A stretch of 64,000 bases of DNA from an archaeon GW2011_AR20. GTDB lineage: Archaea > Nanobdellota > Nanobdellia > SCGC-AAA011-G17 > GW2011-AR20. The notes under the pieces are model-generated. The model saw only the letters and a list, made by a program, of their open reading frames with translations, was not told where the DNA came from and did no database searches. The DNA is taken from the NCBI GenBank assembly GCA_000830315.1, contig CP010426.1, forward strand, positions 135,156 to 199,155. Reading direction: 5' to 3'. The translations under genes and the position numbers were made by a program. Below, piece by piece: positions 1-64,000 of this stretch. The number at the start of each line of letters is the position of its first letter. Positions within the stretch are counted from its first letter, which is position 1.

Positions 1-270
1 TCCAGGTGTATTTTGAACTCTGTTCCTGTCGGACCCCATTTTTCCTTGAATTCTTTTTCCGAAAACTTATAATTATTCTTTGCAAACCAGTCTTTTGAAG
101 ATTTGTAAAGTTTTTTAATGTCGCAGGTTCCTTTATATTTTAAGATAAAACCTTGTTTAGGCGTAACAGAATCTTTTTGGCCTTTAATCATGAATTTAAC
201 CATGAAAACCCAATAATAAACCTTTTGGTTGAGTAAAAAAACTTATAAACATTCAATATGATAAAGTTAT

Positions 271-687
271 ATGGAAGATTGTGTTTTTTGCAAAATAATC
301 AAAAATAAAATTCCTGCCATTAAGGTTTATGAGGACGACGAAGTATTGGCAATTTTAGATGTCAGGCCTGCTACCAAGCATGGCGGCCATACTTTAGTTA
401 TGCCGAAAGAACATTTTGAATTAATAACAGATTTGCCAGATGATTTGCTTAAAAAATTATCTTTGGTAATTAAAAAAATTTCCAAGGCTTTACTCAAATT
501 CGGCAATGGATTAAATATCCTACAAAACAACAAAAAATACGCCGGGCAGGTAATTCCTCATGTTCACTTCCATTTAATCCCCAGATTTGAAAATGATAAT
601 GTTAAGGTTGAAAAATGGGTTGTAAATGAATACCGTGAAGGGGAAATTGAAAAAACTGCCTCTAAAATCAAAAGTCTTTTAAAATAA
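271..687 (+). CDS. HIT-family (histidine triad) nucleotide hydrolase
   Basis: 138 aa; C-terminal HxHxHxx motif 'HVHFHLIP' typical of the HIT superfamily; N-terminal CxxC. Confidence 0.85.
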   Translation: MEDCVFCKIIKNKIPAIKVYEDDEVLAILDVRPATKHGGHTLVMPKEHFELITDLPDDLLKKLSLVIKKISKALLKFGNGLNILQNNKKYAGQVIPHVHFHLIPRFENDNVKVEKWVVNEYREGEIEKTASKIKSLLK

Positions 688-707
688 ATTAATTCTTTTC
701 TGTTTAA

Positions 708-781
708 GGCACTGTAGCTTAACCTGGCAAAGCATCGGTTTCATGAGCCGAGGATTGGGAGTTCAAATCTCCTCAGTGCCA
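708..781 (+). tRNA. tRNA-Met (anticodon CAT), elongator-type or Ile2-type
   Basis: Hand-folded cloverleaf: acceptor GGCACTG/CAGTGCC, D-stem GCTT/AAGC, anticodon stem TCGGT/GCCGA with loop TTCATGA (anticodon CAT), T-arm GGGAG-TTCAAAT-CTCCT, discriminator A, no encoded CCA. G1:C72 argues against initiator. Confidence 0.8.
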
Positions 782-2497
782 TTAGAAATTATTTCTGACC
801 ATTGTTCTTACATGCCTTGATCTTATTTCGTCAAAAATGCGCTTGTCTTTAATAGCTATCCTTAATATATCTGCTACTCTTTCTCCAGACAATGTATGGG
901 GCAATATAACATAATCTGCTCCTGATTTATATAAATCAAAAGCTTCATCATTTTGCTGTGCGGTTACAATAACCTTAACTTTATTGTTCAAATTTCTAAC
1001 TTTTTTAATTAAATTCATATTATCCTCTAGATTCGGGATTGTTGAAATGACAAATTCAGATTCTTTCAAATTCAATTTTTCCAGCACATCAATATCCCCC
1101 AAGTCTCCATATATTGCTGTGATGTTATCGTTGTTTAATTTTTCAATTATAACCGGGTCGAAATCCACAACAATGATCTTTCTTTTCAATGATTTCAGTA
1201 AATCAACAATCTGGTAGCCCAGCCTGTGGCATCCGAATATAACTGTATGTTTAGAAAATTTCTCGGTGATTTCATATTTACCTTCAATAGTCTCTTTTTT
1301 TTCAAATATGCCAAGATAAGGCATCAAAAAATTATACAATTTATGATTGTAATGAATCATATAAACAGATAATGTAATTGTAATTATTCCAACCAAAGTT
1401 ATTAATGATACGATATTCTCATTAATGTGATTTAATTTTAATCCCAAAAACGCCAAGATTAATGAAAATTCTGAAATTTGTGCAACTGTTAATCCTGCAT
1501 AAAAGCTGGTTCTTTTTGTATAGCCAAGCAAACCCATCAAAATTGTGACAATTAGAGGATTTCCTATTAAAACAAATAATGATAGTAGAATCGCGGGAAC
1601 CAACAGATTAGCCTGATTAATGATAAGTTGTGTTCCTAGTATTACAAAAAATAATGTTATGAAGAAATCCCTTAAAGGCTTAACCTTATTGCTTATTTCT
1701 AGTTTGTATGGCAAATTTGCAAGTGATAAACCAGCTAAAAATGCCCCTATTTCAATTGAAAATCCGAGATATCTCGAGATTATTATGAATAAGAACGGCA
1801 AGGCTATTGACGCTAAAAATAACAATTCTGATGATTTTGCTATTCTATTGAATAAATTTGTCAAAATATATCTGCTGAACAAATAAACAAATAATAAAAA
1901 TAGGGCTGCTTTAAGAATAACCAAAAACATTGTTTCCTGCACAGAAGCACCCTGCTGTAAGGCAGCTAGGATAATTAGGATTATTATGGCAACAAAATCC
2001 TGCACCAATAAAAATCCCACTGAAATCCTCCCATATAATGATTGCAAGTCTTGTTTTTCTGAAAGTAATTTAACAATAATGATTGTGCTGCTAAATGTTA
2101 AGGCAATGGAAATATATACTGATTCAATAACTGAAAAATTGAGCAAATATTTTGTTATTAAATACCCAATGATAAAGGTGAATATTATTTGGCCAATGCC
2201 TGTTATTAGGGAAGTTCTCCCAACGTGTTTAACGTCCTTGAAACTAAGCTCTATGCCGACCAAGAATAATAAGAATGCGATTCCCAATTCAGAGAAAAAC
2301 CTGATTGTTTCAATGCTACTCGATCCTGCTAAAAACTGGCTTAATATAATTCCTGTAAAGATATATGCAAGTATTAATGGCTGCTTTATTAATCTAACAA
2401 AATAAGCAATTACCGAAGCAACTATTAATATTAAGCTAAAATAAAATAAGTTATCCCTGGGCAGGGCATTTATCAAATTAGCTGTATCAAAAGACAT
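782..2497 (-). CDS. Kef-type monovalent cation:proton antiporter (CPA2) with C-terminal RCK/TrkA-N domain
   Basis: 571 aa; about 12 predicted TM helices followed by a Rossmann-like TrkA-N segment (IVVDFDP...GDLGD); stop codon abuts the tRNA. Confidence 0.8.
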   Translation of the reverse strand: MSFDTANLINALPRDNLFYFSLILIVASVIAYFVRLIKQPLILAYIFTGIILSQFLAGSSSIETIRFFSELGIAFLLFLVGIELSFKDVKHVGRTSLITGIGQIIFTFIIGYLITKYLLNFSVIESVYISIALTFSSTIIIVKLLSEKQDLQSLYGRISVGFLLVQDFVAIIILIILAALQQGASVQETMFLVILKAALFLLFVYLFSRYILTNLFNRIAKSSELLFLASIALPFLFIIISRYLGFSIEIGAFLAGLSLANLPYKLEISNKVKPLRDFFITLFFVILGTQLIINQANLLVPAILLSLFVLIGNPLIVTILMGLLGYTKRTSFYAGLTVAQISEFSLILAFLGLKLNHINENIVSLITLVGIITITLSVYMIHYNHKLYNFLMPYLGIFEKKETIEGKYEITEKFSKHTVIFGCHRLGYQIVDLLKSLKRKIIVVDFDPVIIEKLNNDNITAIYGDLGDIDVLEKLNLKESEFVISTIPNLEDNMNLIKKVRNLNNKVKVIVTAQQNDEAFDLYKSGADYVILPHTLSGERVADILRIAIKDKRIFDEIRSRHVRTMVRNNF

Positions 2498-2729
2498 AAA
2501 TTAAAAAAAGAAAATTAATATTTAAATGTTATTATTTTTTAAAAAAGATGATTGCAATATTGTCCTCTTACTAATAAGTTCGATCCAGTAATCCCTGTCA
2601 CCATTGCTTATTTTAGCATTACAACTATTGCACAAAGGGATAAGATTTTTTTCGCTACAATCATTTTTTATATAAATTTTACTATTTTAAGAAGTATCAT
2701 TAGAGTATAAAGGAAAAAATAATAAATTT

Positions 2730-2975
2730 TTATTTGCGTGCTAGAACTATCTCGACGGTACTAACACGGACTGTTTTTCCTTCCTTATTCTCAAATTCTT
2801 CGCTGTCAATTTTTATGTCCTTAACTCCGACTGTGTTCTCTAAAAATCTCTTGCTCGCTACTTCCACGATATCAACTGCTCTTGAAATAAATTTTCCCCT
2901 AGCTTTTACTTTTACTTCATTTGCACCCTGTGTTGTAAACTGCATTATGACTCCCGTTACATAACGCGTGTCCAA
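2730..2975 (-). CDS. albA: Chromatin protein Alba (Sso10b family)
   Basis: 81 aa; sequence 'ARGKFISRAVDIVEVASKRF' matches the Alba fold signature. Confidence 0.8.
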   Translation of the reverse strand: MDTRYVTGVIMQFTTQGANEVKVKARGKFISRAVDIVEVASKRFLENTVGVKDIKIDSEEFENKEGKTVRVSTVEIVLARK

Positions 2976-3105
2976 AAAGACTTAACTTAATTGGAATTCA
3001 TGAATGGACGAGAGCCAACAAACACTGTATTTCTGTCCATATCTGTCATTTTTGTTACCCCCTTATGATTTAATTAATATTATAGAAATTAGTTTATAAT
3101 ACTTT

Positions 3106-3300
3106 CTACCCAGTTTTGCCTTTTCTCACTAACCTTGTTACATACCCGGCTATGACATTTCTCAATTTCTTAGAATTTAGCTCGGTTAATTCAGGTAATA
3201 CTTTCTTGTTATCCTCAAAATCCTCACTAAATTTATTTGGATTATTTCTAAACAATTCTTCTCCTGTTCTCTTAACCAGTTTTGTTTTAATTCTACCCAT
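3106..3300 (-). CDS. rps17e: 30S ribosomal protein S17e
   Basis: Internal Met of ORF 3106..3414; 'MGRIKTKLVKRTGEELF...SKKLRNVIAGYVTRLVRKG' matches the S17e consensus (MGRVRTK...KKLRNKIAGYVT). Start moved to 3300 because the upstream part overlaps nothing conserved. Confidence 0.75.
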   Translation of the reverse strand: MGRIKTKLVKRTGEELFRNNPNKFSEDFEDNKKVLPELTELNSKKLRNVIAGYVTRLVRKGKTG

Positions 3301-3325
3301 GAAATAGAGGCAAAAAATACTATAT

Positions 3326-4390
3326 TTAAAGTTTTTGTTTGTTAAAAATCCATATCTCTCTTTCCAATATTGACCCCTTATGCTTGTATATAATTGGAAG
3401 TTGAGAATTTGCAATTTTAAAATTAGTGTTTCTTAATAAATTTTTAATATCAATGTTTAATCTTCTTCTGTTTCTAGTCAATATAACCGGAAGAATTATT
3501 ACGATTTTATTCGTTATCTTACTTAATTCTTGAAAAACCCTTAAGTACAATAAGTTTAGCCTAGAGATGATATTTCTTGCTTCTTCTTCATTTGGATAAG
3601 TCTTTAAATACGGTCCAAGATAGGGCTCTGTAACAACGGCTTCAATATTTTTTATGTATCTGCTTAAATTTCTGGAATCTCCCTGAATCAATTTAATTTT
3701 ATTTTTTACTTTAAAATTTTTGCTTAACCATAACAAATTATCTCTCGCTTCTTTTATATTGACATCTAAGCCATAAGCGTCCAGGTTCATCAGTAACGCT
3801 TCCTGAAGCATTGTGCCTGCGCCACAAAAAGGGTCGAGAATTTCTTTCTTAGCCTGGCTTAAATTAATTAATATTTTTGCCAACCTGATTGAGATGACTT
3901 TTTTCTCATCAAATCTTGGCCTAACCTCATCTCTTTTTTTGTATATTTTTGGATTAGAAACCTGGATCACTTTTGCCAGATAATTCTTAAAGAAAATTAA
4001 TTCTAAATCTAATTTTAACGCATCACTAGGATCCTGGACATTTCTTTTATAGTAAGCTTTAATTTCTTCTTCCTTAAATCTTTTGCTTAGAGTTTCTTTG
4101 ATTAAATCATCATTTACGCTGTAATAAATTTTATTTTTATTAGGGATTTCAAATTCTCTTAAAAATTTCATTAAATTTTCTTCATTTCCTTTCTTAAAAA
4201 TGATTTTTGCTATTTTTATTGTACCTCCCAATTCATCAATATCAAAATTATTCTTATCTGTAGAAAATATGACTAAGTTAATCCATTTACCTTTCATTTC
4301 ATACTTTATATTCTTTTTACTGAAATAGCATAATAATTCAAGCAAACTTAGTTCTTTATCCCTTCCTAAAACAAATAAATATTCTTCCAT
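3326..4390 (-). CDS. Putative RNA (guanine-N2)-methyltransferase, Trm11/Trm-G10-like
   Basis: 354 aa; SAM-binding motif I 'DPFCGAGTMLQEALLMN' as in archaeal Trm-G10/Trm11 (DPFCGTG); N-terminal domain could be THUMP-like. Confidence 0.5.
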   Translation of the reverse strand: MEEYLFVLGRDKELSLLELLCYFSKKNIKYEMKGKWINLVIFSTDKNNFDIDELGGTIKIAKIIFKKGNEENLMKFLREFEIPNKNKIYYSVNDDLIKETLSKRFKEEEIKAYYKRNVQDPSDALKLDLELIFFKNYLAKVIQVSNPKIYKKRDEVRPRFDEKKVISIRLAKILINLSQAKKEILDPFCGAGTMLQEALLMNLDAYGLDVNIKEARDNLLWLSKNFKVKNKIKLIQGDSRNLSRYIKNIEAVVTEPYLGPYLKTYPNEEEARNIISRLNLLYLRVFQELSKITNKIVIILPVILTRNRRRLNIDIKNLLRNTNFKIANSQLPIIYKHKGSILEREIWIFNKQKL

Positions 4391-4416
4391 ATTAATATTA
4401 TAAGAAAACTCGGGTT

Positions 4417-5355
4417 TTAAATCTTTTCAAAAATTAAATAATTATTATTAATATATTCCTTAGCCTGCTTTGTTAACTCCCCGTTTGTTAAAATCATTAA
4501 TGGTAGTTTCTTCAATTGGGATTTATTGTGTGCCAAGCTTAAATCAGCATCGTTTATTTTGTTCTTGTCTTTTGCGCTTAGGAAGAATCTTACGCTTCCT
4601 ACCTGACTTGAAATTTCAACCACGTAATCAGTCTCCTTTCCTTTCTTAACGGTGTTTTCCTCAATAACCTTAATGTTTTTAGTATTAAAATAATTTTTTA
4701 ATATAAGCATAAAATCTGTTTTGGTTTCTTTTTTAACTTTTTTCTTCTCTGGTTTGGGCTTAATAATCTCTTTTTGCTGTTCGGCTTTAATTTGCGGCTG
4801 CAATTTTTCCTGCACTTCCGGAACTTCTTTGATCCCCATAATAACTTCTGGTTTTTGTATTTCTGTTTTTACTTCTTGTACAATTTCCTGGATAACTGGT
4901 TGTGGTTTTTCTTTTTCAGTTACCTGGGATATAAATAAATTAGCCTCCTGTTCGCTTAACAAATGCCATCTCCAAAATATCTCATCATTAATCTGAATCG
5001 GATATGCAAAATCTTTTATTTCACGCAATGCAACTCTTTCAACCGGCTGCAATACCTTATCGCGCAAAACTTTATTCTGCCTTAGTAAATCGTAAGCGTG
5101 TTTTTCGCGCTGGTGTAAATACGGGTAAAGCATGCTTAATCTGGGCTCTTGGCCAGGAAAATAATACACCGGGCTACCACCTATTTTTGCTGTGCTTATC
5201 TTTATCTTTCCGTTGCTTAATAATTCAGACAATAAAGCCCCGGCAAATAAAATATTGCTTCCGATTTGCTTAGAAACCTGCACAGGTATTACAGGACCCC
5301 TCATTCTAATAAACTCAATTACCTTAAATTTAAGCTCCTGCATGTTAATCGGCAT
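4417..5355 (-). CDS. Hypothetical protein: N-terminal winged-helix-like domain, K/P/E-rich linker, C-terminal restriction-endonuclease-like (Mrr_cat/PD-(D/E)xK-like) region
   Basis: 312 aa; low-complexity 'KPEVIMGIKEVPEVQEKLQPQIKAEQQKEIIKPKPEKKK'; C-terminal 'DYVVEISSQVGSVRFFLSAKDK' resembles the Mrr catalytic core; weak. Confidence 0.3.
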   Translation of the reverse strand: MPINMQELKFKVIEFIRMRGPVIPVQVSKQIGSNILFAGALLSELLSNGKIKISTAKIGGSPVYYFPGQEPRLSMLYPYLHQREKHAYDLLRQNKVLRDKVLQPVERVALREIKDFAYPIQINDEIFWRWHLLSEQEANLFISQVTEKEKPQPVIQEIVQEVKTEIQKPEVIMGIKEVPEVQEKLQPQIKAEQQKEIIKPKPEKKKVKKETKTDFMLILKNYFNTKNIKVIEENTVKKGKETDYVVEISSQVGSVRFFLSAKDKNKINDADLSLAHNKSQLKKLPLMILTNGELTKQAKEYINNNYLIFEKI

Positions 5356-5421
5356 AAGTTAGTAAAATTAGAAAGGATATAAAAATGTTGCCTAAATGCC
5401 GACCTGACTTGGGTTAAGATA

Positions 5422-5994
5422 TTACGGCCTTGTCCAGGCTATCTCATAAAAAGTGCAGTCGTTTTCTTCATCCACAACAGCTATCAATAACTTCTTTCTA
5501 GTACTGTGGGCAACCCTATTTTTTGCAGAAAATTCATACCAAGTTAATGAATCTGTTTCCCTTACAGGATACATTATCCATTTGGCATGATCTTCTCCCG
5601 GTTTTATTCCCCTGTCATAAATTCTAAAATCTGCTCCAAATTTTAAGGCTGTCTTGACAATATAACCACGATTTCTCATATCCCCATAAGCAACATATCT
5701 TGTCCAGAAGTTTTTTTCTTTTTTAACAGCTTCTTTTAAAAAATCATCAAATTTTAATTTCTTTTTCTCATTTAAAATATCGACCCTTCCTTTCTCAAGT
5801 AAATATAATCCTTCGACGACAGAATATTGTATCTTATTATCTACAATTTCGCCGTATCTTGACTGGTCATATAAATTATGGGCTTCATGCTTATCCTCAG
5901 CAATTAATCTATCTCCGACTAAGTTAATTTGGAATTTCTTTATTTCTTTTTCTTCCTTAACCTCTTTTACTTCCCTGGATTTTTTCTTAGCCAT
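5422..5994 (-). CDS. endA: tRNA-splicing endonuclease
   Basis: 190 aa; 'YVAYGDMRNRGYIVKTALKFGADFRIYDRG...HAKWIMYPV' matches the EndA catalytic domain signature (Y..R.RG..V..G.KFG.DF..Y). Confidence 0.8.
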   Translation of the reverse strand: MAKKKSREVKEVKEEKEIKKFQINLVGDRLIAEDKHEAHNLYDQSRYGEIVDNKIQYSVVEGLYLLEKGRVDILNEKKKLKFDDFLKEAVKKEKNFWTRYVAYGDMRNRGYIVKTALKFGADFRIYDRGIKPGEDHAKWIMYPVRETDSLTWYEFSAKNRVAHSTRKKLLIAVVDEENDCTFYEIAWTRP

Positions 5995-6044
5995 AACTAG
6001 TTTTAGTAGTAAGCTATTTAAAAGCCTTTTTCTTTAATAAAATC

Positions 6045-6929
6045 ATGAAAATAACATTTTTGGGAACTGGAGCTATGCTTCCCACTAAAGAAAGAAATCC
6101 GAACGCGATTTTTATTAGTTACAAGAATGAGGGAATTTTAATTGATTGTGCAGAAGGAACTCAAAGACAACTGAGACATGCCGGAATTTCACCTACAAAA
6201 GTAACTAAGTTATTAATAACACACTGGCATGGCGATCATGTTTTGGGAATTCCTGGATTAATGCAAAGTCTTGGAGCAAGCAATTATACAAAAAAATTAG
6301 AGATTTACGGACCAAGGGGAAGCAAAAATTTCCTTAAAAATATGATGAAAGGACTGGTTTTTAAGTCAAGGATCAAATACGAATTAAGAGAAACCAACCA
6401 AGGAAAGCTTTTTGATAATGAGGATTTTTATTTAGAGGCAAATAAAGTTAAACACAGCATAGATTGTTTAAGTTATTCTTTTATTGAGAAAGATAAGTTA
6501 AAAATTAATATTGACTATACTAAAAAATTTGGGTTAACACAGCATCCTTTGCTCGGAGAGTTGCAAAAAGGAAAAGATATTATTTATCAAGGAAAGAAAA
6601 TCAAGGTCAAAAATGCTACATTTGTAAAAAGAGGAAAGAAAATTTGCTTTATTCTAGATACTTATTATAATAAAAAATTGATTTCAATAGCTAAAAGTGC
6701 GGATTTGCTAGTTGCAGAATCAACATGGCTGGAAAAAGACAAGTTAATTGATAAAGAGCATTTAAGTTCTAAAGATGCCGGAAAATTAGCAAGGCAGGCA
6801 AAGGTAAAGAAATTAATTTTAACGCACTTTTCTCAAAGATACAAAGATTTGGGTGAAATGTTAAAAGAGGCAAAAAAAGAATTTAGCAATGTTGAATTAG
6901 CCAAGGATTTAATGAGTTTGGAAATTTAA
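6045..6929 (+). CDS. rnz: Ribonuclease Z (tRNA 3' processing, metallo-beta-lactamase fold)
   Basis: 294 aa; 'MKITFLGTGAMLP' and 'ITHWHGDHVLGIPGL' (HxHxDH) motifs. Confidence 0.85.
   Translation: MKITFLGTGAMLPTKERNPNAIFISYKNEGILIDCAEGTQRQLRHAGISPTKVTKLLITHWHGDHVLGIPGLMQSLGASNYTKKLEIYGPRGSKNFLKNMMKGLVFKSRIKYELRETNQGKLFDNEDFYLEANKVKHSIDCLSYSFIEKDKLKINIDYTKKFGLTQHPLLGELQKGKDIIYQGKKIKVKNATFVKRGKKICFILDTYYNKKLISIAKSADLLVAESTWLEKDKLIDKEHLSSKDAGKLARQAKVKKLILTHFSQRYKDLGEMLKEAKKEFSNVELAKDLMSLEI
6874..6929. repeat. Direct repeat copy 1 (3' end of rnz), 56 bp, 54/56 identical to 7901..7956
   Basis: aaaaagaatttagcaatgttgaattagcCaaggatttaatgagtttgGaaatttaa vs copy 2 with A/A at the two capitalised positions. 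Confidence 0.9.
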
Positions 6930-7537
6930 GTATTTCTTTGAATTAAATTTTTTAGCCTATCCGGCATCATTATTGGAAACTCGATATATTTTATTTTCCA
7001 ATAATCAAGATATTCTTTCATTTTTTCAGTATTCTGTATGGGGCATAATAAGATGGTATCAGAAAATTTTAAAACATTCAAATCCTTTAAAATCCCCCCA
7101 TCATTTTTGTTTCTACCATAAAGGCTATAATAAAATCTCATTCTGTTTGATTTAGTAAATCCTCTTAACTCATATTTGAAAAGGTTGAATGAGACATAGC
7201 CGAAAGATGCTGATAAAAAATTATTATTAAGAACACTAAAGCCTTCTGCTAAAACTCCCTCTCTTGCCTTAAAAGTTTCGTTAAAAAGCTCTTTATAATT
7301 CCTGGAATTCAAATCAACATCAAAACCTTTTTTTTCTAAAAGTTTTTTCAGCTCATATTCCTTATCCAAATCTTTTTTATCTTTATATAAAATTAATATG
7401 TCAATATCATTTGGTTTTTCCTTTCCCTTTATAAAAGAACCGAAAATAATTATATCTAATAAAATATGCCTGTTTTTTTTGAGAAAATCCTTAAGTTCAG
7501 ACTTCAATTTTGTATTCTTTAGCTGTTCTTTTGACAT
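6926..7537 (-). CDS. Minimal nucleotidyltransferase (Pol-beta superfamily, MNT-like)
   Basis: 203 aa; 'GSFIKGKEKPNDIDILILY' = G[SG]x9-13Dx[DE] NTase motif. Confidence 0.7.
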   Translation of the reverse strand: MSKEQLKNTKLKSELKDFLKKNRHILLDIIIFGSFIKGKEKPNDIDILILYKDKKDLDKEYELKKLLEKKGFDVDLNSRNYKELFNETFKAREGVLAEGFSVLNNNFLSASFGYVSFNLFKYELRGFTKSNRMRFYYSLYGRNKNDGGILKDLNVLKFSDTILLCPIQNTEKMKEYLDYWKIKYIEFPIMMPDRLKNLIQRNT

Positions 7538-7916
7538 ATTCTTTTATTAAATCGCAGGTTTCTTTATCTATTGAAATTGAGTAAGTATCCCTATAAATTT
7601 TGAAATATTTATCTAATGAGGCGTATAATTCTGGGAAATCTTGTTGCAGAATTCTAAACCTTTCTGTATGATCTTTCGGAGTTTTTCCCTTTATTCCTAA
7701 AATTATAAAGTCTAAAATTGAAAAAATTGCCTTAAAATACAGTATTGTAGCAGATGTATAGTCCTTATTGGTATAAACTAAATCTGCAGATTTCAAGATG
7801 GTTTTTACATTTTTTATTAATTCGTCTTCAATCATGTTGGTATTATTAACAAAGAACTGATATTTAAACCTTTCGGTTGGTAGTACAAACATATCATGGT
7901 AAAAAGAATTTAGCAA
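7497..7916 (-). CDS. HEPN-like protein (partner of the upstream NTase)
   Basis: 139 aa all-helical; position immediately upstream of and overlapping an MNT gene, as in HEPN/MNT pairs; possible 'KDHTERFR' R/H motif; start may be the internal ATG at M9. Confidence 0.45.
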   Translation of the reverse strand: MLNSFYHDMFVLPTERFKYQFFVNNTNMIEDELIKNVKTILKSADLVYTNKDYTSATILYFKAIFSILDFIILGIKGKTPKDHTERFRILQQDFPELYASLDKYFKIYRDTYSISIDKETCDLIKEYVKRTAKEYKIEV

Positions 7917-7956
7917 TGTTGAATTAGCAAAGGATTTAATGAGTTTGAAAATTTAA
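7901..7956. repeat. Direct repeat copy 2 (duplicate of rnz 3' end)
   Basis: See copy 1; retains an in-frame ...EFSNVELAKDLMSLKI* coding potential. Confidence 0.9.
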
Positions 7957-8276
7957 ATTAAACCTAAATTTTTCTTTGCATCATCCAATAAAATTGCTTG
8001 GGCAAGTGCATCTCTGATTTTACTATGATCTTCATAGATTCCTTTATATATCTTCTGACATGTTTCACATTCAATACAGTGATTTACAAAATATCCTCTA
8101 ATTTCCTCCCAGGATTCTCCGAATTCTGAATATGCTTTCTCTATATAGTTGTAGTATAATTTCTGACCCGGGGTTGGATTATTCTCAGTTATTATTAAGT
8201 CGGTTAAAGAAAAGATGGTAATAAAATCTAACCTTGAATCGGTTGGACACCTATATCTTGTGTCTGGGGCTAACAT
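7953..8276 (-). CDS. Hypothetical Cys-containing protein
   Basis: 107 aa; 'CIECETCQ' CxxCxxC; no recognisable family. Confidence 0.3.
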   Translation of the reverse strand: MLAPDTRYRCPTDSRLDFITIFSLTDLIITENNPTPGQKLYYNYIEKAYSEFGESWEEIRGYFVNHCIECETCQKIYKGIYEDHSKIRDALAQAILLDDAKKNLGLI

Positions 8277-8298
8277 TTTAAAAAATAAAAAAAGAAAT

Positions 8299-9225
8299 TT
8301 ATTCTTCCTCGTCTAAGAATTTCTTCTTAATTTCGTCTTTCAAATCTAATTCGCGAAGCAATTCCTTATAACGGTTTCTGATTGTAACTTCTGTAACTCC
8401 TGCAACGTCTGCTACCTCACGTTGGGTTCTTTTCTCATTGTTGATTAAAGCAGCAACATATAATGAAGCGGCTGCAATTCCTGTAGGTCCTCTTCCTGAG
8501 GTTAATTCTTCTTTCTGAGCTTTTTCAAGAATTTCAACAGCCTTGCTTTGAGTTTCTGCATTTAATTTCAATGCTGAAGCAAATCTTGGAATATAATCGA
8601 CTGGATTACTAGGAAGAATTCTAATTCCCAATTCCCTTGTAATAAATCTGTAAGTTCTTCCGATTTCTTTTTTGTCAATACCGCTTGCTTCACTTAACTC
8701 GTCTAATGTTCTTGGAACTTCATGACGTCTACAGGCAGCATATAATGCACCCGCAACAACACTTTCCATAGATCTTCCACGAACCAGACCTCTTTGAACA
8801 GCTAAAGTATAAACTCTTGCAGCTTCCTCTTCTACAGATGCTGGCAATTTTAAATATGAAGAAACTCTTTTTAATTCAGCCAGGGCTAATTTTAAATTTC
8901 TTTCAATTGCAGTACTTATTCTGTGCTGCCACTTTCTTAATCTAAAAAATTTGTTTCTTTCTTTGCTCTTTAATTGGTAAATATCACCTTTTTGGCCTAC
9001 ATCTGTTCCTAATCCGCGGTCAAATTTGGTCCATGTACTGGGAGCACCTGTTCTTCTACGTTTATCAGCCTGTTCAGGATCAAATTCTCTCCATTCCTGG
9101 CCGAAGTCAATCATCTTTTCCTCAATAACTAAACCGCAGTCCCTACATATCATTTCACCCTTTTCTTTATTAAGAACTAAATGAATTCCGCCACACTCAG
9201 GGCATTTTTTTATGTATTGGTGCAT
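8299..9225 (-). CDS. tfb: Transcription initiation factor IIB (TFB)
   Basis: 308 aa; N-terminal Zn ribbon 'CPECGG...CRDCG' followed by two cyclin-like repeats; AT-rich TATA-like upstream region around 9240-9300. Confidence 0.9.
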   Translation of the reverse strand: MHQYIKKCPECGGIHLVLNKEKGEMICRDCGLVIEEKMIDFGQEWREFDPEQADKRRRTGAPSTWTKFDRGLGTDVGQKGDIYQLKSKERNKFFRLRKWQHRISTAIERNLKLALAELKRVSSYLKLPASVEEEAARVYTLAVQRGLVRGRSMESVVAGALYAACRRHEVPRTLDELSEASGIDKKEIGRTYRFITRELGIRILPSNPVDYIPRFASALKLNAETQSKAVEILEKAQKEELTSGRGPTGIAAASLYVAALINNEKRTQREVADVAGVTEVTIRNRYKELLRELDLKDEIKKKFLDEEE

Positions 9226-9454
9226 TTTACCCCCCTAAAATGGTTATATAATAAAATTTAAATATAAACTTAATGTTGACTATATAAACCTTTCGGTAGA
9301 CCATTCTTCTCGTCGAAAAATATCCTGGCTGTAATTCTAATTTCTCGCATTTATTTACAGAATACACATGTGATAACTGTGGAAGAGGGGTTAAGTATAA
9401 ACAAAAGATTTGTGGTGGATGTGGAATTAATTTGAATTGGGATTAGAATTATTT

Positions 9455-10402
9455 TTATTTAATAAAAAATAATCCTAAAATAAAAATTAAATAAAGTGCT
9501 AATAAACTAATTCCTTGCATCAGACGGGCTGACCAATTCTTTCTTATATAAATAAAAAATAATATTGTCATTACAAACATAAATGGCATTAAATAAATTA
9601 AAGCAAAATTACTAACTTTAATTGGATTTATTACCCCACTTATGCCAATAATTAATAAAAGGTTTGAGATATTACTCCCAATTATATTTCCGACCAATAT
9701 TTTTTCTAAATTTTTTCTTGCTGCCGTTATTGTAACAAATAACTCAGGCAAAGAAGTTCCAATTGCTATTAAAATAACTCCAATTATTTCTGTAGGAACC
9801 TTAAAGAATTTGGCAATATTTATTGCACTTGGTATCAATAAACCGGCTCCAAAATATAAACCAAGAATTCCAAGTAATATAAATAAGATACTTTTAGTTA
9901 AATCCTTTTTTAATTCTCTTTTTGATAATTTTTTATAATATATTTCTTTCTGTTCTTCTTTAGCTCCGAATAGATGTATTAAATAAAATGCGAATATTAT
10001 TAAAAATAAAGTGGCGTCTATAAATGAAATTACTCCATCTATACTTAAGATTACAAATAAAAGGGTTATCACCACTAAAAATTTACTATCTCTAATAAAT
10101 ATTTTTTCTTTTGTTTTTATAACAAATAATAAAGTTCCTATTGCGATAACTAAACCAATGTTTGCTACATTGCTCCCCACAATATTTCCAATAATTAATC
10201 CAGATTCTTTTGAAAATGAGGCCGATATAGAAGTGGCTAATTCTGGTAATGAAGTGCCTATAGAAATTAATGTTAACCCTATAACAAATTCGCTGACCCC
10301 AATACGTCTTGCTAATTTAGCTGAGTGTTCTACAAAAAAATCAGAACCCTTTATTAAAATAACTAATGAAAATAGGAATATTAAAAAATCATATAATATC
10401 AT
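9455..10402 (-). CDS. Na+/Ca2+ exchanger (CaCA family, YrbG-like)
   Basis: 315 aa; two alpha-repeat signatures 'GTSLPEL' (residues about 49 and about 207), 10 TM segments. Confidence 0.8.
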   Translation of the reverse strand: MILYDFLIFLFSLVILIKGSDFFVEHSAKLARRIGVSEFVIGLTLISIGTSLPELATSISASFSKESGLIIGNIVGSNVANIGLVIAIGTLLFVIKTKEKIFIRDSKFLVVITLLFVILSIDGVISFIDATLFLIIFAFYLIHLFGAKEEQKEIYYKKLSKRELKKDLTKSILFILLGILGLYFGAGLLIPSAINIAKFFKVPTEIIGVILIAIGTSLPELFVTITAARKNLEKILVGNIIGSNISNLLLIIGISGVINPIKVSNFALIYLMPFMFVMTILFFIYIRKNWSARLMQGISLLALYLIFILGLFFIK

Positions 10403-10528
10403 ATTTAGAGAATATCTTTTATATATATAAAGATTATTTTTAACCCATTAAAAAATTCATTTTAAAGCACAAAGCTTTTTTATCTCAAAAGAGTCCCCTT
10501 TTTATGAGTTATATATATCCCTTTAAAG

Positions 10529-10630
10529 AAGTGTGGGAGACACACTCAGAAACCCGATTCAATCGCACCGTAACAATATATATTAACGCCATATATTTGC
10601 ATAGTAATATGTAAAAATATTTAAAACTTG
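10529..10630. repeat. Direct repeat A (about 100 bp, about 85% identical to 11651..11750), begins with hairpin GTGTGGGAGACACAC
   Basis: gtgtgggagacacactcagaaacccgattcaatcgcaccgtaac... aligned by eye with copy B. Confidence 0.8.
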
Positions 10631-11602
10631 CTGTCATATTTTATTGTCCACAAAATAGAAACATTTATATATAATGTGGACAATAGTGTTAGTATGGTGT
10701 ATGTCGATAAAATCAAGTCAGGGAAAAAAACTTTTTACTATCTTGGAAAAACTATAAGAATAGGAGAAAATAAGTGGAAGAAAATAAGGATTAAATTAGG
10801 AGAAAAAAAGCCAACAAGAGAAGAAATAGGAGATAAACTAAAAAAGCTTAAGTTAGAGGAATATAAAGTTTACAATGAAGATTATTTAGATGCTGATAAA
10901 CTGGAGGTAATTGATGACTTCAGAGAGGTATACAATAATCATCTTAAACAAATACCTAAAACAATCGCTGAGAAAGAAGAAGCTGATTTTTTAATTAGAT
11001 TTACTTATAATTCTAATGCTATTGAAGGAAATAGATTAACGTTACGTGATACTTATTTAATAATTAAAGAAAAACAAATCCCTTCTGGAGCTCCACCAAA
11101 AGACTATAATGAAGCTATTAATGGGCGAGAAGCGTTTGAATTTATTAAAAAATATAAAGGAAAACTTACGATTGAGTTTATTGAAAGATTAAATGAGATA
11201 TTAACTAAAAATACCGGAGTAATTTATACTGGAAGAGTACGCTTTTTTCCAGTTAAAATTGAGGGGGCCGAACATATACCGCCAGAACCAGAAGAAGTTA
11301 AACCATTATTAAGAAAGATGATTAGATTTTATAATGAGAATAAGAAAAAGATTCATCCATTTATATTAGCTTGTTTGATACACGCACGATTTGTGGAGAT
11401 TCATCCATTTGAAGATGGAAACGGCAGAACTGGAAGAGCATTAATGAATTGGATTTTAATGCAAACAAAATATCCAAAAATTTTTGTTCCAGTAAAACTA
11501 AGACAAAAGTATTATGAAGCTATTGATCTTCACAACCAAAAGAACATTAAGAGTTATTGCCAAAAAATGTTTGAAATTGTGATAGAACAATTTAAATTAT
11601 AA
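10628..11602 (+). CDS. Fic/DOC family protein (AMPylation/phosphocholination-type)
   Basis: 324 aa; canonical Fic motif 'HPFEDGNGRTGRALMNWIL' (HPFx[DE]GNGR). Confidence 0.85.
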   Translation: MLSYFIVHKIETFIYNVDNSVSMVYVDKIKSGKKTFYYLGKTIRIGENKWKKIRIKLGEKKPTREEIGDKLKKLKLEEYKVYNEDYLDADKLEVIDDFREVYNNHLKQIPKTIAEKEEADFLIRFTYNSNAIEGNRLTLRDTYLIIKEKQIPSGAPPKDYNEAINGREAFEFIKKYKGKLTIEFIERLNEILTKNTGVIYTGRVRFFPVKIEGAEHIPPEPEEVKPLLRKMIRFYNENKKKIHPFILACLIHARFVEIHPFEDGNGRTGRALMNWILMQTKYPKIFVPVKLRQKYYEAIDLHNQKNIKSYCQKMFEIVIEQFKL

Positions 11603-11650
11603 TATCACCAATATTTTTCAGACTATTTTACAATACATTGATGTTAAGAA

Positions 11651-11750
11651 GGAATGTGGGAGACACACTTAGAATCCTGATTTGATTGCACCGTAACGAT
11701 ATATCTTTTTAACGATGTATATTTGTATAGTATGGTAATATATAAAACTT
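11651..11750. repeat. Direct repeat B (copy of 10529..10630)
   Basis: atgtgggagacacacttagaatcctgatttgattgcaccgtaacgatatat... Confidence 0.8.
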
Positions 11751-11782
11751 GTTATTATTAAAATAATATTTAAGAATAAAGA

Positions 11783-11914
11783 TTAATGAATCCTAGAAAT
11801 TATTGCTCCAACTATTGCTCCTACGATTGTGCCAGCTATCGCTCCTTCTATTCCATTACTAAACAATCCTATAATAGCACCAATTAGCGCCCCTATCTTA
11901 ATTAAGTCTGGCAT
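11783..11914 (-). CDS. Small glycine-zipper membrane peptide (43 aa)
   Basis: Hand translation: MPDLIKIGALIGAIIGLFSNGIEGAIAGTIVGAIVGAIISRIH*; repeated GxxxG/AxxxG; below the ORF-track size cut-off. Confidence 0.35.
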   Translation of the reverse strand: MPDLIKIGALIGAIIGLFSNGIEGAIAGTIVGAIVGAIISRIH

Positions 11915-12110
11915 TTTTCTCCAATTTTTTAATCCTCATTTCTATGTAGATTATATATAAAAGTATAATTGTTATAGCTACGGCTATTTTTATATAATAA
12001 TTATCGTTAAAAATAAGTTTAGTAATGGATGCAACAGCAAGGATTGGACCCAAAACCCATCCAAGTTTTTTCATAAAACCAACAAAACTTTCTTCTTTCT
12101 TTTTAATCAT
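11898..12110 (-). CDS. Small membrane protein, hypothetical
   Basis: 70 aa, 2 predicted TM helices. Confidence 0.3.
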   Translation of the reverse strand: MIKKKEESFVGFMKKLGWVLGPILAVASITKLIFNDNYYIKIAVAITIILLYIIYIEMRIKKLEKNARLN

Positions 12111-12111
12111 T

Positions 12112-12270
12112 TTAATGTTTTACTCCAACCCATATAAGAAAGATACCAAATAATCCTAAAATAAATTTATAGCTAAAACCAAGATTTAATACCCATGGAG
12201 CAATAATTATTATAACCCCTAATAGAACAGACATTGCCGCTCCACTTATTGTGTTTGTATTGCTAACCAT
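12112..12270 (-). CDS. Small membrane protein (52 aa), SPW-repeat-like
   Basis: Hand translation: MVSNTNTISGAAMSVLLGVIIIIAPWVLNLGFSYKFILGLFGIFLIWVGVKH*. Confidence 0.3.
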   Translation of the reverse strand: MVSNTNTISGAAMSVLLGVIIIIAPWVLNLGFSYKFILGLFGIFLIWVGVKH

Positions 12271-12305
12271 TATTGTTAATGAGATTTTATAATTTAAAAA
12301 TCTTT

Positions 12306-12518
12306 TTAATATTCACTTCTATGAAGTTTTGAGTGTTTTCTTACTGCTTTTTTGAATCTCTTTTTAAGTTTTTTATTAATTCTTTTAAGCATAACTTGTC
12401 TTTTTTTAGTTTCTTTTTTATATTCCTTTGCTAATTCTTTTAATTCTTCTAAAATCTTTTCTTTTTCATTTTCATCTCTTTTCATAATCTCGGAAAAGAG
12501 TTTTTGAGTTTTATCCAT
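12306..12518 (-). CDS. Lys/Glu-rich coiled-coil protein, hypothetical
   Basis: 70 aa, about 40% K/R/E. Confidence 0.3.
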   Translation of the reverse strand: MDKTQKLFSEIMKRDENEKEKILEELKELAKEYKKETKKRQVMLKRINKKLKKRFKKAVRKHSKLHRSEY

Positions 12519-12650
12519 TTTATTCGCCTCACTTTAATACAAGATCTTTAGATATATAAATATAATCTTATTATTTTAATCCAGCTAATAACATGCTTAA
12601 ATCTCCACCGTTCACAGACAAATTAGAGATCGTAGACCAAACTAATGTAG

Positions 12651-13094
12651 CTAACCATAAACATAAAGTAATATTAAATATAAAACCATAAATGCTAATG
12701 GTATGTAAGCCTCTGTAATTGTTGTTTTATAATTTTTGTTAATATGGTAATCCTCTATAGTATAAGGTCTTATTGGCAAATATTCTTCTATATTATGTAT
12801 AACCCTAAATTTAGCAGAATTTAATTTTCTATAACTCCTAATGTTTAGATACCAAGAAACAGATATAATAATTCCAACTAAGGATAATAAAATTAATATC
12901 CTGTCTCTATTCATAACTGAAAAATAACTTACCAAACCAAATATAATGGAGTTTATTGTTAAATAAAAATTATTTGATATCAATCTTCTAGAGCTAACAT
13001 CATCTGCACTCTTTACATATATCTTATATTGCTCCAATAAATGATTTTGAAAATCCTTTTTATACTTTTTATTTATCAAATTTTTTGCTTCCAT
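12651..13094 (-). CDS. Small 3-TM membrane protein (candidate effector), last gene of the three-gene operon
   Basis: 147 aa; about 50-aa soluble N-terminus, two adjacent TM helices (INSIIFGLVSYFSVM / ILILLSLVGIIISVSWYL), about 55-aa loop, C-terminal TM; 2 nt downstream of the TIR-like gene. Confidence 0.4.
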   Translation of the reverse strand: MEAKNLINKKYKKDFQNHLLEQYKIYVKSADDVSSRRLISNNFYLTINSIIFGLVSYFSVMNRDRILILLSLVGIIISVSWYLNIRSYRKLNSAKFRVIHNIEEYLPIRPYTIEDYHINKNYKTTITEAYIPLAFMVLYLILLYVYG

Positions 13095-13096
13095 AT

Positions 13097-13591
13097 TTAA
13101 TCACTATTTAGCTCATTTGAGATTTCATCTATATCCCAATTAATAATTCTGGCTCCATTATCTCTCATTTGTTGAGGAATTCTATGATTCTCATATCTAT
13201 GAACCCTTACACCAATTACTTTTTTTTCTTGCGAATAAGCTTCATTTATCTCCCAGTTAACAGCGTCTCTACTATGTGTTTCAGGTCCTATTAAAACTAT
13301 TACTGTAGACGTCATAGCAATCCTTTCTCTGCATTGGGTCCTCCATTTTTCATCAAATGGCTCATTTACTGCATAATTAATAAAATCTAAATCATATTTA
13401 TCACTTTTTGCTTGGTGGGTCAATAGCTGTTTTGCATATTCATCATCTATATGAAAGCTAATAAATACTTTTTTTCTAGTTTTCTGAATTTCTCCATCCC
13501 CATTATAACTTGAAACTTTTTTATTTATTGCATTTTTAGTTGTTTGACTATAGCTCTGACGGGTTCCTCTTGGACCTCCTCCCATAAACAT
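13097..13591 (-). CDS. TIR-like domain protein (DUF1863 / ThsB-like flavour)
   Basis: 164 aa; 'KKVFISFHIDDEYAKQLL' = TIR box-1-like (VFISY/H), later 'AVNWEINEAYSQ' W-x-x-E motif; low-complexity N-terminus overlaps the upstream gene, so the true start may be later. Confidence 0.5.
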   Translation of the reverse strand: MFMGGGPRGTRQSYSQTTKNAINKKVSSYNGDGEIQKTRKKVFISFHIDDEYAKQLLTHQAKSDKYDLDFINYAVNEPFDEKWRTQCRERIAMTSTVIVLIGPETHSRDAVNWEINEAYSQEKKVIGVRVHRYENHRIPQQMRDNGARIINWDIDEISNELNSD

Positions 13592-14403
13592 ACACCTCCT
13601 TCAAATAATTTTTTCTGTTCATTTAATCTTTGTATGTTGTTAAATATTTCAATGAGATTTTCTTTAACAATTTTAGTGTTGTATTTCCCGGAGTATTTTA
13701 CTTTCTTTGTCCCAACAAATTTTTTTCCATTTAATGCGGTGACAAGATGTGTATTTGTAATGTATGCATCGGCAAATGAAAATTCTAATAAATTATTTTG
13801 CGAACCCATTCCATAAAGAAGCAAATATCTCGCATACGGTCTTATTTTAAATGCAAAATTTTTAGCTTTGTTGATCATATTTCTATCTCCAGATCTAAAA
13901 AAATCCCGGGTATGAAAAATAAAATCTTTTATTCCAAACATTTTCAATATTTTTACATGCTTCTCTATTATCCATTCATTGCATCCCTTAACGTGACCAA
14001 TTGGAAAACTAAATGGACATCGCTCTATTAATTCCTTAGTTTGGAACAACGATTTTTTAATTTCTTCGATAGATACGATTTGCTCTCCCTCATAAGTTTC
14101 ACAATCTGGCGTTGTATAAAAATTTGGTTTTAAGGTATTTATAATGAAAGCATAATCTGAGGGGGTCAGTTTAGAAAGCATATCATCTTTTACAATCAAC
14201 GATAGAATTATCATTCCATGATAGTTTAAATAATTGTGAATCCCACCAACATTCCTGATCTCATAAAAAACACTCTTGAGTTCTAAAGTTATATGCGAAA
14301 TTATATCTAACAATCTCACTACTACAAACTTTGTTGGTATGCTTTGAGCAACACCAATCATTTTCTTTTTGTTTACCTCTGTAATGGGTATAATTTCTAC
14401 CAT
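13525..14403 (-). CDS. Hypothetical 292-aa protein; weak resemblance to the C-terminal half of the tRNA-guanine transglycosylase (TGT/DpdA-like) TIM barrel
   Basis: 'RYLLLYGMGSQNNLLEFSFADAYITNTHLVTALNGKKFVG' vs TGT 'HLMGVGKPDDI...IDMFDCVMPTRSGRNGQAFT' (by-eye alignment only; no DSGGFQ or Zn motif seen). Confidence 0.3.
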   Translation of the reverse strand: MVEIIPITEVNKKKMIGVAQSIPTKFVVVRLLDIISHITLELKSVFYEIRNVGGIHNYLNYHGMIILSLIVKDDMLSKLTPSDYAFIINTLKPNFYTTPDCETYEGEQIVSIEEIKKSLFQTKELIERCPFSFPIGHVKGCNEWIIEKHVKILKMFGIKDFIFHTRDFFRSGDRNMINKAKNFAFKIRPYARYLLLYGMGSQNNLLEFSFADAYITNTHLVTALNGKKFVGTKKVKYSGKYNTKIVKENLIEIFNNIQRLNEQKKLFEGGVCLWEEVQEEPVRAIVKQLKMQ

Positions 14404-14570
14404 TTTTAATAGCTCTATCCTCTTGACCTCTTTTTTGCATGGTATTAGAGGGTTGAACTTATTTATATAGTTTTCTATTGACTTCTTTACGTAATAATAT
14501 AAGATTTAGACTAAAATAGAAATATTTATATAACTTATTATGCTTCTTTTTTGAAGAAGGAATCAATTAA

Positions 14571-15155
14571 ATGAAAGTATTAATATCTACAATTTGGAAA
14601 GGGTCTGCTGTTATACAGGCTATAAAACTATTTTCTCCTAATAAAGTCTTTTTTATTGCAGATGAACCTGTTGAAGATATAAGAAATAATTCTATTAATA
14701 TGATCAAAGAAATATTCCCTAATTTAGAATATAAAACTGTTCCAACTAAGATTTATGATATAGTAGGAATTGCAAAGTCTGTAATGGATATCATAGAATC
14801 AGAAACAGGAAATGAGATAATAGTTCATATTTCAGAAGGTAGAAAAACTATGAGTTTAGGTTTATTATTTGGTGCTTATGTTAAAAGAGAATTAGTTAGT
14901 TCTGCATATTATATTACTGAAGAAACAAATACACCAATTCAATTACCTCTCGTAAAACTTAAATTATCAAAACAAAAAAAAGGATTATTACAAAAAATTG
15001 ATGAGAACATTACCTCAATATCTGAACTTGCAAAGAAACTAAAGATCAAAGCTCCAACCGTATATGTTCATATGAAAGAATTAAGAGATGACGGCTTTTT
15101 GAATAAGGAAAATAAGCTCACAGAGATTGGGAGGATTATTCTTTTAAATAATTAA
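14571..15155 (+). CDS. Csa3-like regulator (Rossmann/CARF-like N-domain + C-terminal wHTH)
   Basis: 194 aa; N-terminus 'MKVLISTIWKGSAVIQAIKL' resembles the Csa3 start (MKxxxxTLGF); C-terminal 'ISELAKKLKIKAPTVYVHMKELRDDGFL' wHTH. Confidence 0.4.
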   Translation: MKVLISTIWKGSAVIQAIKLFSPNKVFFIADEPVEDIRNNSINMIKEIFPNLEYKTVPTKIYDIVGIAKSVMDIIESETGNEIIVHISEGRKTMSLGLLFGAYVKRELVSSAYYITEETNTPIQLPLVKLKLSKQKKGLLQKIDENITSISELAKKLKIKAPTVYVHMKELRDDGFLNKENKLTEIGRIILLNN

Positions 15156-15156
15156 A

Positions 15157-16314
15157 ATGACTACTTACTCTCATTCAAAACTTGGCACATTTCAACAATG
15201 TAAGTATAAATATAAACTTCAATATATTGATAAAATAAAAAGTGATTTAGAAAGTATTGAAATCTTTATGGGAAAACGTGTCCATGAGGCTTTAGAGAAA
15301 TTATATAATGATTTAAAATTCCAAAAATTAAATACTAAAGAAGAATTACTACAATTTTTTGAAAAAATCTGGGATGAGAATTGGCATGATAAGGTTTTCA
15401 TTGTTAAAGATGAATATACAGCTAAAAATTATAAAGAAATGAGTAAAAAGTTTATAGCAGATTATTATGATCATTATAAACCATTTAATCATAGAACGGT
15501 TATAGCTATAGAAACACAAGATAGAATGAATCTGTCTGAAGGATATCAATATCATATAAGGATAGACCATTTAGCTTGTGATAAAGAAGGAAATTATTAT
15601 GTTTGTGATTATAAAACAAATAATTTATTAAAAGCACAGGAAGAATTAGATGAAGACCATCAGTTAGCAATGTATTCTTTATGGGTCAAGCAAAAATATC
15701 CTGATGCTAAGTCTGTTAAATTAGTGTGGTATTTCTTAGCTTTTGATAAAGAAATGATTTCTGAAAGAAATGATGAACAGTTAAAAGAATTAAAAAAACA
15801 AATTGAAAAGTTAATCAAGGAAATAGAAGCTTGTAATAATTTCCCAACAAATGTTAGTTCTTTATGTGATTATTGTCAATATAAACCAATATGTCCTGCT
15901 TGGAAACATAAATTTGAAGTTGAAGAAAGTAAAAAAGAATTTTCTGAAGATTATGGTGGAAAGTTAGTGGATGAGTTTTCTAAGTTACAAGAAACTAAGA
16001 AACATGCTGAAGAAAAAATAGAAGAAATAAAAGAAGATCTTATCAAATTTGCTAAACAAAAAGAAATTGATGTGGTTTTTGGAACTGATAAGAGATGTTC
16101 TGTAAAAGAATATGATAAAATTATTTTTCCGGATGATAAGAAAGAGGAATTGTTGAAATTAATTAAGGATAAAGGAATTTATGATGAATTTTCATCTCTT
16201 AATTATTTTAAATTAAGCCCAAAGGTCCTTAAAAAAGAAGTTGATGAAGATATAATAAGTCTTACTGATAGGGAAAAAGCCTATAGATTAAGCTTATCCA
16301 AAAGGAGAGATTAA
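15157..16314 (+). CDS. Cas4-like PD-(D/E)xK nuclease with Fe-S cysteines (RecB-family), C-terminal charged extension
   Basis: 385 aa; N-terminal Cys 'FQQC', motif II 'IRIDHL', motif III 'VCDYKT' (D-x-K), 'QLAMYSLW' Q-x-x-x-Y, C-terminal 'CDYCQYKPIC' (C-x2-C-x5-C). Confidence 0.65.
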   Translation: MTTYSHSKLGTFQQCKYKYKLQYIDKIKSDLESIEIFMGKRVHEALEKLYNDLKFQKLNTKEELLQFFEKIWDENWHDKVFIVKDEYTAKNYKEMSKKFIADYYDHYKPFNHRTVIAIETQDRMNLSEGYQYHIRIDHLACDKEGNYYVCDYKTNNLLKAQEELDEDHQLAMYSLWVKQKYPDAKSVKLVWYFLAFDKEMISERNDEQLKELKKQIEKLIKEIEACNNFPTNVSSLCDYCQYKPICPAWKHKFEVEESKKEFSEDYGGKLVDEFSKLQETKKHAEEKIEEIKEDLIKFAKQKEIDVVFGTDKRCSVKEYDKIIFPDDKKEELLKLIKDKGIYDEFSSLNYFKLSPKVLKKEVDEDIISLTDREKAYRLSLSKRRD

Positions 16315-16370
16315 AAATTATTAGATTACAAAAGTGATTATAAAAAAGTAAAAGGAGTCTTAATAGAAAA

Positions 16371-17630
16371 ATGAAAACAAATCCCAAACAAAGAACAATC
16401 GGTTCAATATATCACAGAATGAAGGATAAAATAAATTTATCTGACAAAAGGTTTCAGAGGGGTTCTGTTTGGACGAGAGAGCAAGAACAATTTTTGATTG
16501 ATACATTAATTAAAAGTTTAGATATTCCAAAATTATATTTTTGGGATGTAAAAAACGAAGGTGTTTATGACTATTCTGTTGTGGATGGCCAACAGAGACT
16601 AACAACAATTTTTAGATTTTTAAACAATGAATTAGAATTGAATTCAGAATTCACACCAGAATTCGCAAATAAAACTTATGAAAAACTGCCAGAAGATTTG
16701 AAGGATGAAATATATAATTATGAGCTGACCATCGTTATAATAGAAGATGCAGATGAGGAAGCGATTCAGGACTTATTTTTACGACTCAACAACGGAACAA
16801 CATTGAAGTCCCAAGAGAAAAGAATGAATATCGGAGGAAATCTTTCAAAATATATTGTTAATATGACAAACCATAATATTTTTTCTAAAGTGACATTTAA
16901 AAATAAACACAGAGATTACGAGCAAATTTTAGCACAATGTATTAAACTAGAGCTAGAAGGAAAAACAACCAACACCCAAGGGAAATATCTGGATTTGATG
17001 TACAAAGAGGAAAAGGACTTTGATGTTAATGGAACCGTCGCCAAGAAATTTAAAAAAGTTTTAGATTATATGGGTGAAATATTCTCCGAGGAGAATAAAG
17101 TGCCGGAATTAAAACGATTTAATCTAATATCTTTATATTTGATGCTTTCTCAAATGATTGACAAATTTGTGATTAAAGACAAAAAAGATTTGTTTAAAAA
17201 ATTCCTGATTGGTTTTTGGAATGATTTAACAAATTATCGAGACCAAGAAAAAATATCTGATGACAAAAGAAACCTCGATTTTGATGATTTTATACAATTT
17301 ATCAGTAGCAGGACAGATAGTTTGGAATCGATAGATGGGAGACACAAAATTTTACTAAAATATTTTATGCTTAAAAATCCAAATTTAGAAATCTTTGATA
17401 ATAACAGAAATTTTACAGAAGAACAGCGACTTGTTATTTATCGAAGGGATAAAGAGATATGTTGGCATTGTGGTAAACACGTCGATTGGGTAGATTTTGA
17501 AGCAGATCATAGACCTAAACCATATAGCAAGGGTGGAAAAACGACTGTTGGAAACGGCACTTGTGCCCATCAAAGTTGTAATTTGAAAGCAAGTAATAAA
17601 GAAGAATTACTACCTGGATGGTTAAAATAA
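16371..17630 (+). CDS. DUF262 (ParB-like NTPase/nuclease, DGQQR) + C-terminal HNH-like domain; GmrSD/BrxU-like type IV restriction-type enzyme
   Basis: 419 aa; 'VVDGQQRLTTIFRFL' DUF262 signature; C-terminal 'CWHCGKHVDWVDFEADHRPKPYSKGGKTTVGNGTCAHQSCNLKASN' HNH/DUF1524-like. Confidence 0.7.
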   Translation: MKTNPKQRTIGSIYHRMKDKINLSDKRFQRGSVWTREQEQFLIDTLIKSLDIPKLYFWDVKNEGVYDYSVVDGQQRLTTIFRFLNNELELNSEFTPEFANKTYEKLPEDLKDEIYNYELTIVIIEDADEEAIQDLFLRLNNGTTLKSQEKRMNIGGNLSKYIVNMTNHNIFSKVTFKNKHRDYEQILAQCIKLELEGKTTNTQGKYLDLMYKEEKDFDVNGTVAKKFKKVLDYMGEIFSEENKVPELKRFNLISLYLMLSQMIDKFVIKDKKDLFKKFLIGFWNDLTNYRDQEKISDDKRNLDFDDFIQFISSRTDSLESIDGRHKILLKYFMLKNPNLEIFDNNRNFTEEQRLVIYRRDKEICWHCGKHVDWVDFEADHRPKPYSKGGKTTVGNGTCAHQSCNLKASNKEELLPGWLK

Positions 17631-17634
17631 TAAA

Positions 17635-19122
17635 ATGGTCGAAAAGATTACACTTTCAGAGTTAGAATCATACTTATGGGCTGCAGCAAATATACTTAGG
17701 GGTCCAATAGATAATGCAGACTTTAAAGCATATATATTTCCAATGTTATTTTTTAAAAGAATATCTGATGTTTATGATGAAGAATATCAATCTGCTCTAA
17801 AAAAATTTGATGGTGATGAAGAAGCAGCATCTTATCCTGAAAACTTTTCTTTTATTATTTCAGATAACGCTCATTGGAAAGATGTTAGAGCAAATACTAA
17901 AAATGTCGGTCAAGCAATTCAATATGCTTTTAGAACTATAGAAACTGCAAACCCGGACAGATTATATGGTATTTTTGGTGATGTAAATTGGACAAACAAA
18001 GAAAGATTGTCTGACGAGTTATTGATTAATTTGATTGAAAATTTCTCTACAAAGAATCTTTCAAAGGAAAATGTTGAACCAGATATATTGGGACAAGCCT
18101 ATGAATATCTTATTAAGAAATTTGCTGACCTCACTAATAAAACCGCCGGAGAGTTCTATACTCCTAGAGCGGTAGTTCATTTAATGGGTAATATTCTAAA
18201 ACCCAAAGAAAAAGACACAATCTATGACCCTGCTTGTGGTTCTGGTGGCATGCTTTTAGAAGCATTCAACTTTGTAAAAAATAAAGGGGGTGACGTTAGA
18301 ACACTTAAACTATATGGTCAAGAAAAGAATTTAACAACTTCTGCTATTGCCAGAATAAACTTGTTTTTACATGGGGTTGAAGACTTTCAAATAATTAGAG
18401 GAGATACACTAAGAAATCCAGCTTTCCATGAAGGGGATTTATTGTCTAAATTTGATGTTGTAATTGCTAATCCACCATTCTCATTAAAAAATTGGGGTGC
18501 CGTTGAATGGTCTCATGATCAGTTTAGTAGAAATATTGCTGGAACTCCCACAGACAATAGTGGTGACTTTGCTTGGGTCCAACATATGGTTTGTTCTATG
18601 GCACATCCAAATGGAAGAATGGGAATAGTTTTGCCACATGGTGCTTTATTTAGAGGGGGGGTTGAAGGCAAAATAAGAAAAGAACTTTTAACAAAAGATT
18701 TACTTGAAACAGTTATTGGTCTTGGACCAAATCTTTTCTATGGAACAGGAATTAGTGCCTGTATATTAATATTCAAACAAAAGAAAGATGCTAAAAAGCA
18801 AAATAAGATTCAGTTTATTGATGGTTCTGCATTATTTACTAAAGGGAGAAATCAAAATTTCTTTCGGGAAGAACATGCAAAACAAATTCTTGAATGGTAC
18901 AATAAATATGAAGATATAGAAAATATAAGTAAAATTGTTTCACTATCAGAAATAGAAGAGAATGAATTTAATTTAAATATTTCAAGGTATGTTGTAAAAC
19001 TGGATGAAGAAGATAAAATAACATTAAAGGAAGCATATACTGAAATGCTCAATACTCAAAAAGATTTTGAAAAATCGCAAGAAAAAATGATTAAAACCTT
19101 AACAAAATACAAGGTAATATGA
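17635..19122 (+). CDS. hsdM: Type I R-M N6-adenine DNA methyltransferase subunit (HsdM), copy 1
   Basis: 495 aa; 'DPACGSGGMLLEA' motif I, 'VIANPPFS' motif IV, HsdM N-terminal domain 'YLWAAANILRG'. Confidence 0.9.
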   Translation: MVEKITLSELESYLWAAANILRGPIDNADFKAYIFPMLFFKRISDVYDEEYQSALKKFDGDEEAASYPENFSFIISDNAHWKDVRANTKNVGQAIQYAFRTIETANPDRLYGIFGDVNWTNKERLSDELLINLIENFSTKNLSKENVEPDILGQAYEYLIKKFADLTNKTAGEFYTPRAVVHLMGNILKPKEKDTIYDPACGSGGMLLEAFNFVKNKGGDVRTLKLYGQEKNLTTSAIARINLFLHGVEDFQIIRGDTLRNPAFHEGDLLSKFDVVIANPPFSLKNWGAVEWSHDQFSRNIAGTPTDNSGDFAWVQHMVCSMAHPNGRMGIVLPHGALFRGGVEGKIRKELLTKDLLETVIGLGPNLFYGTGISACILIFKQKKDAKKQNKIQFIDGSALFTKGRNQNFFREEHAKQILEWYNKYEDIENISKIVSLSEIEENEFNLNISRYVVKLDEEDKITLKEAYTEMLNTQKDFEKSQEKMIKTLTKYKVI

Positions 19123-19123
19123 A

Positions 19124-20617
19124 ATGACAAAAACAATATCAGCCCAAGAACTAGAATCATATCTTTGGCAAGCTGCGAATATACTTAGAGGAGTAATTGA
19201 TGCAAGCGAATACAAAAGTATAATTTTTCCATTGATGTTTTTTAAGAGAATTTCTGATGCATATGATGAAGAGTATGAAATAGCTCTTGCTGAATCTAAA
19301 GGAGACAAAGAATATGCTTCATATCCAGAACAACACGAATTTCAAGTTCCTAAAGGATACCATTGGAATGATGTAAGACAAATTACAAAAGAAGTTGGAA
19401 GAGCTATTAAAAATGCAATGGAGAATCTAGAGAAAGCTAATCCAGATAAGTTAATGGGTATTTTTGGAGATAACAATTGGACAAATAAGGAAAGACTTTC
19501 TGACTCAATATTAATTAATTTGATTGAACACTTTTCGAGTTTAAATCTCTCTACTAAAAATGTGCCTCAAGATGAATTTGGAACTGCTTATGAATTTTTA
19601 ATAAAGAAATTTGCAGATGATAGTGGACACACTGCTGCTGAATTTTACACCAATAGGACTGTAGTCAGAATAATGGCACTAATTATGAATCCAAAACCGG
19701 GAGAATCTATTTACGACCCAACTTGCGGTTCTGGAGGTATGTTGCTTAATTCCGCATTGCTTGTTAAGGAAAAGGGTCAAGAGTATCGTGGCTTAAAATT
19801 ATATGGGCAAGAAATTAATCTAATAACTTCAGGTATTGCGAGAATGAACATGTTCATACATGGATTTAATGAATTTCATATTGTTAGAGGAGACACATTA
19901 AAACATCCCGCCTTTGTGGAGAATGACAAACTAAAGAAGTTTAATATTGTTATAGCTAATCCCCCATATTCAATCAGCAAATGGAATAAAGAGCTATGGA
20001 AACACGACCCTTGGGGGAGAAATAAATATGGTGTTCCTCCTGCAGGTAATGCCGATTATGCTTTTTTTCAACATTGTATATGTTCTATGGATGAAAAAAA
20101 TGGGAGATGTGGAATATTATATCCTAACGGAATACTTGAAAGAGATGCAGAAAAATCTATGCGACAAAAGATAGTTGAAGATGATTTGATTGAGTGTATT
20201 GTTGGCTTGGGAAAAGATTTATTTTATAATTCATCAATGGAATCATGCTTAGTATTCTGTAAAACTAATAAAGAAAAGAGTAAAAAAGGAAAAATATTAT
20301 TTATTGATGCTAAAGCAGAGATTACAAGAAAACAAACACAGAGTTTTTTAGAACCACATCATATTAAGAAGATACATGATGCTTACAAAGGTTTTGAAGA
20401 CATTAAAGGTTTTGCAAAAGTTGTTGACTTGGATGAAGTAAGAAAGAATGACTTTAATCTTAATCTAAGACTATATGTTGAAGAAAAAAGATATGTTGAT
20501 AATTCATTATTGGAAACTCCACTAAAGACTTACATTAAGGAATGGAAGGATAGTATAAAAGAACTTGAAAAATCAACAAAAGAAATGAACGAAGCTATTA
20601 AGGAGGTATTGAAATGA
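19124..20617 (+). CDS. hsdM: Type I R-M methyltransferase subunit (HsdM), copy 2 (tandem paralog, about 55% identical by eye)
   Basis: 497 aa; 'DPTCGSGGMLLNS', 'VIANPPYS', 'YLWQAANILRG'. Confidence 0.9.
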   Translation: MTKTISAQELESYLWQAANILRGVIDASEYKSIIFPLMFFKRISDAYDEEYEIALAESKGDKEYASYPEQHEFQVPKGYHWNDVRQITKEVGRAIKNAMENLEKANPDKLMGIFGDNNWTNKERLSDSILINLIEHFSSLNLSTKNVPQDEFGTAYEFLIKKFADDSGHTAAEFYTNRTVVRIMALIMNPKPGESIYDPTCGSGGMLLNSALLVKEKGQEYRGLKLYGQEINLITSGIARMNMFIHGFNEFHIVRGDTLKHPAFVENDKLKKFNIVIANPPYSISKWNKELWKHDPWGRNKYGVPPAGNADYAFFQHCICSMDEKNGRCGILYPNGILERDAEKSMRQKIVEDDLIECIVGLGKDLFYNSSMESCLVFCKTNKEKSKKGKILFIDAKAEITRKQTQSFLEPHHIKKIHDAYKGFEDIKGFAKVVDLDEVRKNDFNLNLRLYVEEKRYVDNSLLETPLKTYIKEWKDSIKELEKSTKEMNEAIKEVLK

Positions 20618-21762
20618 AAATTCCTAATAGCTGGAAAAAAGTTCAGTTTGGAGATGTCGTAAGTAAAATAAACGATAAAGTTTCAAACAGAGAAGAATGG
20701 ATTTTTAATAGATATATTGGTGGAGAACATTTTGATGAAGGCGAAATTAGAGTTACAAAATCAGCGCCTATTGAAGGAAATGAAGAAGTTATTGGTTCAG
20801 CATTTCACATGAGATTTAAGCCAGGACAAGTTCTTTATGTTACAAGAAATCCAAGATTACGTAAAGGTGGAATGGTAAATTTTGAAGGAGTTTGTTCTAA
20901 TGTCAGCTTTGTTATGGAAGCGAATGAAACAAAATTATTACAATCATTATTACCTTTTGTAATTCAAACAGAAGATTTTGTAAAACATACTTGCAACAAT
21001 GCACATGGTTCAACAAATCCATTCCTTAATTGGAAAGATATAGCAAATTACGAGTTTTTACTTCCGCCTTTAGTTGAACAGAAGAAGATTAATGAAGTGT
21101 TATGGGGTGTTGAGAACAGCATAATTAAATTAGAAATATATCTTCAAAAATTAAGAAGTTTTCAAGATAAAATAATAACTAATTTGTTAAAACCAAAAAA
21201 AGGCGGTAAATTAACTAAATTTGGAGAAATTATCAAACTTTCAAAGGAGAAGTCTCAAGCACCATATGGGAATTTAAAATATCTAGGATTAGAGCATATT
21301 GATTCAGGTGTAAGTATTTGTAATAAATTTTCAGATGCAAATAATGTTAAAAGCGTTACTTCCGTATTCAAAAAAGGAGACATATTATATGGTAAGCTTA
21401 GACCATATCTTGATAAAGCAGTTATTGCATCGTTCGATGGAATCTGCACAACTGAAATTTTAGTTATTAATGCAAATGATAAAACAACAAATGATTTTCT
21501 AATGTTACATATAAGAACAAAAGACTTCATTGATTATAATACTCGATTAGGATTTGGAACTAAAATGCCTAGAACTTCCGTAGAAATAATTTCTAATTAT
21601 GAAATATATCTTCCTTCAATAAGTGAACAGAAAATTCTTTTGAATACAACCAATAAATTAAATAAGCTGATTGCAGATGTAAATAAAAATAAAGCATCAC
21701 TAAAAAATCTTCGTAATAAACTCTCCAACGAACTTTTAAAAGGCGAGTTGAGGTTAGATTAA
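20614..21762 (+). CDS. hsdS: Type I R-M specificity subunit (HsdS), two target-recognition domains
   Basis: 382 aa; duplicated TRD architecture with conserved central/terminal helices (LPPLVEQKKI / LPSISEQKIL); 4-nt overlaps with flanking genes. Confidence 0.8.
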   Translation: MKIPNSWKKVQFGDVVSKINDKVSNREEWIFNRYIGGEHFDEGEIRVTKSAPIEGNEEVIGSAFHMRFKPGQVLYVTRNPRLRKGGMVNFEGVCSNVSFVMEANETKLLQSLLPFVIQTEDFVKHTCNNAHGSTNPFLNWKDIANYEFLLPPLVEQKKINEVLWGVENSIIKLEIYLQKLRSFQDKIITNLLKPKKGGKLTKFGEIIKLSKEKSQAPYGNLKYLGLEHIDSGVSICNKFSDANNVKSVTSVFKKGDILYGKLRPYLDKAVIASFDGICTTEILVINANDKTTNDFLMLHIRTKDFIDYNTRLGFGTKMPRTSVEIISNYEIYLPSISEQKILLNTTNKLNKLIADVNKNKASLKNLRNKLSNELLKGELRLD

Positions 21763-21763
21763 A

Positions 21764-24664
21764 ATGGTATTTAATGAACAAAACACAGTTGAACATTATG
21801 TAAGAGATTTACTTGTTAAAATGGGTTGGAAATATATTCCAAAAGAGCATTTGCCAAGGCAAGATGCCGATGTTTTAGTCGAAGAGCATTTAAAACAAGC
21901 ATTAATAAAATTGAATCCTGAAATAGCTGAAAAGCCTGAAAGAGCTGAAGAAGTATTATACAAGTTGAGAGCAATTCTTATTTCAGTTAGAGGAACAGGC
22001 ATTGTTAAAACAAATGAAGAGTTTACAAAATGGTTGAGAAATGAAAAAACAATGCCATTTGGAGAAAATAGTGAACATACTACTGTAAGATTAATAGATT
22101 TTGATAATATTGCTAATAATAATTTTGTTGTAACAACACAATATTCATTCACATCAGGTCAGAACATAAGACCAGATTTAGTTTTATTAATAAATGGTAT
22201 TCCATTAATTATAGGGGAGGCTAAAACTCCAGTAAGACCTGCAATATCTTGGGTTGATGGAGCATTGCAATTAGAAGGCTATCAAAATTATACTCCCGCA
22301 TTATTTGTTCCAAATATGTTTTGTTTTGCAACAGAGGGTAAAACTTACAGAGTAGGTTCAATTAAATTACCATTACAAAATTGGCAACCATGGAAGAAAA
22401 CTGACGATACTGCTTTTGAAGATTTAGAGGAATTAAGAAATTCCGTTAGTAGAATGTTAAATCCAGAAGTTATCATAGATATTTTACAAAATTTTACATT
22501 ATATAGCACAACTCAGGGTGGCCAAAAAATAAAAATAATGGTAAGATACCAACAATATGAAGGAGCAAAACAGATTGTTAAAAGAGTTATAGATGGTAAA
22601 ATAAAAAAGGGTTTGATTTGGCAATTCCAAGGCTCGGGAAAGTCTTTTTTAATGGTTTATGCAGCGATGCAATTAAGACAAGAAGAAAAACTCAAAAGTC
22701 CAACAGTTATTGTAGTCGTTGATAGGGTTGATTTAAACTCTCAAATTACTGCCACATTTAATGCATCTAATGTACCAAATATGGTCATTGCTGATTCTAG
22801 AGAAGATTTACAAAAATTCCTAAAACAAGATACTAGAAAAATAATAATCACAACAATTCATAAATTTGCAGAAGCTGAAGGGGTACTAAATGAAAGAAGT
22901 AATATTATTGTGTTAGTTGATGAAGCTCACAGAACACAAGAAGGCAATCTTGGTAACAAAATGCGAGAAGCCTTGCCAAACGCATTTTTATTTGGTCTTA
23001 CAGGTACTCCAATAAATAAAAGAGATAGAAATACTTTTTGGGCATTTGGAGCAATAGAAGATAAAAACGGTTACATGAATCGTTATTCTTTTGAACAGTC
23101 CCTAAGAGATGGGGCAACACTTCCAATCTATTTTGAACCAAGATTAGTAGAATTAAGAATAAATAAAGAACAGATTGACAAAGAATTTGAATGGTTAGTA
23201 AAAGAAGAACAATTAGATTATGGAGAAAAAACCGAACTTTCAAAAGAGGCTGCTAAATTTGGCATTATTGTTAAAACAAAAGATAGAATACAAAAAATTT
23301 GCACAGATATCGCAAAACATTTCAGAGAAGACATTGAACCGAATAATTTCAAAGGGCAAGTTGTTGTATTTGATAGAGAATCTTGTCATTTATACAAACA
23401 AGAGCTTGATAAACATCTACGACCAGAAGAAACAGCAGTTGTAATGACTGTCAAACAAAAGGGAGAGGAGGAATGGAGAAAATTATATGGTTTATCTGAT
23501 GATGATCAAGAAAAATTGTTAGACAGATTTAGAGATCCAAAAGACCCTCTTAAATTATTAATAGTTACTTCAAAACTTCTCACAGGGTTTGATGCACCAA
23601 TCAATCAAGTAATGTATTTGGATAAACCAATGAAAGATCATACTCTATTACAAGCTATTTGTAGGGTTAATCGACCTTATCCAAATAAAAACCACGGGCT
23701 TATTGTAGATTATCTTGGCATATTTGATAATGTTGGCAGAGCTCTTGACTTTGATATGGCTGAAATGAGAAATGTAATATTAAATATTGCAAAACTAAGA
23801 GAAGAATTACCAAAAGCTATGGATAAATGTTTATCTCACTTTAAAAATATTGATAGAAACATTGAAGAATATGAAGGATTACTTGCAGCCCAAGATTGTT
23901 TGCCTTCAAATGAAAAAAGAGATAAATTTGCTGGAGATTATTCATATTTAACAAAACATTGGGAAGCGGTGTCTCCTGATCCAATATTGAAAAAATTTAC
24001 GAAAGATTACAAGTGGCTTACACAAGTATATCAATCCATTCAACCGCCAAGCGGTAATGGGAGATTGATATGGCATGCATTAGGAGCAAAAACTCTTGAA
24101 TTAATCCATAGAAATATTGAAGTTCAGACAATCAGAGATGATCTAGATGTATTGGTAATGGATGCTAATATTTTAGAAAAAATTTCAGAGAGTAAAGCTA
24201 AAGAAAAAGCTAAGGAAATTGAAATGAAAATTGTTTGGCGACTTCATAAGCACGCTAATGATCCAAGATTTCAAGAACTTGGAAAAAGATTAGAAGAATT
24301 AAAAGAAAGACATTATCAAAATGCCATTAGCAGCATTGAATTTCTTAAAGGTTTACTAGAAATTGCAAAAGCAACCGTAAAATTAGAAAGAGAAACAGAA
24401 GCAGAACCTGTTGACGGAACAAAAGAAGCACTTACTCAATTGTTTTTGGAATGTAAAGTCGATAAAACCCCAATAATTTTAGAACAAATAATAAAAGATA
24501 TTGACCAAGTTGTAAAAGTAACTAGATTTGATGGATGGCAATGGACTAAAACAGGAGAAAGAGATATACAACAAGCACTTAGAAGAACCTTACTAAAATA
24601 TAAATTACATAAAGAACAAGATTTATTTGATAAGGCATTCGGGTATATTAGGGAGCATTATTAG
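21764..24664 (+). CDS. hsdR: Type I R-M restriction subunit (HsdR), nuclease + SF2 helicase
   Basis: 966 aa; N-terminal PD-(D/E)xK 'DLVLLINGIPLIIGEAKTP', Walker A 'QGSGKS', 'VLVDEAHRTQ' DEAH box. Confidence 0.9.
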   Translation: MVFNEQNTVEHYVRDLLVKMGWKYIPKEHLPRQDADVLVEEHLKQALIKLNPEIAEKPERAEEVLYKLRAILISVRGTGIVKTNEEFTKWLRNEKTMPFGENSEHTTVRLIDFDNIANNNFVVTTQYSFTSGQNIRPDLVLLINGIPLIIGEAKTPVRPAISWVDGALQLEGYQNYTPALFVPNMFCFATEGKTYRVGSIKLPLQNWQPWKKTDDTAFEDLEELRNSVSRMLNPEVIIDILQNFTLYSTTQGGQKIKIMVRYQQYEGAKQIVKRVIDGKIKKGLIWQFQGSGKSFLMVYAAMQLRQEEKLKSPTVIVVVDRVDLNSQITATFNASNVPNMVIADSREDLQKFLKQDTRKIIITTIHKFAEAEGVLNERSNIIVLVDEAHRTQEGNLGNKMREALPNAFLFGLTGTPINKRDRNTFWAFGAIEDKNGYMNRYSFEQSLRDGATLPIYFEPRLVELRINKEQIDKEFEWLVKEEQLDYGEKTELSKEAAKFGIIVKTKDRIQKICTDIAKHFREDIEPNNFKGQVVVFDRESCHLYKQELDKHLRPEETAVVMTVKQKGEEEWRKLYGLSDDDQEKLLDRFRDPKDPLKLLIVTSKLLTGFDAPINQVMYLDKPMKDHTLLQAICRVNRPYPNKNHGLIVDYLGIFDNVGRALDFDMAEMRNVILNIAKLREELPKAMDKCLSHFKNIDRNIEEYEGLLAAQDCLPSNEKRDKFAGDYSYLTKHWEAVSPDPILKKFTKDYKWLTQVYQSIQPPSGNGRLIWHALGAKTLELIHRNIEVQTIRDDLDVLVMDANILEKISESKAKEKAKEIEMKIVWRLHKHANDPRFQELGKRLEELKERHYQNAISSIEFLKGLLEIAKATVKLERETEAEPVDGTKEALTQLFLECKVDKTPIILEQIIKDIDQVVKVTRFDGWQWTKTGERDIQQALRRTLLKYKLHKEQDLFDKAFGYIREHY

Positions 24665-25346
24665 ATCGGTTTTCTTTATAACTCCAATAACTTTCATCTC
24701 CAATAATAACATGATCCAATACATTTATTCCTAATAATTCTCCTGCCTCAAATATTTTTTTTGTTATCTCTATATCTTTTTGAGAAGGATTAGGATCACC
24801 AGATGGATGATTGTGAACTAAAATAACAGAATTAGCACTTTCTTTAATAGCTTCTTTGAATATTTCCCTTGGATGGATTAGAGAAGAATTCAAAATTCCT
24901 ATTGTAATCCCTTCTTTAAAACTAATAATTTTATTTTTAGTATCTAATAAGATAATACTCAAAACTTCTTTCTTATAATTCCTAAATTTATCTATAAATA
25001 TATTTTTAACATCTTTAGCGGAGTTTATTTTTTTATGTTTAATTTTATTATCATAACCTCCATTAATTAGTTTATTATATCTTTTACTTAGTTCAATTAA
25101 ACTTATTAATTGCAAGGCTTTATTGTAGCTTTTGCATTCTTTAGCTAACTCTTTTATAGATAAATTCTCTAAATTGTTAAAATTATATTTTTTAAGTAAT
25201 TTATTAGATAACTCAAGAGCACTTTCTCCTTTAGAACCAACACCAAAAATTATGGATAATAACTCAGCATCATCTAAAGAATTAACCCCATTTCTTGTTA
25301 ATTTAAAACCAGGGCGATTAAACCATGGAATTTCTTTTATTTTCAT
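24648..25346 (-). CDS. radC: RadC-like JAB/MPN domain protein (DUF2466)
   Basis: 232 aa; JAMM motif 'ILVHNHPSGDPNPSQKD', N-terminal HhH; converges on and overlaps the hsdR end by 17 nt. Confidence 0.8.
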   Translation of the reverse strand: MKIKEIPWFNRPGFKLTRNGVNSLDDAELLSIIFGVGSKGESALELSNKLLKKYNFNNLENLSIKELAKECKSYNKALQLISLIELSKRYNKLINGGYDNKIKHKKINSAKDVKNIFIDKFRNYKKEVLSIILLDTKNKIISFKEGITIGILNSSLIHPREIFKEAIKESANSVILVHNHPSGDPNPSQKDIEITKKIFEAGELLGINVLDHVIIGDESYWSYKENRSNNAP

Positions 25347-25429
25347 TAAAAATAGTAAAATAGAGAAATTAATAAATCTTTCACTATATATCGTAAAACT
25401 ATTTATTCTTAATTTAATTTATATATTAA

Positions 25430-25906
25430 ATGGAAAAAGAATATTACAGGAAAGTTATGATTAGTTTATATAGACCAGTTGTACAAAAGAAATTATACAA
25501 ATATAGAAGATATATAAAAAATAAACTTCCATATACATATGTTCCAATATGTAAAGATAAGTTATATTACAAATATTTCACTGAAGAAGGAATAGCTCGA
25601 TATTTATATGATAATTATGGTTGTGGAACTTATATGATCCAAGGCTGGAAGTGGTACAGTAAATGTAAAAAATGTAAACTTTCTTTTAATAAAAAAGAAT
25701 ATCGTAAGGTTATTGTATGTCCAAGATGTGATTGTAAGGAAAGAACTTGGTTTAAAGGCTTTTATAATTTATGTGTTTATGAGATTATAAAACATGGTGG
25801 AACTTACTTATACAACCCAATAAACATTAGTAATATATCAAAAACCAAAGCCTGGCGGTGGAACATAAATCATTTAGAAAATTTTGACCCCCTTACTAAT
25901 GTATAG
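25430..25906 (+). CDS. Cys-rich zinc-ribbon protein, hypothetical
   Basis: 158 aa; 'CKKCKLSFN...CPRCDCKE' two CxxC pairs. Confidence 0.3.
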   Translation: MEKEYYRKVMISLYRPVVQKKLYKYRRYIKNKLPYTYVPICKDKLYYKYFTEEGIARYLYDNYGCGTYMIQGWKWYSKCKKCKLSFNKKEYRKVIVCPRCDCKERTWFKGFYNLCVYEIIKHGGTYLYNPINISNISKTKAWRWNINHLENFDPLTNV

Positions 25907-26310
25907 TTCTTGTTTTTTGTTCAGTTGTCCAATTTCAATTTTTCAGCACTAGGGGTATAAAAAAATTCTTGTATATACAATGCTTCTATAAAGTGAATAT
26001 TTTCACGCATATACGTGTTCAATGAGAAAACTCAGGGCATCAAAAAAAATATAAATACAGAACTCAAATTATTAACTTTTAAGCCTTATAACATTTAATT
26101 TTAAACTTTTAACTATCTTCATATCTCATAAATCAAAGTTGTTAAGTGTTAAGTTTTTCTAATTTTAATATCAAAAAAACCATAAATCCAAAGTTATTAT
26201 TCTTTAAAGCCTATAAGTTAAAAATAAATTCTAAAAAAAATGTCCAATTCTGTTAAGTCTTTTAATGTATTGAACAAAACTTAACAGCGATATATATTTA
26301 ATTATTTTAA
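25907..26310. other. 400-bp AT-rich non-coding region with imperfect direct repeats
   Basis: Degenerate iterons, e.g. ttaacttttaagccttataa / ttctttaaagcctataagttaaaa and ataaatcaaagttgttaag / ataaatccaaagttattatt; no ORF over 30 aa. Confidence 0.5.
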
Positions 26311-26532
26311 CTATATATTGTTTTGTTCTTCTTTCTTTGGTTGTTCTTCTACTGTTACAAATTCTTTTGACAAAGATTTTATATGATCAAAGATCAATCT
26401 TGATATAGAGATACCATATTTCTTTGCTAGTTCTTTTAGATACATCCATTCTAAGTTATTCATATATATGCTATGTTGCCTCTTTGTTTTATTTATAATT
26501 TCTCCTGCCCCAGTAAATTCATTTGCTATCAT
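26311..26532 (-). CDS. Putative ribbon-helix-helix (CopG/Arc-like) DNA-binding protein
   Basis: 73 aa; beta-strand 'KRQHSIYMNN' then helices 'LEWMYLKELAKKYGISISRLIFDHI'; strong SD-like GGAGGAT 8 nt upstream; preceded by a 27-aa upstream micro-ORF. Confidence 0.4.
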   Translation of the reverse strand: MIANEFTGAGEIINKTKRQHSIYMNNLEWMYLKELAKKYGISISRLIFDHIKSLSKEFVTVEEQPKKEEQNNI

Positions 26533-26702
26533 TTTCTAGATCCTCCTTTGGTTCTTTATTTTCTAATTTCCCAAATAATTTTTCAAACCACATATCTTTT
26601 CTTGTAAGCTTTTGTTTTTCCATAGAATATATATTGAGGATCTTATTTATATAGTTCAATACAAAAAATCATAAATTATAATTTTTATATATAAAGCAAT
26701 AG

Positions 26703-26760
26703 AAAGGTACACTTCGAGAGTGTACCTTGGGTGTGTGCCACACCCCGGGTGTTATTCACA
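26703..26760. promoter_or_regulatory. Cluster of perfect inverted repeats (stem-loops) downstream of int
   Basis: AAGGTACAC-ttcgaga-GTGTACCTT, then GGTGTG-tgc-CACACC and CACCC-c-GGGTG. Confidence 0.5.
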
Positions 26761-26789
26761 ACCCTTTAAACAAAAGCTACAATCCATAT

Positions 26790-26957
26790 TCATATAATGC
26801 CTTTAGATTTTAATTCAAGGTGTTGGGTAAATACACGATCTATCACTTTATCCAACGATATGCTACTTTCACCTTCTTTTATAAAATCCCCTTGAACCTT
26901 ATGAATCTTAGCCTTTGTTTCTATTGTTATTCCTATTGTTCTATATTTTTTCTTCAT
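26790..26957 (-). CDS. Small basic protein (55 aa), possible DNA-binding
   Basis: Hand translation: MKKKYRTIGITIETKAKIHKVQGDFIKEGESSISLDKVIDRVFTQHLELKSKGII*. Confidence 0.25.
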   Translation of the reverse strand: MKKKYRTIGITIETKAKIHKVQGDFIKEGESSISLDKVIDRVFTQHLELKSKGII

Positions 26958-27113
26958 TTTGTTTTAGCTTTCATTAAAAAATGAAAAACTAAACAAAAGA
27001 GCTAAAACAAGTGGTTGTTAGTTTTGGGATTATAATAGTATATCATAAAAATTTAAAAAGCTTTCCCAACCTTAGTAAGGCATTGTTTTTTATATGTAAG
27101 ATAATATTAAAAT

Positions 27114-28328
27114 TTATTTATCAATCTCTTTAATCATTTTTGCTAACAAATCAAGTATCTCTGGTTTCTTTTCAATTAAATTGTTCATCTGCTCATCTAT
27201 CTTTATCCTTTTATTTTCTAAACTTAGAGCAACTCTTAAATTTAATGGCTTGCCACAGTTGTTACAATAATCATTAGTTGGTGCATTAACCGCTTTACAA
27301 ATACATACTACTGATTGCAATTGACTTTCTTTAACCTTTAATTCTTGTTTGCCAAAACCTTTTCTATAACTATTATCTGCTTCCTTCGGATTGAGGAATG
27401 TATAACTTGAAACAGTTTGTCTTTTAGTCCAACCATATCTCATCATTAACAATGAATCACTCATAAAGCTGCTTGAAGATGTTGCACTAAATCTTCTGAA
27501 AGCATGGGGATTAACAGCTTTTTTTAAATTTATTTTTTTAGCTATTTTATGTAACATCATATTTACTGAGCTATGACTGAGCTGTCCATAATGATTTCTT
27601 TTATCTAAACTAATAAACAAATGAGCTTTTGGATCATCTTTAAGTGGATGATGATTTAGCCATGTACTTAAATATGGAACTGAAGGAATTAATAGAACTC
27701 TTCTCCCTCCAGTCTTACCAGTTTCAACCATTAGTTGGATTAAACCATCATCTGTATAAGAAATATTAGATATATGTACGTTAACTAATTCACCTACTCT
27801 AACTCCAGAATCAGCTAAGATAGAAATCATAGCTTTATTTCTGACAGAACTTGTAACATTTAACATAGCTAATATATCTTCTTCTGTTAAAATTTCGCTA
27901 GGAGCTCTTTTCTTAGTTTCTCTTCTTATTGTTATATCCTGGACTTCCTTAGGATATTTTTTGTCATTACCTTTAAGCCATTTGTAGAATAATCTTAATA
28001 TAGCTAGATCTTCTCCTTTGCTATTAGTACTTAAATTAGAATTATTAATCTGTATTACTAAAGTTTCTATATCTTTTTTATTTACCTTATCTAAATCCTT
28101 GTTTAATTTTAAAACCATTAACCTTAGCCTATTAAAGTACTTTAGTATCCTTACATCACTTAAACCTTTAAACTTCTTGTATTCTGTAAATTCAATAATA
28201 AGCTCTTTATTTTTCTTGGAGATTGCTTTATTCTCTGTTAATAATACTAATTCTCTATTTGTTTTAGAATGTACTTTATACAAGATTTCAGCTGCATCTA
28301 TTACTATTTCATTTTCCATAAACTTCAT
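27114..28328 (-). CDS. int: Tyrosine recombinase/integrase (full length, adjacent to tRNA)
   Basis: 404 aa; catalytic region 'RVGELVNVHISNI' (box I Arg), 'HAFRRFSATS' (H-x-x-R), 'MRYGW...Y' ; C-terminal Zn ribbon 'CICK...CNNCGK'. Confidence 0.85.
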   Translation of the reverse strand: MKFMENEIVIDAAEILYKVHSKTNRELVLLTENKAISKKNKELIIEFTEYKKFKGLSDVRILKYFNRLRLMVLKLNKDLDKVNKKDIETLVIQINNSNLSTNSKGEDLAILRLFYKWLKGNDKKYPKEVQDITIRRETKKRAPSEILTEEDILAMLNVTSSVRNKAMISILADSGVRVGELVNVHISNISYTDDGLIQLMVETGKTGGRRVLLIPSVPYLSTWLNHHPLKDDPKAHLFISLDKRNHYGQLSHSSVNMMLHKIAKKINLKKAVNPHAFRRFSATSSSSFMSDSLLMMRYGWTKRQTVSSYTFLNPKEADNSYRKGFGKQELKVKESQLQSVVCICKAVNAPTNDYCNNCGKPLNLRVALSLENKRIKIDEQMNNLIEKKPEILDLLAKMIKEIDK

Positions 28329-28386
28329 TTTAAGCTCCTTATGCTTTTATACTTTAACGATACAACACATTAGAATCAGGTTTAAG

Positions 28387-28512
28387 TGTGGGAGACAGGA
28401 TTCGAACCTGTGAAGGCACTAAGCCAATAGGTTTCCTCCAAAATGACCTAAGCTTGGACTTTATTTCTAAAAATAATAAAGCTATCCCGTTTGGCCACTC
28501 CGGCACTCCCAC
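28387..28512 (-). tRNA. Intron-containing tRNA (126 nt), isotype unresolved
   Basis: Minus-strand: acceptor GTGGGAG/CTCCCAC (7 perfect bp), D-region GCCGGAGTGGCCAAACGGG, T-arm ACAGG-TTCGAAT-CCTGT, discriminator A; about 50 nt AT-rich insert (TTTATTATTTTTAGAAATAAAG...) between the D and T regions. Confidence 0.6.
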
Positions 28513-28545
28513 TTAAAATTTAAGAATTAATAATAGTATTTAAGG

Positions 28546-28713
28546 TTATTTTTTCTGCCATGCATAACTTCTTAGTCTTCTTGATCTGCCAAAACCGCAG
28601 CTTGAACAAATTCTTTTTCTAACCCTGTAAGAATGTTTTCCGCACCTTCTGCACCTGCTAACTAATCCTGCTTTGCCTGATTTCTTGCCATGAGAAGCTG
28701 TTCCTTTTGTCAT
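28546..28713 (-). CDS. rpl37e: 50S ribosomal protein L37e
   Basis: Hand translation (55 aa): MTKGTASHGKKSGKAGLVSRCRRCGKHSYRVRKRICSSCGFGRSRRLRSYAWQKK*; C4 Zn ribbon and GT.SFGK-like start typical of L37e. Confidence 0.8.
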   Translation of the reverse strand: MTKGTASHGKKSGKAGLVSRCRRCGKHSYRVRKRICSSCGFGRSRRLRSYAWQKK

Positions 28714-28721
28714 TTTCTATT

Positions 28722-28952
28722 TTATTGCGGTGTAATAAGAATAATCGTATCACCGCGAACAAATGCTGTTCCAATTTTTCTTTTTAATTCCCCATCAACA
28801 TGCTCTTCTGTGTCATACAAAACAACATTAATATGAATGTCAAATGATTTCAAGGTTCCAATTAACTGTTTACCGTTTTTTAATTCCAATAAAACACGCT
28901 TGTTTCTTGCATCATTTAACGCATCTAATGGTCTCTCTGGATTCATACGCAA
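28722..28952 (-). CDS. Sm-like archaeal protein (LSm/SmAP)
   Basis: 76 aa; Sm1 'LIGTLKSFDIHINVVLYD' and Sm2 'VRGDTIILI'; adjacent to L37e as in many archaea. Confidence 0.8.
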   Translation of the reverse strand: MRMNPERPLDALNDARNKRVLLELKNGKQLIGTLKSFDIHINVVLYDTEEHVDGELKRKIGTAFVRGDTIILITPQ

Positions 28953-29023
28953 AAATATAAATAGAATGTTTATAAATTTATGCTTTTCATAATCTTTATA
29001 AACACTTAATTTATTGCAAGACT

Positions 29024-29404
29024 ATGGCAATCTCTCAAGCAAGATCAATAAGAAAAATATCCGGTTCAAGATATAGAAGTTATAGGAAAAAACGTTTGTA
29101 TGAATTGGGGAACTTGCCAAGGTTGACTAAATTAGGGGAGAAAAGATTAAAGTTAATTAAGATAAAATTCGGCAAAGAAAAAAATGCCTTATTACAATCT
29201 GATGTGGCAAATGTTTACAACCCAAAAACCAGGAAATATTCAAAAACAAAGATAATAACCATTGTTGAAAGTTCTGCAAACAGGCATTTTGTAAGGAGAA
29301 ACATAATGACCAAAGGCAGTGTAATCAAGACAGAACTTGGAAATGCGCGCATTACTTCTCGCCCAGGTCAAGAAGGAACGGTCAATGCTGTTTTAATCGA
29401 ATAA
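29024..29404 (+). CDS. rps8e: 30S ribosomal protein S8e
   Basis: 126 aa; basic N-terminus 'SGSRYRSYRKKR', 'TKIITIVESSANRHFVRRNIMTKGSVIKTELG'. Confidence 0.8.
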   Translation: MAISQARSIRKISGSRYRSYRKKRLYELGNLPRLTKLGEKRLKLIKIKFGKEKNALLQSDVANVYNPKTRKYSKTKIITIVESSANRHFVRRNIMTKGSVIKTELGNARITSRPGQEGTVNAVLIE

Positions 29405-30091
29405 TTTTATCAAACTAATTTTATACCAGGAATAAATTAAAGTAAAAATCATTCCAAAGATTAGCAATAAAATATAACTGTTACCCGAGACAATATTCAG
29501 ATAAGCAATAAAGAATATGCTTGTTATGGAAACTGCTAGCAGAGTATATAATAAGTATAAAGGAAAATATTTGTGAATTTTCGTGAATATCAATTTTATT
29601 TCGTTTAACTCTTTAAAATATAAAAAAAATGACAGGTAAGTTGTTAATATTAAAATTATTAATAAGTAAATGTTTGGATTAAAGACCAGCAAGGTAAAAA
29701 ATATAAAACTCGGCAGGCTTGCCAGACTGAATTTTACCAGATAATATTTTTCTTTTTTTAATAAATAAAAGCTGCATCCCTGCAATGAAACATATAAGAT
29801 AAAAATTATTAATGGTACAATTAAGAACATAAAAACATAGGCTTGGTTGGATAGGGAACTAATCTGGTTTAGTAAATTTTGTGCTTCCAAAACATTCTGG
29901 CTCGGATCTAATGCATTTAATTCTGGTCCATAAGTCTGTATGTTTAATAAAACTTGCTGAATTTTTGATCTTGAAACCATTAAAACAAAAATAAATATTA
30001 AAAAATAGCTTAAATCCAGAAAAAATGTTTTTAATAATTTTTGTTTCATGTTATTAATTGGTTGGTAGTCGGTAATGGGTTGTATCCGCAA
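29393..30091 (-). CDS. Polytopic membrane protein, hypothetical
   Basis: 232 aa, about 6 TM helices. Confidence 0.3.
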   Translation of the reverse strand: MRIQPITDYQPINNMKQKLLKTFFLDLSYFLIFIFVLMVSRSKIQQVLLNIQTYGPELNALDPSQNVLEAQNLLNQISSLSNQAYVFMFLIVPLIIFILYVSLQGCSFYLLKKEKYYLVKFSLASLPSFIFFTLLVFNPNIYLLIILILTTYLSFFLYFKELNEIKLIFTKIHKYFPLYLLYTLLAVSITSIFFIAYLNIVSGNSYILLLIFGMIFTLIYSWYKISLIKLFD

Positions 30092-33000
30092 TTTTTTTCT
30101 ATGTTTTGTTGTAGCCAGTAATGGATGGAATCTTCTTCTTTATTATCTCTAGCATAAATAAGCCTAGTTTCATCAAAGTTTGATTCAAAATCAGAACATT
30201 TTAAAGAAATTTCATGTATTTCCTCACTTGAGTATCCTAATGCCTGCTGTTCTATTATTTTAATGCCAAGCTCGTACGAAGCGATTTTTGAAGAAAATTT
30301 ATTTTCTGGTAGAATCCATTTAGTACCATCAAAAACGTATGTCTCATCTTTCTTTAATAAATCTCCCAAAAAATTTCTAAATGATCTTAAAACAAGCTTA
30401 ACTTCTACAGGAAGATTTCCTTTCGCTTCTTCTGGTTTTTGTACTTCTGTTCTTATTTCACCAGTATATTTTCCATTACAAGCATCAATAATTAAACCAT
30501 ACTTTTCTCCAATTGTCTTAAATTCATGTAAATCGTCTGGATTAACTTCTATTCTCTCTCTACCTTTAATTTGCGTATGCACTATTAAGAAATCATTATT
30601 TCTAATGTCAAGGGGTGTTTTCGGACCCAGAAAAATATAATCTCTATTTGCAATAAATGCTAAATAACCGATTCCATCCTGCAAATTCTTGTTTTTTAAA
30701 TTATCACAAATTTCTTTGTAGACCAGATCATATGAATTAAAGAGTTTATCACTACAGGTTTCCTCATTAAGTTCCTTCCACGTAATAAATGGCGCGTGAC
30801 TTGGTTCTTGCAACTGCCATTTTCCATTAATGAACCTATAATAAAAGTTTGACTTTTTTGTCCGACTAGATAATTGATTATTTTCTTCATATTCAACAAT
30901 GCATGAAAACGCTTCTGTTGTAATAGTCTCTTGCTCATTTTCTACTTCAGCTTCCTCTGTTTTTAGTGTACTAAGGTAAGCGCCGGAATATCTTGCAAGG
31001 GAATAATAAACCTGTGCGATTCTTAATCTTGCAGTTGTACTTTTCTCTATGTCTGCTGAAACACTTATTAAATAACGGTAGCTTGAATCATCTTCTGCTG
31101 TTTTTTCATCATCATACTTAATTAAGTTAGTTATTTCATTTATTGTATTTTCATCCAATACATCCTTAAATGTTAATTCATCTAATTTTAATTCCTTATT
31201 TGAAATCTCGGTAATGTTAAGCTTAGCATTTAATTGCAATTTTCCATTAGCAATAAATAATTCATTAAATCTTTTCTCCAATCCATCAAATAAAGTCTTC
31301 AATTTTTCTTGAGGTAATACATTTAATTTTTGGACTTCAAATCCCCTTTCCTCAATGTCTCTTAAAACTTCTTTGCTTGTTGCAATATCCTGTATCTTGA
31401 CTGTCCTCATATCTAGCCAGCATAATCCTAGATCCTGCCCTTGTTCATTCTTGCCGCAGGATCCGACCACATTCCAGTCAGATGGGTTGGTGCCTGTTCC
31501 AGGATTAGTTGGATTACATACCCTGACAATTCCTGTGCTGATTAATCCTTCGTTTGGCAGCGTTGTTCCTATATCAACGACAGGGCTCAATCTTTGTTGC
31601 TCTGGCCTGCAATCTTCAGCTGTATTTATTTGCCTATTAAGCTCGCTTTTAACAAATAAATCATTCACGTAAGACAAGCCAAATCCGGTTGTAATTTTTC
31701 CAAATCCGCATTCTACCCTGTTATTAATTGAAACACAAACTTGGTCATAACCCGATCTTGCGATTATATCACAGGTTTTGTCGATATATCCCCCTACTTT
31801 GATAATATCCCTTTGCTTAAACTGGCTATTGCAGTCTGTAACATACAAATTTCTGCCAAATTTGTCATTTAAAAACACGCTGTACCAAACATCTGAATTT
31901 TCACCGGCATAAATATGATAATAAATCTGGTATCTTGATTGTTCTTCGGCTTGTGACAATAATCCGGGGTCTCTGCCGCCTGCTGTTCTTCCAGCAGAAG
32001 TTGTCCATGGAAATACGTCAAAGAATGCTGTAAATTGCGGTGGCGTATCAGGGGCAGTAAGCTGATCGAAGAATTTGCCCAATCCAGGTGCCTTGCCAAA
32101 TATTGCTGCTTTGCAAATTTGTGTTCCAAATTCCTCTGTACTCCTTGCCTTATACGCAGCAAATGCATTTCTTCCATATTCGCTTGTAAAGAACTTGAAA
32201 GAATCTGCTGCGTTATCAAAACTATCTTTAAATGTTAAATATTCTCCACCGCCTTTGCCATTATTTTCCCCAAATATTGCTTCTGCACCCAAGCTAAATA
32301 CTCCTTTGTTAACATCAAGCAATGCCAATGCTTCTCTCCAGACTAACTCGCACATATAAACACTTCTAACCTTGTCGCAAATCCCGACGCTTTTTTGTTC
32401 AACCTTGGCAACTTGCAAACATTCTGCATAGCCCTGGAATACAGAGCGCCATGCTTTCAATCCAGCTGAAACGCCTGTAACACATACTGGCGGAACAGGT
32501 TGAGACAGACCCCAATTCGGCAATCCTAAAATTAATGATCCGATTAATCCAGTTTCTGCAACGCTTCTTTTTCCTAAAGGCCATCTGCCTCCTAAATTAA
32601 ATCTCGAGCCAGGACATAATACAGGATCACATATGTTAAATAATGTCTGACAGTCTCCAATATCCATGAAATCAGAACATTGTGCTTGTGTCAATGAAGA
32701 TTCTATTTGAGATCTGGCTTTGCTGCAGATCCAATTTCCAACTAATCCGGATATTCTATCGCCTTCATTTCTGCAGATGCCTGCTCTATTTACAGTTGTC
32801 TTGAAATCATTGGCTTTGTTTTGAGTGGATGAATCAGGCAATCTCAAAACATCCTCTGAAGTTAATAAAACATCGTCATTAGTACAAGGCAGGCCGTCTG
32901 GCCCGACGTTCCATTCGGAAATTGTTTTTGGCTGGCCGTTTGCATAATACTCCAAAATTTTTACAAAATTACCGTCTCTGGTTGGAACACAATATGGTTT

Positions 33001-36000
33001 GCCATCCTCATAATACTCAACCTTGGCTCCGGCATCATAGTCTCTTCTAATTCTGTTGCTGCTTAAATCACTATGACCAAGAATAAATTTATCGGCTTTA
33101 AGGTTTCCTTTTTCATCCAAGGCTTGATAAAGGGTTCTCCCATCATCTAATCTCACGACTTCTTCATCTTTTAATATCTTCAAAGCGTCAAGTTGCTTTT
33201 GTAACTTTGTTCTTGCCTCGGTATTTTGTTCAGAACTTAATTTACCTTCAAGATAATTTTTATAGTTCAGCTTGTTGGCTTCTGTTAGATTAATCTGCCT
33301 TCCGTCATTTTCATAATAATATAAATAAGTTCGTTCCTCTCCCCTAACATCTTTATACCTTCCAAGGAAAATTGCACTTGTCTTCTCAACAGCAACTATA
33401 TCAACTGCTTTCCTGTCGAAGATTTCCTTATACTTTGTCTCAAATACTTTTATTAATTCATCCTGACTTATTCCCGAATTGCTTTTAATAACTTCAGCAA
33501 GATATTCATAAGCTTCGTTAACGGCTTTCTTTTTATTATCTATAAACTTGGCACGTGTTTCTCTTTCCAGTTCTAGTTTATCGATGTTATTTTTTTCAAT
33601 CGAATAAGCAACTTCATCTTTTTTAGAATCATAGTCGCCTAATCTTTTTTTAGCATCTTCTAATTCTTTTTCTATTAATCTAAGTCTCATCGCTTCATCT
33701 TTATTTACAATGTCGGCATTATCCGGAGTTTTATACTTGCTATAATCGTTTTTGTAGAAATCCTGATTTTCATAATCTTCTGATTCTTTCTTAAACTCTT
33801 TTAAATTAGTTTCTGTATCCTCTATTTGTGTATTTATTATATTGCGATTTTCAAATATGCAGCTGTCATAATTCACATATGTTTTTTTAGCACCGCTATT
33901 TGCCTTGCAATATTGCTTCCATCCGCTTTCTCCATCAATTCCGTTAAGTGTAAGCTGTCTTGCGCGTGCATGTATTGGTCCTTGCAGCAAATTTTTTACA
34001 GTTAATAATCCAAAGACGCCATAACAGGTAGCCGTCCATATTCTTATTGTATTGTCTAATTTCGCGACTATTTTATCAATGTCATTAATTATTTTTCTTG
34101 TTTCATTAATTTGATGGTCTATTTGCTGCGGGGATAAACTAAACGGCCTTTTTTCTATTGGGATGTGAACTTTAAAATCACTTCTAGAAACAGCCTTGCC
34201 GCTTCCGGGCAATATTGTAACATATGCCTCTTGCTTTGTGTCTATTTGTGTAACCTGCACCTCATATTTTATATCTTTAAACACATCAAAATCAACCTGC
34301 CTTATATCTTTTAAATTTAGGTTGAATGTTATCCCAAATCTATCGTTGTATTTTTGCCTTATTGTAACCCTTGTATCTGCAATGCTTTCAACAACCCAGT
34401 CATAAGCTTCATTGTTTTTATCACGTGCATTTCTGATTAAAACATCATCTTTTTTTAGTTCTCTTATAGGATCATTTCCAACTCTTATTGATGCTGTTGC
34501 CCTGTCTCTTGTCTCGACTCTTGTTACTTTTTCCAAACTAACATAAGCATCCTCATCTTCCAAATAAATCTCTTCAGATCTTTCATTTCTGTTAAGCTTA
34601 TCCTGCAAATTATCGATTATTAACAATGCATTTTCATAATAAGAATTCCCTGGATTTATTTTTCCATATTCATTTATGGCTTTAGAATAATCTCCTAATT
34701 CCTCATAATTTTTGCCAAGATAAAAATAAACTTCATCCATATTCTCTGCATTTGGGTCACTTTCTACAATTCTATTTAACTCATTTATTGAAGTGCAGTG
34801 TAATTTCTTTTTATCGGGATTTAATTGTGCTAAATCATCTGTTTGATAAACCTCATCTTCTTTACATTCTATTGAAGAAACTGTTTCTGTTAAAGTGGCT
34901 TGACCTCCATTTAATTTTATTGCATTGTAGAAATTAAGTATATTATTGGCGAAATTAAAATCGACGGGCCCTATATTTGTTGTAATTATGTTTTTCATAT
35001 TTTGATTGTTATTTAAAAAGTTTTGATATTCTATCCAAGTTTTTCTTTGCCCAACAAAACTATATAATCCGTCAAAGTTTTTTGTGCCTGTAAATAAACC
35101 ATCTCCGCCGTTATAAGAAGCCAATCCTAAATCTACTGCTCCATGCTCTTTTATTCTATCTGCTAAGTACTTCGTTCCAAGCTCAATATTAATTTCTGGT
35201 TTCTCTATCTCTTCTATAGTCAATTGTTCTGGAGATTTGTAATTAAGTGATTTTGCAACTCCTCTTGCTGTACTTTGAAGCAGTTGCATTAAACCTATCG
35301 CGTTGCTGGATGATCGGGCTGTCGAGTCTCCATTTGATTCATACCAGATTACTGACCTAATTAAATCTTCATCCACATTAAATCTTTGGGCATTTTTCTT
35401 AATTATTTCATCATAAGTTTTTATTTTATCTAGGTAAGTGTTAAATGAATTTGCTGTTGTTGATCTTCCGATAATTTTATCAAGATAAAATTCGATGCTT
35501 TTGCTAAAATCAATTGATGTTCCAGTCAGGGGTGCTTCTGAAGCAAATATTGATCTTAAATTTTTAATGTTTCCCTCATTATTTCTTATAACAACTTCAT
35601 TAACATAATCTTTATTTCCGATTGCAACGGACTCTTTAATTTCAATTATCCTCAAATCAGAACCAGGATAAATTCTATCCCCCACACCCACAATTCTCTT
35701 ATCAAGATTATTATCGCGGATAATTTTCAGGGTTATCTTGTCTTCGGGCGTTTTGGTTCCTCGAAATTCAACCCTAAAATAATCATAGAGGAAAAATCCG
35801 CTTCTCAAATTAATGGGTCCTTTAATATCTCCAGTTTTGCTGAAAAACATTGTCCCGATGTTGTTCAATCTTGTATCATAAAGAGATAAGCTTACTTGAT
35901 TTTCATCTATTTTTGATGCCCTGATATAACCTTTTCCGCCCCAGAATTTTTGCTGTCTGCTTCTATCTTGTTTCCAAGCCTGTTCATCTGGTTCCTCTAC

Positions 36001-36543
36001 TAAAACTAGGTCTTCCAAGCCAAACTCTCCAAATCCCGATTCTAAGTCAAACCTGATATCCGCTGTTAAATTAAGAACAATATTATCTGGAACCTTTGTT
36101 TCCTGAGGAACTCTTTTCAACATTATAATTAAATAACCCAAATCAGTAAACCCATCTTGCGATAAGAAATTTCTTCTTTGCGGGGGGATGTATTGAATAA
36201 CTGCCTGTCTCGAACTTTCTGCATCTGCTAATCTAATGCTTACAATTCTTATTGGCGGCGTACCATACAAAGGTGAAATTTGAGGGCTTTCTTCCCCAGC
36301 AATCAAACTTCCTAACGTGACTCCTTTTAAAAAAGCATAAACGGGAGTATTCTGATTTTCCAGAACAGATGCAGGAACTATAGTTGGTTCGATTCCATCA
36401 ACATTTATCACAATTGCTTGTCCGACTTCTTCTTCAAAACCAGAGGTAAACGGGTTGGTTGATTCTCCAGGGGTTTGTGCAATTGTTATAGGACTGGTTA
36501 TTATAATTAAAATGCACAATATTGCAATAATTTTTGTTTTCAT
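30046..36543 (-). CDS. Giant secreted/surface protein (2165 aa) with a lytic transglycosylase (SLT) domain and Cys-rich modules
   Basis: N-terminal signal peptide 'MKTKIIAILCILIIITSPITIAQ'; SLT signature 'IWYESNGDSTARSSSNAIGLMQLLQSTA' (E-S...GLMQ) around nt 35150-35400; Cys-rich segment in the C-terminal third. Confidence 0.7.
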   Translation of the reverse strand: MKTKIIAILCILIIITSPITIAQTPGESTNPFTSGFEEEVGQAIVINVDGIEPTIVPASVLENQNTPVYAFLKGVTLGSLIAGEESPQISPLYGTPPIRIVSIRLADAESSRQAVIQYIPPQRRNFLSQDGFTDLGYLIIMLKRVPQETKVPDNIVLNLTADIRFDLESGFGEFGLEDLVLVEEPDEQAWKQDRSRQQKFWGGKGYIRASKIDENQVSLSLYDTRLNNIGTMFFSKTGDIKGPINLRSGFFLYDYFRVEFRGTKTPEDKITLKIIRDNNLDKRIVGVGDRIYPGSDLRIIEIKESVAIGNKDYVNEVVIRNNEGNIKNLRSIFASEAPLTGTSIDFSKSIEFYLDKIIGRSTTANSFNTYLDKIKTYDEIIKKNAQRFNVDEDLIRSVIWYESNGDSTARSSSNAIGLMQLLQSTARGVAKSLNYKSPEQLTIEEIEKPEINIELGTKYLADRIKEHGAVDLGLASYNGGDGLFTGTKNFDGLYSFVGQRKTWIEYQNFLNNNQNMKNIITTNIGPVDFNFANNILNFYNAIKLNGGQATLTETVSSIECKEDEVYQTDDLAQLNPDKKKLHCTSINELNRIVESDPNAENMDEVYFYLGKNYEELGDYSKAINEYGKINPGNSYYENALLIIDNLQDKLNRNERSEEIYLEDEDAYVSLEKVTRVETRDRATASIRVGNDPIRELKKDDVLIRNARDKNNEAYDWVVESIADTRVTIRQKYNDRFGITFNLNLKDIRQVDFDVFKDIKYEVQVTQIDTKQEAYVTILPGSGKAVSRSDFKVHIPIEKRPFSLSPQQIDHQINETRKIINDIDKIVAKLDNTIRIWTATCYGVFGLLTVKNLLQGPIHARARQLTLNGIDGESGWKQYCKANSGAKKTYVNYDSCIFENRNIINTQIEDTETNLKEFKKESEDYENQDFYKNDYSKYKTPDNADIVNKDEAMRLRLIEKELEDAKKRLGDYDSKKDEVAYSIEKNNIDKLELERETRAKFIDNKKKAVNEAYEYLAEVIKSNSGISQDELIKVFETKYKEIFDRKAVDIVAVEKTSAIFLGRYKDVRGEERTYLYYYENDGRQINLTEANKLNYKNYLEGKLSSEQNTEARTKLQKQLDALKILKDEEVVRLDDGRTLYQALDEKGNLKADKFILGHSDLSSNRIRRDYDAGAKVEYYEDGKPYCVPTRDGNFVKILEYYANGQPKTISEWNVGPDGLPCTNDDVLLTSEDVLRLPDSSTQNKANDFKTTVNRAGICRNEGDRISGLVGNWICSKARSQIESSLTQAQCSDFMDIGDCQTLFNICDPVLCPGSRFNLGGRWPLGKRSVAETGLIGSLILGLPNWGLSQPVPPVCVTGVSAGLKAWRSVFQGYAECLQVAKVEQKSVGICDKVRSVYMCELVWREALALLDVNKGVFSLGAEAIFGENNGKGGGEYLTFKDSFDNAADSFKFFTSEYGRNAFAAYKARSTEEFGTQICKAAIFGKAPGLGKFFDQLTAPDTPPQFTAFFDVFPWTTSAGRTAGGRDPGLLSQAEEQSRYQIYYHIYAGENSDVWYSVFLNDKFGRNLYVTDCNSQFKQRDIIKVGGYIDKTCDIIARSGYDQVCVSINNRVECGFGKITTGFGLSYVNDLFVKSELNRQINTAEDCRPEQQRLSPVVDIGTTLPNEGLISTGIVRVCNPTNPGTGTNPSDWNVVGSCGKNEQGQDLGLCWLDMRTVKIQDIATSKEVLRDIEERGFEVQKLNVLPQEKLKTLFDGLEKRFNELFIANGKLQLNAKLNITEISNKELKLDELTFKDVLDENTINEITNLIKYDDEKTAEDDSSYRYLISVSADIEKSTTARLRIAQVYYSLARYSGAYLSTLKTEEAEVENEQETITTEAFSCIVEYEENNQLSSRTKKSNFYYRFINGKWQLQEPSHAPFITWKELNEETCSDKLFNSYDLVYKEICDNLKNKNLQDGIGYLAFIANRDYIFLGPKTPLDIRNNDFLIVHTQIKGRERIEVNPDDLHEFKTIGEKYGLIIDACNGKYTGEIRTEVQKPEEAKGNLPVEVKLVLRSFRNFLGDLLKKDETYVFDGTKWILPENKFSSKIASYELGIKIIEQQALGYSSEEIHEISLKCSDFESNFDETRLIYARDNKEEDSIHYWLQQNIEKNCGYNPLPTTNQLIT

Positions 36544-38687
36544 TTTAATTCCGGATATTTAAAGTTTATATTGTCCGCATTTAAGCTAACACCTTCGTAA
36601 ACTAAAGTTATTTCATCATTATTTTCTGGAACCATGTCAAAGATTGTATAAATAATTATTTTATCTGAATTGGCCAAATTGATTCTATCAATTCCATATT
36701 CAAAGACGGCTCCCCCTACAACAACATCCTCTAAATTAAATCCTTCTAGAGTTGTGGTGATGCATTTCGTTTCATCAAAAAAGAGTCCGAGCAATCCTCC
36801 TTTAGGAACTTTCACGCATTTTTCAACAGTTTCTGGATCTATCGTTATCTTGCCAGGATCATTCATACTTAAATAAGTTGTAATTGCATAATCTCCGGAA
36901 ATTAAATTGATATTTTTTGTTTCCGGGTAAGTTATTGCTTCGGAATAATCCTCGGTTAGATGGTCAAAGGTCAGCAAAACTTTTTCATTACTTCTTAACT
37001 CCCTTGTTGCTCCTGAGCTTTTATCCACCACCACAATTTCAATTTCTTTATTGTAATAAGGTTCCAGGACTAATGAAACTTGAGATTCCTGATTGGTTGA
37101 TATCGTAGAGGTTGCTTTATTATAACCTTCTTTTTCTGCAATAATCTGGCCATTTAAACACTGTTGGAAATTCTCTTCTAAAACTGCATTTCCATTTTCA
37201 TTGCTGGTTTCTCCGATATTGCATGTATTTGTTAAACATTTAAATGAAATCAAAACATTGTCTAAAGGAACAACCACATCATTATTATTAACAGTTAATG
37301 TATTTACTCTTGTCTTTGTTGCTTTTCTATCGCAGATGTTAACTGTTTCTATTGGATTTAAAGTTCCCAAAATATTTTCTTTAGGCTGATTATTATCGAT
37401 TACAATCATTTGTGCAAACTGAAAATTATAATTGTTTTTGTTTAAAGTGATCAATATAGGATACTTAACATCATAAACAAAATGATAGTTGTTCAAACAT
37501 AAGAATATGCTTAATGCCTTTAATGCGCCTGTTTTCTTAATTATTTCATCTCCTTTTAAAATTCCGTTATCACTTGGAAAAACCTCCATGTAAAATGGCC
37601 AGTTCTCGCTATATAAAAAATTTGAATTAATATCCTTATCAACTGACCCTAATGTAAAATAATCTGTAGTCTGAGAGGTTTTAACTGCACCTATATTCCT
37701 GTTAACTATTCTTTTAAAATCTGTTTTTACCTGGTTTTCATCCCAGATTTTTATATCACAGCTGAATTCTGTTTTTGATAAAGGTATCTCATCATATAAG
37801 ACCATCATATCAATTGTTTTCTCCTCAAAGAAATTATTTCTGCTGCTTTCTTCAAATAAATTCAAAGAGGTATCATATAATTTACCAAGAGGAACAGGCA
37901 CCGTAATCAGGAATTTATCAAATTTTGCTGTTAATCCATCTTTGCTAATTTCCATATCACTCAAGATCCGGACAAATATTTCTTCATCCCTTATTTCAAT
38001 TTCTGTTTCAATATTATTAAAACTACTAAAATCATAACCTTGAAATGCGGTAAAATTATTCAGACAATCATTTAAATTAGAATTAATATAAACTGCTAAT
38101 TGATCCTGCATCTCGTTTAATGTCGGGATTTGCTGTTTTTGAATGCCGTTTCCTGTTTCATAAAACCAATACGGAACTTCCAGTCCATTATTCCTGAACA
38201 CGTCCAATTTATTCGAGAAAGGCGCATTCGGGTTTACAGGAACATTCTCTTGGGGCAATTCAATATAACCTCCTTGAGATCCGAGTATCTGTGCGCCTTC
38301 AAGAGCCACCTGGGAAACGCAAGAATCAAGATAGTTTTTAACTGGTTTGAATTCTTCTAAAATTTCTATGCTTTCTAATTCGCGTTCAAATTGGCTTTTA
38401 AAAATATAATTTCTGAAAGAAAATAATAATACTGTCGTGATTAGAACAACCAAGCCAAGAATAATATAAACTGAAACCTGCCCTCTTTTTTTCATTTTAT
38501 TTTCCCTTACTTGCACCATTTTGCTGCCGCCAGCATCAATGATATCAACAAGTTTTTTTTCCTCTAAATCCTTAACAAGATCAGAAACAGTTGTATTTTT
38601 TATATTAAAATGCTTTGCGATTATGCTAAAATTAATAAAGTTCTTGCTCCTTATGAATTTCATTAATTGTTCTTGTGTTGGTATCAA
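36540..38687 (-). CDS. Membrane-anchored protein: cytoplasmic wHTH, single TM, large extracytoplasmic domain; co-transcribed upstream of the giant protein
   Basis: 715 aa; 'IKNTTVSDLVKDLEEKKLVDIID' wHTH, TM 'VSVYIILGLVVLITTVLLFSF'; 4-nt overlap with the downstream gene. Confidence 0.4.
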   Translation of the reverse strand: MIPTQEQLMKFIRSKNFINFSIIAKHFNIKNTTVSDLVKDLEEKKLVDIIDAGGSKMVQVRENKMKKRGQVSVYIILGLVVLITTVLLFSFRNYIFKSQFERELESIEILEEFKPVKNYLDSCVSQVALEGAQILGSQGGYIELPQENVPVNPNAPFSNKLDVFRNNGLEVPYWFYETGNGIQKQQIPTLNEMQDQLAVYINSNLNDCLNNFTAFQGYDFSSFNNIETEIEIRDEEIFVRILSDMEISKDGLTAKFDKFLITVPVPLGKLYDTSLNLFEESSRNNFFEEKTIDMMVLYDEIPLSKTEFSCDIKIWDENQVKTDFKRIVNRNIGAVKTSQTTDYFTLGSVDKDINSNFLYSENWPFYMEVFPSDNGILKGDEIIKKTGALKALSIFLCLNNYHFVYDVKYPILITLNKNNYNFQFAQMIVIDNNQPKENILGTLNPIETVNICDRKATKTRVNTLTVNNNDVVVPLDNVLISFKCLTNTCNIGETSNENGNAVLEENFQQCLNGQIIAEKEGYNKATSTISTNQESQVSLVLEPYYNKEIEIVVVDKSSGATRELRSNEKVLLTFDHLTEDYSEAITYPETKNINLISGDYAITTYLSMNDPGKITIDPETVEKCVKVPKGGLLGLFFDETKCITTTLEGFNLEDVVVGGAVFEYGIDRINLANSDKIIIYTIFDMVPENNDEITLVYEGVSLNADNINFKYPELK

Positions 38688-38857
38688 TTAAATCGAGCCT
38701 TTTTTAACCTTCTAAGGCTTTTTCGACCTTCTTTAACCCCTAGAAACACTTTAAAACTTAATAAATAATTTTAGTATATAAATGTTGTGTTGTAATTTTA
38801 GAATTAAAAATTCGTAAAAAGAATTGGATTTATATACTTTTAACAAATCTGAAATTT

Positions 38858-39649
38858 ATGAAAAAATCAATAATTATATTGATGATATTCCTGGTTTTAT
38901 CCTTGGCTTCATTATATTATTCTGCTAATTTTAGAGGGGATGTTGTTTTTACCGGAGAAACGATACGCGAGCCTGGTCGTTATAAGATAGCCAACTGGAA
39001 TCTCAATATTTTTGGGGTTTCTAAGGCGAATAATTCGGCTTTAATCGAATCTTATGCAAATATTCTTAGCAAATATGACATAATCTTCATACAAGAGATA
39101 AGAGACGCTTCATATACATCATTTGATAAATTATGCATTCACCTAGCCAATTATACCTGCATAACTAGTTCAAGGGCAGGTAAATCAATTTCAAAAGAGC
39201 AATATGGAATCATTTACAGAAATGAGATTAATATAGCCGAGGTTAAAGATTACAACCCCGATCCAAGATTCGAACGTCCGCCTATTAAAATTACTTTTGA
39301 TTTGAAGGATTATTTTCTAACAGTATATAATATTCATACCAAACCAGAAGATGTCTCAAAAGAACTTTCTTATTTAGAAGATTTGGTTGAAGACACTGGA
39401 AACATAATGATTATTGGAGATTTGAATGCAGATTGTTCTTATTATAATAACTACAAAGAAACTCAATTTGATAAATGGCATTGGATAATCAATGATGATG
39501 AGGACACAACTGTTTCGAGAAGAGATTGTGCTTATGACAGAATAATTTTCAATGATAATGCTTATGAATATTATGTAGATTATGGAATTTTAAAAAATAT
39601 TAATTCAACGCAAAGCGATCATTATCTAATCTGGACTTCGGTGAAATAA
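38858..39649 (+). CDS. Secreted endonuclease/exonuclease/phosphatase (EEP, DNase I-like) family nuclease
   Basis: 263 aa; signal/TM 'MKKSIIILMIFLVLSLASL'; 'KIANWNLNIFG', 'IIFIQEI', 'GDLNAD', C-terminal 'SDHYLI' EEP motifs. Confidence 0.7.
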   Translation: MKKSIIILMIFLVLSLASLYYSANFRGDVVFTGETIREPGRYKIANWNLNIFGVSKANNSALIESYANILSKYDIIFIQEIRDASYTSFDKLCIHLANYTCITSSRAGKSISKEQYGIIYRNEINIAEVKDYNPDPRFERPPIKITFDLKDYFLTVYNIHTKPEDVSKELSYLEDLVEDTGNIMIIGDLNADCSYYNNYKETQFDKWHWIINDDEDTTVSRRDCAYDRIIFNDNAYEYYVDYGILKNINSTQSDHYLIWTSVK

Positions 39650-39722
39650 TGGGCCTGCCCAGATTCGAACTGGGGATCTCTTCGACGTCAACGAAGTGTC
39701 ATAACCACTAGACCACAAGCCC
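39650..39722 (-). tRNA. tRNA-Val (anticodon GAC)
   Basis: Minus: GGGCTTG..CTTCG-TTGACGT-CGAAG..CCCAG-TTCGAAT-CTGGG-CAGGCCC-A. Confidence 0.8.
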
Positions 39723-39776
39723 TTAAAGCCTTTAAAATTATCAATATTTATTAACTTAACTAAAACCTTACTCATT

Positions 39777-40391
39777 ATGGAAAGTCAAGAACAAATCTGG
39801 GACAGTATATCAGAATCCTGGCATAATTTCAGGAATAAACCAGAACGGTTAGTTGAGTATTTCAAGGACAATTATACAAACAATGCCGGAAGAATTATAG
39901 ATTTAGGATGTGGCAATGCTCGTAACTTAATCCCATTTCAAAACTTTATTTGTTATGGGGTTGATTTTTCTAAGAAATTGCTGGAGAAAGCAAAATTAAC
40001 CTCAGAAAAGCACAATCTAGATTTAAGATTGAATAAATCTAATTTAGATAAATTAATATTTAAAGATAACTTTTTTGATTATGCCCTAATGCTTGCCTCT
40101 TTGCACAATCTTGAAACTAAAGAAAAAAGAATTAATGCATTAAAAGAATTGTATAGGATATCAAGAAAAGATGGTGTTGCATTAATAACCGTTTGGAATA
40201 AATGGCAATTAAAGTTTTTATTTAGAAAAAAAGATACATTAATTCCTTGGCATCAAAAAGGTAAAGTTTATTATAGAGATTATCATTTGTTTAATTATTT
40301 TGAATTAAAAAATTTATTAAAAAAAGTTAATTTTGAAATTCTTGAATCGAAAATAAATGGGGGAAACATAATTTTTATTGTAAAGAAATAA
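39777..40391 (+). CDS. Class I SAM-dependent methyltransferase
   Basis: 204 aa; motif I 'IIDLGCGNARN'. Confidence 0.75.
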   Translation: MESQEQIWDSISESWHNFRNKPERLVEYFKDNYTNNAGRIIDLGCGNARNLIPFQNFICYGVDFSKKLLEKAKLTSEKHNLDLRLNKSNLDKLIFKDNFFDYALMLASLHNLETKEKRINALKELYRISRKDGVALITVWNKWQLKFLFRKKDTLIPWHQKGKVYYRDYHLFNYFELKNLLKKVNFEILESKINGGNIIFIVKK

Positions 40392-40392
40392 G

Positions 40393-40484
40393 AGCCGCTG
40401 ACCGGATTTGAACCGGCGACCTGCTGTTTACAAAACAGCTGCTCTAGCCATTGCTCCTACCTTGATAGTCTGAGCTACAGCGGC
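40393..40484 (-). tRNA. tRNA-Thr (anticodon TGT) with a probable 18-20-nt intron in the D-loop
   Basis: Minus: GCCGCTG-TA-GCTC-AG[ACTATCAAGGTAGGAGCAA]TGGCTA-GAGC-A-GCTGT-TTTGTAA-ACAGC-AGGTC-GCCGG-TTCAAAT-CCGGT-CAGCGGC-T; 92 nt; everything except the D-loop insert is canonical. Confidence 0.6.
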
Positions 40485-40520
40485 GTAAAGATAAAGAATT
40501 AATTTGATTTAAATATCTTA

Positions 40521-41081
40521 CTATAACCTTTCCATCATTCTGATTTCGCAGACGCTTAATGGATAAATTTTCTTTAAAATATTTTTCAGGTCTTTCTGCA
40601 GATTATGAGATGCCAAATCATTGATTAAAGTTGTATAATCTGTTTTTTTGAAATAATTTTGCAGATACTCATGTGATTTATGGCGGATGTTTGTCAATAT
40701 GGATTTTATTGTCTTTGACTTGGTTAATATTATTGTTTTAACAACAACCTTTACATTGTCTTTTGTCAGATATTTAAAGGAGTCATCTATTTTCTCTTTT
40801 GCCGGTTTTATGACTCTTTTGACATAAGTCGATAACATTGCATAGGAAATAACTTCAGCGTAAGCCTCATTGCCCTTAACTTCTTTTATTCTGAATTTTA
40901 CCTTAATATTTTGCGACTTGGGATCCTGGGTAATGTTTGCTAAGTTTACTTCTAAGGTTCTGCCGACTAAGTTGGCGTCTTCATTAGCCAGAGTTTCTCC
41001 TATCTCAGACCTATTAGACTCCAGTCCTGTGACTATTCCGAACCATTTCTTCTTTTTCTTTTGTAATTGTACATCAGCCAT
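40521..41081 (-). CDS. rps3ae: 30S ribosomal protein S3Ae (S1e)
   Basis: 186 aa; 'KKKKKWFGIV...GRTLEVNLANIT' typical S3Ae N-terminus. Confidence 0.7.
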   Translation of the reverse strand: MADVQLQKKKKKWFGIVTGLESNRSEIGETLANEDANLVGRTLEVNLANITQDPKSQNIKVKFRIKEVKGNEAYAEVISYAMLSTYVKRVIKPAKEKIDDSFKYLTKDNVKVVVKTIILTKSKTIKSILTNIRHKSHEYLQNYFKKTDYTTLINDLASHNLQKDLKNILKKIYPLSVCEIRMMERL

Positions 41082-41103
41082 ATTTTTCTTCCCTTCAAGA
41101 CGA

Positions 41104-42465
41104 TTAATAAACCTTTCTATTCAAAACATCAACCGATTTATTAATGAATTCCTGTTCGTTTTCAATAGGAATTAAGCAGCCACATGCATATTTATGACCA
41201 CCGGATTCCCATTTATCCTCTGTAATTTCCTTTAAAATCTCTCTTAAATCAATTTCGCTATTATCCCCGTTGCAAATGCGCATGCTAACTTTAATATTAT
41301 TATCAATAGTATAAGCCATGGATATTAGTATTGTATTTTCGCGATAAATATTTGCCTTGGAGATTATGCTTGTTATCGTGCCAATTAAAGTGTCCCTTAT
41401 ATTCTCCTGGGCATTCATGATTAAGTAATTATTTCCTTTTATCATTTTGTCCTTATTATTGTAAAACCAATTTAATCCGTTTATTAGCTCAATTTTATAC
41501 TCCTTCATTAATTCATTTGCAATGTTCTTAAATTTCGGATTATTTAAGCAGACCCCGATTCCAACGCTTGGCTTGTCTAATCTTCCACAGCAGTTCAGCA
41601 GAGTGCTAAACTCTCTGGCATCTTTGGTAAAACTCTCGTCTTCTTCCTCTTTTAATAGGTAAACATCTGAGAATATGTCTGCAGGATTTTTTTCGCTTCC
41701 AAGTCTTTTTAATATAATCCCCGTAGTCAGTTTTTTTAATTCTTCTTCGTTCAAATTTACCAGTTTTTTGAATCTGTCGTTATCTTTTACTTCTATCCCC
41801 AATTCATTCATGAATAATAAGGCACCTTCTTCACTGCCCGTAACACCCGGGATAAATGGATCTGTGCTAAATTGTAGCACCTTGTACAGGGGTTTTGTCT
41901 GGGCACCAAACATTTTCAATCCCCTTCTTATCTCAATTTTATTCGTGTCAACAGCATCATCCAGAATTTGTTTGTTTAAATCTTGAAACTTCTGTGAATC
42001 GCCTATGCTTCCGATCACAGCCAAGTAAGCAAGGTCTTTATTTTCTAAACTCAAATTTTTAGCAAACAAATAAGTTACACCCGAACCTGATATTTGAAAA
42101 ATTCTATCGGAAGAATTTGGATTAACGTGAGAGATATTAGAATGAATTTCGGACACATCGGGGATATGGTGATCGAATATAAAAATTTTCTTATTTTTTA
42201 AATACTGATTTATTAATTTTATGTAGCCAGAGCCCAAATCAGTAAAGATTATTGTATTATAATTCTCTAAACTTAATTCCTTTAATACATTTTCATTTAA
42301 TTGTTTAACAATGCTTAAAACAAATTTTTTCTTCTCGCGTTTTAAAACTTGCAGCATTATTGAAGCAGAAGTTAGTCCATCGGAGTCCAAATGGCTTATT
42401 ACCCTGATTGGTTTATTGTCCAGATTTTTAAATTCTTCGATTGCATTTTTTATTAAATCTTGCAT
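41104..42465 (-). CDS. DHH-family phosphoesterase, archaeal RecJ/GAN (Cdc45-like) type
   Basis: 453 aa; 'ISHLDSDGLTSASIM' motif I/II, 'IFIFDHHIPD' DHH motif, C-terminal DHHA1-like 'GGHKYACG'. Confidence 0.6.
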   Translation of the reverse strand: MQDLIKNAIEEFKNLDNKPIRVISHLDSDGLTSASIMLQVLKREKKKFVLSIVKQLNENVLKELSLENYNTIIFTDLGSGYIKLINQYLKNKKIFIFDHHIPDVSEIHSNISHVNPNSSDRIFQISGSGVTYLFAKNLSLENKDLAYLAVIGSIGDSQKFQDLNKQILDDAVDTNKIEIRRGLKMFGAQTKPLYKVLQFSTDPFIPGVTGSEEGALLFMNELGIEVKDNDRFKKLVNLNEEELKKLTTGIILKRLGSEKNPADIFSDVYLLKEEEDESFTKDAREFSTLLNCCGRLDKPSVGIGVCLNNPKFKNIANELMKEYKIELINGLNWFYNNKDKMIKGNNYLIMNAQENIRDTLIGTITSIISKANIYRENTILISMAYTIDNNIKVSMRICNGDNSEIDLREILKEITEDKWESGGHKYACGCLIPIENEQEFINKSVDVLNRKVY

Positions 42466-42467
42466 TC

Positions 42468-42956
42468 TTATTTAATAAGAAGTTCTGCGCTTTTGGTATC
42501 ATACTTCCATGTAACCGGTAATTTGCCTATTCTCTTGTAGTATTTCACCAAACGATGAATTTTTGAATTTGTTAATAATAACCCGCGTTTAGCGTGCATG
42601 TCGTGTTTATTCAGCTCAAAGTGTTTTTTAATTCTGATTTCATGCTTGATTAGACTGCTTAAATCCTCCGGTATCTCCTGGGAAAGTTTATTTTCTTTTA
42701 AAATTTCGTTGAGTTTCTTTTTTAATAAGTCTCTTACACTTGGAACACCGTAAGTATCTCTTAAAATCATTCCAATTTCGCTTTGCGACTTACCCTGCTT
42801 TGCTAACTTGACAATTAATTGCTCAACCTCTTTTTCTGAATAACGAATCCAAGTTAGCTTATGCTTTTTAACTGGCTTTTTGCTTCCAGATTTTCCTTTC
42901 TTTCCTGAGTACATTCTTCCCATTTTAATAATCCTACCTAGAAATAATCTAGGCAT
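42468..42956 (-). CDS. rps15: 30S ribosomal protein S15 (S13e)
   Basis: 162 aa; 'SEIGMILRDTYGVPSVRDL' and C-terminal S15 fold 'HDMHAKRGLLLTNSKIHRLVKYYKR'. Confidence 0.8.
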   Translation of the reverse strand: MPRLFLGRIIKMGRMYSGKKGKSGSKKPVKKHKLTWIRYSEKEVEQLIVKLAKQGKSQSEIGMILRDTYGVPSVRDLLKKKLNEILKENKLSQEIPEDLSSLIKHEIRIKKHFELNKHDMHAKRGLLLTNSKIHRLVKYYKRIGKLPVTWKYDTKSAELLIK

Positions 42957-43012
42957 AAGTAAGCCTTAACCGACTTATCCTAAAAATCTTTTAAAATCAA
43001 GCGTTTATAAAG

Positions 43013-43264
43013 TTATTCTTTGTAAACAAGGTCATTTGGTCTTACTTTATCGTTAACCTTAATGCCAACAGAATCTTTCTTTTTAGCCTCTTTAACTAAT
43101 TTATGCTCTATTTGCATTGAGTCAACTGTTTGTGTTAAATCTGTTGTTGCCCCCTTGATTCTTATTTTGTCTCCTACTTTTAACTTATCGGTTAATTCTA
43201 TTGCAGCTACCCCAATATGCGAGAAATAACTGCTTACTCTTCCAATAGGTTTTGGTTCAGCCAT
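43013..43264 (-). CDS. Small beta-barrel protein, hypothetical (EF-Tu domain-2-like?)
   Basis: 83 aa; 'KVGDKIRIKGATTDLTQTVDSMQIEHK'. Confidence 0.25.
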   Translation of the reverse strand: MAEPKPIGRVSSYFSHIGVAAIELTDKLKVGDKIRIKGATTDLTQTVDSMQIEHKLVKEAKKKDSVGIKVNDKVRPNDLVYKE

Positions 43265-43391
43265 AATGCCAGTAAGTTAAATATGTTTATAAAGATTTTG
43301 AATAGCCAGTCAGAATACCAGTATATAAAGTAAATTAGAGTGCGACATACAAACTATGAGGGCCGAGAAGAATCATCAAAGAATCATAAAG

Positions 43392-44078
43392 CTATTTTTC
43401 TGGAAAATTAGGATTTTTTAAAGTTGGTTCATATCGTAATATTTTATGATTATTATATAGATAAACAGCTCTTCTTATTTTTGCTCTAATTTTTTCTATT
43501 GCTGTATTTGCATCATGGTCTTCAATCTCCAAATCAAGGTTATCCATAACCGCGTCATAAACCAAATTTTTGAATATGTCTCTATCATACCAAAAAGGGT
43601 CTTTACAAGGCTTCCAAAATTGAATAATCCCCCCATTATCTATGTGGGCATGAACACTCTGTCTTCCACAGCTCGTCATTAATTCCATCGATGGTATAAT
43701 CGGATAGTTAGAATATTCTGCAAAGGGTATGTAATGAGATATTGGATCAACATTCTCTATTGCATCAACAAGCGTTCTTCCCAAATTTAAACTTTCTTGT
43801 TTCTTGGCATCAAATCCGCTAGATGTAAGTTCGGCTCTTTTTTGCAGTTGCTCCATCGTTAAACCACCATCGGTTCTATAAAATATTTCAAATCTCCCCC
43901 TAAGCAAGGTTGGACAATTAGAATCATAACCTGTAGAAACTCTCCCAAAATGGTTTACATACAGTCTCCCCAAAAGACCCTCTTTTCGGAATGTATCAAC
44001 AGTTTCGAAATATAATTTATTAGGGATGCCAGAAATGTTAGGTTCCATGCTTGTTTCAATGTTATATGCGGTAGCCAT
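43392..44078 (-). CDS. Hypothetical protein
   Basis: 228 aa; no recognisable motif. Confidence 0.3.
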   Translation of the reverse strand: MATAYNIETSMEPNISGIPNKLYFETVDTFRKEGLLGRLYVNHFGRVSTGYDSNCPTLLRGRFEIFYRTDGGLTMEQLQKRAELTSSGFDAKKQESLNLGRTLVDAIENVDPISHYIPFAEYSNYPIIPSMELMTSCGRQSVHAHIDNGGIIQFWKPCKDPFWYDRDIFKNLVYDAVMDNLDLEIEDHDANTAIEKIRAKIRRAVYLYNNHKILRYEPTLKNPNFPEK

Positions 44079-44165
44079 GCTTCAATAAACATCTTTTTGA
44101 AAATAATTGTTCATGTGGGTATCTGCGGGCATTTAATAAACCCACTGGTGTCACGTGAAAGTGCA

Positions 44166-44238
44166 TAGCCCTGGGAAGATTCGAACTTCCGTCTAGAGCT
44201 CCAAAGGCTCCAATGCTTGACCACTACACCACAGGGCT
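44166..44238 (-). tRNA. tRNA-Gln (anticodon TTG)
   Basis: Minus: AGCCCTG..GGAGC-CTTTGGA-GCTCT-AGAC-GGAAG-TTCGAAT-CTTCC-CAGGGCT-A; A1:U72 as in archaeal tRNA-Gln; weak D-stem. Confidence 0.65.
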
Positions 44239-44275
44239 GTATGGTTAAAGTCCTAATTTAAATTTATATAACTTT

Positions 44276-45475
44276 CTAAAGCAGAAAGAACAAAATTACA
44301 GGAAGGATTAAGCAACCCATTAAATGGTTCTTGCCTATGCCTGCTAAATTCGGGATTAATCCAATAGATGTTGAAACTATTAAAACGAATAAGCCGATCC
44401 AACCTGTTAAAATTGCAACTAAAACAATTATTAATAATATAATAAAGAGGCATAATTTATTGTAATTAACCTTGCTCATTAATTTGGAGAATAGTTTAGC
44501 AAATTTTAATGTCAAATATGTTGCAATGCCTGCTGAAATTAAAGATGCTGCGAGAAATAATGCTAAATGGTTTAATGTAAAATTCTCCAATAATTTAGAG
44601 ATAACAACAACGCTTCCAGATCTGGCTTTGTCAATACTATACAACGCAAGAAAGGAAACAATCATTACAAATGTGTTTATTCCTCCAACTATAACCAAAA
44701 ATTTCTCTGGTTTAATTTCTTTTTGCCCAGAGGTTGCTACAATAGCTGCCTGGCTCGCTCCTAATCCTGGAAACAGACCTAGCAAGAAGCTTGCAAAAAA
44801 TCCAGAACCCATTGCTTTGCTGATTTCTTTTCCACTTAAAGTAACTTCTGTAAATTTTTGCTTTGGAATCTTAGTTTTTTGGAATACGCTTGTTAATAAG
44901 ATGCTGATCCCAAACAATCCGGACAACAAAGGAAACAAAGGTTCTTTCAATTGCAAATTTAGTGTTATTAGACCCAAAACCCCCGCCAATAAAAATATAA
45001 TTAATGCCAATGTTCTAGACTTCTTTTCCCTATAAATTAATAATAATGAAAAAAAGATTAAGACATATGGAATAAATCTTTGGATTAAGGGATAAACCCA
45101 TTTTATAAAAGGCAGTCCGATAGGGGCGAAGGCGACCATCATTATGACAGCAAATAAACTTCCAATAGCGGTTAAAACAACAGCTTCGTAACCCCTTCCT
45201 TCCAATAATAATTTATGCCCTGGTAAAACGCTTAATTCCAATCCAGAGTCTGGTGCTCCAAGGAAAATGCTTGGCAAGGCATCTAGAAACGTATGTGTTA
45301 TGGACATTGCAATGATTACAACCGCTAAGGTTAAGACTGAAACATGCTGGGAGAGAAATGGTGATAATGATAAAATAATAACGCTAACTAAATTAATGTG
45401 GATTCCTGGTGTAATCCCGGTTATAATTCCAAGCAAGCATCCGACTAAAATTGCTAGAAATATTTCGATGAACAA
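44276..45475 (-). CDS. TctA-family (DUF112) polytopic membrane transporter-like protein
   Basis: 399 aa; about 12 TM; 'GITPGIHINLV' and 'GLFPGLGASQAAI' motifs. Confidence 0.5.
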   Translation of the reverse strand: MFIEIFLAILVGCLLGIITGITPGIHINLVSVIILSLSPFLSQHVSVLTLAVVIIAMSITHTFLDALPSIFLGAPDSGLELSVLPGHKLLLEGRGYEAVVLTAIGSLFAVIMMVAFAPIGLPFIKWVYPLIQRFIPYVLIFFSLLLIYREKKSRTLALIIFLLAGVLGLITLNLQLKEPLFPLLSGLFGISILLTSVFQKTKIPKQKFTEVTLSGKEISKAMGSGFFASFLLGLFPGLGASQAAIVATSGQKEIKPEKFLVIVGGINTFVMIVSFLALYSIDKARSGSVVVISKLLENFTLNHLALFLAASLISAGIATYLTLKFAKLFSKLMSKVNYNKLCLFIILLIIVLVAILTGWIGLFVLIVSTSIGLIPNLAGIGKNHLMGCLILPVILFFLL

Positions 45476-45476
45476 G

Positions 45477-46130
45477 TTACATCATTGCTTCTTTATAATT
45501 TTTTTCAACTTGGTCCCAATTTATTATATTATAAAAATTCTCTATAAATCCTGCTCGATTAGAATTCCATTTAAGATAATAACTATGTTCCCACAAATCA
45601 ATTCCGAGTATCGGGATTTTTCCCTCGCTTATTGGATTATCTTGATTACTGGTTTTTACAGTTTCTAATTTGTTATTGTTTAAGACTAACCAGCACCATC
45701 CAGAGCCAAATAAACTATTCGCACTTTTGCTAAACTCTTCTTTAAATTTATCAAAATTTCCAAAATTTTTATTAATTGCTTTTAATATTTCTCCATTAAT
45801 TTTTGTATCTTTTTTCAATAATTTCCAGAACATAGAATGATTAACATGCCCGCCACCATGATTTCTTACAGCTGTTTTTATGTCTTCGGGAATTTCATTT
45901 AAATTTTTAATTAAACTAGTTACTGGTTTATTTTGCCATTCTGGATATTTTTCCAAAGCTAAATTTAATTTATCAACATAAGCTTGGTGATGCTTTGTAT
46001 GGTGGATTTTCATAGTTTGTTCATCCATATATGGCTCTAAAGCATTGTACTCATATCCTAAATCGGGTAAAGTGTACATAATAATAGAAAATAACCAACT
46101 TATATTAAAGTTTTGCTTTTCAAAAGACAT
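45477..46130 (-). CDS. sod: Fe/Mn superoxide dismutase
   Basis: 217 aa; 'HHTKHHQAYV' and 'DLWEHSYYLKW' metal-binding signatures. Confidence 0.9.
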   Translation of the reverse strand: MSFEKQNFNISWLFSIIMYTLPDLGYEYNALEPYMDEQTMKIHHTKHHQAYVDKLNLALEKYPEWQNKPVTSLIKNLNEIPEDIKTAVRNHGGGHVNHSMFWKLLKKDTKINGEILKAINKNFGNFDKFKEEFSKSANSLFGSGWCWLVLNNNKLETVKTSNQDNPISEGKIPILGIDLWEHSYYLKWNSNRAGFIENFYNIINWDQVEKNYKEAMM

Positions 46131-46187
46131 ATAAAGATTATTTTCTTTCTTATTTTTGGTGATATGCCAAAAAAGAGGTGATTTTCC

Positions 46188-46697
46188 TTATAAAATAATT
46201 CTTTTGGCTATGATTTCTATCTTGTCCTGATAACCTGTAACCTGTCCTTCAACCTGTATTATTCTGCCTTTTTCTAAATTAAGCTGCTCTTCTTTAAAAA
46301 CAACAACATCAATATTCCCCGTATCATCCATAATATTTATGATGTATAGGCCGGGTGTTTCGGTTATCTTTGTTATTTCGCCTTTAACTTTTATCTGTTT
46401 GTCTATAAGATCCTTATTTATAGAATTAATGTCCGGGTCTGGAACATCAATATTATTTAAGATTATTAGTAGAAATAAAATTCCTATTAATGAGATGACC
46501 AATGATATTTTTAAGAGTAATTTTTCTTTCATTAAACAGTTAAATTTATTAAGATTTAAATAACTTGTTAAATATGGATTTAAGTAAAAGATTTGAGTTA
46601 ATAAAAAGAAACTCTCAAGAGATTTTAACAGAAAATGAATTAAAGGGAGCTTTGCAGAAAAAGAAACAATTATCGGCTTATTATGGAACCGCCCCAA
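46188..46697 (-). CDS. Membrane-anchored OB-fold protein, hypothetical (true start probably downstream; overlaps tyrS start)
   Basis: 169 aa; TM then 'IKVKGEITKI...IQVEGQVTGY' OB-like. Confidence 0.35.
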   Translation of the reverse strand: MGRFHNKPIIVSFSAKLPLIHFLLKSLESFFLLTQIFYLNPYLTSYLNLNKFNCLMKEKLLLKISLVISLIGILFLLIILNNIDVPDPDINSINKDLIDKQIKVKGEITKITETPGLYIINIMDDTGNIDVVVFKEEQLNLEKGRIIQVEGQVTGYQDKIEIIAKRIIL

Positions 46698-47572
46698 CAG
46701 GATTATATCATATGGGTTATTTAGTCCCTTTGAGCAAATTATTTGATTTTGATAAAGCTGGGATAAAAAATAAGGTCCTTATAGCTAACATACATGCAGC
46801 ATTAGATGACCTAAAAACGCCTTGGGAAAAAATAGATTTTGTTGGAAACTATTACCAGAAATGTATTGAATTAAGTTTTCCTTGGGATAAAAAACCGAGA
46901 TTTGTTAGGGGGAGCAGTTTTCAACTGACAAAAGAATACCAATTAGATGTTTTAAAATTATCAGCCTTATCAACAGTTGCAAGAACTACAAGAGCGGCAT
47001 CAGAAGTCACAAGAATGAAAAATCCAAAAGTTTCTGAATTAATTTACCCGATAATGCAAGCCTTAGATGAGGAATATTTAGATGTAGATATTCAATTGGG
47101 TGGCCAAGATCAACGCCATATACTAGCGTATGCCCGCGAATATTTGCCTTTAATTAAATATGAACCGAGAATAGAAATCATGACCCCATTGATCGTAAGT
47201 TTAAGGGGGCCGGGTGTTAAAATGAGCGCCTCGATTCCAGAAAGCAGAATTTTAGTTCATGATCCTAAAGAAGTTATTGAAAAAAATATAAATAATGCAT
47301 ATTGCCCTGCAGGAATTGTTCAAGATAACCCCATTTTGCAATTGGCCAAGTTTATAGTTTTTAGTGTTAAAGATAAATTTAAAATTGAAAGAGATAAAAA
47401 ATTTGGAGGAAATATCGTATTTAATAATTATAATAATTTAGAGAAAGAATTCGTTGACAAAAAAATTCATCCAAGTGATTTAAAAAACAATTTGAGTAAA
47501 GAGTTGACAAATATTTTCAGTAAAGTTAGAAATTATTTCGAAAAGAACCAAGATTTAATTCCAAAGGTTTAA
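46565..47572 (+). CDS. tyrS: Tyrosyl-tRNA synthetase, archaeal type
   Basis: 335 aa; near-collinear with M. jannaschii TyrRS from memory ('ELIKRNSQEILTENEL', 'HMGY' HIGH variant, 'KMSAS', 'AYCPAGIVQDNPIL', 'KFGGNIVFNNY'). Confidence 0.85.
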   Translation: MLNMDLSKRFELIKRNSQEILTENELKGALQKKKQLSAYYGTAPTGLYHMGYLVPLSKLFDFDKAGIKNKVLIANIHAALDDLKTPWEKIDFVGNYYQKCIELSFPWDKKPRFVRGSSFQLTKEYQLDVLKLSALSTVARTTRAASEVTRMKNPKVSELIYPIMQALDEEYLDVDIQLGGQDQRHILAYAREYLPLIKYEPRIEIMTPLIVSLRGPGVKMSASIPESRILVHDPKEVIEKNINNAYCPAGIVQDNPILQLAKFIVFSVKDKFKIERDKKFGGNIVFNNYNNLEKEFVDKKIHPSDLKNNLSKELTNIFSKVRNYFEKNQDLIPKV

Positions 47573-47596
47573 AAAATTACTTTTTCTGGTAAGATC

Positions 47597-48325
47597 ATGA
47601 AAATAATTAAAATTCCATATTCAGAAGGAACGGATGTAAACAAGGGGTGCGAAAAGGCCCCAGATGAAATAATAAAACAATTAAATGAATGTTGGAGCAA
47701 TGAAAACTTCCAGGATAATAAATATGATGTTTTAAGCTCCAATATAAATGATTTAAAGGAGGGGGATGTTTTTATTGGAGGAGATCATACAATTAGTTAT
47801 CACATTTTCAAGAAATTTTTCAGAGATAAAAATAATCCTGGGATAATTGTTTTTGATGCACATCCTGATTTGTTTCAGCATTTTGATATGCCGATGCAGA
47901 CAGATTGGCTGTATTTTTTAATCAAGGAAAAAATAGTTAAACCAGAAAACGTGATTTTGATCGGGATTAGAAATCCTGATGTGAAAGAAGTTTCCTTTTT
48001 AAAAGATTACAAAATAAAATATTTTACTGCAAGACAGTTGTTTAATAATATAGAGGATCATTGTGATGCGATAATGGAATTAGCACAAAAATTTTCAGAT
48101 GTTTACGTTTCAATTGATATAGATGTCTTAGATCCTGCTTTTGCTCCTGGAACCGGTTATATTGAACCTGGAGGATTATCTACAAGAGAATTAATTTACT
48201 TATTGCAAAGAATTAAATTACTTAAAAACATTAGAAAATATGATTTGGTTGAAGTTAACCCCAATAAAGATATTAATTTAATGACGTGTAAAGTGGCGGC
48301 TAGAACAATAAAGGAATTAATTTAA
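47597..48325 (+). CDS. Ureohydrolase family (agmatinase/arginase-like)
   Basis: 242 aa; 'GGDHTISY', 'VFDAHPDL', 'SIDIDVLDPAFAPGTG' Mn-binding motifs. Confidence 0.7.
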   Translation: MKIIKIPYSEGTDVNKGCEKAPDEIIKQLNECWSNENFQDNKYDVLSSNINDLKEGDVFIGGDHTISYHIFKKFFRDKNNPGIIVFDAHPDLFQHFDMPMQTDWLYFLIKEKIVKPENVILIGIRNPDVKEVSFLKDYKIKYFTARQLFNNIEDHCDAIMELAQKFSDVYVSIDIDVLDPAFAPGTGYIEPGGLSTRELIYLLQRIKLLKNIRKYDLVEVNPNKDINLMTCKVAARTIKELI

Positions 48326-48360
48326 AAAGATTTAAATAACATAAAAAAAACTAAAATCTT

Positions 48361-49167
48361 ATGGGTTTTATTAACAGATTAAAAAATGCATGGAATATCT
48401 TTAAACTCAGTTTTAGTTTGTTAAAAAGAGATAAAAGTTTGTCTGTAATACCAATAATGGTTTTTCTTAGTATGATTTTTGTCAGTTTCTGGTTAATTAT
48501 TGTCTTTATATTACATAAATTTAATATAGATACCTCTACTTATTTTCAAACTCCTGGGTCAAGATTGATACTATTTTTTATTATTCTCTTTTTTATGTTA
48601 TCTTATTATGTTTGGACGATATTTTTATTTTCTGTACAGAGTTGGATGGTGTATGAAGTTTTACAAGGTAAAAATACAAATTTTAAATCTGGATTTAAAA
48701 GAGCATTGCAAAATTTAGATGACATTTTATTGTTTGCTTTAGTAACTCTGTCTATCGGTGCAATTGGTTCTATGCTTCGTTCGAGGGGCATATTAGAAAA
48801 ACTATTTGGTAGCTTCATAGGACTCGTAGCCGGAATAGCCGGTAAACTTGTATTGCCCGCAATGATTATTACAGAAAGAAGTTTTAAAGAATCAGTTTTG
48901 CAATTAAAAGAAAGTATTAAGGTTGTCCCAGAAATCTTAACTTATGAAATTGGAATAAGCCCATTAATGAACTTAGTTTTTTATATTTCTCTCATAATTG
49001 CGTTTTTATCTGGCCTTAGTTTTGGATTTGTAATTGGAATTTTAGTTTTGATAGTTTTAACTTTATTAACTACATCATTATCAGTTTATATTAATATTAC
49101 TTATTATACAATCCTTTATTTAACTTTAATTGAGAAGAAGAAAATTCGGGGCTTAAAAATTTTATGA
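48361..49167 (+). CDS. Polytopic membrane protein, hypothetical
   Basis: 268 aa, 6 TM. Confidence 0.3.
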   Translation: MGFINRLKNAWNIFKLSFSLLKRDKSLSVIPIMVFLSMIFVSFWLIIVFILHKFNIDTSTYFQTPGSRLILFFIILFFMLSYYVWTIFLFSVQSWMVYEVLQGKNTNFKSGFKRALQNLDDILLFALVTLSIGAIGSMLRSRGILEKLFGSFIGLVAGIAGKLVLPAMIITERSFKESVLQLKESIKVVPEILTYEIGISPLMNLVFYISLIIAFLSGLSFGFVIGILVLIVLTLLTTSLSVYINITYYTILYLTLIEKKKIRGLKIL

Positions 49168-49700
49168 GAACATTTATTGCAATTTTTTTGCCAAAAGAAA
49201 TTCTTGACTACTTGTATGAGGTTGAGAATAAATTAAAAAAAGAACTTCCAGCTAAAATAAACTGGGTTGCAAAAGAAAATTTGCACTTCACTTTAAAGTT
49301 CTTAGGCCAGGTTGATGAAAAAAACATTAATTCCATAAAGGAAAGGCTAAATAGAATAAAATTCGGTTCATTTAAAATAGATTTAGATAAAATTGGGGTT
49401 TTTCCAAATGAAGAATTTATTAGAGTTATTTGGATTGGACTAAAATCTAAAGAATTGGGTGACTTACAAAGATTAATTGATTATGAGCTGCTTGATTTGT
49501 TTTCTAAAGAGCAGGATTTTATTTCTCATTTAACGCTTGGAAGGATAAAAAATATTCAAGATAAGGAAAAATTCAAGAAAGCCCTACAAATTAAAATTGA
49601 AGATAAAGAATTTGAAATTAATGAATTTTGTTTAGTTAAAAGCGAGTTGCATAAAGAAGGTCCAAGTTACGAGATTTTAGAAAGATTTAAATTATATTAG
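49164..49700 (+). CDS. thpR: RNA 2',3'-cyclic phosphodiesterase (2H family, ThpR/LigT)
   Basis: 178 aa; two H-x-T/S-x motifs 'HFTLKFLG' and 'HLTLGRIK'. Confidence 0.8.
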   Translation: MRTFIAIFLPKEILDYLYEVENKLKKELPAKINWVAKENLHFTLKFLGQVDEKNINSIKERLNRIKFGSFKIDLDKIGVFPNEEFIRVIWIGLKSKELGDLQRLIDYELLDLFSKEQDFISHLTLGRIKNIQDKEKFKKALQIKIEDKEFEINEFCLVKSELHKEGPSYEILERFKLY

Positions 49701-49714
49701 AATATTTTAGATTT

Positions 49715-49954
49715 ATGAGTATAGAAGAAGAAATTGAAAAAAGTGGGGACATTGCTTACGGTGGTGTTCGTACATATGCTATTGGAGAAGTTGCCAATTT
49801 AAGAAAAGCTTTAGTCCAATTAAAAATGCATATAAATGATTTAGGAGAATTACCTCAAGTAACTAAAAAATATAAAAAAGAGATTCTTATTATTAATGTC
49901 TCAATTCAAGACATAGAAGATGAAATCAAAATAATCGACAAACATTTAAATTAA
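49715..49954 (+). CDS. Hypothetical small protein
   Basis: 79 aa. Confidence 0.25.
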   Translation: MSIEEEIEKSGDIAYGGVRTYAIGEVANLRKALVQLKMHINDLGELPQVTKKYKKEILIINVSIQDIEDEIKIIDKHLN

Positions 49955-50037
49955 GCCAAAACAACTAAGATCCCTCAACTAATCTTCAAATTAATTAGAT
50001 TTCGCATGTAGTAAAAGTACTAAATAAATTTAAATGG

Positions 50038-50700
50038 TTAATTTTTATATTCGGAATCAAGAACTTCTCTAATAACCTTGCTTTTTTTATCCCCTATTTT
50101 TTCAACTTTTCTTAATTTATCTTCTTTGGCATTAATTACATTTTTTACAGATTTAAATTTGCTCAATAAAGATTTAGCCAAACTCGATCCAATCCCGGGT
50201 AATCCCTCTATTAAATATTCTTGCTGTTCTTTTAATGTCAAGGGTTTTCTTTTACTTACTAATGAGATGTGCCTTTTTGGTTTCTCTAATCTTTTGGCGA
50301 TTAAAGCAAGATAAGCGGCAGTGTCACGATAATTTTTGGTATAAAGTATCGGAATTTGATAATCAATGGCTATGCTTGATAACATCCCCCTAATTGAATT
50401 TGGATGAAAATCCCTCAATGAATATAAATTTCTATCTGTTTCAAGGATTAGTAGCTGTAATGGGAAATTTTCTTTTAAAGCGATTAACTGCGTAAGAATT
50501 CTTTTGTCAATTATTGAATTTAAAAAATCGTTTCCTGTTTTCCTTTCTATGGCCAGATCCTTTACATGACCGTCAACATCTTTAATTTGCATAACAAAAT
50601 CGGCTGAAATCAAACTTTTAATTTCGACATCAATATTATGTTTATATAATTCTTTAACGATATTTTTATCTTCCCTATAATCAACAATAATTTTAGCCAT
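50038..50700 (-). CDS. ERCC4-type (XPF/Hef) nuclease domain + (HhH)2 protein
   Basis: 220 aa; 'ADFVMQI...LAIERKTGNDFLNSI' ERK motif; C-terminal HhH 'GLPGIGSSLAKSLL'. Confidence 0.7.
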   Translation of the reverse strand: MAKIIVDYREDKNIVKELYKHNIDVEIKSLISADFVMQIKDVDGHVKDLAIERKTGNDFLNSIIDKRILTQLIALKENFPLQLLILETDRNLYSLRDFHPNSIRGMLSSIAIDYQIPILYTKNYRDTAAYLALIAKRLEKPKRHISLVSKRKPLTLKEQQEYLIEGLPGIGSSLAKSLLSKFKSVKNVINAKEDKLRKVEKIGDKKSKVIREVLDSEYKN

Positions 50701-52198
50701 CTTTTAAAAATTCCTCAATATTTTTATCTTTCAGATTATATAATGCCGTTTTCATCCTTTTCTCTTTCTGATAACCGCTCCAGAAATATGCTTCGTCTCT
50801 TGTATTCTTCGTTATTAAAAAGATTATTTTTCCTGCCTGCAATCTAGCGACTCGGCCTGCCCTCTGTATTTTTCTTATTTCGCTCGGAACAGCTTCATAA
50901 AATATAACTAAATTTGCCCCCTTGATATCTATACCTTCTTCTCCAATTGATGTTGCAATCAGAACATTATCGTCGTTCTCCTCAAATGTTTTTATGGTCA
51001 AAATTTGCTGCTTCTGGGTTAATCCTGATTTTTGTCCTATCAGCTTAACAGTTTTAATATTATTTTCTTTGAATAACTTTAGAATATTATCGACTGTATC
51101 GCGATAATTAGCAAAGACCATTATTTTAATGCTTTTATTTAAATTAATCTCATTTTTCACAATCTCCAATAATTTACTGAATTTTGGATGCTCTAATCCG
51201 TTCTTAATCAAATCGGTTGTTAAATGAATAATATCCTGGAATTCCTTATTATTCAAAATATTTTTAGCGGCTTTGCTTTCATCCAGTTTTAATTTATCCA
51301 AAAATTTGCTTAATACCCTTAATCCCTGAATTTCCAATAATTCCATCATATAATCAATTTTAATTAATTGGGCAGTTAAAGAAATTCCGTAGTAAGCACT
51401 TTTATCCCCCTTATTCAGATTATTTCTTAAAACAGCCTGCATTTGAATTAAATCTTTTTTATTAATCAGGTGTGTTGGTTTATTGAATCCTAGTCTCAAT
51501 AATTCCTTTGCCTTATTCAAGTAAATGTTTTTAATTTTTGAATGTAGTCTAAGCAATTCATGCTGTAGATTAACTTCTATCCATTCTATTTCGCGTTTTT
51601 GTATATACTGCTTAACATCTTTGTCTGTTTCAGAACGGATTTCAACAGCCTCCAAATTCAAGTTTTTCATTATCTCCTTTATTCTATCTAAGGTCCCGCC
51701 TGGGGAAGCAGTTAATGCTAATATCCTTGGATTTAGAGATTGTTCAAAATATGCTTTTGTGACGTGCGTATTTGCAAAATTTAACCTGGAGCGATGAGCT
51801 TCATCAATTACCAATAAAGAAAAATCCCTTAAACCAATTCTGGAATTTTCTAAATCTTTTTCAATAGTTTGTGGTGTTGCAACAATAACCAAAGCATCTT
51901 CAACTAATTCTTTTCTTTGTTCTGGTTTTATTAATCCTGTAAGCAAAATGATTTTATCTTGAGGAAGGTCTGTATGTTGTTTAAATGTGTTAACGTGCTG
52001 CTGTGATAAAGGTTTGGTTGGACTTAAAACTAAAATTTTTGAATTTTGGAATTTGTTCAGTCTTTCAATTCCGAGCAATAAAGCAATGGCTGTCTTTCCT
52101 GTTCCTGTAGGCAGAACAACAAGGGTATTGTTATTCTTGCAGGTTTCTAAGATACTTGACTGGTACTCTCTTGGTGTAAAATTAACTAGATTAAACAT
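50693..52198 (-). CDS. Hef-like SF2 helicase (helicase part only)
   Basis: 501 aa; 'VLPTGTGKT' Walker A, 'VIDEAHRS' DEAH, 'LIATSIGEEGID' motif VI region; 8-nt overlap with the nuclease gene. Confidence 0.75.
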   Translation of the reverse strand: MFNLVNFTPREYQSSILETCKNNNTLVVLPTGTGKTAIALLLGIERLNKFQNSKILVLSPTKPLSQQHVNTFKQHTDLPQDKIILLTGLIKPEQRKELVEDALVIVATPQTIEKDLENSRIGLRDFSLLVIDEAHRSRLNFANTHVTKAYFEQSLNPRILALTASPGGTLDRIKEIMKNLNLEAVEIRSETDKDVKQYIQKREIEWIEVNLQHELLRLHSKIKNIYLNKAKELLRLGFNKPTHLINKKDLIQMQAVLRNNLNKGDKSAYYGISLTAQLIKIDYMMELLEIQGLRVLSKFLDKLKLDESKAAKNILNNKEFQDIIHLTTDLIKNGLEHPKFSKLLEIVKNEINLNKSIKIMVFANYRDTVDNILKLFKENNIKTVKLIGQKSGLTQKQQILTIKTFEENDDNVLIATSIGEEGIDIKGANLVIFYEAVPSEIRKIQRAGRVARLQAGKIIFLITKNTRDEAYFWSGYQKEKRMKTALYNLKDKNIEEFLKDG

Positions 52199-52222
52199 GA
52201 TAAAATAAAGTTATGAGTATAT

Positions 52223-52957
52223 TTAAGCTTTAAGATATTCCAAAAAATAGAAATATATTACTGCCAGAATAATGCTTACTAATAAAGACAGTATTATTGC
52301 ATAGATTACAGGTAAACTTTGAATCAGCAAGATATTCCCAATAAAGAAGATCAGGCTGAATATGTACAAGGCTCTTGATGCAAGAAATATCTTTGCGCCT
52401 GGTAAATTCGAGAACGGCAATAACTGCCATATTATAAACCATGAGCTAATTAAAATTCCTTTGTCTAAACCAGCTGATTTAAAGATAAGCATTAAAATAA
52501 AATTAAAAAATAATCCTCCTGTCGCGATCAACCCGTGATTAAAATAAGTTATTTTTGGAAATTTTCTGCCGAAGATATTATAATCTTTAATGTCAAAAGT
52601 TCCTACAGGAGTAAAAAAGAATTTCCCGTTGGAAAATAACGTTATTAATACAGGCAGGACAGGAGTAAAAACATATTTGTACAGTTTAAACAGTCTGAAT
52701 TTATCTTTAAAAACATGTGAATTCAAAGCTTTAATTTCAATTTCTGCTCCAAGATATTTTGCAACCAACTTATAACCGAGGGTATTAAACAATATTATCA
52801 TGGAAACAAGAATAAAAACGTAAAGTAAATTCAAGAGCCAATTTTTTAAAATAAATTCTGGTTTATTGTCATTAAATCCGAAAATTAAAGTTAGAATTAA
52901 TATAATTATAATTATTGCCTTAATTTCCTTTGAGAATTTCAAATATTCCTTTTTCAT
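52223..52957 (-). CDS. Membrane protein, hypothetical
   Basis: 244 aa, about 7 TM. Confidence 0.3.
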   Translation of the reverse strand: MKKEYLKFSKEIKAIIIIILILTLIFGFNDNKPEFILKNWLLNLLYVFILVSMIILFNTLGYKLVAKYLGAEIEIKALNSHVFKDKFRLFKLYKYVFTPVLPVLITLFSNGKFFFTPVGTFDIKDYNIFGRKFPKITYFNHGLIATGGLFFNFILMLIFKSAGLDKGILISSWFIIWQLLPFSNLPGAKIFLASRALYIFSLIFFIGNILLIQSLPVIYAIILSLLVSIILAVIYFYFLEYLKA

Positions 52958-53585
52958 GACCCGCCCCTATGATAGCCAGTATTTTCTTATCCTTATTCTC
53001 ATTCATTATTTTATATAAACCTTTTGCCATGATAATATTTCTCTCCTCTATCAGAACATCATAGATATTTGGATAACGCTCTTTTACTTTACTAATTAAT
53101 TTTAATATCAAAGATTCACTGGGAACTTTTGTTAAATCAAATGGCTCGATATCACTTTTTCTAAAGATTATCCCTTTAAGTAAATCTTTCACAATCCTAA
53201 ATTTTTCCTTAAATGTAATTCTCCTGCCTAATTTTTTCAAAGTGATGCTTATATCCTGGTCTATTAATGCAATTTTAGTGTTATATTCCCTGGATAACTC
53301 AAATGCTGTTTTCATTTCACTTCCAGGCATAACCCCGACTAATTTCCCGAGTTTTTTTTCAATGTATGCTCCGATTAAATTTATCAAGAATCCTTTAATT
53401 CCGATTTCTCCTATATCTTTTAAGCCTGGTTTTCTCTTATCAATCAGGGCAATTAATCTTTTTCTGTCCAACTCCAGCGCAATTATGTCTGGTTTGTTCT
53501 TTGAAATAAAATTTCCCACTTTCAAAATGCTTTCTTTTGAGATGTGAGATGTGCCAATTATCGTCAAATTCTTATAAACTCTCAT
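52920..53585 (-). CDS. TraB/GumN family protein
   Basis: 221 aa; 'IIGTSHIS' G-x-S-H, 'IIALELD', 'AIIGAGH' motifs. Confidence 0.55.
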   Translation of the reverse strand: MRVYKNLTIIGTSHISKESILKVGNFISKNKPDIIALELDRKRLIALIDKRKPGLKDIGEIGIKGFLINLIGAYIEKKLGKLVGVMPGSEMKTAFELSREYNTKIALIDQDISITLKKLGRRITFKEKFRIVKDLLKGIIFRKSDIEPFDLTKVPSESLILKLISKVKERYPNIYDVLIEERNIIMAKGLYKIMNENKDKKILAIIGAGHEKGIFEILKGN

Positions 53586-53652
53586 TACCCATTTAAAAGA
53601 AAGCTTTAAATATTTAAAATGATTTATTCCTTAATAAAGGAGGAGAGTTAAA

Positions 53653-53940
53653 ATGGCATTAAAAACAAAAAAAGTAACACAGGCATATGAAATGAAGGTT
53701 TTTACAGATGATGGTCTTTATTTTGGAGATGTTGAGGAGGCAATAGTGAGTTCCAATAGGGTATTTGGGTGGAGAGTTAAGTCTACCAGAAACTCTTATT
53801 TAACAAAAGTATTAGGTGGAGCAAAGGGTGTAATTGTGCCTCATCAATTAGTAAGGGCTGTTGGAGATGTATTCATAATAAGCAAATCGGCAATTCCAAG
53901 TTCAGCGCCTGAAGAAGGTTCTGAAATGGAAGAAGAGTAA
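53653..53940 (+). CDS. PRC-barrel domain protein
   Basis: 95 aa; 'VFTDDGLYFGDVEEAIV...GDVFIISK'. Confidence 0.55.
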   Translation: MALKTKKVTQAYEMKVFTDDGLYFGDVEEAIVSSNRVFGWRVKSTRNSYLTKVLGGAKGVIVPHQLVRAVGDVFIISKSAIPSSAPEEGSEMEEE

Positions 53941-53971
53941 GTTTTAAATACATTCTAAACTTAGTAAAATT

Positions 53972-54541
53972 ATGGTTACTCCATTAGGAAAAGCAATAGA
54001 GTTCTTTCGTGATTTTGGTTTATTTGATGTAGTTTTGCCATTTCTTTTGGTTTTCACGATCATATTTGCGATACTCGAAAAAACCAGGATTCTTGGTACT
54101 GTAAAAATTAAAGGAGACGAAGTTCCAAATAAGAATCTTAATTCCATGGTCTCATTTGTTGTTGCATTATTGACGGTTGCCACCGCAAACGTCGTTAGAA
54201 CAATAAATGAAAGCCTGCCAAATGTTGTTTTGCTGACTGTTATTGGCTTAAGCTTTTTGATAATGGTCGGTGTGTTTATGAAAACAGAAGAGATGGACTT
54301 GAGAAGCAAGCACAGGGGCATTTACATGACATTTATTATCTTCATGTTTGTTGGAGTAATTGCAATTTTTCTTAATTCAATATATGACGCTGACGGAAAT
54401 TCATGGCTCGAAATCTTATTGTTTTTTATAACAACCCAGTGGAGTGGTGCTGTAGTTACAAGCATATTATTTTTAATAGTAATGGTCGTTGCAATATGGT
54501 TTATTACAAAGCAACAAAAAGAAAAAAAGGAGGCTTCTTAA
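53972..54541 (+). CDS. 4-TM membrane protein, paralog 1 of 3 (tandem)
   Basis: 189 aa; shared N-terminal motif 'LPFLLVFTIIFAILEKTRILG'. Confidence 0.4.
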   Translation: MVTPLGKAIEFFRDFGLFDVVLPFLLVFTIIFAILEKTRILGTVKIKGDEVPNKNLNSMVSFVVALLTVATANVVRTINESLPNVVLLTVIGLSFLIMVGVFMKTEEMDLRSKHRGIYMTFIIFMFVGVIAIFLNSIYDADGNSWLEILLFFITTQWSGAVVTSILFLIVMVVAIWFITKQQKEKKEAS

Positions 54542-55120
54542 ATGGCGGCTCAAGATATTCTTTATCAATTACAAAGTTCGGGATTATATGAGATAGCATT
54601 ACCTTTCTTGTTGATTTTTACAATCACGTTTGCTATTCTGGAAAAAACAAAGATATTTGGTGCAGGCAAAGACCAGGAACCAAGAAGCAATATCAATGTG
54701 GTAGTCTCGGTTATTCTTGGATTATTGATAATAAACCAATTCGAAATCGTTGATAGGTTGAACTTATTTTTACCAAAAGTTTCATTATTCATTGTCGTAG
54801 CCATAATGTTCTTAATCTTGCTTGGCGTATTTGGGGCGAACATATCTGAAGGATTCAGCGGAATTTTGCTTTTGATTTTTGCAATAGTATCATTGTTTGT
54901 AATATACTGGGCACTAACACCATATGTTGGGTTAGACTTCATTGGACCGTATTGGCTTGAGTCCTGGGTTTATGATAATTCATCCACATTAATATTCTTA
55001 GTTATAATCGGGATAATAATCTGGGCTGTTGTTAAAAAACCGAGAGGCAATAATGATACCTTTACGAAATTCGGAGAAACAATAGATAAAATGTTTGGAA
55101 AGGGTTCCAGAAGCAGATAA
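54542..55120 (+). CDS. 4-TM membrane protein, paralog 2 of 3
   Basis: 192 aa; 'LPFLLIFTITFAILEKTKIFG'. Confidence 0.4.
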   Translation: MAAQDILYQLQSSGLYEIALPFLLIFTITFAILEKTKIFGAGKDQEPRSNINVVVSVILGLLIINQFEIVDRLNLFLPKVSLFIVVAIMFLILLGVFGANISEGFSGILLLIFAIVSLFVIYWALTPYVGLDFIGPYWLESWVYDNSSTLIFLVIIGIIIWAVVKKPRGNNDTFTKFGETIDKMFGKGSRSR

Positions 55121-55122
55121 AA

Positions 55123-55656
55123 ATGGCTACAATATTAGAAGGTCTGGGATTTTTAGAATTCTTTTTGCCAGTCTTCTCTTTCTTATTTATTTTTGTGATA
55201 ATGTACGCTGTTCTCGACAAATTCAAATTAATGGGAGATAATAAATCAATTAAATTTATTGCGTCATTATCCATTGCTTTAATTTTTCTGTTTTCCAAAT
55301 CAACGCTTGAATTCGTTAATTTTGTCACGCCCTGGTTTGTTATTCTGGTTATAATTGCATTTTTTATTTTATCTTTGTTCATGTTTATGGGTCTTAAGGA
55401 AAAAAGCATGGAAGCTACAATAGGGGACCCCAGGGTTTATTGGACAATTTTAGTCATAATAATCATCTTATTAATCGCTGCTATTGGCACGGTATTTAGT
55501 GATTTCTTTTCAACAGAGGGCGGGGAAATAACAGATCCGACTAAAGCAAGCATAACCCAGATTTTAGTTCATCCTAGGGTTTTGGGGGCATTATTTTTAC
55601 TGGTCATAATCTCATTTGCAATAAAAAATATAGCAAGTTTTGCAGAATCTAAATAG
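55123..55656 (+). CDS. 4-TM membrane protein, paralog 3 of 3
   Basis: 177 aa; 'LPVFSFLFIFVIMYAVLDKFKLMG'. Confidence 0.4.
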   Translation: MATILEGLGFLEFFLPVFSFLFIFVIMYAVLDKFKLMGDNKSIKFIASLSIALIFLFSKSTLEFVNFVTPWFVILVIIAFFILSLFMFMGLKEKSMEATIGDPRVYWTILVIIIILLIAAIGTVFSDFFSTEGGEITDPTKASITQILVHPRVLGALFLLVIISFAIKNIASFAESK

Positions 55657-56299
55657 ATCTTGATTTTTTCTTTTTTAATTCGCTCGTAATCTTTCCAAGT
55701 TCTTTTACATTTGTTGTTAACGGCTCGATTATTTTTTGCATTACCTGCTCCAAGGCTTTCATTTCAGAATTCAATTCAGAAACATTTTTATTATAATCAT
55801 GGACTCTCCCTACCAAAATATTTTGCAAATTATTAAATTTCTCCTGTACCCTTAATATTTCCTGCTTAACAGCTTCTAAATCATTATTCACGCTTTCTTT
55901 CCATAAATTTACATCGCCGATTTTTGATATCAGGTCATCCCATTTTTCTTCAACAATTGATTCAACAATTTCCTGAATCTGGCTTGAACCTAATTCTGGT
56001 GCCGGCTGATTATAACCTGTGTTTGATTGGGTGTATCTTAAACTCGGTTCTTCTCCTTCGGGGCTCGGAGCTTCTTCAAGCAAATCTTCTGGAGCATCCT
56101 GCTGTTCTTTAGATGGTTCAAACTGGTCTAATTCATCCAAAATATTACCGTCCTGTGAAGATTGATTAAAAGCGTCGTCTATCTCCTGATTAGAATAATC
56201 TGGTTTTAATGCTTTGAGAATTTCTTCATCATTCACATTATCGTCTTTCATAATCTTAACTTTGTCTGTTGGCGGTTTCTTTAGTGCTATCTTTCTCAC
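55649..56299 (-). CDS. Acidic (D/E-rich) protein, hypothetical
   Basis: 216 aa; pI clearly acidic; coiled-coil C-terminus. Confidence 0.3.
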   Translation of the reverse strand: MRKIALKKPPTDKVKIMKDDNVNDEEILKALKPDYSNQEIDDAFNQSSQDGNILDELDQFEPSKEQQDAPEDLLEEAPSPEGEEPSLRYTQSNTGYNQPAPELGSSQIQEIVESIVEEKWDDLISKIGDVNLWKESVNNDLEAVKQEILRVQEKFNNLQNILVGRVHDYNKNVSELNSEMKALEQVMQKIIEPLTTNVKELGKITSELKKKKSRSI

Positions 56300-56633
56300 C
56301 CCTGTTAATTATTTCCACAACTTCTTTTTGGGTAACAAAATTCAATGGATTCCAAAAACCAATGTATTTTTCGATTACTTTAACATTTTCTTTTCTTGCG
56401 AAATTCTGCATTTCGTTTACAACGTTTCTTAGGACATTCTTAATCTCATTTAAATCCTGCTTTAAGCCCTTTACTTCCGAATCAATTAATTTAATTTCCT
56501 TGTTTAACTTTCTGTATTCCTGAATCATGTTCTGGTTTATCAAAAAAATTCTGTCCCTCACAACACTATACCTTGATTCTAGAACTCTAACGCGCTCTTC
56601 GACAGTTGTTGGTTGAAATTCTTGCATTTTCAC
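56256..56633 (-). CDS. Coiled-coil protein, hypothetical
   Basis: 125 aa heptad-rich. Confidence 0.3.
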   Translation of the reverse strand: MKMQEFQPTTVEERVRVLESRYSVVRDRIFLINQNMIQEYRKLNKEIKLIDSEVKGLKQDLNEIKNVLRNVVNEMQNFARKENVKVIEKYIGFWNPLNFVTQKEVVEIINRGEKDSTKETANRQS

Positions 56634-56649
56634 CTCTATATTTTCATCA

Positions 56650-58998
56650 TTGTCAGCTATAAAAATGTTTCGAAAGAATAACTTTTTATATACATTAATA
56701 CACTTTTCAAATATGGCTTTGCAAAAAAAAGAAAGATCTTATGAGGTTATCAGGGAAGGCCAGGATACAATATTAAGGATAAACTCTAGTTCTTGGAGTT
56801 ATTCCCCGAGCATTGAAAACAATCCCTTGATAATGGCACGTGTAATTGATTTGCTCGTCGAAAATCCAAACATTACGAGAATCATTTTTACCCAAAGGAG
56901 GAATTATATTTACAATTATGACCAGACACAGATGCTGGTTGAAATAGCAAACGTTTATAATCACTTATCTAAGCAAAAGAATTTTCTTACCCTTGGTTTG
57001 ATTAACAAGGGCATGATGTTTGAAAGATTATATGAAGGCTGGAGAGTTGTACTACAAAACATTATCATTAATCTGCTGAGACAGGATCCGATAGGGGCTT
57101 ATGTAGAGGTCATAAGATTAATAAGAGAAGAAAAGATAAATCTTGAAAAAACAGATAATTTGGAAGAATCTCAAGTTAGAACAGGTTATATTGATTTATT
57201 AAATAATATCAGAAGATTGCTGGAAGAAACAAGGCTAATATCATTGGCCAAGCCGCATACTGCAGGATATTCTGTCGGACAAACTCGAGATACTTACAGA
57301 TTATTTTTCCGCCCAGAAATCACCCCGGATTTTATGTTTACAAGACTAATGGCAGAACCTCCCTTAGAAGCCGAAGAATTAGATATTTACAAATTAGACA
57401 AAGATACAGAAGTTAATATCTTCAAAATTCCTGGCGATATTAAATATTTATATCACTTAACGCCCCCTGAATTCAAGCTGGACGAAGATAAGTATGAATT
57501 ATTAGACTTAGCAAGACGGGCATTAATTGAACACAAACCAACAAAGGAAGAATTTACAGATCCTGAAAAGATGAGACAGACCTTCTTCAATATAGGAAGG
57601 GATTTGCTGCAGGAACTGGCGCAGCATAAAGGATTGCAAATAAGCTTAAAAGAAGCCGAGGATTTAGCAAATATTTTGGTAAGGTATACTGTTGGTTTTG
57701 GTTTAATTGAAGTTTTATTACAGGACCCAAAAATTCAGGATGTTTCAATTAATGGTCCGATAGGAGAAACCCCGATTTTCGTCGTACATCAGGAATATGA
57801 CGAATGTACGACAAACATAATTCCAAGTTTAGAAGATGGAGAAAGCTGGGCTTCTAAATTTAGGTTATTGTCAGGAAGACCTTTAGATGAAGCGAACCCT
57901 GTTTTAGATACAGAATTATTATTAAAAAATGCGAGGGCGAGAGTTGCAGTAATTTCAAAACCATTGAATCCGCATGGATTGGCATTTGCATTTAGAAGGC
58001 ACAGGGATGATCCCTGGACCTATCCATTATTCATAAAAAATAAAATGATGAGTCCTTTGGCAGCTGGTTTGTTAAGTTTTTTGGTTGATGGCGCAAGAAC
58101 AATTTTATTTTCTGGAACGAGAAGTTCTGGTAAGACAAGCTTGCTTGGAAGCACATTAGTTGAGATAATGAGAAAGTACCGCGTATTGGTTGTTGAAGAT
58201 ACTCAGGAACTTCCAGTAGATGCGCTAAGAAAGCTTGGTTATAATGTCCAGGCAATGAAAGTCAGAAGTGCTTTAATGCATGCAAGTTCTGAATTAGGGG
58301 CAGATGAAGGAATAAGAACCAGTTTAAGGCTGGGGGATAGCAGTTTAATTGTCGGGGAAATTAGAAGCATTGAGGCTCAGGCATTATATGAAGCAATGAG
58401 AATTGGGGCGTTAGCAAATGTTGTTGCCGGAACAATTCACGGAGCAGATCCTTATTCTGTATATGACAGGGTTGTTAATGATTTAAAGGTCCCAAAGACA
58501 AGCTTCAAAGCTACGGATATTATAGTTATTAGCAATCCTGTAAGAAGCGCAGATGGTTTGCATAGATTCAGAAGAGTTTTGCAGATTACAGAAGTCAGAA
58601 AACACTGGGAAGATGACCCGTTAAGAGAAAATGGATTTGTTGATTTGATGACCTACGATACAAAAGAAGATACCTTAAAACCAAGCCAGGATTTGATAAA
58701 CGGTGATTCAGAAATTTTAAAATCAATCGCTGGAAATATACGAGAGTTCGTTGGAAACTGGGATGCGGTTTGGGATAATATTTTATTAAGGGCAAGAATA
58801 AAAGAAACCTTGGTAAAATATGCATTAAAAACTAAATTTGACTGGCTGCTCGAATCAAAATTCACGGTTCAAAGCAACGATATTTTCCATCAGATAAGCG
58901 ATCAGGTTAAAGAAGAAGTAGGATATATTGATAGTAAGAGGGTTTTTTTCCAATGGGACGAGTGGATTAAAAGAGCCATAAAACAGAGGCAATTATAA
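56650..58998 (+). CDS. Type II/IV secretion-family ATPase (FlaI/PilB/VirB11 superfamily), long form
   Basis: 782 aa; Walker A 'GTRSSGKTSLLGS', Walker B 'VLVVEDTQELP', downstream 'GEIRS' and His-box region. Confidence 0.75.
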   Translation: MSAIKMFRKNNFLYTLIHFSNMALQKKERSYEVIREGQDTILRINSSSWSYSPSIENNPLIMARVIDLLVENPNITRIIFTQRRNYIYNYDQTQMLVEIANVYNHLSKQKNFLTLGLINKGMMFERLYEGWRVVLQNIIINLLRQDPIGAYVEVIRLIREEKINLEKTDNLEESQVRTGYIDLLNNIRRLLEETRLISLAKPHTAGYSVGQTRDTYRLFFRPEITPDFMFTRLMAEPPLEAEELDIYKLDKDTEVNIFKIPGDIKYLYHLTPPEFKLDEDKYELLDLARRALIEHKPTKEEFTDPEKMRQTFFNIGRDLLQELAQHKGLQISLKEAEDLANILVRYTVGFGLIEVLLQDPKIQDVSINGPIGETPIFVVHQEYDECTTNIIPSLEDGESWASKFRLLSGRPLDEANPVLDTELLLKNARARVAVISKPLNPHGLAFAFRRHRDDPWTYPLFIKNKMMSPLAAGLLSFLVDGARTILFSGTRSSGKTSLLGSTLVEIMRKYRVLVVEDTQELPVDALRKLGYNVQAMKVRSALMHASSELGADEGIRTSLRLGDSSLIVGEIRSIEAQALYEAMRIGALANVVAGTIHGADPYSVYDRVVNDLKVPKTSFKATDIIVISNPVRSADGLHRFRRVLQITEVRKHWEDDPLRENGFVDLMTYDTKEDTLKPSQDLINGDSEILKSIAGNIREFVGNWDAVWDNILLRARIKETLVKYALKTKFDWLLESKFTVQSNDIFHQISDQVKEEVGYIDSKRVFFQWDEWIKRAIKQRQL

Positions 58999-59012
58999 AA
59001 AAAGAGGATATT

Positions 59013-61196
59013 ATGGATGATGAGATTAAGAAGATATTAGATAAATATCAGTCTAAAATCAAAGAAAATATTGAAACTTCTGATGAGTATGAGCCAAATG
59101 AAGGATTTTCTCGTGAGTATAAAATATTTCGTGAAGAAGCTTTAAGTGCTGGATTAACAAACTATGAGAAGTTCTGCCAGTCTATCGGTAAAAAAATACA
59201 AATAAAGCCGAAAGAGGATGATTACAAAAAACTAGAAGATTCAATTAATGCAATACATCTAGAAATTCAGCCGGAACAGGCAGCTGGTCTTGCTGTTTTT
59301 GTTGCTTTAATGTTGATTATTTTAAGTTTAGGTTTGGCCGGAATATTATATTATCTTTCTGGTGATATTACAAGTGCATTATTACTGCCGATGTTCTTAA
59401 TCCTGATTTCTGTTTTATTTATTAAGCCAATAACAAATATCCCTAATTATCTCGCTGCAAAATGGCGTCTTAGGGCAACAAACCAGATGGTTCTCTGTAT
59501 TTTGTACATTGTAATGTATATGCGTCACACTTCTAATTTAGAGCATGCAATTAAATTTGCCTCGGACCATATAGGAAACCCGTTGGCCTTGGATTTAAGA
59601 AAAGTTTTTTGGGACATTGAAACAGGAAAATGCTCCAACATCAAAGAAAGTTTGAATGCTTATTTGTTAAAATGGCGCTCTTACAATCTTGAATTTGTTG
59701 AATCATTTCACTTAATCCAGGGCAGCTTGCTTGAATCAAGCGAAGATAGAAGAGTAACTTTACTTGAAAAAGCCTTGGAAGTCATATTAAACGGAACTTA
59801 TGAGAAAATGCTGCATTATGCACAGGAACTAAAAAATCCAATAACAATGCTGCATATGCTTGGTGTAATTCTGCCGATTTTGGGACTTGTTATATTACCT
59901 TTATTTGGCAGCCTAGTGCAGGGTGCTGGTTCAAGTAAAATTCTTTTTTTATTTTTAATTTATAATCTGGCTTTGCCAATACTCGTTTATTTTATTGGGG
60001 TAAATATATTGAGTAAAAGACCGACAGGTTATTCTGAATCTGATTTAATTGAGCAAAATCCGGAGTTAGCTAAATACAAAAATATTTTAATCAGGCTTGG
60101 AAATTCTGAGTTACAGATGAGTCCATTCTGGATTAGTTTCTTTATTTTTATAATAATAAGTTCAATTAGTTTAGTACCAATATTATTCTTGATTTTTAAT
60201 GTTCCAGATACTGAATTTTTCGGGTTAAGTTTTATGGATTATAAATTAGAAAACGGATTAGCATGCACATCAGGAAGCATATGTTACGGTCCGTTTGGGG
60301 TCGGAGCAGTCTTATTAAGTTTATTTTTGCCTTTGGGAGTTGCCCTTGGCCTTGGCACTTATTATAAATTAAGGACAAGAAAATTAATTAAAATCAGGAA
60401 TGAAACAAAAAAACTTGAATTGGAGTTTGCAGGCAGTCTATTTCAGTTAGGAAACAGGATAGGAGACGGAATTCCTGTAGAAGCGAGCTTTGGGGAGGTT
60501 GCTAAAAATATGGAGGGAACCCCAACAGGAGATTTCTTCAGAAAAGTTGCAGTAAACATACAAAAACTCGGCATGAGTGTCAGAGAAGCTATTTTCAACA
60601 AAGATAACGGGGCAATATGGTATTATCCCAGCAGTTTAATTGAAAGCAGCATGAAAGTTTTATTGCAGAGTGCGAAAAAAGGTCCATTAGTTGTTTCAAA
60701 AGCATTAGTAAGCATTTCGCTTTATATTGACAGGATTCACCAAGTAAATGAAAGATTAAAGGATTTATTAAGCGAGATAATTTCAAGTATGAAGTCTCAG
60801 ATTAGTTTTCTTACCCCAGTTATAGCGGGGATAGTTATTGGAATAGCCACAATGATAGTAACAATATTGGGGAAATTAAGCACTCAATTAACGCAAACAT
60901 CCCAGGCACAGGCTGGAGAGACAGGATTCGGGGGCATCGGGGCAGTCGCCGGCTTGTTTGAAATAAAAAATATAATTCCCGGTTATTATTTACAATTGAT
61001 TGTTGGAATGTATCTGGTTGAAATTGTCTTGGTTTTGACGATACTTGCAAATGGGATAGAGAATGGCGCTGATTCATTGAATGAAAAATATGAGCTAGGA
61101 AAGAATTTATATAAAAGTATAATTTTATATACAATCGTAGCATCATTCATAACAATAATATTCACATTGCTTGCGATAAATATATCCTTAACTTAA
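59013..61196 (+). CDS. FlaJ/TadC/GspF-like polytopic platform membrane protein
   Basis: 727 aa; two T2SS-F-like repeats with 9+ TM; immediately downstream of the ATPase. Confidence 0.65.
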   Translation: MDDEIKKILDKYQSKIKENIETSDEYEPNEGFSREYKIFREEALSAGLTNYEKFCQSIGKKIQIKPKEDDYKKLEDSINAIHLEIQPEQAAGLAVFVALMLIILSLGLAGILYYLSGDITSALLLPMFLILISVLFIKPITNIPNYLAAKWRLRATNQMVLCILYIVMYMRHTSNLEHAIKFASDHIGNPLALDLRKVFWDIETGKCSNIKESLNAYLLKWRSYNLEFVESFHLIQGSLLESSEDRRVTLLEKALEVILNGTYEKMLHYAQELKNPITMLHMLGVILPILGLVILPLFGSLVQGAGSSKILFLFLIYNLALPILVYFIGVNILSKRPTGYSESDLIEQNPELAKYKNILIRLGNSELQMSPFWISFFIFIIISSISLVPILFLIFNVPDTEFFGLSFMDYKLENGLACTSGSICYGPFGVGAVLLSLFLPLGVALGLGTYYKLRTRKLIKIRNETKKLELEFAGSLFQLGNRIGDGIPVEASFGEVAKNMEGTPTGDFFRKVAVNIQKLGMSVREAIFNKDNGAIWYYPSSLIESSMKVLLQSAKKGPLVVSKALVSISLYIDRIHQVNERLKDLLSEIISSMKSQISFLTPVIAGIVIGIATMIVTILGKLSTQLTQTSQAQAGETGFGGIGAVAGLFEIKNIIPGYYLQLIVGMYLVEIVLVLTILANGIENGADSLNEKYELGKNLYKSIILYTIVASFITIIFTLLAINISLT

Positions 61197-61197
61197 A

Positions 61198-61305
61198 ATG
61201 AACAAAAGAGCTGATTTAAAAACAATTGTAATCATCATCTTTCTATTATTATTTATCCTTATGGTGTATTTGGCTGTGACAGGGGTTTTAAAAAATGTTG
61301 GATAA
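61198..61305 (+). CDS. Small pilin-like protein (35 aa), class III signal peptide
   Basis: Hand translation: MNKRADLKTIVIIIFLLLFILMVYLAVTGVLKNVG*. Confidence 0.4.
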   Translation: MNKRADLKTIVIIIFLLLFILMVYLAVTGVLKNVG

Positions 61306-62173
61306 AAAGGCGGTTAGTTTTGAAACAATAGGAAAATGGATTGTAGCTTTAATAATAATAGGACTGCTCTGGGTCTTAGTAATTAATTTGGGAGATTTTT
61401 TATACGGAACAGGAAATAAAGCAGCTTGCGAAAACTGGGTCGCTAGGAATAGTGTGAGTTACATAAAAGAAGTTACCGGGAATATCGGAGAATCTCCGTG
61501 TGTTACAACAGAAGAGGTAATTAAAGATTTGAATGAAAATAAGATTTATGAACAATTAGCGAATAATATGTATGATTGCTGGGACCAGTATGGAAGAGGC
61601 GAAGCAGATTTTTATTCTAATTTCGATTTTGGCAGTGCAGATACATACTGTAGAATCTGCAGCGAGATAAAATTTGATGATGATGTTAAAAAAAGAACAA
61701 AGGCAATTGATGTAGACAAATTTGAAATTTATTTAAGCACCCGCAATCCGCCGAATAATGAATTGACATATGCTGAATTTCTTACTGGTTCAGATAATGC
61801 CAAACTTGATTTTGGAACAACCCCCATCAACATAGAATCGGGAAGTCTTTATACAACATTCTTGGTTTACAAACATTCTTCATCTGTCCTAGAACCTGAA
61901 ACCGGAGCGACGACACTTGGATTTACACTTGGTGCATGCTATGTTGGTGCACAAATTGGTGCTGTTGTTGGAACTGTGTTTGCTCCAATTACAGGAACAA
62001 CCGGGTGTGCGATTGGAATGATGAGTGTACTTTTTACCAAAGCCACCTCTATAGGGGATTCTCTATATCCGTCAATCGTTATGTTCAGAAGTGATTCTAA
62101 TAATATCGCAAAGGCATGCGATTATGTTTATTATAATCCGGAAGAGAAACCTTTCGAATTCATTAAAAAATAA
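61295..62173 (+). CDS. Pilin-like/pilus-associated protein with N-terminal class-III-like TM
   Basis: 292 aa; 'KKAVSFETIGKWIVALIIIGLLWVLV' N-terminus, paralogous to the 62351 gene N-terminus. Confidence 0.4.
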   Translation: MLDKKAVSFETIGKWIVALIIIGLLWVLVINLGDFLYGTGNKAACENWVARNSVSYIKEVTGNIGESPCVTTEEVIKDLNENKIYEQLANNMYDCWDQYGRGEADFYSNFDFGSADTYCRICSEIKFDDDVKKRTKAIDVDKFEIYLSTRNPPNNELTYAEFLTGSDNAKLDFGTTPINIESGSLYTTFLVYKHSSSVLEPETGATTLGFTLGACYVGAQIGAVVGTVFAPITGTTGCAIGMMSVLFTKATSIGDSLYPSIVMFRSDSNNIAKACDYVYYNPEEKPFEFIKK

Positions 62174-62205
62174 AGATTTAAATATTAACTTAATCGAGTA
62201 GTTTT

Positions 62206-62358
62206 ATGTTCAAAAGAGGGGAACTGGGTTGGGAAGAAATAGCAAAGATAATTATTGTTCTGGTTTTCTTAATTATCGTCATTGCAATAGTCTATTTATT
62301 CAAGGATAAGACAGGTTCATTGTTAGAAAGCATAAAAAACATTTTGAGGTTTGGTTGA
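62206..62358 (+). CDS. Small pilin-like protein (50 aa)
   Basis: Hand translation: MFKRGELGWEEIAKIIIVLVFLIIVIAIVYLFKDKTGSLLESIKNILRFG*. Confidence 0.4.
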   Translation: MFKRGELGWEEIAKIIIVLVFLIIVIAIVYLFKDKTGSLLESIKNILRFG

Positions 62359-62956
62359 TTTGAATAAAAAAGCATCATTTTTCGAAACACTTCCAAGAAT
62401 ACTGCTTATTCTAGTCGTAGTTTTGCTAATATTAATCGGTGGGGGAAGTTTACTTTGGAATGCTGGCAAATCTCTTTTAAGTAGTTTTGGTTTGATCAAT
62501 ATAAGCGAAACAGATTATTCGCGGTTAAATCAAGAGGCAAGAACAAATTTTGATACATTAATATCTGATATAAAAAATTGTAAGAATTCTATAGATGATA
62601 ATTGCTTATGCTATACCTCCCTATCTAGTTTTTACGAAACCCATGAAATTGAAATAAACAACCAGGAAATAAAGTTGCTCGATGTGAAAGAAGGTAATGA
62701 AATAACAATGGCAAAAGAAACAATAGAGAACCTTAACTGCTATTATACAGATTCAATCAACGTAGAAAATTCATTTAAAATAAGCTTTGATGAGAATTTA
62801 CCAAGAATAGGCAAATCAGCAATCGGGGTAGATTTCCTTTCTCAGGATATTAACTTTTTCAAAAATCCGGCGCTTTACAAAAATAATAGAATATGCCTAA
62901 CTTCAACAAGTTTTGATTTAACAAAGGGTTATAAGGCTTGTACTTTAAAGCAATAG
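62351..62956 (+). CDS. Pilin-like/pilus-associated protein
   Basis: 201 aa; 'NKKASFFETLPRILLILVVVLLILIGGG'; TTG start in ORF track, real start uncertain. Confidence 0.35.
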   Translation: MVDLNKKASFFETLPRILLILVVVLLILIGGGSLLWNAGKSLLSSFGLINISETDYSRLNQEARTNFDTLISDIKNCKNSIDDNCLCYTSLSSFYETHEIEINNQEIKLLDVKEGNEITMAKETIENLNCYYTDSINVENSFKISFDENLPRIGKSAIGVDFLSQDINFFKNPALYKNNRICLTSTSFDLTKGYKACTLKQ

Positions 62957-63005
62957 AAAAGCTTATATAATAAAATATTTAAACTTAAACAAAGAGGTAA
63001 TATAT

Positions 63006-63416
63006 ATGAAATTAAATAAAAGGGGTGCAGAACTTTCTATCAATGTTATTATCATAGCTATTTTAGTTATCTTGGTTTTGGTTATTGTAGCTGCATTTTT
63101 CACAGGTGGTTCATCTAAACTATTTGGCACTGTAAGAGAGATATTTACGAAAAGCACGGCCGGAACAGACAGGGGATTAGCAGAACAGTTTTGTCAGCAA
63201 TATTGCGATCAAGCCCAAGATTTGCAAAATCCGAGAAATTCAGCATACTGTAATACATTCTTTAAAATAGATGCTAATGGTGACGGAGAAGCTGATTTCA
63301 CTTTGGAAGGTGATACAAGGGTTTACAAGAAATATTACTGCAGTCCAGGTTCACCATTTGGAGAAAGTTTAAGTATTGGATGTAATGATAAACAGGGACA
63401 GCAGATTATTTGTTAA
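63006..63416 (+). CDS. Archaeal type IV pilin (class III signal peptide)
   Basis: 136 aa; 'MKLNKRGAELSINVIIIAILVILVLVIVAAFF' K-R-G then hydrophobic stretch. Confidence 0.55.
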   Translation: MKLNKRGAELSINVIIIAILVILVLVIVAAFFTGGSSKLFGTVREIFTKSTAGTDRGLAEQFCQQYCDQAQDLQNPRNSAYCNTFFKIDANGDGEADFTLEGDTRVYKKYYCSPGSPFGESLSIGCNDKQGQQIIC

Positions 63417-63610
63417 TTTCTTTTAAAATGAATAAGAAGGGTATGGAGCTTGGAATTCAAACAATTATAATTTTGATACTTGCAATTATCATTCTTGTTG
63501 TTCTTATCATTGCGTTTAGGTCACAAATTTCAAGTTTGTTTAGCAGCTTCTCAAATTTAATTTCAGGAGCGAATACAAGTGTTAGTAATTTACCAGGTAT
63601 AGGAAGATGA
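63410..63610 (+). CDS. Archaeal type IV pilin, small
   Basis: 66 aa; 'MNKKGMELGIQTIIILILAIIILVVLIIAF'. Confidence 0.5.
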   Translation: MLISFKMNKKGMELGIQTIIILILAIIILVVLIIAFRSQISSLFSSFSNLISGANTSVSNLPGIGR

Positions 63611-64000
63611 ATAATAGAGCAATAGAAACAACTCCGGTTAATGTTATTATAGGAATTTTGATTGCGGTTGTTCTTTCTTTGATATTAATCTCTTTAATTC
63701 CGAAATTATTCTCGGGCGAAGGACCGAAAGATGAGGAGAGCAGTTACTTTTATTTTACAAAGCTGGCGGATGATTTAACCAAGATGGGAATAGGCGATAA
63801 GAAAAATTCAACTTTTTTGATGAATAAGGATTTGGCACTAATCTCATTCAGAAGCAGTGTGCAGACTATAAAAAACAGCGAAGTTTCTTCATGTATTGAG
63901 TACAATCTGCAGGATGATATCGACAAACCGGTAAAATGCAGGGATAAGAACTGCTTATGCCTCTGTGAGACAGATTTTACAATAGGTATAAACAGCCGGG
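63607..64000 (+). CDS. Pilin-like protein, 3' truncated by window end
   Basis: 'MNNRAIETTPVNVIIGILIAVVLSLILISL...' continues to the window edge. Confidence 0.4.
   Translation, partial: MNNRAIETTPVNVIIGILIAVVLSLILISLIPKLFSGEGPKDEESSYFYFTKLADDLTKMGIGDKKNSTFLMNKDLALISFRSSVQTIKNSEVSSCIEYNLQDDIDKPVKCRDKNCLCLCETDFTIGINSR

Follow-up and report, generated by a model that had tools for sequence, protein, structure and literature searches.

Organization of the locus

The stretch of DNA analysed here, 64 kb in length and called the window throughout, carries an integrated island at the 3′ end of an intron-containing tRNA gene. An island of about 18 kb had been proposed in a preliminary description of this DNA; its position at the tRNA gene holds, and its content is refined to two units, namely a 16.7-kb element with the integrase at its tRNA-proximal end (E2, 11666-28386) and a 1.1-kb cassette with a Fic gene. 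From left to right, the features of the locus are the following.

9322-10516 (−): variable block with the Na/Ca exchanger and a very small Cys-rich (zinc-ribbon-like) ORF
10529-10542 (+): site A, the att copy farthest out, AAGTGTGGGAGACA, matching 28384-28397 at 14 of 14 positions; left boundary of the island
10543-11654 (+): integrase-less Fic cassette, 1.1 kb, with the Fic gene only, between att arms
10543 to about 10640 (+): degenerate arm copy in the Fic cassette
10694-11602 (+): Fic gene
11603-11654 (+): tRNA-proximal arm of the Fic cassette, with near-identity between 11626-11654 and the tRNA-adjacent arm in contig L013 of a relative
11655-11765 (+): site B, att core TGTGGGAGACA (11655-11665) followed by some 100 nt of E2 distal arm; here E2 adjoins the Fic cassette
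11783-12518 (−): four small ORFs, three hydrophobic and membrane-like (43, 70 and 52 aa) and one Lys-rich (70 aa)
12651-14403 (−): three-gene operon of a 292-aa protein without assigned function, a ThsB-type TIR protein and an 8xMP membrane protein
14571-15155 (+): Csa3-like CARF-HTH protein
15157-16314 (+): Cas4-like PD-(D/E)XK nuclease
16371-17630 (+): GmrSD_N(DUF262)-HNH nuclease
17635-24664 (+): Type I restriction-modification operon with two tandem HsdM paralogues, HsdS and HsdR
24648-25346 (−): RadC/JAB protein
25430-25906 (+): uncharacterised Cys-rich protein, 158 aa, with only a sub-threshold Pfam match
26311-26957 (−): small RHH-like ORFs of 73 aa (26311-26532) and 55 aa (26790-26957), downstream of the integrase gene
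27114-28328 (−): intact tyrosine integrase, 404 aa (PF00589, XerA alignment, 23 homologues)
28329-28386 (+): tRNA-proximal arm of E2 (X arm), read from the sequence
28387-28397 (+): tRNA-proximal att core TGTGGGAGACA, by exact core count
28387-28512 (−): target gene, an intron-containing class II tRNA (Rfam, ARAGORN -i, cloverleaf folds)

The cargo of E2 consists almost entirely of defence and toxin-type genes. All gene families previously named for the island (Type I restriction-modification, DUF262/GmrSD_N-HNH, Cas4-like PD-(D/E)XK, ThsB-type TIR, Fic, RadC and RHH-like) find matches in Pfam, PADLOC and PHROGs, and the RHH-like ORFs are candidates for a regulator or directionality factor. 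An integrated provirus or plasmid, instead of a cryptic defence island, is an improbable reading of this gene content: the unannotated ORFs (292 aa, 158 aa and the small ones) could accommodate it, and a relative of the integrase in contig L022 is accompanied by DUF87/HerA-type, plasmid-like genes, but searches of PHROGs, Pfam and NCBIfam return no capsid, portal, terminase, Rep, primase or conjugation genes, the integrase has no match in IMG/VR, and the TIR and 8xMP genes belong to the same operon as the 292-aa ORF. In composition the island departs from its flanks to a real but small extent, being slightly AT-richer (GC 0.29 versus 0.31-0.33 elsewhere) and having a tetranucleotide distance of 0.020 versus 0.014 ± 0.003.

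The target tRNA gene and the integrase

The minus-strand tRNA at 28387-28512, which had been called from the sequence alone, is missed by default ARAGORN and by a whole-window gathering scan; it is recovered by ARAGORN -i and, when the region is searched alone, by Rfam model RF00005 (37.9 bits, E = 7e-7), confirming that the gene is real. Its anticodon region is interrupted by an insert of about 46 nt, its variable arm is long and base-paired, its discriminator is A, and a class II cloverleaf fold is obtained for all three candidate mature forms. Relatives that share an identical 41-nt tRNA 3′ half have the anticodon CAA (Leu); the gene is most likely a tRNA-Leu, with an anticodon, UAG or UAA, set by splicing of the intron or introns.

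Exactly 58 nt separate the tRNA 3′ end from the start of the integrase, whose match to PF00589 (2.8e-19) bears out the earlier claim of a full-length enzyme at this spacing. Alignment to XerA (5hxy) reveals a complete catalytic set (R, K, HxxR, W, Y), and the protein is a classical, lambda/XerA-like integrase (HxxR with W). Membership of the pNOB8 subfamily was rejected, as HxxR and W replace the R...YxxR...Y signature (PMC8371274); the earlier label "pNOB8-type" is therefore apt in function, the integrase gene staying intact, and not in catalytic motif. Among the 23 homologues found, tRNA-adjacent integrases occur in five other contexts, and co-oriented tRNA genes lie 58-73 nt upstream of homologues of 33-66% identity in contigs L007 (tRNA-Gly), L005/L006, L024 and L025/L026 (tRNA-Trp). 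In L005, a 14-mer from the tRNA 3′ end is found again 5.8 kb downstream, and in L021 the homologue has beside it a free copy of the core known from the window.

Attachment sites

The 11-mer TGTGGGAGACA has exactly three copies in the 64 kb, all on the plus strand (10532, 11655 and 28387), against an expected count of 0.00 (100 shuffles); at the tRNA it runs from the discriminator through the 3′ acceptor strand to include the T stem's last 3 nt. Of all exact matches that the tRNA region has in the window, the 14-mer AAGTGTGGGAGACA of site A, or repeat A, is the longest, whereas repeat B starts with ATGTGGGAGACA and therefore shares only 11 nt with the tRNA, so that the 12-nt identity once given for both repeats is surpassed at A and not reached at B. 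The two repeats are 83% identical over their first 59 nt, ungapped, and alignable over about 110 nt. Beyond the core, their similarity to the tRNA interior is weak (p about 0.3 for A and about 0.03-0.04 for B) and an Rfam search of both detects nothing tRNA-like; the T-arm remnant proposed earlier is thus not significant in A and marginal in B. The shortness of the identity block (11 nt) counts against a reading by integration, and it is comparative genomics, not extended T-arm similarity, that supports the att interpretation.

The two ends of E2 share further elements. Its X arm holds TAACGATACA at 28355-28364 and a half-site, GAATCAGGTTTAAG (28373-28386), whose inverted counterpart in the distal arm is AATCAGGATTCTAAG. 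The window has only three copies of the motif TAACGATRYA (expected 0.4), always at the ends of E2 and on one strand, with the copies of the distal arm at 11694 and 11710.

The Fic cassette lies outside E2, which makes the island composite; most probably it is what decay has left of a related element that arrived earlier. Homology to contig L002 stops at 10513, near site A. On the side facing TFB, the exchanger block lacks an att core and is therefore left out of the island made by the integrase.

Empty and occupied sites in relatives

Contig L012 of a relative (201 kb) is collinear with the window on both sides of the locus and represents an empty site: its positions 1884-2916 correspond to the TFB region (window 8298-9321), 3023-3156 to the tRNA and 3387-4904 to window 28508-30042, giving the order TFB, 107 nt, tRNA and then L37e/LSm/S8e, with neither integrase nor cargo. 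Of the core flanks named previously, TFB and L37e/LSm/S8e are upheld by this collinearity; the Na/Ca exchanger is not, as it is absent from L012 and located elsewhere in L002. The segment wholly absent from L012 (window 9322-28386) exceeds the att-bounded island by taking in the exchanger block at 9322-10516, and, there being no att core on the TFB side, one more event of a different kind is needed to explain it.

The same core recurs at the same tRNA 3′ half with other cargo. In L011, the tRNA and three cores bound a Fic cassette and a toxin-antitoxin-like (TA-like) cassette; homology between L011 and L009 picks up again exactly at the third core, and in L009 and L010 the tRNA is directly followed by that same flank, the empty site matching L011. 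The distal arm of E2 and the arm of the L011 Fic cassette share 89% nucleotide identity over 113 nt, although the Fic proteins of the window and of L011 share only 38%. In L013, a small TA-like cassette is bounded by the same 11-mer, and the sequence after its tRNA core is 97.5% identical to window 11626-11665, left of site B (40 nt including the core). A junction of tRNA, core and left-of-B sequence therefore exists without E2, and the L013 junction is the one to be expected in the absence of E2.

These comparisons bear on whether the whole stretch from A to the tRNA could be a single 17.9-kb element, with site B an internal duplication of its own end. The longer tRNA identity (14 nt) does belong to A, and A and B align as paralogues for about 110 nt; the idea is nevertheless quite improbable in view of the exact core at B, the near-identical recurrence right after the L013 tRNA core of the 29 nt left of the B core (11626-11654), and the same multi-core array in L011, where an empty site is available for comparison.

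More improbable still is an ancestral chromosomal region deleted in the L012 lineage, a reading that makes the integrase a chromosomal resolvase of the Xer type and the short repeats a coincidence. The best named matches of the integrase are indeed XerA/XerC/XerD, all same-species contigs carry the island, and L012 lacks more than the att-bounded island; but the integrase scores 106.5 on the XerA equivalog model, whose cut-off is 220, the three cores, expected at 0.00, sit exactly at the boundaries, independent occupied/empty pairs at the same tRNA 3′ half are found in other lineages with different cargo, and the homologous integrases adjoin tRNAs for different amino acids.

The repeats had been interpreted as att-site remnants of one or two integrations into this tRNA gene by an integrase left intact, and the empty site of L012, the shared core of L011 (compared with L009/L010) and L013 and the tRNA-adjacent integrase homologues support this. 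Window 10532-28397 is thus, with high probability, a composite island formed by two successive site-specific integrations at the tRNA-Leu 3′ end through a classical tyrosine integrase.

Contigs with identical S8e, Fic or exchanger proteins (about 24 read per look-up) contain the island wherever they reach it, so that it may have become fixed and lost its mobility. The empty junction predicted for the whole island has no match in metagenome contigs and the predicted attP junctions none in viral contigs; neither an excised circle nor a same-species empty site was found among metagenome, viral and same-species contigs.

Proposed course of integration

Building on the anatomy of the locus, the empty sites and the recurrence seen in relatives, all directly observed, the integrase would bring together the tRNA 3′ end and the attP of a circular element and exchange strands inside the 11-bp identity block TGTGGGAGACA, regenerating the tRNA and duplicating the core at the far end. 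As reconstructed, the attP of E2 would read AATCAGGATTCTAAG-TG-TGTCTCCCACA-CTTAAACCTGATT, flanked by three TAACGAT motifs, these motifs and the inverted half-sites being putative binding sites. The Fic cassette would have inserted first, and E2 would later have used the regenerated tRNA core, pushing the cassette outward.

Alternatively, the tRNA-Leu 3′ end might serve as the docking site of an integron-like or satellite platform: minimal cassettes without an integrase (Fic; RHH/RelE-like pairs) would be actively inserted, excised and moved about in trans by integrases of the E2 type, instead of being passive deletion remnants. Four independent compact cassettes (Fic in the window and in L011, TA-like in L011 and L013), each of intact gene(s) and short arms between exact cores, speak for such a platform, as do the far better conservation of arms than of cargo (89% nucleotide identity for the arms of E2 and the L011 Fic cassette, versus 38% amino-acid identity for the Fic proteins), the 97.5% identical proximal arm common to a Fic and a TA cassette, and the 16-bp inverted repeat that can be read around the core once the junction of the TA cassette in L013 is reconstructed. 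We nonetheless hold it to be rather unlikely: the TAACGAT motifs are intact in E2 but degenerate in arm A and in the L011 arm, fitting decay; the cassettes differ in gene orientation; free or re-inserted copies are not seen; the integron-integrase model scores the integrase at 36 bits, far below its cut-off of 265; and decay and accretion of full elements explain the same anatomy (PMC5704250).

Comparison with known systems

Under the reading as two successive integrations, the island is a clear but ordinary case, in a DPANN-type archaeon, of a well-known kind of mobile element; 8-13 bp att sites, tRNA targets, restriction-modification cargo and same-site arrays are documented for archaeal integrated elements (PMC6563490, PMC8371274). 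The cryptic integrated elements (CIE) catalogued in Thaumarchaeota by Krupovic et al. in 2019 resemble E2 in having a tyrosine integrase as the only hallmark gene, tRNA-gene targets, a median size of about 17 kb, short att sites (8-25 bp), and restriction-modification and accessory cargo without a recognisable replication or virion module, and, like this island, form arrays by re-use of one site (PMC6563490). Unlike them, the present case involves a DPANN host ("Nanoarchaeota" in GTDB naming), an intron-containing tRNA-Leu target, cargo almost all of defence and toxin genes, and a conserved arm of about 100 nt that also occurs in cassettes lacking an integrase in other genomes.

Classical (type II, "pNOB8-like") archaeal integrases, with the capture of genes at tRNA loci (She et al. 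2001-2004, reviewed in PMC8371274), share with E2 an integrase gene left intact after integration (the lambda paradigm), an att overlapping the tRNA 3′ end and captured genes left by decaying elements; E2 differs in its HxxR motif from the pNOB8 subfamily, in its 11-nt att from the 40-50 bp of Sulfolobales elements (PMC8371274), and in lacking a conjugative plasmid backbone. Att blocks as short as that of E2 are known for other classical archaeal integrases, those of the Methanobrevibacter provirus Msmi-Pro1 (11 bp) and SNJ2 (13 bp) (PMC8371274); both, however, are proviruses with virion genes, of which E2 has none.

The Fic cassette may be compared to the bacterial CIME, which is likewise att-flanked, devoid of integrase and transfer genes, and placed in tandem with an integrase-bearing element at a tRNA 3′ end, in the CIME-ICE/IME accretion of Streptococcus and other bacteria (Pavlovic 2004; Bellanger 2011; reviewed in PMC5704250). 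Since three att copies are present, composite excision would be possible as in that system (PMC5704250). Here, in contrast, the host is archaeal, the partner element has no conjugation module and cis-mobilisation is only putative. A tandem, direct-repeat arrangement is reportedly also that of the ssrA-specific genomic islands of Dehalococcoides. These islands (PMC3146451) differ from E2 in their bacterial host, integrase family and cargo.

Three copies of an att core delimit the island

The island is real, and the integration into a tRNA gene that the preliminary description had proposed for an island of about 18 kb (10529-28512) is supported, with refinements, as a site-specific event at the 3′ end of the gene. 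The att core TGTGGGAGACA occurs exactly three times in the 64 kb, always on the + strand (10532, 11655 and 28387; expected 0.00), and the copy at 28387 sits inside the tRNA gene, which stays intact. The resulting layout is as follows.

Features of the island (window coordinates)
10529-10542: site A, att core copy
10543-11654: Fic cassette, an integrase-less unit of 1.1 kb
11655-11665: site B, att core copy
11666-28386: E2, the integrase-bearing element of 16.7 kb
27114-28328, − strand: tyrosine integrase, 404 aa (PF00589, 2.8e-19)
28329-28386: X arm (tRNA-proximal end) of E2
28387-28512, − strand: tRNA gene (RF00005 37.9 bits, E = 7e-7 when searched locally), with the third core copy in its 3′ end

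An unbiased search for exact matches to the tRNA region gave, as the longest, a 14-mer coinciding with site A (10529-10542). The repeats that begin at A and B are 83% identical over 59 ungapped nucleotides and alignable across ~110 nt; their shared identity with the tRNA 3′ end holds for the core, but B shares 11 nt rather than the 12 first reported. The degenerate T-arm remnant that had been read beyond the core was dropped as primary evidence, because likeness to the tRNA interior falls short of significance at A (p about 0.3) and is borderline at B (p about 0.03); an Rfam search of A and B gave nothing at E <= 1. An nhmmer profile of the ~110-nt arm found copies only at A, at B and in the occupied relative L011 among the loci examined. 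That the repeats are duplicated promoters was rejected, as B lies between convergent genes and the L011 arm is located 3′ of Fic.

Because site B and the tRNA site differ outside the 11-mer on both sides, strand exchange must take place within it. Joining the ends of E2 gives a reconstructed attP, AATCAGGATTCTAAG-TG-TGTCTCCCACA-CTTAAACCTGATT, with imperfect inverted half-sites around the core. The motif TAACGATRYA, found three times in the window against 0.4 expected, twice in the Y arm (the distal end, ~100 nt) and once in the X arm, all on one strand, marks candidate arm-type binding sites. The predicted whole-island empty junction TTAAAGAAGTGTGGGAGACAGGATTCGAA was searched for among metagenome contigs, and the tRNA 3′ half and predicted attP junctions among viral contigs; each search returned 0 matches, and no sign of present mobility emerged.

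Predicted junctions (window + strand for the first four)
E2 attP: TTAGAATCAGGTTTAAG-TGTGGGAGACA-CACTTAGAATCCTGATTTG
Site after E2 excision: CATTGATGTTAAGAAGGAA-TGTGGGAGACA-GGATTCGAACCTGTG
Composite attP: CAGGTTTAAG-TGTGGGAGACA-CACTCAGAAACCCG
Whole-island empty site: CCCTTTAAAGAAG-TGTGGGAGACA-GGATTCGAACC
Fic-only circle junction: CATTGATGTTAAGAAGGAA-TGTGGGAGACA-CACTCAGAAACCCG

Compositional differences, measured in overlapping sliding windows against a background profile built from the flanks, are present (GC 0.29 for the island versus 0.31-0.33, tetranucleotide distance 0.020 versus 0.014) and weakly support a foreign origin.

Empty and occupied sites in relatives

A metagenome scan with the tRNA 3′ half yielded five loci. 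The 201-kb contig L012 (73-84% nucleotide identity) shares the window's gene order on both flanks, with MBL-fold hydrolase (metallo-beta-lactamase superfamily), TFB, 107 nt, tRNA, L37e/LSm/S8e and a giant SLT-domain protein, and window 9322-28386 is missing from it. An empty site in related genomes is thus found here and again in L009 and L010, where the tRNA is followed directly by the flank that in L011 lies beyond a third core. L011 itself carries, after the tRNA, three exact cores (2430, 3607 and 4299) that enclose two cassettes, one of 1.17 kb with Fic and one of 0.69 kb with two toxin-antitoxin-like genes; the third core is the exact point from which L011 is again homologous to L009. The ~110-nt arm at B is 89% identical to that of the L011 Fic cassette, the Fic proteins only 38%.

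In a further locus, L013, the sequence after the tRNA core is 97.5% identical to window 11626-11665, left of site B, so that the junction expected without E2 does occur in nature; further on come an RHH/RelE-like pair, then another core and a Fic-like gene. The RHH plus RelE-like cassette of L013, 0.6 kb between two cores (425-1059), has a reconstructed junction in which an almost perfect inverted repeat of 16 bp (ACATTGATGTGAAGGA ... TCCTTCTTAACATCAATGT) surrounds the core.

Within the species, no empty site emerged from the metagenome-contig junction search or from look-ups of identical S8e, Fic and exchanger proteins: in contigs with these proteins (~24 read per look-up, from many samples) the island is present wherever it is reached, and the integrase ORF is intact in all same-species contigs examined. 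An exact-match look-up of the LSm protein gave no match, probably owing to a start codon difference.

The target is a class II tRNA gene

The tRNA at 28387-28512 was called neither by default ARAGORN nor by a whole-window Rfam gathering scan; the local RF00005 match reveals a long variable arm and, in the anticodon region, an insertion of ~46 nt. ARAGORN run with introns labels it Phe(GAA), an assignment rejected on account of the base-paired long variable arm and of relatives with Leu anticodons. All three candidate spliced forms (UAG, UAA and GAA) fold as a class II cloverleaf. Since the gene combines class II features (the base-paired long variable arm and discriminator A) with a 41-nt 3′ half identical in the tRNAs of L009, L011 and L013, where the anticodon is CAA, we treat it as a tRNA-Leu whose anticodon would be UAG or UAA.

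The same 41-nt 3′ half, TGGCTTAGTGCC...CTCCCACA, is identical in five tRNA-Leu genes (L009, L011, L012, L013 and the window), which differ in their 5′ half, in their anticodon (CAA versus UAG/UAA) and in the number and length of introns. Several Leu isoacceptor genes can therefore be targets of one att specificity.

The integrase belongs to the classical type

The full-length tyrosine integrase noted at the outset is borne out by its PF00589 match and an intact 404-aa ORF, which starts 58 nt from the tRNA 3′ end. Compared with XerA (5hxy), its catalytic set is complete: GVRVGE (R), ETGKTGG (K), PHAFRR (H, R), YGW (W) and SSYT (Y). Its designation as pNOB8-type does not hold by sequence, as box II reads PHAFRR (HxxR) and not R...YxxR...Y, the latter being the signature of the pNOB8 subfamily in the definition of She et al. 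(PMC8371274). In the functional sense the enzyme is a classical, or type II, integrase, with an unsplit gene and attP outside it; for classical archaeal integrases, att sites measuring 11 bp and 13 bp are on record (PMC8371274).

Three other identities were considered and rejected. An SSV-type (suicidal) integrase is incompatible with a gene that is full length at one end and with the lack of any int fragment near A or B. As a XerA chromosome-dimer resolvase the protein scores only 106.5 bits with the NCBIfam equivalog NF040815, far below the cut-off of 220, and its gene, like those of its homologues, adjoins a tRNA att site. The integron-integrase model reaches 36 bits against a cut-off of 265; also against an integron are cassette genes in either orientation (window versus L011) and a docking site that is the 3′ end of a tRNA.

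Only 23 homologues of the integrase were found, and a search of IMG/VR produced no relatives. Those in the following comparison loci sit 58-73 nt downstream of a co-oriented tRNA.

Integrase homologues downstream of tRNA genes
L007: 66% identity, tRNA Gly
L005/L006: 46% identity
L024: 45% identity
L025/L026: 33% identity, tRNA-Trp with a 68-nt intron, element with an Alw26I-type R-M system

In L005 a 14-mer of the tRNA 3′ end (TCCGGGCGGTGGCT) recurs 5.8 kb downstream and bounds a small element (9924-15725), which holds a gene with a MTBMA_p00010-type plasmid-protein domain beside the 46%-identical integrase. In L021 the core TGTCTCCCACA (2997-3007) lies ~63 nt upstream of a 60%-identical integrase without a tRNA, as it would at an internal array junction or in an attP; MazE-like and DUF559 genes are found on its other side. 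In L025 (9787-20754) the 33%-identical integrase lies 73 nt downstream of the tRNA-Trp with the 68-nt intron; beyond it come genes for an Alw26I-type restriction enzyme and two methyltransferases and another, short ORF resembling an integrase, and no distal att was located. RHH-type similarity is at most weak among the small ORFs next to int in the related elements.

Organization and defence cargo

Read in the sense of the tRNA, the island consists of tRNA[core], X arm, int, RHH ORFs of 55 and 73 aa, RadC, Type I R-M, DUF262-HNH, PD-(D/E)XK, CARF-HTH, the 292-aa/TIR/8xMP operon, small membrane ORFs and Y arm, then [core B], X arm, Fic, degenerate Y arm and [core A], and finally the native trailer and the exchanger block. 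The Type I R-M operon is complete, with N6_Mtase/HsdM_N twice, Methylase_S, and HSDR_N with SWI2_SNF2, and has a REase_I match at 7.8e-136. The two tandem HsdM paralogues (17635-20617), both full length and 72-77% identical in nucleotide sequence in patches, precede a single HsdS and HsdR.

E2 also encodes a ThsB-like TIR protein. Assignment to Thoeris was rejected, there being no ThsA (SIR2/SLOG or Macro/TM) and the neighbours of the TIR gene encoding an 8xMP membrane protein and a 292-aa protein. The operon of ThsB-type TIR, 8xMP (PF24838) and the unannotated 292-aa protein (12651-14403, − strand) may be an undescribed TIR-plus-membrane-effector defence arrangement; 8xMP had no PADLOC match, and a literature search on "8xMP" gave nothing relevant. 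A Csa3-like CARF-HTH gene is followed, after a 1-nt gap, by one for a 385-aa Cas4-like PD-(D/E)XK nuclease (14571-16314), and the annotated part of the window showed no CRISPR-Cas genes.

Pfam and NCBIfam detected no virion hallmark genes (major capsid protein, portal, terminase). With PHROGs, applied to 10 proteins (Pfam-unannotated ORFs, the integrase, 8xMP and the PD-(D/E)XK nuclease), the only matches were the integrase, an exonuclease, a weak repressor match and a weak tail-chaperonin match (E = 0.004, to a 73-aa RHH-like ORF). Replication initiator and conjugation (VirB4/VirD4-type) genes were likewise absent by Pfam, PHROGs and NCBIfam, the 292-aa and 158-aa proteins being unannotated. 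From this absence of replication, conjugation and virion genes, E2 fits the class of cryptic integrated elements, as described in Thaumarchaeota with a median size of 17 kb, att sites down to 8 bp, tRNA targets and R-M cargo (PMC6563490).

Proposed history of the island and its wider meaning

Flanked by the cores at 10532 and 11655, with Fic as its sole gene and the int-bearing E2 adjacent, the Fic unit fits the definition of a CIME, or cis-mobilizable element (PMC5704250): it is att-flanked, without integrase and transfer genes, and in tandem with E2. In the most economical history, a Fic-bearing element would have integrated first at the tRNA core and then decayed, as arm A is a degenerate copy of arm B, and E2 would have integrated second, into the regenerated tRNA core.

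A broader reading, which we consider improbable, is that tRNA-Leu 3′ ends in these DPANN archaea are a shared docking platform for minimal integrase-less cassettes moved in trans by E2-type integrases. It is equally doubtful that such XerA-like integrases insert, excise and exchange single-function cassettes (Fic; RHH/RelE-like pairs) between lineages; active trafficking of small integrase-less cassettes is permitted by the data, which do not favour it, and seems unlikely. If true, it would give these archaea a tRNA-anchored counterpart, in function, of an integron/satellite system that distributes toxin and defence genes.

Sequential integration of the two elements invokes a textbook mechanism: tyrosine-recombinase integration at a tRNA 3′ end, tandem accretion, and decay to CIME-like remnants. 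The kind of system is already known, and the instance is new in a lineage with few described elements; because the mechanism is textbook, its value lies mainly in annotation and in cataloguing the mobile elements of DPANN-type archaea, which to our knowledge are still sparsely described. What it adds is a cleanly delimited integrative defence island in such an archaeon, its boundaries exact and its target site empty in relatives; it shows these small-genome symbionts gaining Type I R-M, DUF262-HNH, CARF-nuclease and TIR modules packaged via a tRNA-specific integrase. Several lineages make repeated use of the 11-bp core at the tRNA-Leu 3′ end, and at this site Fic and toxin-antitoxin cassettes without an integrase pile up; the defined att/integrase pair is a potential genetic tool.

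Flanking regions and host

The flanks proposed originally, TFB on the left and L37e/LSm/S8e on the right, recur collinearly in L012; the Na/Ca exchanger, counted with TFB as a conserved core gene, fails as such, being missing from L012 and located elsewhere in the relative L002. It occupies a discrete block of 1.2 kb (9322-10516) together with a tiny Cys-rich ORF, at 25.7% GC the lowest of the region. A scan of the genome collection with the exchanger turned up a single close relative, L002; there the block (1430-2656) has SecD on one side and, on the other, the 3′ end of another intron-containing tRNA, an arrangement on which L002 was rejected as an empty site; homology to the window stops at window 10513. 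At the TFB-side end of the block there is no core copy at up to 1 mismatch. Missing from L012, placed elsewhere in L002 and lacking a TFB-side core, the block is therefore regarded as a separate variable segment. Window 6926-8276, which encodes a Polbeta/DUF6932 nucleotidyltransferase (203 aa) and 139-aa and 107-aa ORFs and is replaced by ~220 nt in L012, is a second small variable islet and may be a toxin-antitoxin-like module.

The window carries archaeal core genes (TFB, L37e, LSm, S8e, Alba and tRNA-splicing endonuclease), has a GC of about 31% and encodes a 2165-aa SLT-domain protein, all of which indicates a DPANN-type archaeon as host. The nearest match to the exchanger in the genome collection, at 90% amino acid identity, is in a Nanoarchaeota-labelled MAG. 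The 2165-aa protein (30046-36543, − strand), which contains an SLT lytic transglycosylase domain, has a conserved 2261-aa counterpart in L012 and is typical of episymbiotic small-genome archaea. A further likely tRNA (~40393-40484, − strand), left without a call by ARAGORN and matched only partially by Rfam (40401-40450, 30.2 bits), has the anticodon loop UGU (Thr) and a ~19-nt insertion in the D-loop region, and a similar D-region insert is seen in the tRNA upstream of the L005 integrase.

Follow-up and report, generated by a model that had tools for sequence, protein, structure and literature searches.

A putative Cap9-less, Cap10-like-gated Thoeris module with an 8xMP effector among archaeal defence genes

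Three genes packed on the minus strand of the 64-kb stretch of DNA analysed here (hereafter the window) encode a TGT-fold protein, a TIR protein and a small membrane protein, and a divergently oriented regulator and a number of defence-related genes are found around them. The genes and features of the locus are as follows.

10628-11602, Fic gene, defence-island neighbour
12651-13094, minus strand, gene 3, 8xMP-family small membrane protein of 147 aa, predicted signal-activated effector
13097-13585, minus strand, gene 2, ThsB-type TIR protein of 162 aa if started at the second ATG
13472-13585, minus strand, N-terminal tail of the TIR protein (MGGGPRGTRQSY... and a variable linker), proposed docking element for the TGT-like protein
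13525-14403, minus strand, gene 1, TGT-fold Cap10-like accessory protein, ORF of 292 aa
13593-13599, minus strand, Shine-Dalgarno-like GGAGGTG of the TIR gene, by direct reading of the sequence
14404-14570, no strand, divergent intergenic region of 167 nt, AT-rich, from the gene coordinates
14571-15155, plus strand, CARF-like and winged-HTH regulator (Csa3-like), with matches to HFX_2341_N (2.4e-7), CARF_Card1 (3.5e-5) and HTH_5 (8.8e-6)
15157-16314, plus strand, PD-(D/E)XK (Cas4-like) nuclease sharing an operon with the regulator, matching PDDEXK_1 (1.6e-31)
16371-17630, GmrSD_N+HNH gene, defence-island neighbour
17635-24664, type I restriction-modification (R-M) genes, defence-island neighbours
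27114-28328, integrase gene in the neighbourhood of the trio

A preliminary description of this DNA had placed the trio among defence genes and had noted its close packing, and both observations stand. Fic, CARF-wHTH, PD-(D/E)XK, GmrSD_N+HNH, type I R-M, RadC and integrase genes were all found, with RadC listed between the type I R-M genes and the integrase. Genes 2 and 3 are separated by 2 nt, while the overlap between genes 1 and 2 amounts to 67 nt if gene 2 is read from its first ATG at 13591 (13097-13591, minus strand, 164 aa) and to 61 nt if it is read from the second ATG at 13585. The GGAGGTG sequence lies inside the 3' end of the TGT-like gene, where it codes for a conserved 'EGG', at a spacing of 3 nt from the first TIR ATG and 9 nt from the second. 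Every TIR orthologue opens with a start codon followed by three glycines (GGG), the start codons being ATG in 30 cases, GTG in 4 and TTG in 2, and the second ATG is the likelier start of the TIR protein; its residues are numbered here from that position. The intergenic region at 14404-14570 presumably holds the promoters and an operator, and a repeat search within it returned weak inverted repeats and palindromes only.

The trio had also been proposed to act as a functional unit, and the conservation of its neighbourhood supports that proposal. The order TGT-like, TIR, 8xMP on one strand is kept in about 27 other loci, hosted by Woesearchaeota, Pacearchaeota, Bathyarchaeia and metagenomes, and with a recurrence in that many independent loci the association lies far beyond chance. 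Carriers of the module include JAFCDQ010000001 (Woesearchaeota) and CAVXXA010000007 (Bathyarchaeota). The TGT-like family itself is rare, comprising 222 clusters at E <= 1e-3 among 1.84 billion. In 18 loci the CARF-wHTH cluster is oriented divergently from the TGT-like gene, and a related HFX_2341_N-wHTH protein occurs in 2 further ones; with about 20 loci in total, the regulator often accompanies the trio as a fourth gene. The PD-(D/E)XK nuclease cluster is present in 7 loci, 4 of which have the arrangement seen in the window, and the nuclease may be either an accessory gene or an independent neighbour.

For the 292-aa product of gene 1, a by-eye resemblance to the C-terminal half of the TGT/DpdA barrel had been suggested; the resemblance is correct and extends over the whole barrel. 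The protein consists of the TIM barrel only, with neither the zinc subdomain nor the C-terminal domains: the zinc-binding Cys motif (CxCxxC...H) is absent and the protein ends after the barrel, its C-terminal ~27 residues (266-292), whose codons overlap the TIR gene, being disordered. No TGT was matched among PDB sequences with the single 292-aa sequence or with a narrow profile, and ArcTGT was reached by the broad family profile only (E 0.0099, with high posterior locally). In that profile alignment, which holds at the sequence level only, Ile215 falls at the position of the ArcTGT nucleophile D249 (equivalent to Cap10 D248 and TGT D280) and Ser68 at that of D95, while the DSGG motif falls in an alignment gap relative to the Z. 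mobilis TGT. The product of gene 1 appears to lack the nucleophilic Asp of TGT, and with these residues aligned to the catalytic positions and DSGG in a gap, Cap10-type transfer chemistry is therefore doubtful. The family-invariant D73 and the near-invariant D212 are located near the catalytic positions, out of register in the alignment, and D212 is lost in distant TGT-like members. The base-binding Asp is represented by D100, equivalent to D156 of the Z. mobilis TGT and D130 of ArcTGT, and a conserved Lys, K139, occupies the position of Cap10 K154 and TGT Q203; together with D73 and Y104 these are the invariant pocket residues of the family. Matches to the PADLOC 'TGT' model were rejected as proof of specific Cap10 kinship, because a TGT-like protein from a housekeeping context (P0207) also matches that model. 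A phmmer search of the PDB with a distant relative (P0215), intended to retrieve the Cap10 sequence, gave no match, and searches of PHROGs and NCBIfam were uninformative.

The TIR-like assignment of gene 2 was confirmed by profile searches, with PF08937 (ThsB_TIR) matched above cutoff at 3.3e-17 and PADLOC ThsB at 1.2e-15. Of the two hallmarks named for it earlier, the KKVFISFH box is present; W-x-x-E is not, the conserved motif being W-E (VNWEI). Across 33 aligned orthologues, M1, G2, G3, G4, F41-H45, W111 and E112 are each at least 90% conserved, and the MGGG start is found in 33/33. The W111-E112 pair thereby supplies a conserved Glu of the catalytic type for the TIR active site, and from knowledge of the family we take E112 to be the catalytic residue. 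The protein is built from an N-terminal MGGG tail, a linker of ~35 aa and the TIR domain with its W-E motif; the tail is a key feature that the preliminary description had overlooked.

An ORF opening with a start codon and GG[G/S] begins at -91 to +16 nt from the stop of the TGT-like gene in 42 of 43 loci, over a background of 4 other such ORFs among 2476, and the Gly-rich start after the TGT-like gene holds for a TIR, a CD-NTase or an unknown protein as the partner. In a locus with tandem TIRs (L046), the tail is found on the first TIR only. Where 8xMP accompanies a TIR and no TGT-like gene is present, the TIR lacks the tail and begins directly at the TIR strand. The TGT-like gene is strictly coupled to an MGGG-tailed partner. 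In type IV CBASS, the pair of Cap9 (QueC-like) and Cap10 (TGT-like) serves NDG deazaguanylation of the CD-NTase N-terminus, with Cap10 binding CdnD at its NDG-modified N-terminus, M(G/S)G(G/S)GG (Wassarman et al. 2025, 10.1101/2025.04.06.647259). The invariant MGGG tail of the TIR protein ties the module to the logic of Cap10 and type IV CBASS.

Gene 3, described earlier as a small membrane protein with an effector role, matches PF24838 (8xMP) at 1.2e-32 (113.1 bits against a 30-bit cutoff) over its full length (residues 20-145, profile positions 1-133 of 136), and no other Pfam family, DUF2270 and SLATT included, was matched at E <= 1. Its structural model (pLDDT 89) has helices at 15-60, 64-103, 110-118 and 123-146, and hydropathy indicates strong transmembrane (TM) segments at 64-86 and 124-147 and a weaker one near 41-60. 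Comparisons of 8xMP with the PDB by sequence, profile and fold gave no significant match, and no characterised member was found in the literature. The earlier view agrees with the way the gene behaves across loci, which is that of an exchangeable effector. It lies downstream of the TIR gene in 27 loci and adjoins other TIRs without a TGT-like gene in L048, L051 and L052; in L032 and L046 its place is taken by a caspase-like C14 protease, which represents the effector class of type IV Thoeris, and L021 has a Cap17-like protein instead. The signalling enzyme varies as well. The TGT-like protein of L021 is 72-76% identical to the TIR-associated ones, its partner being a SMODS CD-NTase that shares 54-69% identity with the TIR tails over its first 26 residues and ~13% identity with the TIR proteins over the remainder. 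More distant TGT-like genes sit before CD-NTases starting MGEG or MGVG, and the loci with a CD-NTase partner are L021, L055 and L057. Effector and signalling domain are both exchangeable.

The trio is a probable archaeal defence module and putatively a Thoeris variant that is gated by a Cap10-like protein, has no linked Cap9 and employs 8xMP as its effector. The reading that we favour, with a probability of roughly 0.6, is that of abortive infection by TIR signalling of the Thoeris type, assisted by an accessory protein like that of type IV CBASS. The ThsB-like TIR would be both the sensor and the signal generator. Removal of its Met would leave an N-terminal Gly-Gly-Gly on a flexible tail of ~35 residues, and this tail, with or without a 7-deazaguanine, would dock into the former purine pocket of the TGT-fold protein (D73, D100, Y104, K139), by which the TIR would be held or primed in the manner of Cap10 with the CD-NTase N-terminus in type IV CBASS. 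Upon infection the TIR would be released or activated and would produce from NAD+ a signal that is probably derived from ADP-ribose; an oligomeric 8xMP would bind the signal, the membrane would be permeabilised, and the infected cell would be stopped. Transcription would be controlled by the divergent CARF-wHTH protein. It is possible, as a more tentative proposal, that the TGT-fold protein is a pseudo-enzyme with neither transglycosylase chemistry nor deazaguanine conjugation, whose former purine pocket acts as a clamp for the unmodified N-terminal Gly-Gly-Gly, the alpha-amine being bound by the two invariant Asp, and that it represents a Cap9-independent gating cassette moved by archaea between TIR and CD-NTase enzymes. 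Such a clamp might be released by a viral cue, for example free (deaza)purine bases competing for the pocket.

A rather unlikely scenario is that deazaguanylation of the type IV style proceeds in trans, with a Cap9/QueC-family ligase elsewhere in the genome, or the housekeeping QueC of the archaeosine pathway, conjugating 7-carboxy-7-deazaguanine to Gly2 of the TIR protein, and with the TGT-like protein binding, and possibly transferring, the NDG base like Cap10. The MGGG tail fits the published NDG acceptor motif, D100 (TGT D156) and K139 (at the Cap10 K154 and TGT Q203 position) are conserved, and preQ0 for archaeosine is made by most archaea. However, neither the 47 loci, 284.5 kb in total, nor the 64-kb window yielded a Cap9/QueC-like gene: the PP-loop (S.G.DS) and CxxCxxCxD motifs gave spurious matches only, and QueC had no match among the annotated neighbours. 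Since Cap9 is essential in type IV CBASS, and is operon-encoded in all described type IV systems as against 0/47 loci here, the lack of a linked Cap9 counts against the favoured reading as well as against this one; moreover, canonical QueC takes ammonia and not a protein N-terminus, the nucleophile position has no aligned Asp, and biosynthetic pathways are often sparse in DPANN genomes.

Genes 1 and 2 overlap and are tightly coupled in translation, as is typical of toxin-antitoxin pairs, and many prokaryotic TIRs are NADase effectors; a system with no second messenger might accordingly combine the TIR as an NAD+-depleting toxin, the TGT-like protein as its antitoxin or chaperone, and 8xMP as an independent or holin-like accessory. 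This arrangement is improbable, given that the TIR is of the ThsB signalling type, and that 8xMP recurs beside unrelated TIR proteins without the TGT-like gene and is swapped for known signal-activated effectors (caspase-like, Cap17-like), which argues for a signalling relationship from TIR to effector. The preliminary description had offered a base-exchange or nucleic-acid modification module as its alternative, namely a DpdA-like system in which the TGT-like protein would put a base into DNA or tRNA or take one out, and the TIR would be a nucleosidase or 2-deoxyribosyltransferase-like partner. Such a role is highly improbable: the zinc subdomain is absent, no Asp is aligned with either the nucleophile or the general-acid position, no DpdB or 7-deazaguanine synthesis gene (QueC/D/E, FolE) is linked among the recurrent neighbour clusters, a CD-NTase can replace the TIR as partner, and the downstream genes are of cell-killing effector types (8xMP, caspase, Cap17-like).

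The favoured Thoeris-type module shares features with several known systems. Its TGT-like protein has the TIM-barrel fold, GG(I/L)H motif, base-binding Asp and G-x-G strand of the TGT superfamily (bacterial TGT, ArcTGT, DpdA, QTRT2); it differs in having no zinc subdomain, C-terminal domains or DSGG and in the Ile aligned to the nucleophile, a condition that recalls non-catalytic paralogues such as QTRT2. As in Thoeris types V (ThsF/DUF2270, 3 TM) and VII (ThsH/SLATT), a small multi-TM and probably ring-forming oligomeric effector directly follows the ThsB TIR, but here it belongs to Pfam 8xMP (PF24838). Thoeris operons with cap9, cap10 and cap11, in which a ThsB-type TIR and an effector are likewise associated with a Cap10-like gene, have been noted recently, with the TIR predicted to dock Cap10 via its N-terminus (Yirmiya et al. 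2025 preprint, 10.64898/2025.12.03.692087, Fig. 6G/S10B). The combination of an 'unknown enzyme' and a TIR therefore has a published precedent, and the earlier suggestion that the trio could be a new kind of module was overstated. Those operons, known from noting and modelling alone, are bacterial and include Cap9 (and Cap11), and, in contrast to the archaeal module, no 8xMP effector or CARF-wHTH regulator has been described for them; an unverified '3TM' effector class is listed in the same preprint (10.64898/2025.12.03.692087), and its supplementary tables hold nothing that equates this class with 8xMP.

As in type IV CBASS, a zinc-less TGT-fold protein is encoded beside a signalling enzyme with an N-terminal extension from Met-Gly-Gly-Gly, a cell-killing effector lies downstream, and the TGT-like family also partners CD-NTases (L021, L055, L057); unlike type IV CBASS, there is no operon-encoded Cap9 (a QueC-like ATP-dependent ligase). 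In type IV CBASS, tRNA-modification enzymes have been repurposed for nucleobase-tagging of an immune enzyme. In the archaeal family, the TGT-like partner and Gly-rich tail are retained without a linked QueC-like ligase and apparently without the nucleophile, and the family serves both TIR and CD-NTase enzymes, so that it provides a natural minimal version in which to ask whether the role of the TGT-like protein is binding and gating or base transfer. The module is, in addition, a Thoeris-like system from archaea whose effector family (8xMP) is uncharacterised and whose regulator is of the CARF type.

The three minus-strand genes of the module were recovered by an ORF check at the same coordinates as in the preliminary description:

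13525-14403, minus strand: gene 1, TGT-like protein (TGT, tRNA-guanine transglycosylase), 292 aa
13097-13591, minus strand: gene 2, TIR protein, 164 aa from the first ATG
12651-13094, minus strand: gene 3, 8xMP protein, 147 aa

The gap between genes 2 and 3 is 2 nt, and gene 1 shares 67 nt with gene 2 if the latter is counted from its first ATG. The middle product, earlier called TIR-like, was assigned by profile searches to ThsB-type TIR proteins (PF08937, 3.3e-17; PADLOC ThsB, 1.2e-15). Gene 3 encodes a full-length member of the Pfam 8xMP family ('octameric membrane protein family', 1.2e-32), with two strong and one weaker hydrophobic segments and a model (pLDDT 89) consisting of a long helical hairpin followed by a C-terminal helix. 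The gene 1 sequence itself had no match in Pfam; it has 78 homologues, each of ~290 aa, and the by-eye likeness to TGT and its DNA-modifying relative DpdA was borne out, as the top Foldseek matches of its AF2 model (pLDDT 87.6) are exclusively TGT structures (E ~1e-10) and a broad family profile matches Z. mobilis TGT (93% probability, E 3e-7) and the archaeal form, ArcTGT (E 0.0099). Pfam TGT is touched by 18/47 family members and the PADLOC TGT model by 24/47. The family is small, with 222 clusters (E <= 1e-3) among 1.84 billion representatives.

The trio is a co-conserved unit, as seen from a comparison of 47 loci coding for gene 1 relatives. Their sources are MAGs of Woesearchaeota, Pacearchaeota and Bathyarchaeia, a single MAG with the label 'bacterium', and numerous metagenomes. 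The same-strand order TGT-like, TIR, 8xMP is found wherever contig extent permits, 8xMP follows TIR in 27 loci, and the closest relatives come from DPANN archaea. The CARF-like protein with a winged helix (CARF-wHTH) of the window is encoded divergently upstream of the TGT-like gene in 18 loci, and a related divergent protein (HFX_2341_N plus winged helix) occupies this place in 2 further loci. The Bathyarchaeia clade lacks both this regulator and the disordered C-terminal tail of the TGT-like protein, and a short gap replaces the gene 1/2 overlap. A Cas4-like PD-(D/E)XK nuclease recurs at 7 loci (L007, L009, L010, L027, L032, L033, L039); in the window (15157-16314) and 4 loci its gene comes immediately after that of the CARF-wHTH protein. 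The effector slot is exchangeable, being occupied in L032 and L046 by a caspase-like C14 protease, the type IV Thoeris effector class. In L046 (414-2753) this protease follows three tandem TIR genes, and in L032 (6807-8531) a protease of the same type accompanies a TIR and a 70-aa coiled-coil ORF; L029 (4028-5410) has two TIRs and then 8xMP.

The TIR proteins begin with M/V/L followed by G-G-G (33/33 non-identical orthologues; G-G-S in one), encoded with ATG (30), GTG (4) or TTG (2) start codons; a variable linker of ~35 residues leads to the TIR strand FISFH, and W111-E112 is conserved across the alignment. Of the 43 loci whose sequence continues for 100 nt or more past the TGT-like gene, 42 have a start + GG[G/S] ORF that opens within -91 to +16 nt of the TGT-like stop codon, and only 4 other such ORFs occur among 2476. 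This tail co-occurs with the TGT-like gene, not with TIR. Of the tandem TIRs in L046 the first carries it and the second does not, and TIRs adjoining 8xMP at loci devoid of a TGT-like gene (L051, L052) open directly at the TIR strand. The tail is likewise absent from the 865-aa DUF4062 protein that follows 8xMP in L048 (4001-7203), possibly a further 8xMP-based module on a mobile element, with a Sipho_Gp157-like gene close by. At L021, a TGT-like protein 72-76% identical to the TIR-associated ones is partnered with a SMODS CD-NTase, and a Cap17-like effector comes next; residues 1-26 of this CD-NTase (MGGGTRGKRHRYAGGASTGPSLDAY) are 54-69% identical to TIR tails, and the remainder ~13%.

Some of the more distant TGT-like genes are followed by a CD-NTase beginning MGEG or MGVG and then TM proteins. 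The defence context of this wider family is supported by L057 (159-2470), where such an operon adjoins an OLD/PARIS-like defence pair made up of an AAA_15/AAA_21 ATPase and RloB. At L044 (4134-6613), L045 (111-1593) and L047 (1-1391) the partners, neither TIR nor CD-NTase, begin MGGG and had no match in Pfam; in one type (195-199 aa), hydrophobic segments occur alongside an extended Gly-rich stretch. Another distant relative (P0207, 360 aa; L053 4001-5083, also L054), whose N-terminus is rich in Cys and whose C-terminal part has a CxCxxC motif, lies among archaeal housekeeping genes (ribosomal proteins S15/S24e/S27, Kae1/TsaD, Bud32-like kinase, Ham1, Spt4, Rpb7, Nop) and may represent an uncharacterised TGT paralogue with a housekeeping role, from which the defence family would have evolved. 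P0215 (L058 1670-3523) and P0204 have a Cys-rich N-terminus and join a TGT-like domain to a calcineurin-like metallophosphoesterase, in a context that is not defence-like.

Around the gene 2 start (GAAGGAGGTGTatgtttATGGGAGGAGGT), 3 nt separate a Shine-Dalgarno-like GGAGG from the first ATG, and the second ATG is 9 nt away from it. Since every orthologue opens with a start codon plus Gly-Gly-Gly, the true product is most likely one of 162 aa beginning MGGGPRG at the second ATG, with a 61-nt overlap. The DNA at the Shine-Dalgarno-like site (window 13593-13605; equivalents in other loci) also encodes a conserved 'F-E-G-G' near the TGT-like C-terminus, and this protein conservation may in reality reflect the translation signal.

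The module is surrounded by Fic, GmrSD_N+HNH, a type I R-M locus containing two HsdM genes, as well as RadC and an integrase. This agrees with the setting proposed earlier and would fit a defence island carried by an integrated element. The tandem HsdM-type N6-methylase genes (495 and 497 aa; 17635-20617) are followed by HsdS and HsdR. Immediately downstream of the 8xMP gene, three small minus-strand ORFs (11898-12518) encode a protein of 70 aa that is rich in Lys and Glu and two hydrophobic peptides (52 and 70 aa), all of which had no family match and are not among the conserved neighbours.

In type IV CBASS, QueC-like Cap9 ligates 7-carboxy-7-deazaguanine onto Gly2 of a CD-NTase with the N-terminus M(G/S)G(G/S)GG, and the base pocket of Cap10, a TGT fold without the zinc site, binds the modified N-terminus; Cap9 is essential, and so are residues D73 and D248 of Cap10 (Wassarman et al., 10.1101/2025.04.06.647259). 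In the gene 1 family, D100 (equivalent to D156 of Z. mobilis TGT and D130 of ArcTGT), K139 (at the TGT Q203 position), Y104 and a family-specific D73 are conserved. Remote alignments place the ArcTGT nucleophile D249 opposite Ile215 and D95 opposite Ser68, and leave the DSGG motif of Z. mobilis TGT unaligned; D212, the sole nearby Asp, is missing from distant members. From these alignments, the gene 1 protein may be a non-catalytic receptor.

We favour, with a probability of about 0.6, a Thoeris-type module in which the TGT-fold protein would hold the Gly-tail of the TIR and thereby gate its activation, the TIR would produce an ADPR-derived signal, and 8xMP would respond with membrane damage. 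An identical mechanism with deazaguanylation provided in trans is conceivable with considerably lower probability; a search of 284.5 kb from the 47 loci, and of the 64-kb window, found no Cap9/QueC-like gene. A toxin-antitoxin-like pairing of an NADase toxin with a TGT-like antitoxin seems unlikely. The least probable reading is the DpdA-like nucleic-acid modification module previously offered as an alternative. Against it speak the lack of a zinc subdomain, the apparent loss of the catalytic residues, the absence of linked biosynthesis genes, and the fact that TGT-like genes can have CD-NTase partners.

The present module is not categorically new, because matching logic has been published for type IV CBASS and for Thoeris operons of bacteria that carry cap9, cap10 and cap11, in which AF3 supports TIR-Cap9/10 docking (Yirmiya et al., 10.64898/2025.12.03.692087). 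Unlike these systems, the archaeal module is without a Cap9/QueC-like gene and without Cap11, which was not found at the module loci, and the gene 1 protein is nearer to the archaeal/DpdA branch of TGT than it is to Cap10. Thoeris effectors include 3-TM (DUF2270), SLATT and an unverified '3TM' class (10.64898/2025.12.03.692087). The effector here is 8xMP, for which no characterised member or solved structure was found in literature and PDB comparisons, and the module frequently includes a CARF-wHTH regulator as its fourth gene.

Follow-up and report, generated by a model that had tools for sequence, protein, structure and literature searches.

CARF domains are mainly viewed as receptors for the cyclic oligoadenylates (cOA) of type III CRISPR systems, and Csa3 is viewed as a regulator of CRISPR loci. 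The controller (C) proteins of restriction-modification (R-M) systems are Xre-type HTH proteins of about 80–100 aa, whose gene usually lies ahead of the REase gene. Defence islands moreover contain regulators of the WYL, BrxR and CapW type, of which the WYL proteins join a ligand-sensing domain to an HTH. In bacteria, DNA ends are processed after restriction by RecBCD or AddAB. The ligand pocket of Csa3, which binds cA4, is marked by the motifs T-h-G-F-(N/D)-E-x4-R and L-x2-G-h-R (PMC8699464). Solo-Cas4 nucleases of DPANN archaea were found next to R-M genes in several genomes by Hudaiberdiev et al. (2017; PMC5704561), where the DPANN archaea are also described as CRISPR-poor, with CRISPR-Cas being largely absent. 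Another nuclease, ACE1, is a PF12705-type Fe-S accessory nuclease that is encoded beside a pAgo immune system and boosts it (PMC12094033).

The stretch of 64 kb analyzed here (the window) belongs to a DPANN (Woesearchaeota-like) archaeon, the host being taken as an archaeon because of the TFIIB gene in the window. The initial annotation of this DNA had singled out two open reading frames at 14571-15155 (plus strand, 194 aa) and 15157-16314 (plus strand, 385 aa), which are indeed separated by a gap of 1 nt (junction TAA-A-ATG). It had, however, regarded them as an orphan pair. Instead, they are the first two genes of a same-strand run of seven genes (CARF, nuclease, GmrSD/HNH, HsdM, HsdM, HsdS, HsdR) that closes with a type I R-M system, and this run is divergent from an operon encoding a TGT-fold protein, a TIR protein and an 8xMP protein, to which the CARF gene is thereby coupled. 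The features are as follows:

12651-13094, minus strand: small membrane protein of the 8xMP family, putative effector (PF24838, 113 bits)
13097-13591, minus strand: ThsB-like TIR protein (PF08937, 63.2 bits; PADLOC ThsB, 1.2e-15), its ORF overlapping the 3′ end of U292
13525-14403, minus strand: U292, an uncharacterised protein of 292 aa with a predicted tRNA-guanine-transglycosylase (TGT) TIM-barrel fold, opening the divergent cassette
14404-14570, no strand: putative divergent promoter and operator region, 167 bp, separating the operon of the TIR cassette from that of CARF
14571-15155, plus strand: CARF + wHTH regulator, 194 aa, lead gene of the run
15157-16314, plus strand: Fe-S RecB-family nuclease, 385 aa, second gene of the run
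16371-17630, plus strand: GmrSD_N (DUF262) + HNH protein, third in the run and resembling type IV restriction enzymes (PF03235, 70.9 bits; HNH, 25.3 bits; PADLOC NsnA, 9e-37)
17635-19122 and 19124-20617, plus strand: tandem HsdM paralogues, methyltransferases of the type I R-M system (profile matches)
20614-21762, plus strand: HsdS, specificity subunit of the type I R-M system (Methylase_S)
21764-24664, plus strand: HsdR, restriction subunit of the type I R-M system (HSDR_N, SWI2_SNF2, ResIII and T1R_D3-like matches)

The gaps within the run (14571-24664) amount to 1, 56, 4, 1, -4 and 1 nt, and the seven genes are probably co-transcribed. As the 56-nt gap upstream of the GmrSD gene contains a TATA-like TTATAAAA, the run may also comprise more than one transcript.

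The lead gene had been described as a Csa3-like regulator with a CARF-like and a wHTH domain, and profile matches bear this out. Judged by its sequence, the protein is a member of the Csa3/CARF3 family, with a CARF domain at residues ~1-125 and a winged-HTH at residues ~135-190. It matches PADLOC CARF3 almost over the full length of the model (1.4e-67, model positions 3-197 of 197) and exceeds the cutoffs of NCBIfam TIGR01884 (Csa3; 64.7 bits, cutoff 60.2) and of HFX_2341_N (31.7 bits, cutoff 30), while Pfam Csa3_N (PF22662) remained below its cutoff (17.6 bits vs. 27). ArsR/HTH_5 matches residues 140-179 (26 bits, cutoff 22) and no Xre/HTH_3 match was found with Pfam, the wHTH being of the ArsR/MarR type. 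Weak PDB matches were obtained to the CARF domains of Card1, Can2 and Crn1 and to the wHTH proteins ArsR/HlyU. For the collection of relatives, solely strong full-length matches were kept, as jackhmmer iterations with the CARF protein drifted to generic wHTH proteins. Two motifs are invariant in the family alignment, S-T-I-[WYF]-x-G after beta1 and I-[ST]-E-G-R-K after beta4. Both appear to fall at the same two loops as the pocket motifs of Csa3, their sequences being different.

The second protein had been credited with all hallmarks of Cas4, which is correct at the level of motifs and incorrect at the level of the family. RecB motifs II and III and the Q-h-x-x-Y motif are present, and C15, D137, D151, K153, Q169-x3-Y173 and C237-x2-C240-x5-C246 are invariant in two family alignments, one with 15 and one with 33 sequences; Y152 is invariant among the 15 and at least 90% conserved among the 33. 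The four invariant cysteines C15, C237, C240 and C246 are predicted to hold a Fe-S cluster. Yet, the curated Cas4 thresholds were missed (PF01930: 18.5 bits, cutoff 22.7; TIGR00372: 26.9 bits, cutoff 65), and the protein is instead a clear member of PF12705 (PDDEXK_1; 110.6 bits, cutoff 22, profile positions 2-247 of 247). Cas4 in the strict sense (PF01930/TIGR00372/COG1468) is hence not supported, with neither cas1, cas2 nor an array being present in the 64 kb and no arrays in 137 related loci. A Foldseek search with the structure model (pLDDT 76.6) retrieved AdnAB (1.3e-11), ACE1 (3.9e-9), AddAB (5.5e-6), Dna2 (~5e-6) and the Cas4 protein SSO0001 (4e-5), so that the modelled fold resembles AdnAB and ACE1 more closely than Cas4. 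By sequence and model, the nuclease thus has a Fe-S RecB-type core of the PF12705 family resembling AdnAB, AddB and ACE1. This core comprises residues 1-247 and is followed by a family-specific C-terminal module, modelled as a long helix (266-302) and a small alpha/beta domain (306-382). The charged extension of about 140 aa that had been noticed earlier corresponds to this module: the last 138 residues consist to 48% of K/R/D/E, compared with 32% in the core, and the module is conserved in the family. A Pfam search with these 138 residues alone yielded no significant match and Foldseek did not find any solved structure clearly matching the module.

The 167 bp between the two divergent operons contain mirror-image TATA boxes (14463-14469 and 14527-14533) and a 16-nt inverted repeat (14464-14479 / 14515-14530), and clade-specific repeats are found at the same place in related loci. 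Compared with 372 control upstream regions, those of CARF genes contain stronger inverted repeats (p = 0.003). Paired GGAATTTCC boxes occur in CARF relatives. A GGAAWWTCC-like box is present at least twice in 5 of 44 CARF upstream regions and in 1 of 532 controls (p = 1.2e-5, the GGAATT pattern having been derived post hoc from the same sequences), at fixed positions and irrespective of whether the flanked partner is a methyltransferase or a TIR cassette. The GGAATT box is absent from the intergenic region of the window itself, where the CTTTAG repeats of its clade are found only in a degenerate form. The regulator may bind at such intergenic repeats.

The CARF-wHTH family is usually located directly upstream of the methyltransferases of complete type II R-M systems. 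In 17 of 43 non-redundant CARF loci, the next gene on the same strand encodes a DNA methyltransferase (N6_N4, C5, D12 or a C5+Eco57I fusion), and type II REases of at least five families adjoin or converge on these methyltransferases. The nuclease follows in 7 of the 43 loci, GmrSD in two, and ERCC4, Bro-N and Schlafen in one each, with most of the 43 loci exhibiting a 1-nt gap or a 4-nt overlap between CARF and the next gene. All counts of this kind are not fully independent, as the loci originate from scans with peptide patterns of the very genes under study, many of them stemming from few groundwater datasets; ORFs in the related loci were called naively. Seen from the nuclease, a CARF gene occupies 5 of 140 gene positions at -1 to -3 compared with 3 of 800 elsewhere (p = 0.003). 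Wherever a lineage has the pair, the two genes are either 1 nt apart or overlap by 4 nt, and the pair recurs in different chromosomal contexts. The earlier view of the two genes as a pair therefore holds insofar as they form a conserved operonic pair; the pair is, however, not the unit, and an obligate two-gene system was rejected because each gene mostly occurs without the other. In one locus (L139), a Cas4-superfamily DUF2779 nuclease after GmrSD takes the equivalent place beside CARF. In another (L101), a short Cas4 is divergent from CARF, an arrangement that is confined to one lineage and was thus counted as a single example. An association of the CARF family with type I-A or other CRISPR-cas loci was not encountered in the examined loci.

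Taking the observed domain identities, catalytic and cluster motifs, fold and gene order together with neighbourhood associations that have statistical support over many lineages, we favor, with somewhat more confidence than doubt, a reading in which the first protein is a ligand-sensing controller of defence operons and the second an end-processing nuclease that is accessory to R-M. Ligand sensing as well as the identity of the ligand, the substrate of the nuclease and its partnership with R-M are inferred. The regulator would be a dimeric transcription factor of the Csa3 type, with wHTH domains that bind the 167 bp between the divergent operons and a CARF pocket that senses a small nucleotide-derived ligand. 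It would set the expression of the genes on both sides, to the right the run from the nuclease through GmrSD/HNH to type I R-M and to the left the TGT-fold/TIR/8xMP cassette, working like a C protein or a WYL-type defence-island regulator, but with a CARF sensor. The nuclease would resect or degrade DNA ends made by R-M or GmrSD cleavage, as an accessory to restriction. CRISPR is largely missing from this lineage, where the CARF family stands at the head of complete type II R-M systems, of GmrSD enzymes and of a type I R-M operon. If the regulator does sense a ligand, this would amount to signal-controlled restriction-modification, or to a transcriptional arm of TIR signalling. The abundant "solo Cas4-like" nucleases of DPANN archaea would at the same time gain a concrete, testable role, leading R-M operons as accessories.

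A general housekeeping role of the nuclease in DNA-end resection and repair, with its proximity to CARF and R-M genes being caused by shuffling in small genomes or by incidental co-location, is unlikely but has to be taken seriously. The family consists of proteins of ~385-410 aa, occurs DPANN-wide (378 clusters at 50% identity with E < 1e-30) and is conserved over its full length, with 50-65% identity across DPANN lineages, which is unusually high for a defence gene. Solo-Cas4 has likewise been reported to be under ordinary purifying selection and mostly vertically inherited (PMC5704561). In addition, a recognisable R-M gene lies no more than three genes away in only ~31% of the nuclease loci, leaving about two thirds without one. 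Against this stands a strong and directional enrichment of R-M genes, which is restricted to the downstream side: R-M or GmrSD genes account for 24 of 164 genes at positions +1 to +3, for 1 of 140 at -1 to -3 and for 9 of 457 in the background (Fisher p = 1.4e-8). No conserved housekeeping synteny was found around the family among the examined loci, where it adjoins genes of the R-M, toxin-antitoxin-like, Schlafen, DUF2075, PIN and Fic types. The closest locus from another species retains the order nuclease-GmrSD-HsdM-HsdM-HsdS-HsdR without CARF. In several lineages the nuclease gene overlaps a CARF or R-M gene at start and stop codons, and some genomes carry two copies on one contig, both of which speak against a housekeeping gene.

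A further reading, which is rather unlikely, concerns the divergent cassette. There, the ThsB-like TIR protein, possibly together with the TGT-fold enzyme, would make a nucleotide signal that is received by the CARF-wHTH protein, in a Thoeris-like pathway with two outputs, the 8xMP membrane effector and the transcriptional switch-on of the adjacent restriction, methylation and nuclease genes. If true, CARF sensing would have been recruited to a non-cOA, non-CRISPR signalling pathway in CRISPR-less DPANN archaea. The model of U292 (pLDDT 88, pTM 0.84) resembles TGT structures (E 2e-10, TM 0.63-0.71) at ~12% identity, and its family comprises 78 clusters, none of them named. VF-S-[FY], W-E and an N-terminal MGGG are invariant in the alignment of the TIR protein, and 8xMP accompanies TIR and U292 in every cassette seen. 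In CARF-anchored loci U292-TIR-8xMP is always immediately divergent from CARF-wHTH, and in a test anchored on U292 the partner was a CARF-type wHTH in three out of four lineages, with U292 identity as low as 36%, and a plain wHTH in the remaining one. From the side of the regulator the coupling is looser, as 11 of 38 informative loci contain the divergent pairing and most CARF loci lack a TIR cassette. No ligand-producing cyclase was evident. Profile searches gave no SIR2, SLOG or Macro (ThsA) match beside the TIR gene, PADLOC offers no model that covers U292 or 8xMP in such an arrangement and a literature search on 8xMP returned nothing relevant. The TIR/TGT-fold/8xMP cassette is previously undescribed.

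The remaining alternatives are far less probable. That CARF protein and nuclease constitute a split effector of the Can2/Card1 type, in which the former binds the latter and activates it allosterically upon binding of a cyclic nucleotide, would agree with the tight spacing, suggestive of translational coupling, in all lineages having the pair, with the weak similarity of the CARF domain to those of Card1 and Can2 and with the existence of CARF-PD-(D/E)XK fusions (PADLOC CARF4 matches). It is nonetheless very unlikely, as the CARF protein has a wHTH output of its own and is usually followed by methyltransferases, as ~90% of the nuclease-family loci lack a nearby CARF (of 80 species loci, only 8 contain one at a distance of up to 10 kb) and as the nuclease core is of the AddB/AdnAB end-processing type and not the restriction-endonuclease-like domain of Can2 and Card1.

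A mobile-element context had been assumed for the pair by the initial annotation. As part of an integrated virus or plasmid, the pair would function in replication, recombination or anti-defence. MGE-Cas4 is indeed common in archaeal viruses and such roles have been proposed (PMC5704561), an integrase (27114-28328) and RadC are located at the far end of the island, and the G + C-content is lower at 10-16 and 24-28 kb of the window. However, the surroundings constitute a chromosomal defence island (~10.6-28.3 kb of the window) in which the integrase lies 11 kb from the pair. The stretch from Fic to the integrase contains defence genes, and profile searches revealed no structural, replication or conjugation genes in it. 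With the pair being found in differing chromosomal contexts and IMG/VR relatives of both families being limited to fragments of 34-43 aa, an integrated virus or plasmid is highly improbable. Viral solo-Cas4 was rejected on the same IMG/VR result.

The window was correctly described as free of arrays and cas genes: no repeat-spacer array and, in profile searches, no cas gene was found in the 64 kb, and no CRISPR array in 1.59 Mb of 137 related loci. The only "Cas3" matches in the window, which stem from batch output without ORF assignment, probably reflect a Hef-like SF2 helicase, since they co-occur with the generic helicase models DrmD, BrxH, HamB and DinG and since Pfam detects one DEAD/Helicase_C protein and an ERCC4 domain among the ORFs of this batch. 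A literature search found no paper connecting AR20, Woesearchaeota and CRISPR. Dispersed CRISPR parts, a cas4 and a csa3 serving a CRISPR-cas locus elsewhere or modulating adaptation, as had also been considered, can be given hardly any credence: the regulator does belong to Csa3 at the NCBIfam level, the nuclease has Cas4-type motifs and Fe-S cysteines and csa3a of Sulfolobales adjoins and regulates the cas4-cas1-cas2 acquisition cassette (PMC8699464), but the nuclease fails the Cas4 cutoffs and is nearer in fold to AdnAB and ACE1, PF12705 has no major CRISPR-associated branches (PMC5704561), arrays are lacking in window and related loci alike in a group largely without CRISPR-Cas, and the usual partners of the regulator are methyltransferases, REases and the TIR cassette. 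The suggestion of a non-CRISPR role for both proteins, in turn, is supported, both belonging, outside a CRISPR context, to families that are known chiefly from CRISPR loci.

It seems somewhat more probable than not that two "CRISPR-type" parts work here for non-CRISPR immunity, the link between DPANN solo-Cas4 and R-M having already been noted in 2017. Compared with described systems, the nuclease is the same kind of non-CRISPR Cas4-superfamily nuclease as DPANN solo-Cas4, and its R-M link is quantified and extended here. That study focuses on PF01930 solo-Cas4 and treats PF12705 briefly; its searched passages do not describe the 385-aa two-domain family, the directional pattern of a nuclease leading R-M genes or the CARF-wHTH partner (PMC5704561). 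Among solved structures, AdnAB/AddAB are the best structural and sequence matches and share the RecB motifs and the Fe-S "staple" cysteines; in these bacterial machines for double-strand-break repair, the domains are joined to SF1 helicases, whereas the present nuclease lacks a helicase domain. ACE1, the second-best structural match after AdnAB (Foldseek 4e-9), shares only 13-14% identity, is shorter (~266-269 aa), lacks the C-terminal module and has a cyanobacterial long-A pAgo as partner. Can2 and Card1 likewise combine a CARF sensor, weakly similar to the present one, with a PD-(D/E)XK nuclease, but here the two are separate ORFs 1 nt apart, the CARF domain is combined with a wHTH, and the nuclease belongs to the RecB/AddB Fe-S type.

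As in Thoeris, the divergent cassette contains a ThsB-family TIR protein with a conserved W-E catalytic motif and a putative effector; ThsA (SIR2/SLOG or Macro) is replaced by the TGT-fold enzyme, 8xMP and the CARF-wHTH regulator. As with C proteins and regulators of the WYL, BrxR and CapW type, the regulator has a small gene that opens an R-M or defence operon and that is preceded, in the family, by repeated or palindromic boxes; like the WYL proteins, it combines a putative ligand-sensing domain with an HTH. The lead-gene position of C proteins is found in both the family and the window, and putative operator boxes in the family only. The regulator differs from C proteins in its size (194 aa), its combination of CARF sensor and wHTH and its usual position ahead of a methyltransferase. 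That classical C proteins precede the REase while the regulator here precedes methyltransferases is an observation that speaks against the main reading. The closest counterparts of the regulator are Csa3a and Csa3b from the type I-A systems of Sulfolobales, which have the same two-domain architecture and size, as also reflected by the TIGR01884 match. Like them, the regulator lies beside, and presumably regulates, immune genes including a Cas4-like nuclease. At the two loops that bind cA4 in Csa3a, the regulator has invariant residues, as far as the alignment indicates. It differs in the absence of nearby CRISPR-cas genes, in the Csa3_N score below the cutoff and in the sequences of the pocket motifs, and also in its partners: the methyltransferases and REases of R-M systems, GmrSD, the PF12705 nuclease and the TIR cassette.

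The pair under study consists of a regulator (CARF-wHTH) and a nuclease, which are the first two genes of a longer same-strand run and face a divergent operon.

14571–15155, +, CARF-wHTH regulator of the Csa3/CARF3 type, 194 aa
15157–16314, +, Fe-S RecB-family nuclease, 385 aa
14571–24664, +, same-strand run: CARF, nuclease, GmrSD_N+HNH, HsdM, HsdM, HsdS, HsdR
12651–14403, −, operon upstream of CARF: U292 (a 292-aa protein), ThsB-like TIR, 8xMP membrane protein

The ORF positions in the initial annotation were exact, as was its 1-nt spacing of the pair (junction TAA-A-ATG in the window sequence). With intergenic gaps of 1, 56, 4, 1, −4 and 1 nt, in order, the run is presumably co-transcribed. 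The proposal of a real pairing with a non-CRISPR role stands. The pair as a unit does not, the true unit being larger and different. It combines a Csa3-type regulator family, which stands at the head of restriction-modification (R-M) and defense operons and is partnered with a new TIR/TGT-fold/8xMP cassette, with a DPANN-wide AddB/ACE1-like nuclease family leading R-M operons.

The surrounding defense island of ~17 kb also contains Fic, RadC and integrase genes and lies between housekeeping genes; in a batch scan covering the 45 remaining window ORFs, the rest of the window had housekeeping content, and a TFIIB gene identifies the host as an archaeon. At the left edge of the island (10628–12518) the Fic-domain gene is followed by four small ORFs (52–70 aa, some predicted to be membrane proteins), an arrangement conserved in L001–L004 (L numbers denote related loci compared with the window). 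The single type I R-M operon includes two full-length tandem HsdM paralogs (17635–20617), a layout kept in the related-species locus L007. The GmrSD N-terminal part (DUF262) is fused to HNH and not to the usual GmrSD_C/DUF1524 (16371–17630); a shorter 377-aa variant fills this slot in L006. Elsewhere in the window, the region of highest G+C (up to 0.37) includes a very large ORF of 2165 aa and, after it, one of 715 aa (30046–38687, −), and a partial tRNA match (40401–40450, −; Rfam 30.2 bits, model positions 8–63), ~680 nt from an intact tRNA-Val (39650–39722), could be an integration-site remnant.

The nuclease belongs firmly to PF12705 PDDEXK_1 (110.6 bits) and misses the curated cutoffs for Cas4 proper (PF01930, 18.5 < 22.7; TIGR00372, 26.9 < 65). 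Across two alignments (15 and 33 relatives), C15, D137, D151, K153, Q169-x3-Y173 and C237-x2-C240-x5-C246 are invariant, in line with the N-terminal Cys, RecB, Q-x3-Y and C-x2-C-x5-C motifs recognized earlier. Y152 is invariant in the smaller alignment and reaches at least 90% conservation in the larger. The previously described charged C-terminal extension is equally real, with 48% charged residues in the last 138 aa versus 32% in the core. In the AlphaFold model (pLDDT 76.6) this family-wide conserved module is predicted to form a long helix (266–302) and a small alpha/beta domain; sequence family and structure comparison yielded no known match for it. The model most resembles AdnAB nuclease domains (1e-11) and the Argonaute-associated Cas4-family enzyme ACE1 (4e-9), followed by AddAB and Dna2 (~5e-6), with canonical Cas4 ranking lower (SSO0001, 4e-5; Cas4-Cas1-Cas2 complexes, ~2e-4); a PDB sequence search agrees with this ranking. 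The family is large and uniform, with >1,800 matches in the first search and 378 clusters at 50% identity with E<1e-30, almost all of 380–410 aa. In GTDB species-representative genomes, 231 relatives were confirmed by a pattern scan, virtually all from DPANN; the nearest relatives are from Woesearchaeota/Nanoarchaeota MAGs. One protein of 2709 aa (P0358) has the nuclease-family domain at residues 1568–1949, a fusion which might hint at functional partners.

Gene neighborhoods were compared in loci collected by peptide-pattern scans anchored on the CARF and nuclease genes themselves, with mechanically called ORFs; because some groundwater projects contributed several loci, the counts are partly interdependent. 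In the nuclease-anchored survey (80 species-level loci), HsdM/S/R, other methyltransferases or GmrSD made up 24/164 genes at positions +1 to +3 of the nuclease, 1/140 at −1 to −3 and 9/457 further off (Fisher p=1.4e-8). Eight of the 80 loci have a true CARF-wHTH gene no more than 10 kb away, five of them immediately or nearly upstream, and ~90% of the loci lack it. Its placement at −1 to −3 is nonetheless non-random, as it accounts for 5/140 genes there and 3/800 elsewhere (p=0.003); adjacent genes always show a 1-nt gap or a 4-nt overlap. Given the downstream enrichment and the mostly absent CARF gene, the nuclease is primarily associated with R-M, and leads it. The most closely related other species (89% nuclease identity) retains nuclease-GmrSD-HsdM-HsdM-HsdS-HsdR, with three unknown genes in the slot of CARF. 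These statistics extend what Hudaiberdiev et al. (2017; PMC5704561) noted, namely that solo-Cas4 genes of DPANN sometimes adjoin R-M genes. A purely housekeeping repair enzyme, the main rival explanation, would agree with the strong conservation of the nuclease, but fits neither the directional R-M enrichment nor the variable defense-type neighborhoods. Genes similar to a DUF6932/nucleotidyltransferase gene of the window, which together with an overlapping 139-aa ORF (6926–7916, −) resembles an MNT/HEPN-type toxin-antitoxin pair, recur as wHTH-nucleotidyltransferase genes near the nuclease in 11 species loci.

That the two genes are dispersed parts of a CRISPR adaptation machinery is unlikely. 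Tandem and interspaced repeat searches found no array in the 64-kb window, as had been claimed, nor were there any in 1.59 Mb of related loci, and a batch profile scan revealed no cas genes among the other 45 window ORFs. In addition, the nuclease stays below the Cas4 family thresholds, PF12705 has no major branch linked to CRISPR and DPANN archaea are poor in CRISPR. Weak 'Cas3' matches in the window probably represent a Hef-like SF2 helicase, generic helicase models matching alongside.

The Csa3-like CARF plus wHTH assignment of the regulator was borne out by an end-to-end match to the PADLOC CARF3 model (1.4e-67), by NCBIfam TIGR01884 'Csa3' (64.7 bits, cutoff 60.2) and by an ArsR-type wHTH at residues 140–179. 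A database CARF protein 100% identical to it bears the name 'archaeon GW2011_AR20'. Its family is much smaller (76 clusters) than that of the nuclease. Two loops carry invariant residues in the alignment, S-T-I-[WYF]-x-G (beta1-alpha1) and I-[ST]-E-G-R-K (beta4-alpha4); Csa3a binds cA4 with the same two loops (PMC8699464), although the motif sequences differ. The CARF-anchored survey covered 47 metagenome loci and, overall, 43 non-redundant CARF loci. The next same-strand gene encodes a DNA methyltransferase in 17 of these 43, the nuclease in seven, GmrSD in two and ERCC4, Bro-N or Schlafen in one each; nine have a convergent neighbor and no downstream same-strand gene. The methyltransferases belong to four unrelated families (N6_N4, C5, D12 and a C5+Eco57I fusion), and type II restriction endonucleases of at least five families adjoin or converge on them. 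CARF-wHTH therefore leads entire R-M systems from the place that a controller protein would take. In a crude NJ tree, partnership with the nuclease is typical of the CARF clade of the window and present in a second, deeper clade, and partnership with methyltransferases is typical of a third. Other Cas4-superfamily nucleases occupy equivalent places beside CARF, namely DUF2779 after GmrSD (L139) and a short Cas4 (L101). The L139 operon (384–4827; CARF-wHTH, GmrSD of 788 aa, the Cas4-like nuclease DUF2779, MazG-like) repeats the CARF/GmrSD/Cas4-like theme of the window with a non-orthologous nuclease. In several loci a recurrent operon of nuclease, Vsr-like endonuclease and an unannotated protein of ~510–543 aa (L140/L141, 138–3218; L052) converges on a CARF-C5-methyltransferase pair.

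The two genes are found apart more often than together, which speaks against a split Can2/Card1-like effector. A viral or plasmid function is likewise disfavored, since neither family was found in IMG/VR, and the gene content of the island also argues against it.

In the divergent cassette, U292 has no Pfam family; its high-confidence model (pLDDT 88) adopts a tRNA-guanine transglycosylase (TGT) fold (Foldseek 2e-10, TM ~0.7). The TIR protein retains the W-E catalytic motif. Among 38 informative CARF loci, U292-TIR-8xMP occurs in 11, from two CARF clades, and is directly divergent from CARF-wHTH wherever found. In an independent test with four divergent U292 homologs as anchors, three lineages had the cassette beside a CARF-type wHTH, including one with 36% U292 identity and a different CARF-like/winged-helix variant as regulator; in the fourth it was paired with a plain wHTH. 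PADLOC has no model for this cassette and a literature search found no description of it. It has a ThsB-like TIR but, unlike Thoeris, no ThsA, and may be an undescribed Thoeris-like system. Besides the window, the cassette was seen in L052, L092, L093, L117, L122, L125, L130 and L138–L143, nearly always divergent from CARF-wHTH. U292 and TIR overlap by ~60 nt at the 3′ end of the U292 gene (13525–13591). All TIR homologs start with an invariant MGGG, and L142/L143 carry the TIR gene as two separate ORFs (99 + 117 aa).

In the 167-bp intergenic region between cassette and CARF, a 16-nt inverted repeat flanks a pair of TATA boxes arranged as mirror images. Across the loci, the sequences preceding CARF genes contain stronger inverted repeats than 372 other upstream regions taken from the same loci as controls (p=0.003). 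The methyltransferase clade has a GGAAWWTCC-like box there, often as two copies ~20 nt apart (about −73/−62 and −53/−42). At least two boxes were present in 5/44 CARF upstream regions and 1/532 controls (p=1.2e-5), which makes the pattern highly specific to CARF, albeit derived post hoc from the sequences in which it was counted. The box is found with either neighbor, methyltransferase or TIR cassette, and may serve one CARF subclade as an operator. It lies ~40–75 nt before the CARF start codon in L108, L111, L113, L115–L118, L122–L125 and L132. The CARF clade of the window commonly has CTTTAG/CTAAAG repeats instead, of which the window itself contains only degenerate versions in addition to the TATA-flanking inverted repeat.

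The identities, motifs, folds, gene order and statistical associations observed here best support a two-part reading with CARF-wHTH as regulator and the nuclease as accessory. CARF-wHTH would be ligand-responsive, bind the divergent promoter region and set the expression of the defense operons on both flanks. Since most CARF loci lack the TIR cassette, a TIR product could be the general CARF ligand only if another part of the genome supplied it, and signaling from TIR to CARF-wHTH, though attractive, appears rather improbable. The nuclease may act as an end-processing accessory of restriction. On a Csa3 scaffold, CARF-wHTH would be the functional equivalent of C-protein or WYL-type regulators, and possible analogs of the nuclease role are the action of RecBCD/AddAB on restricted DNA and the assistance of pAgo by ACE1 (PMC12094033).
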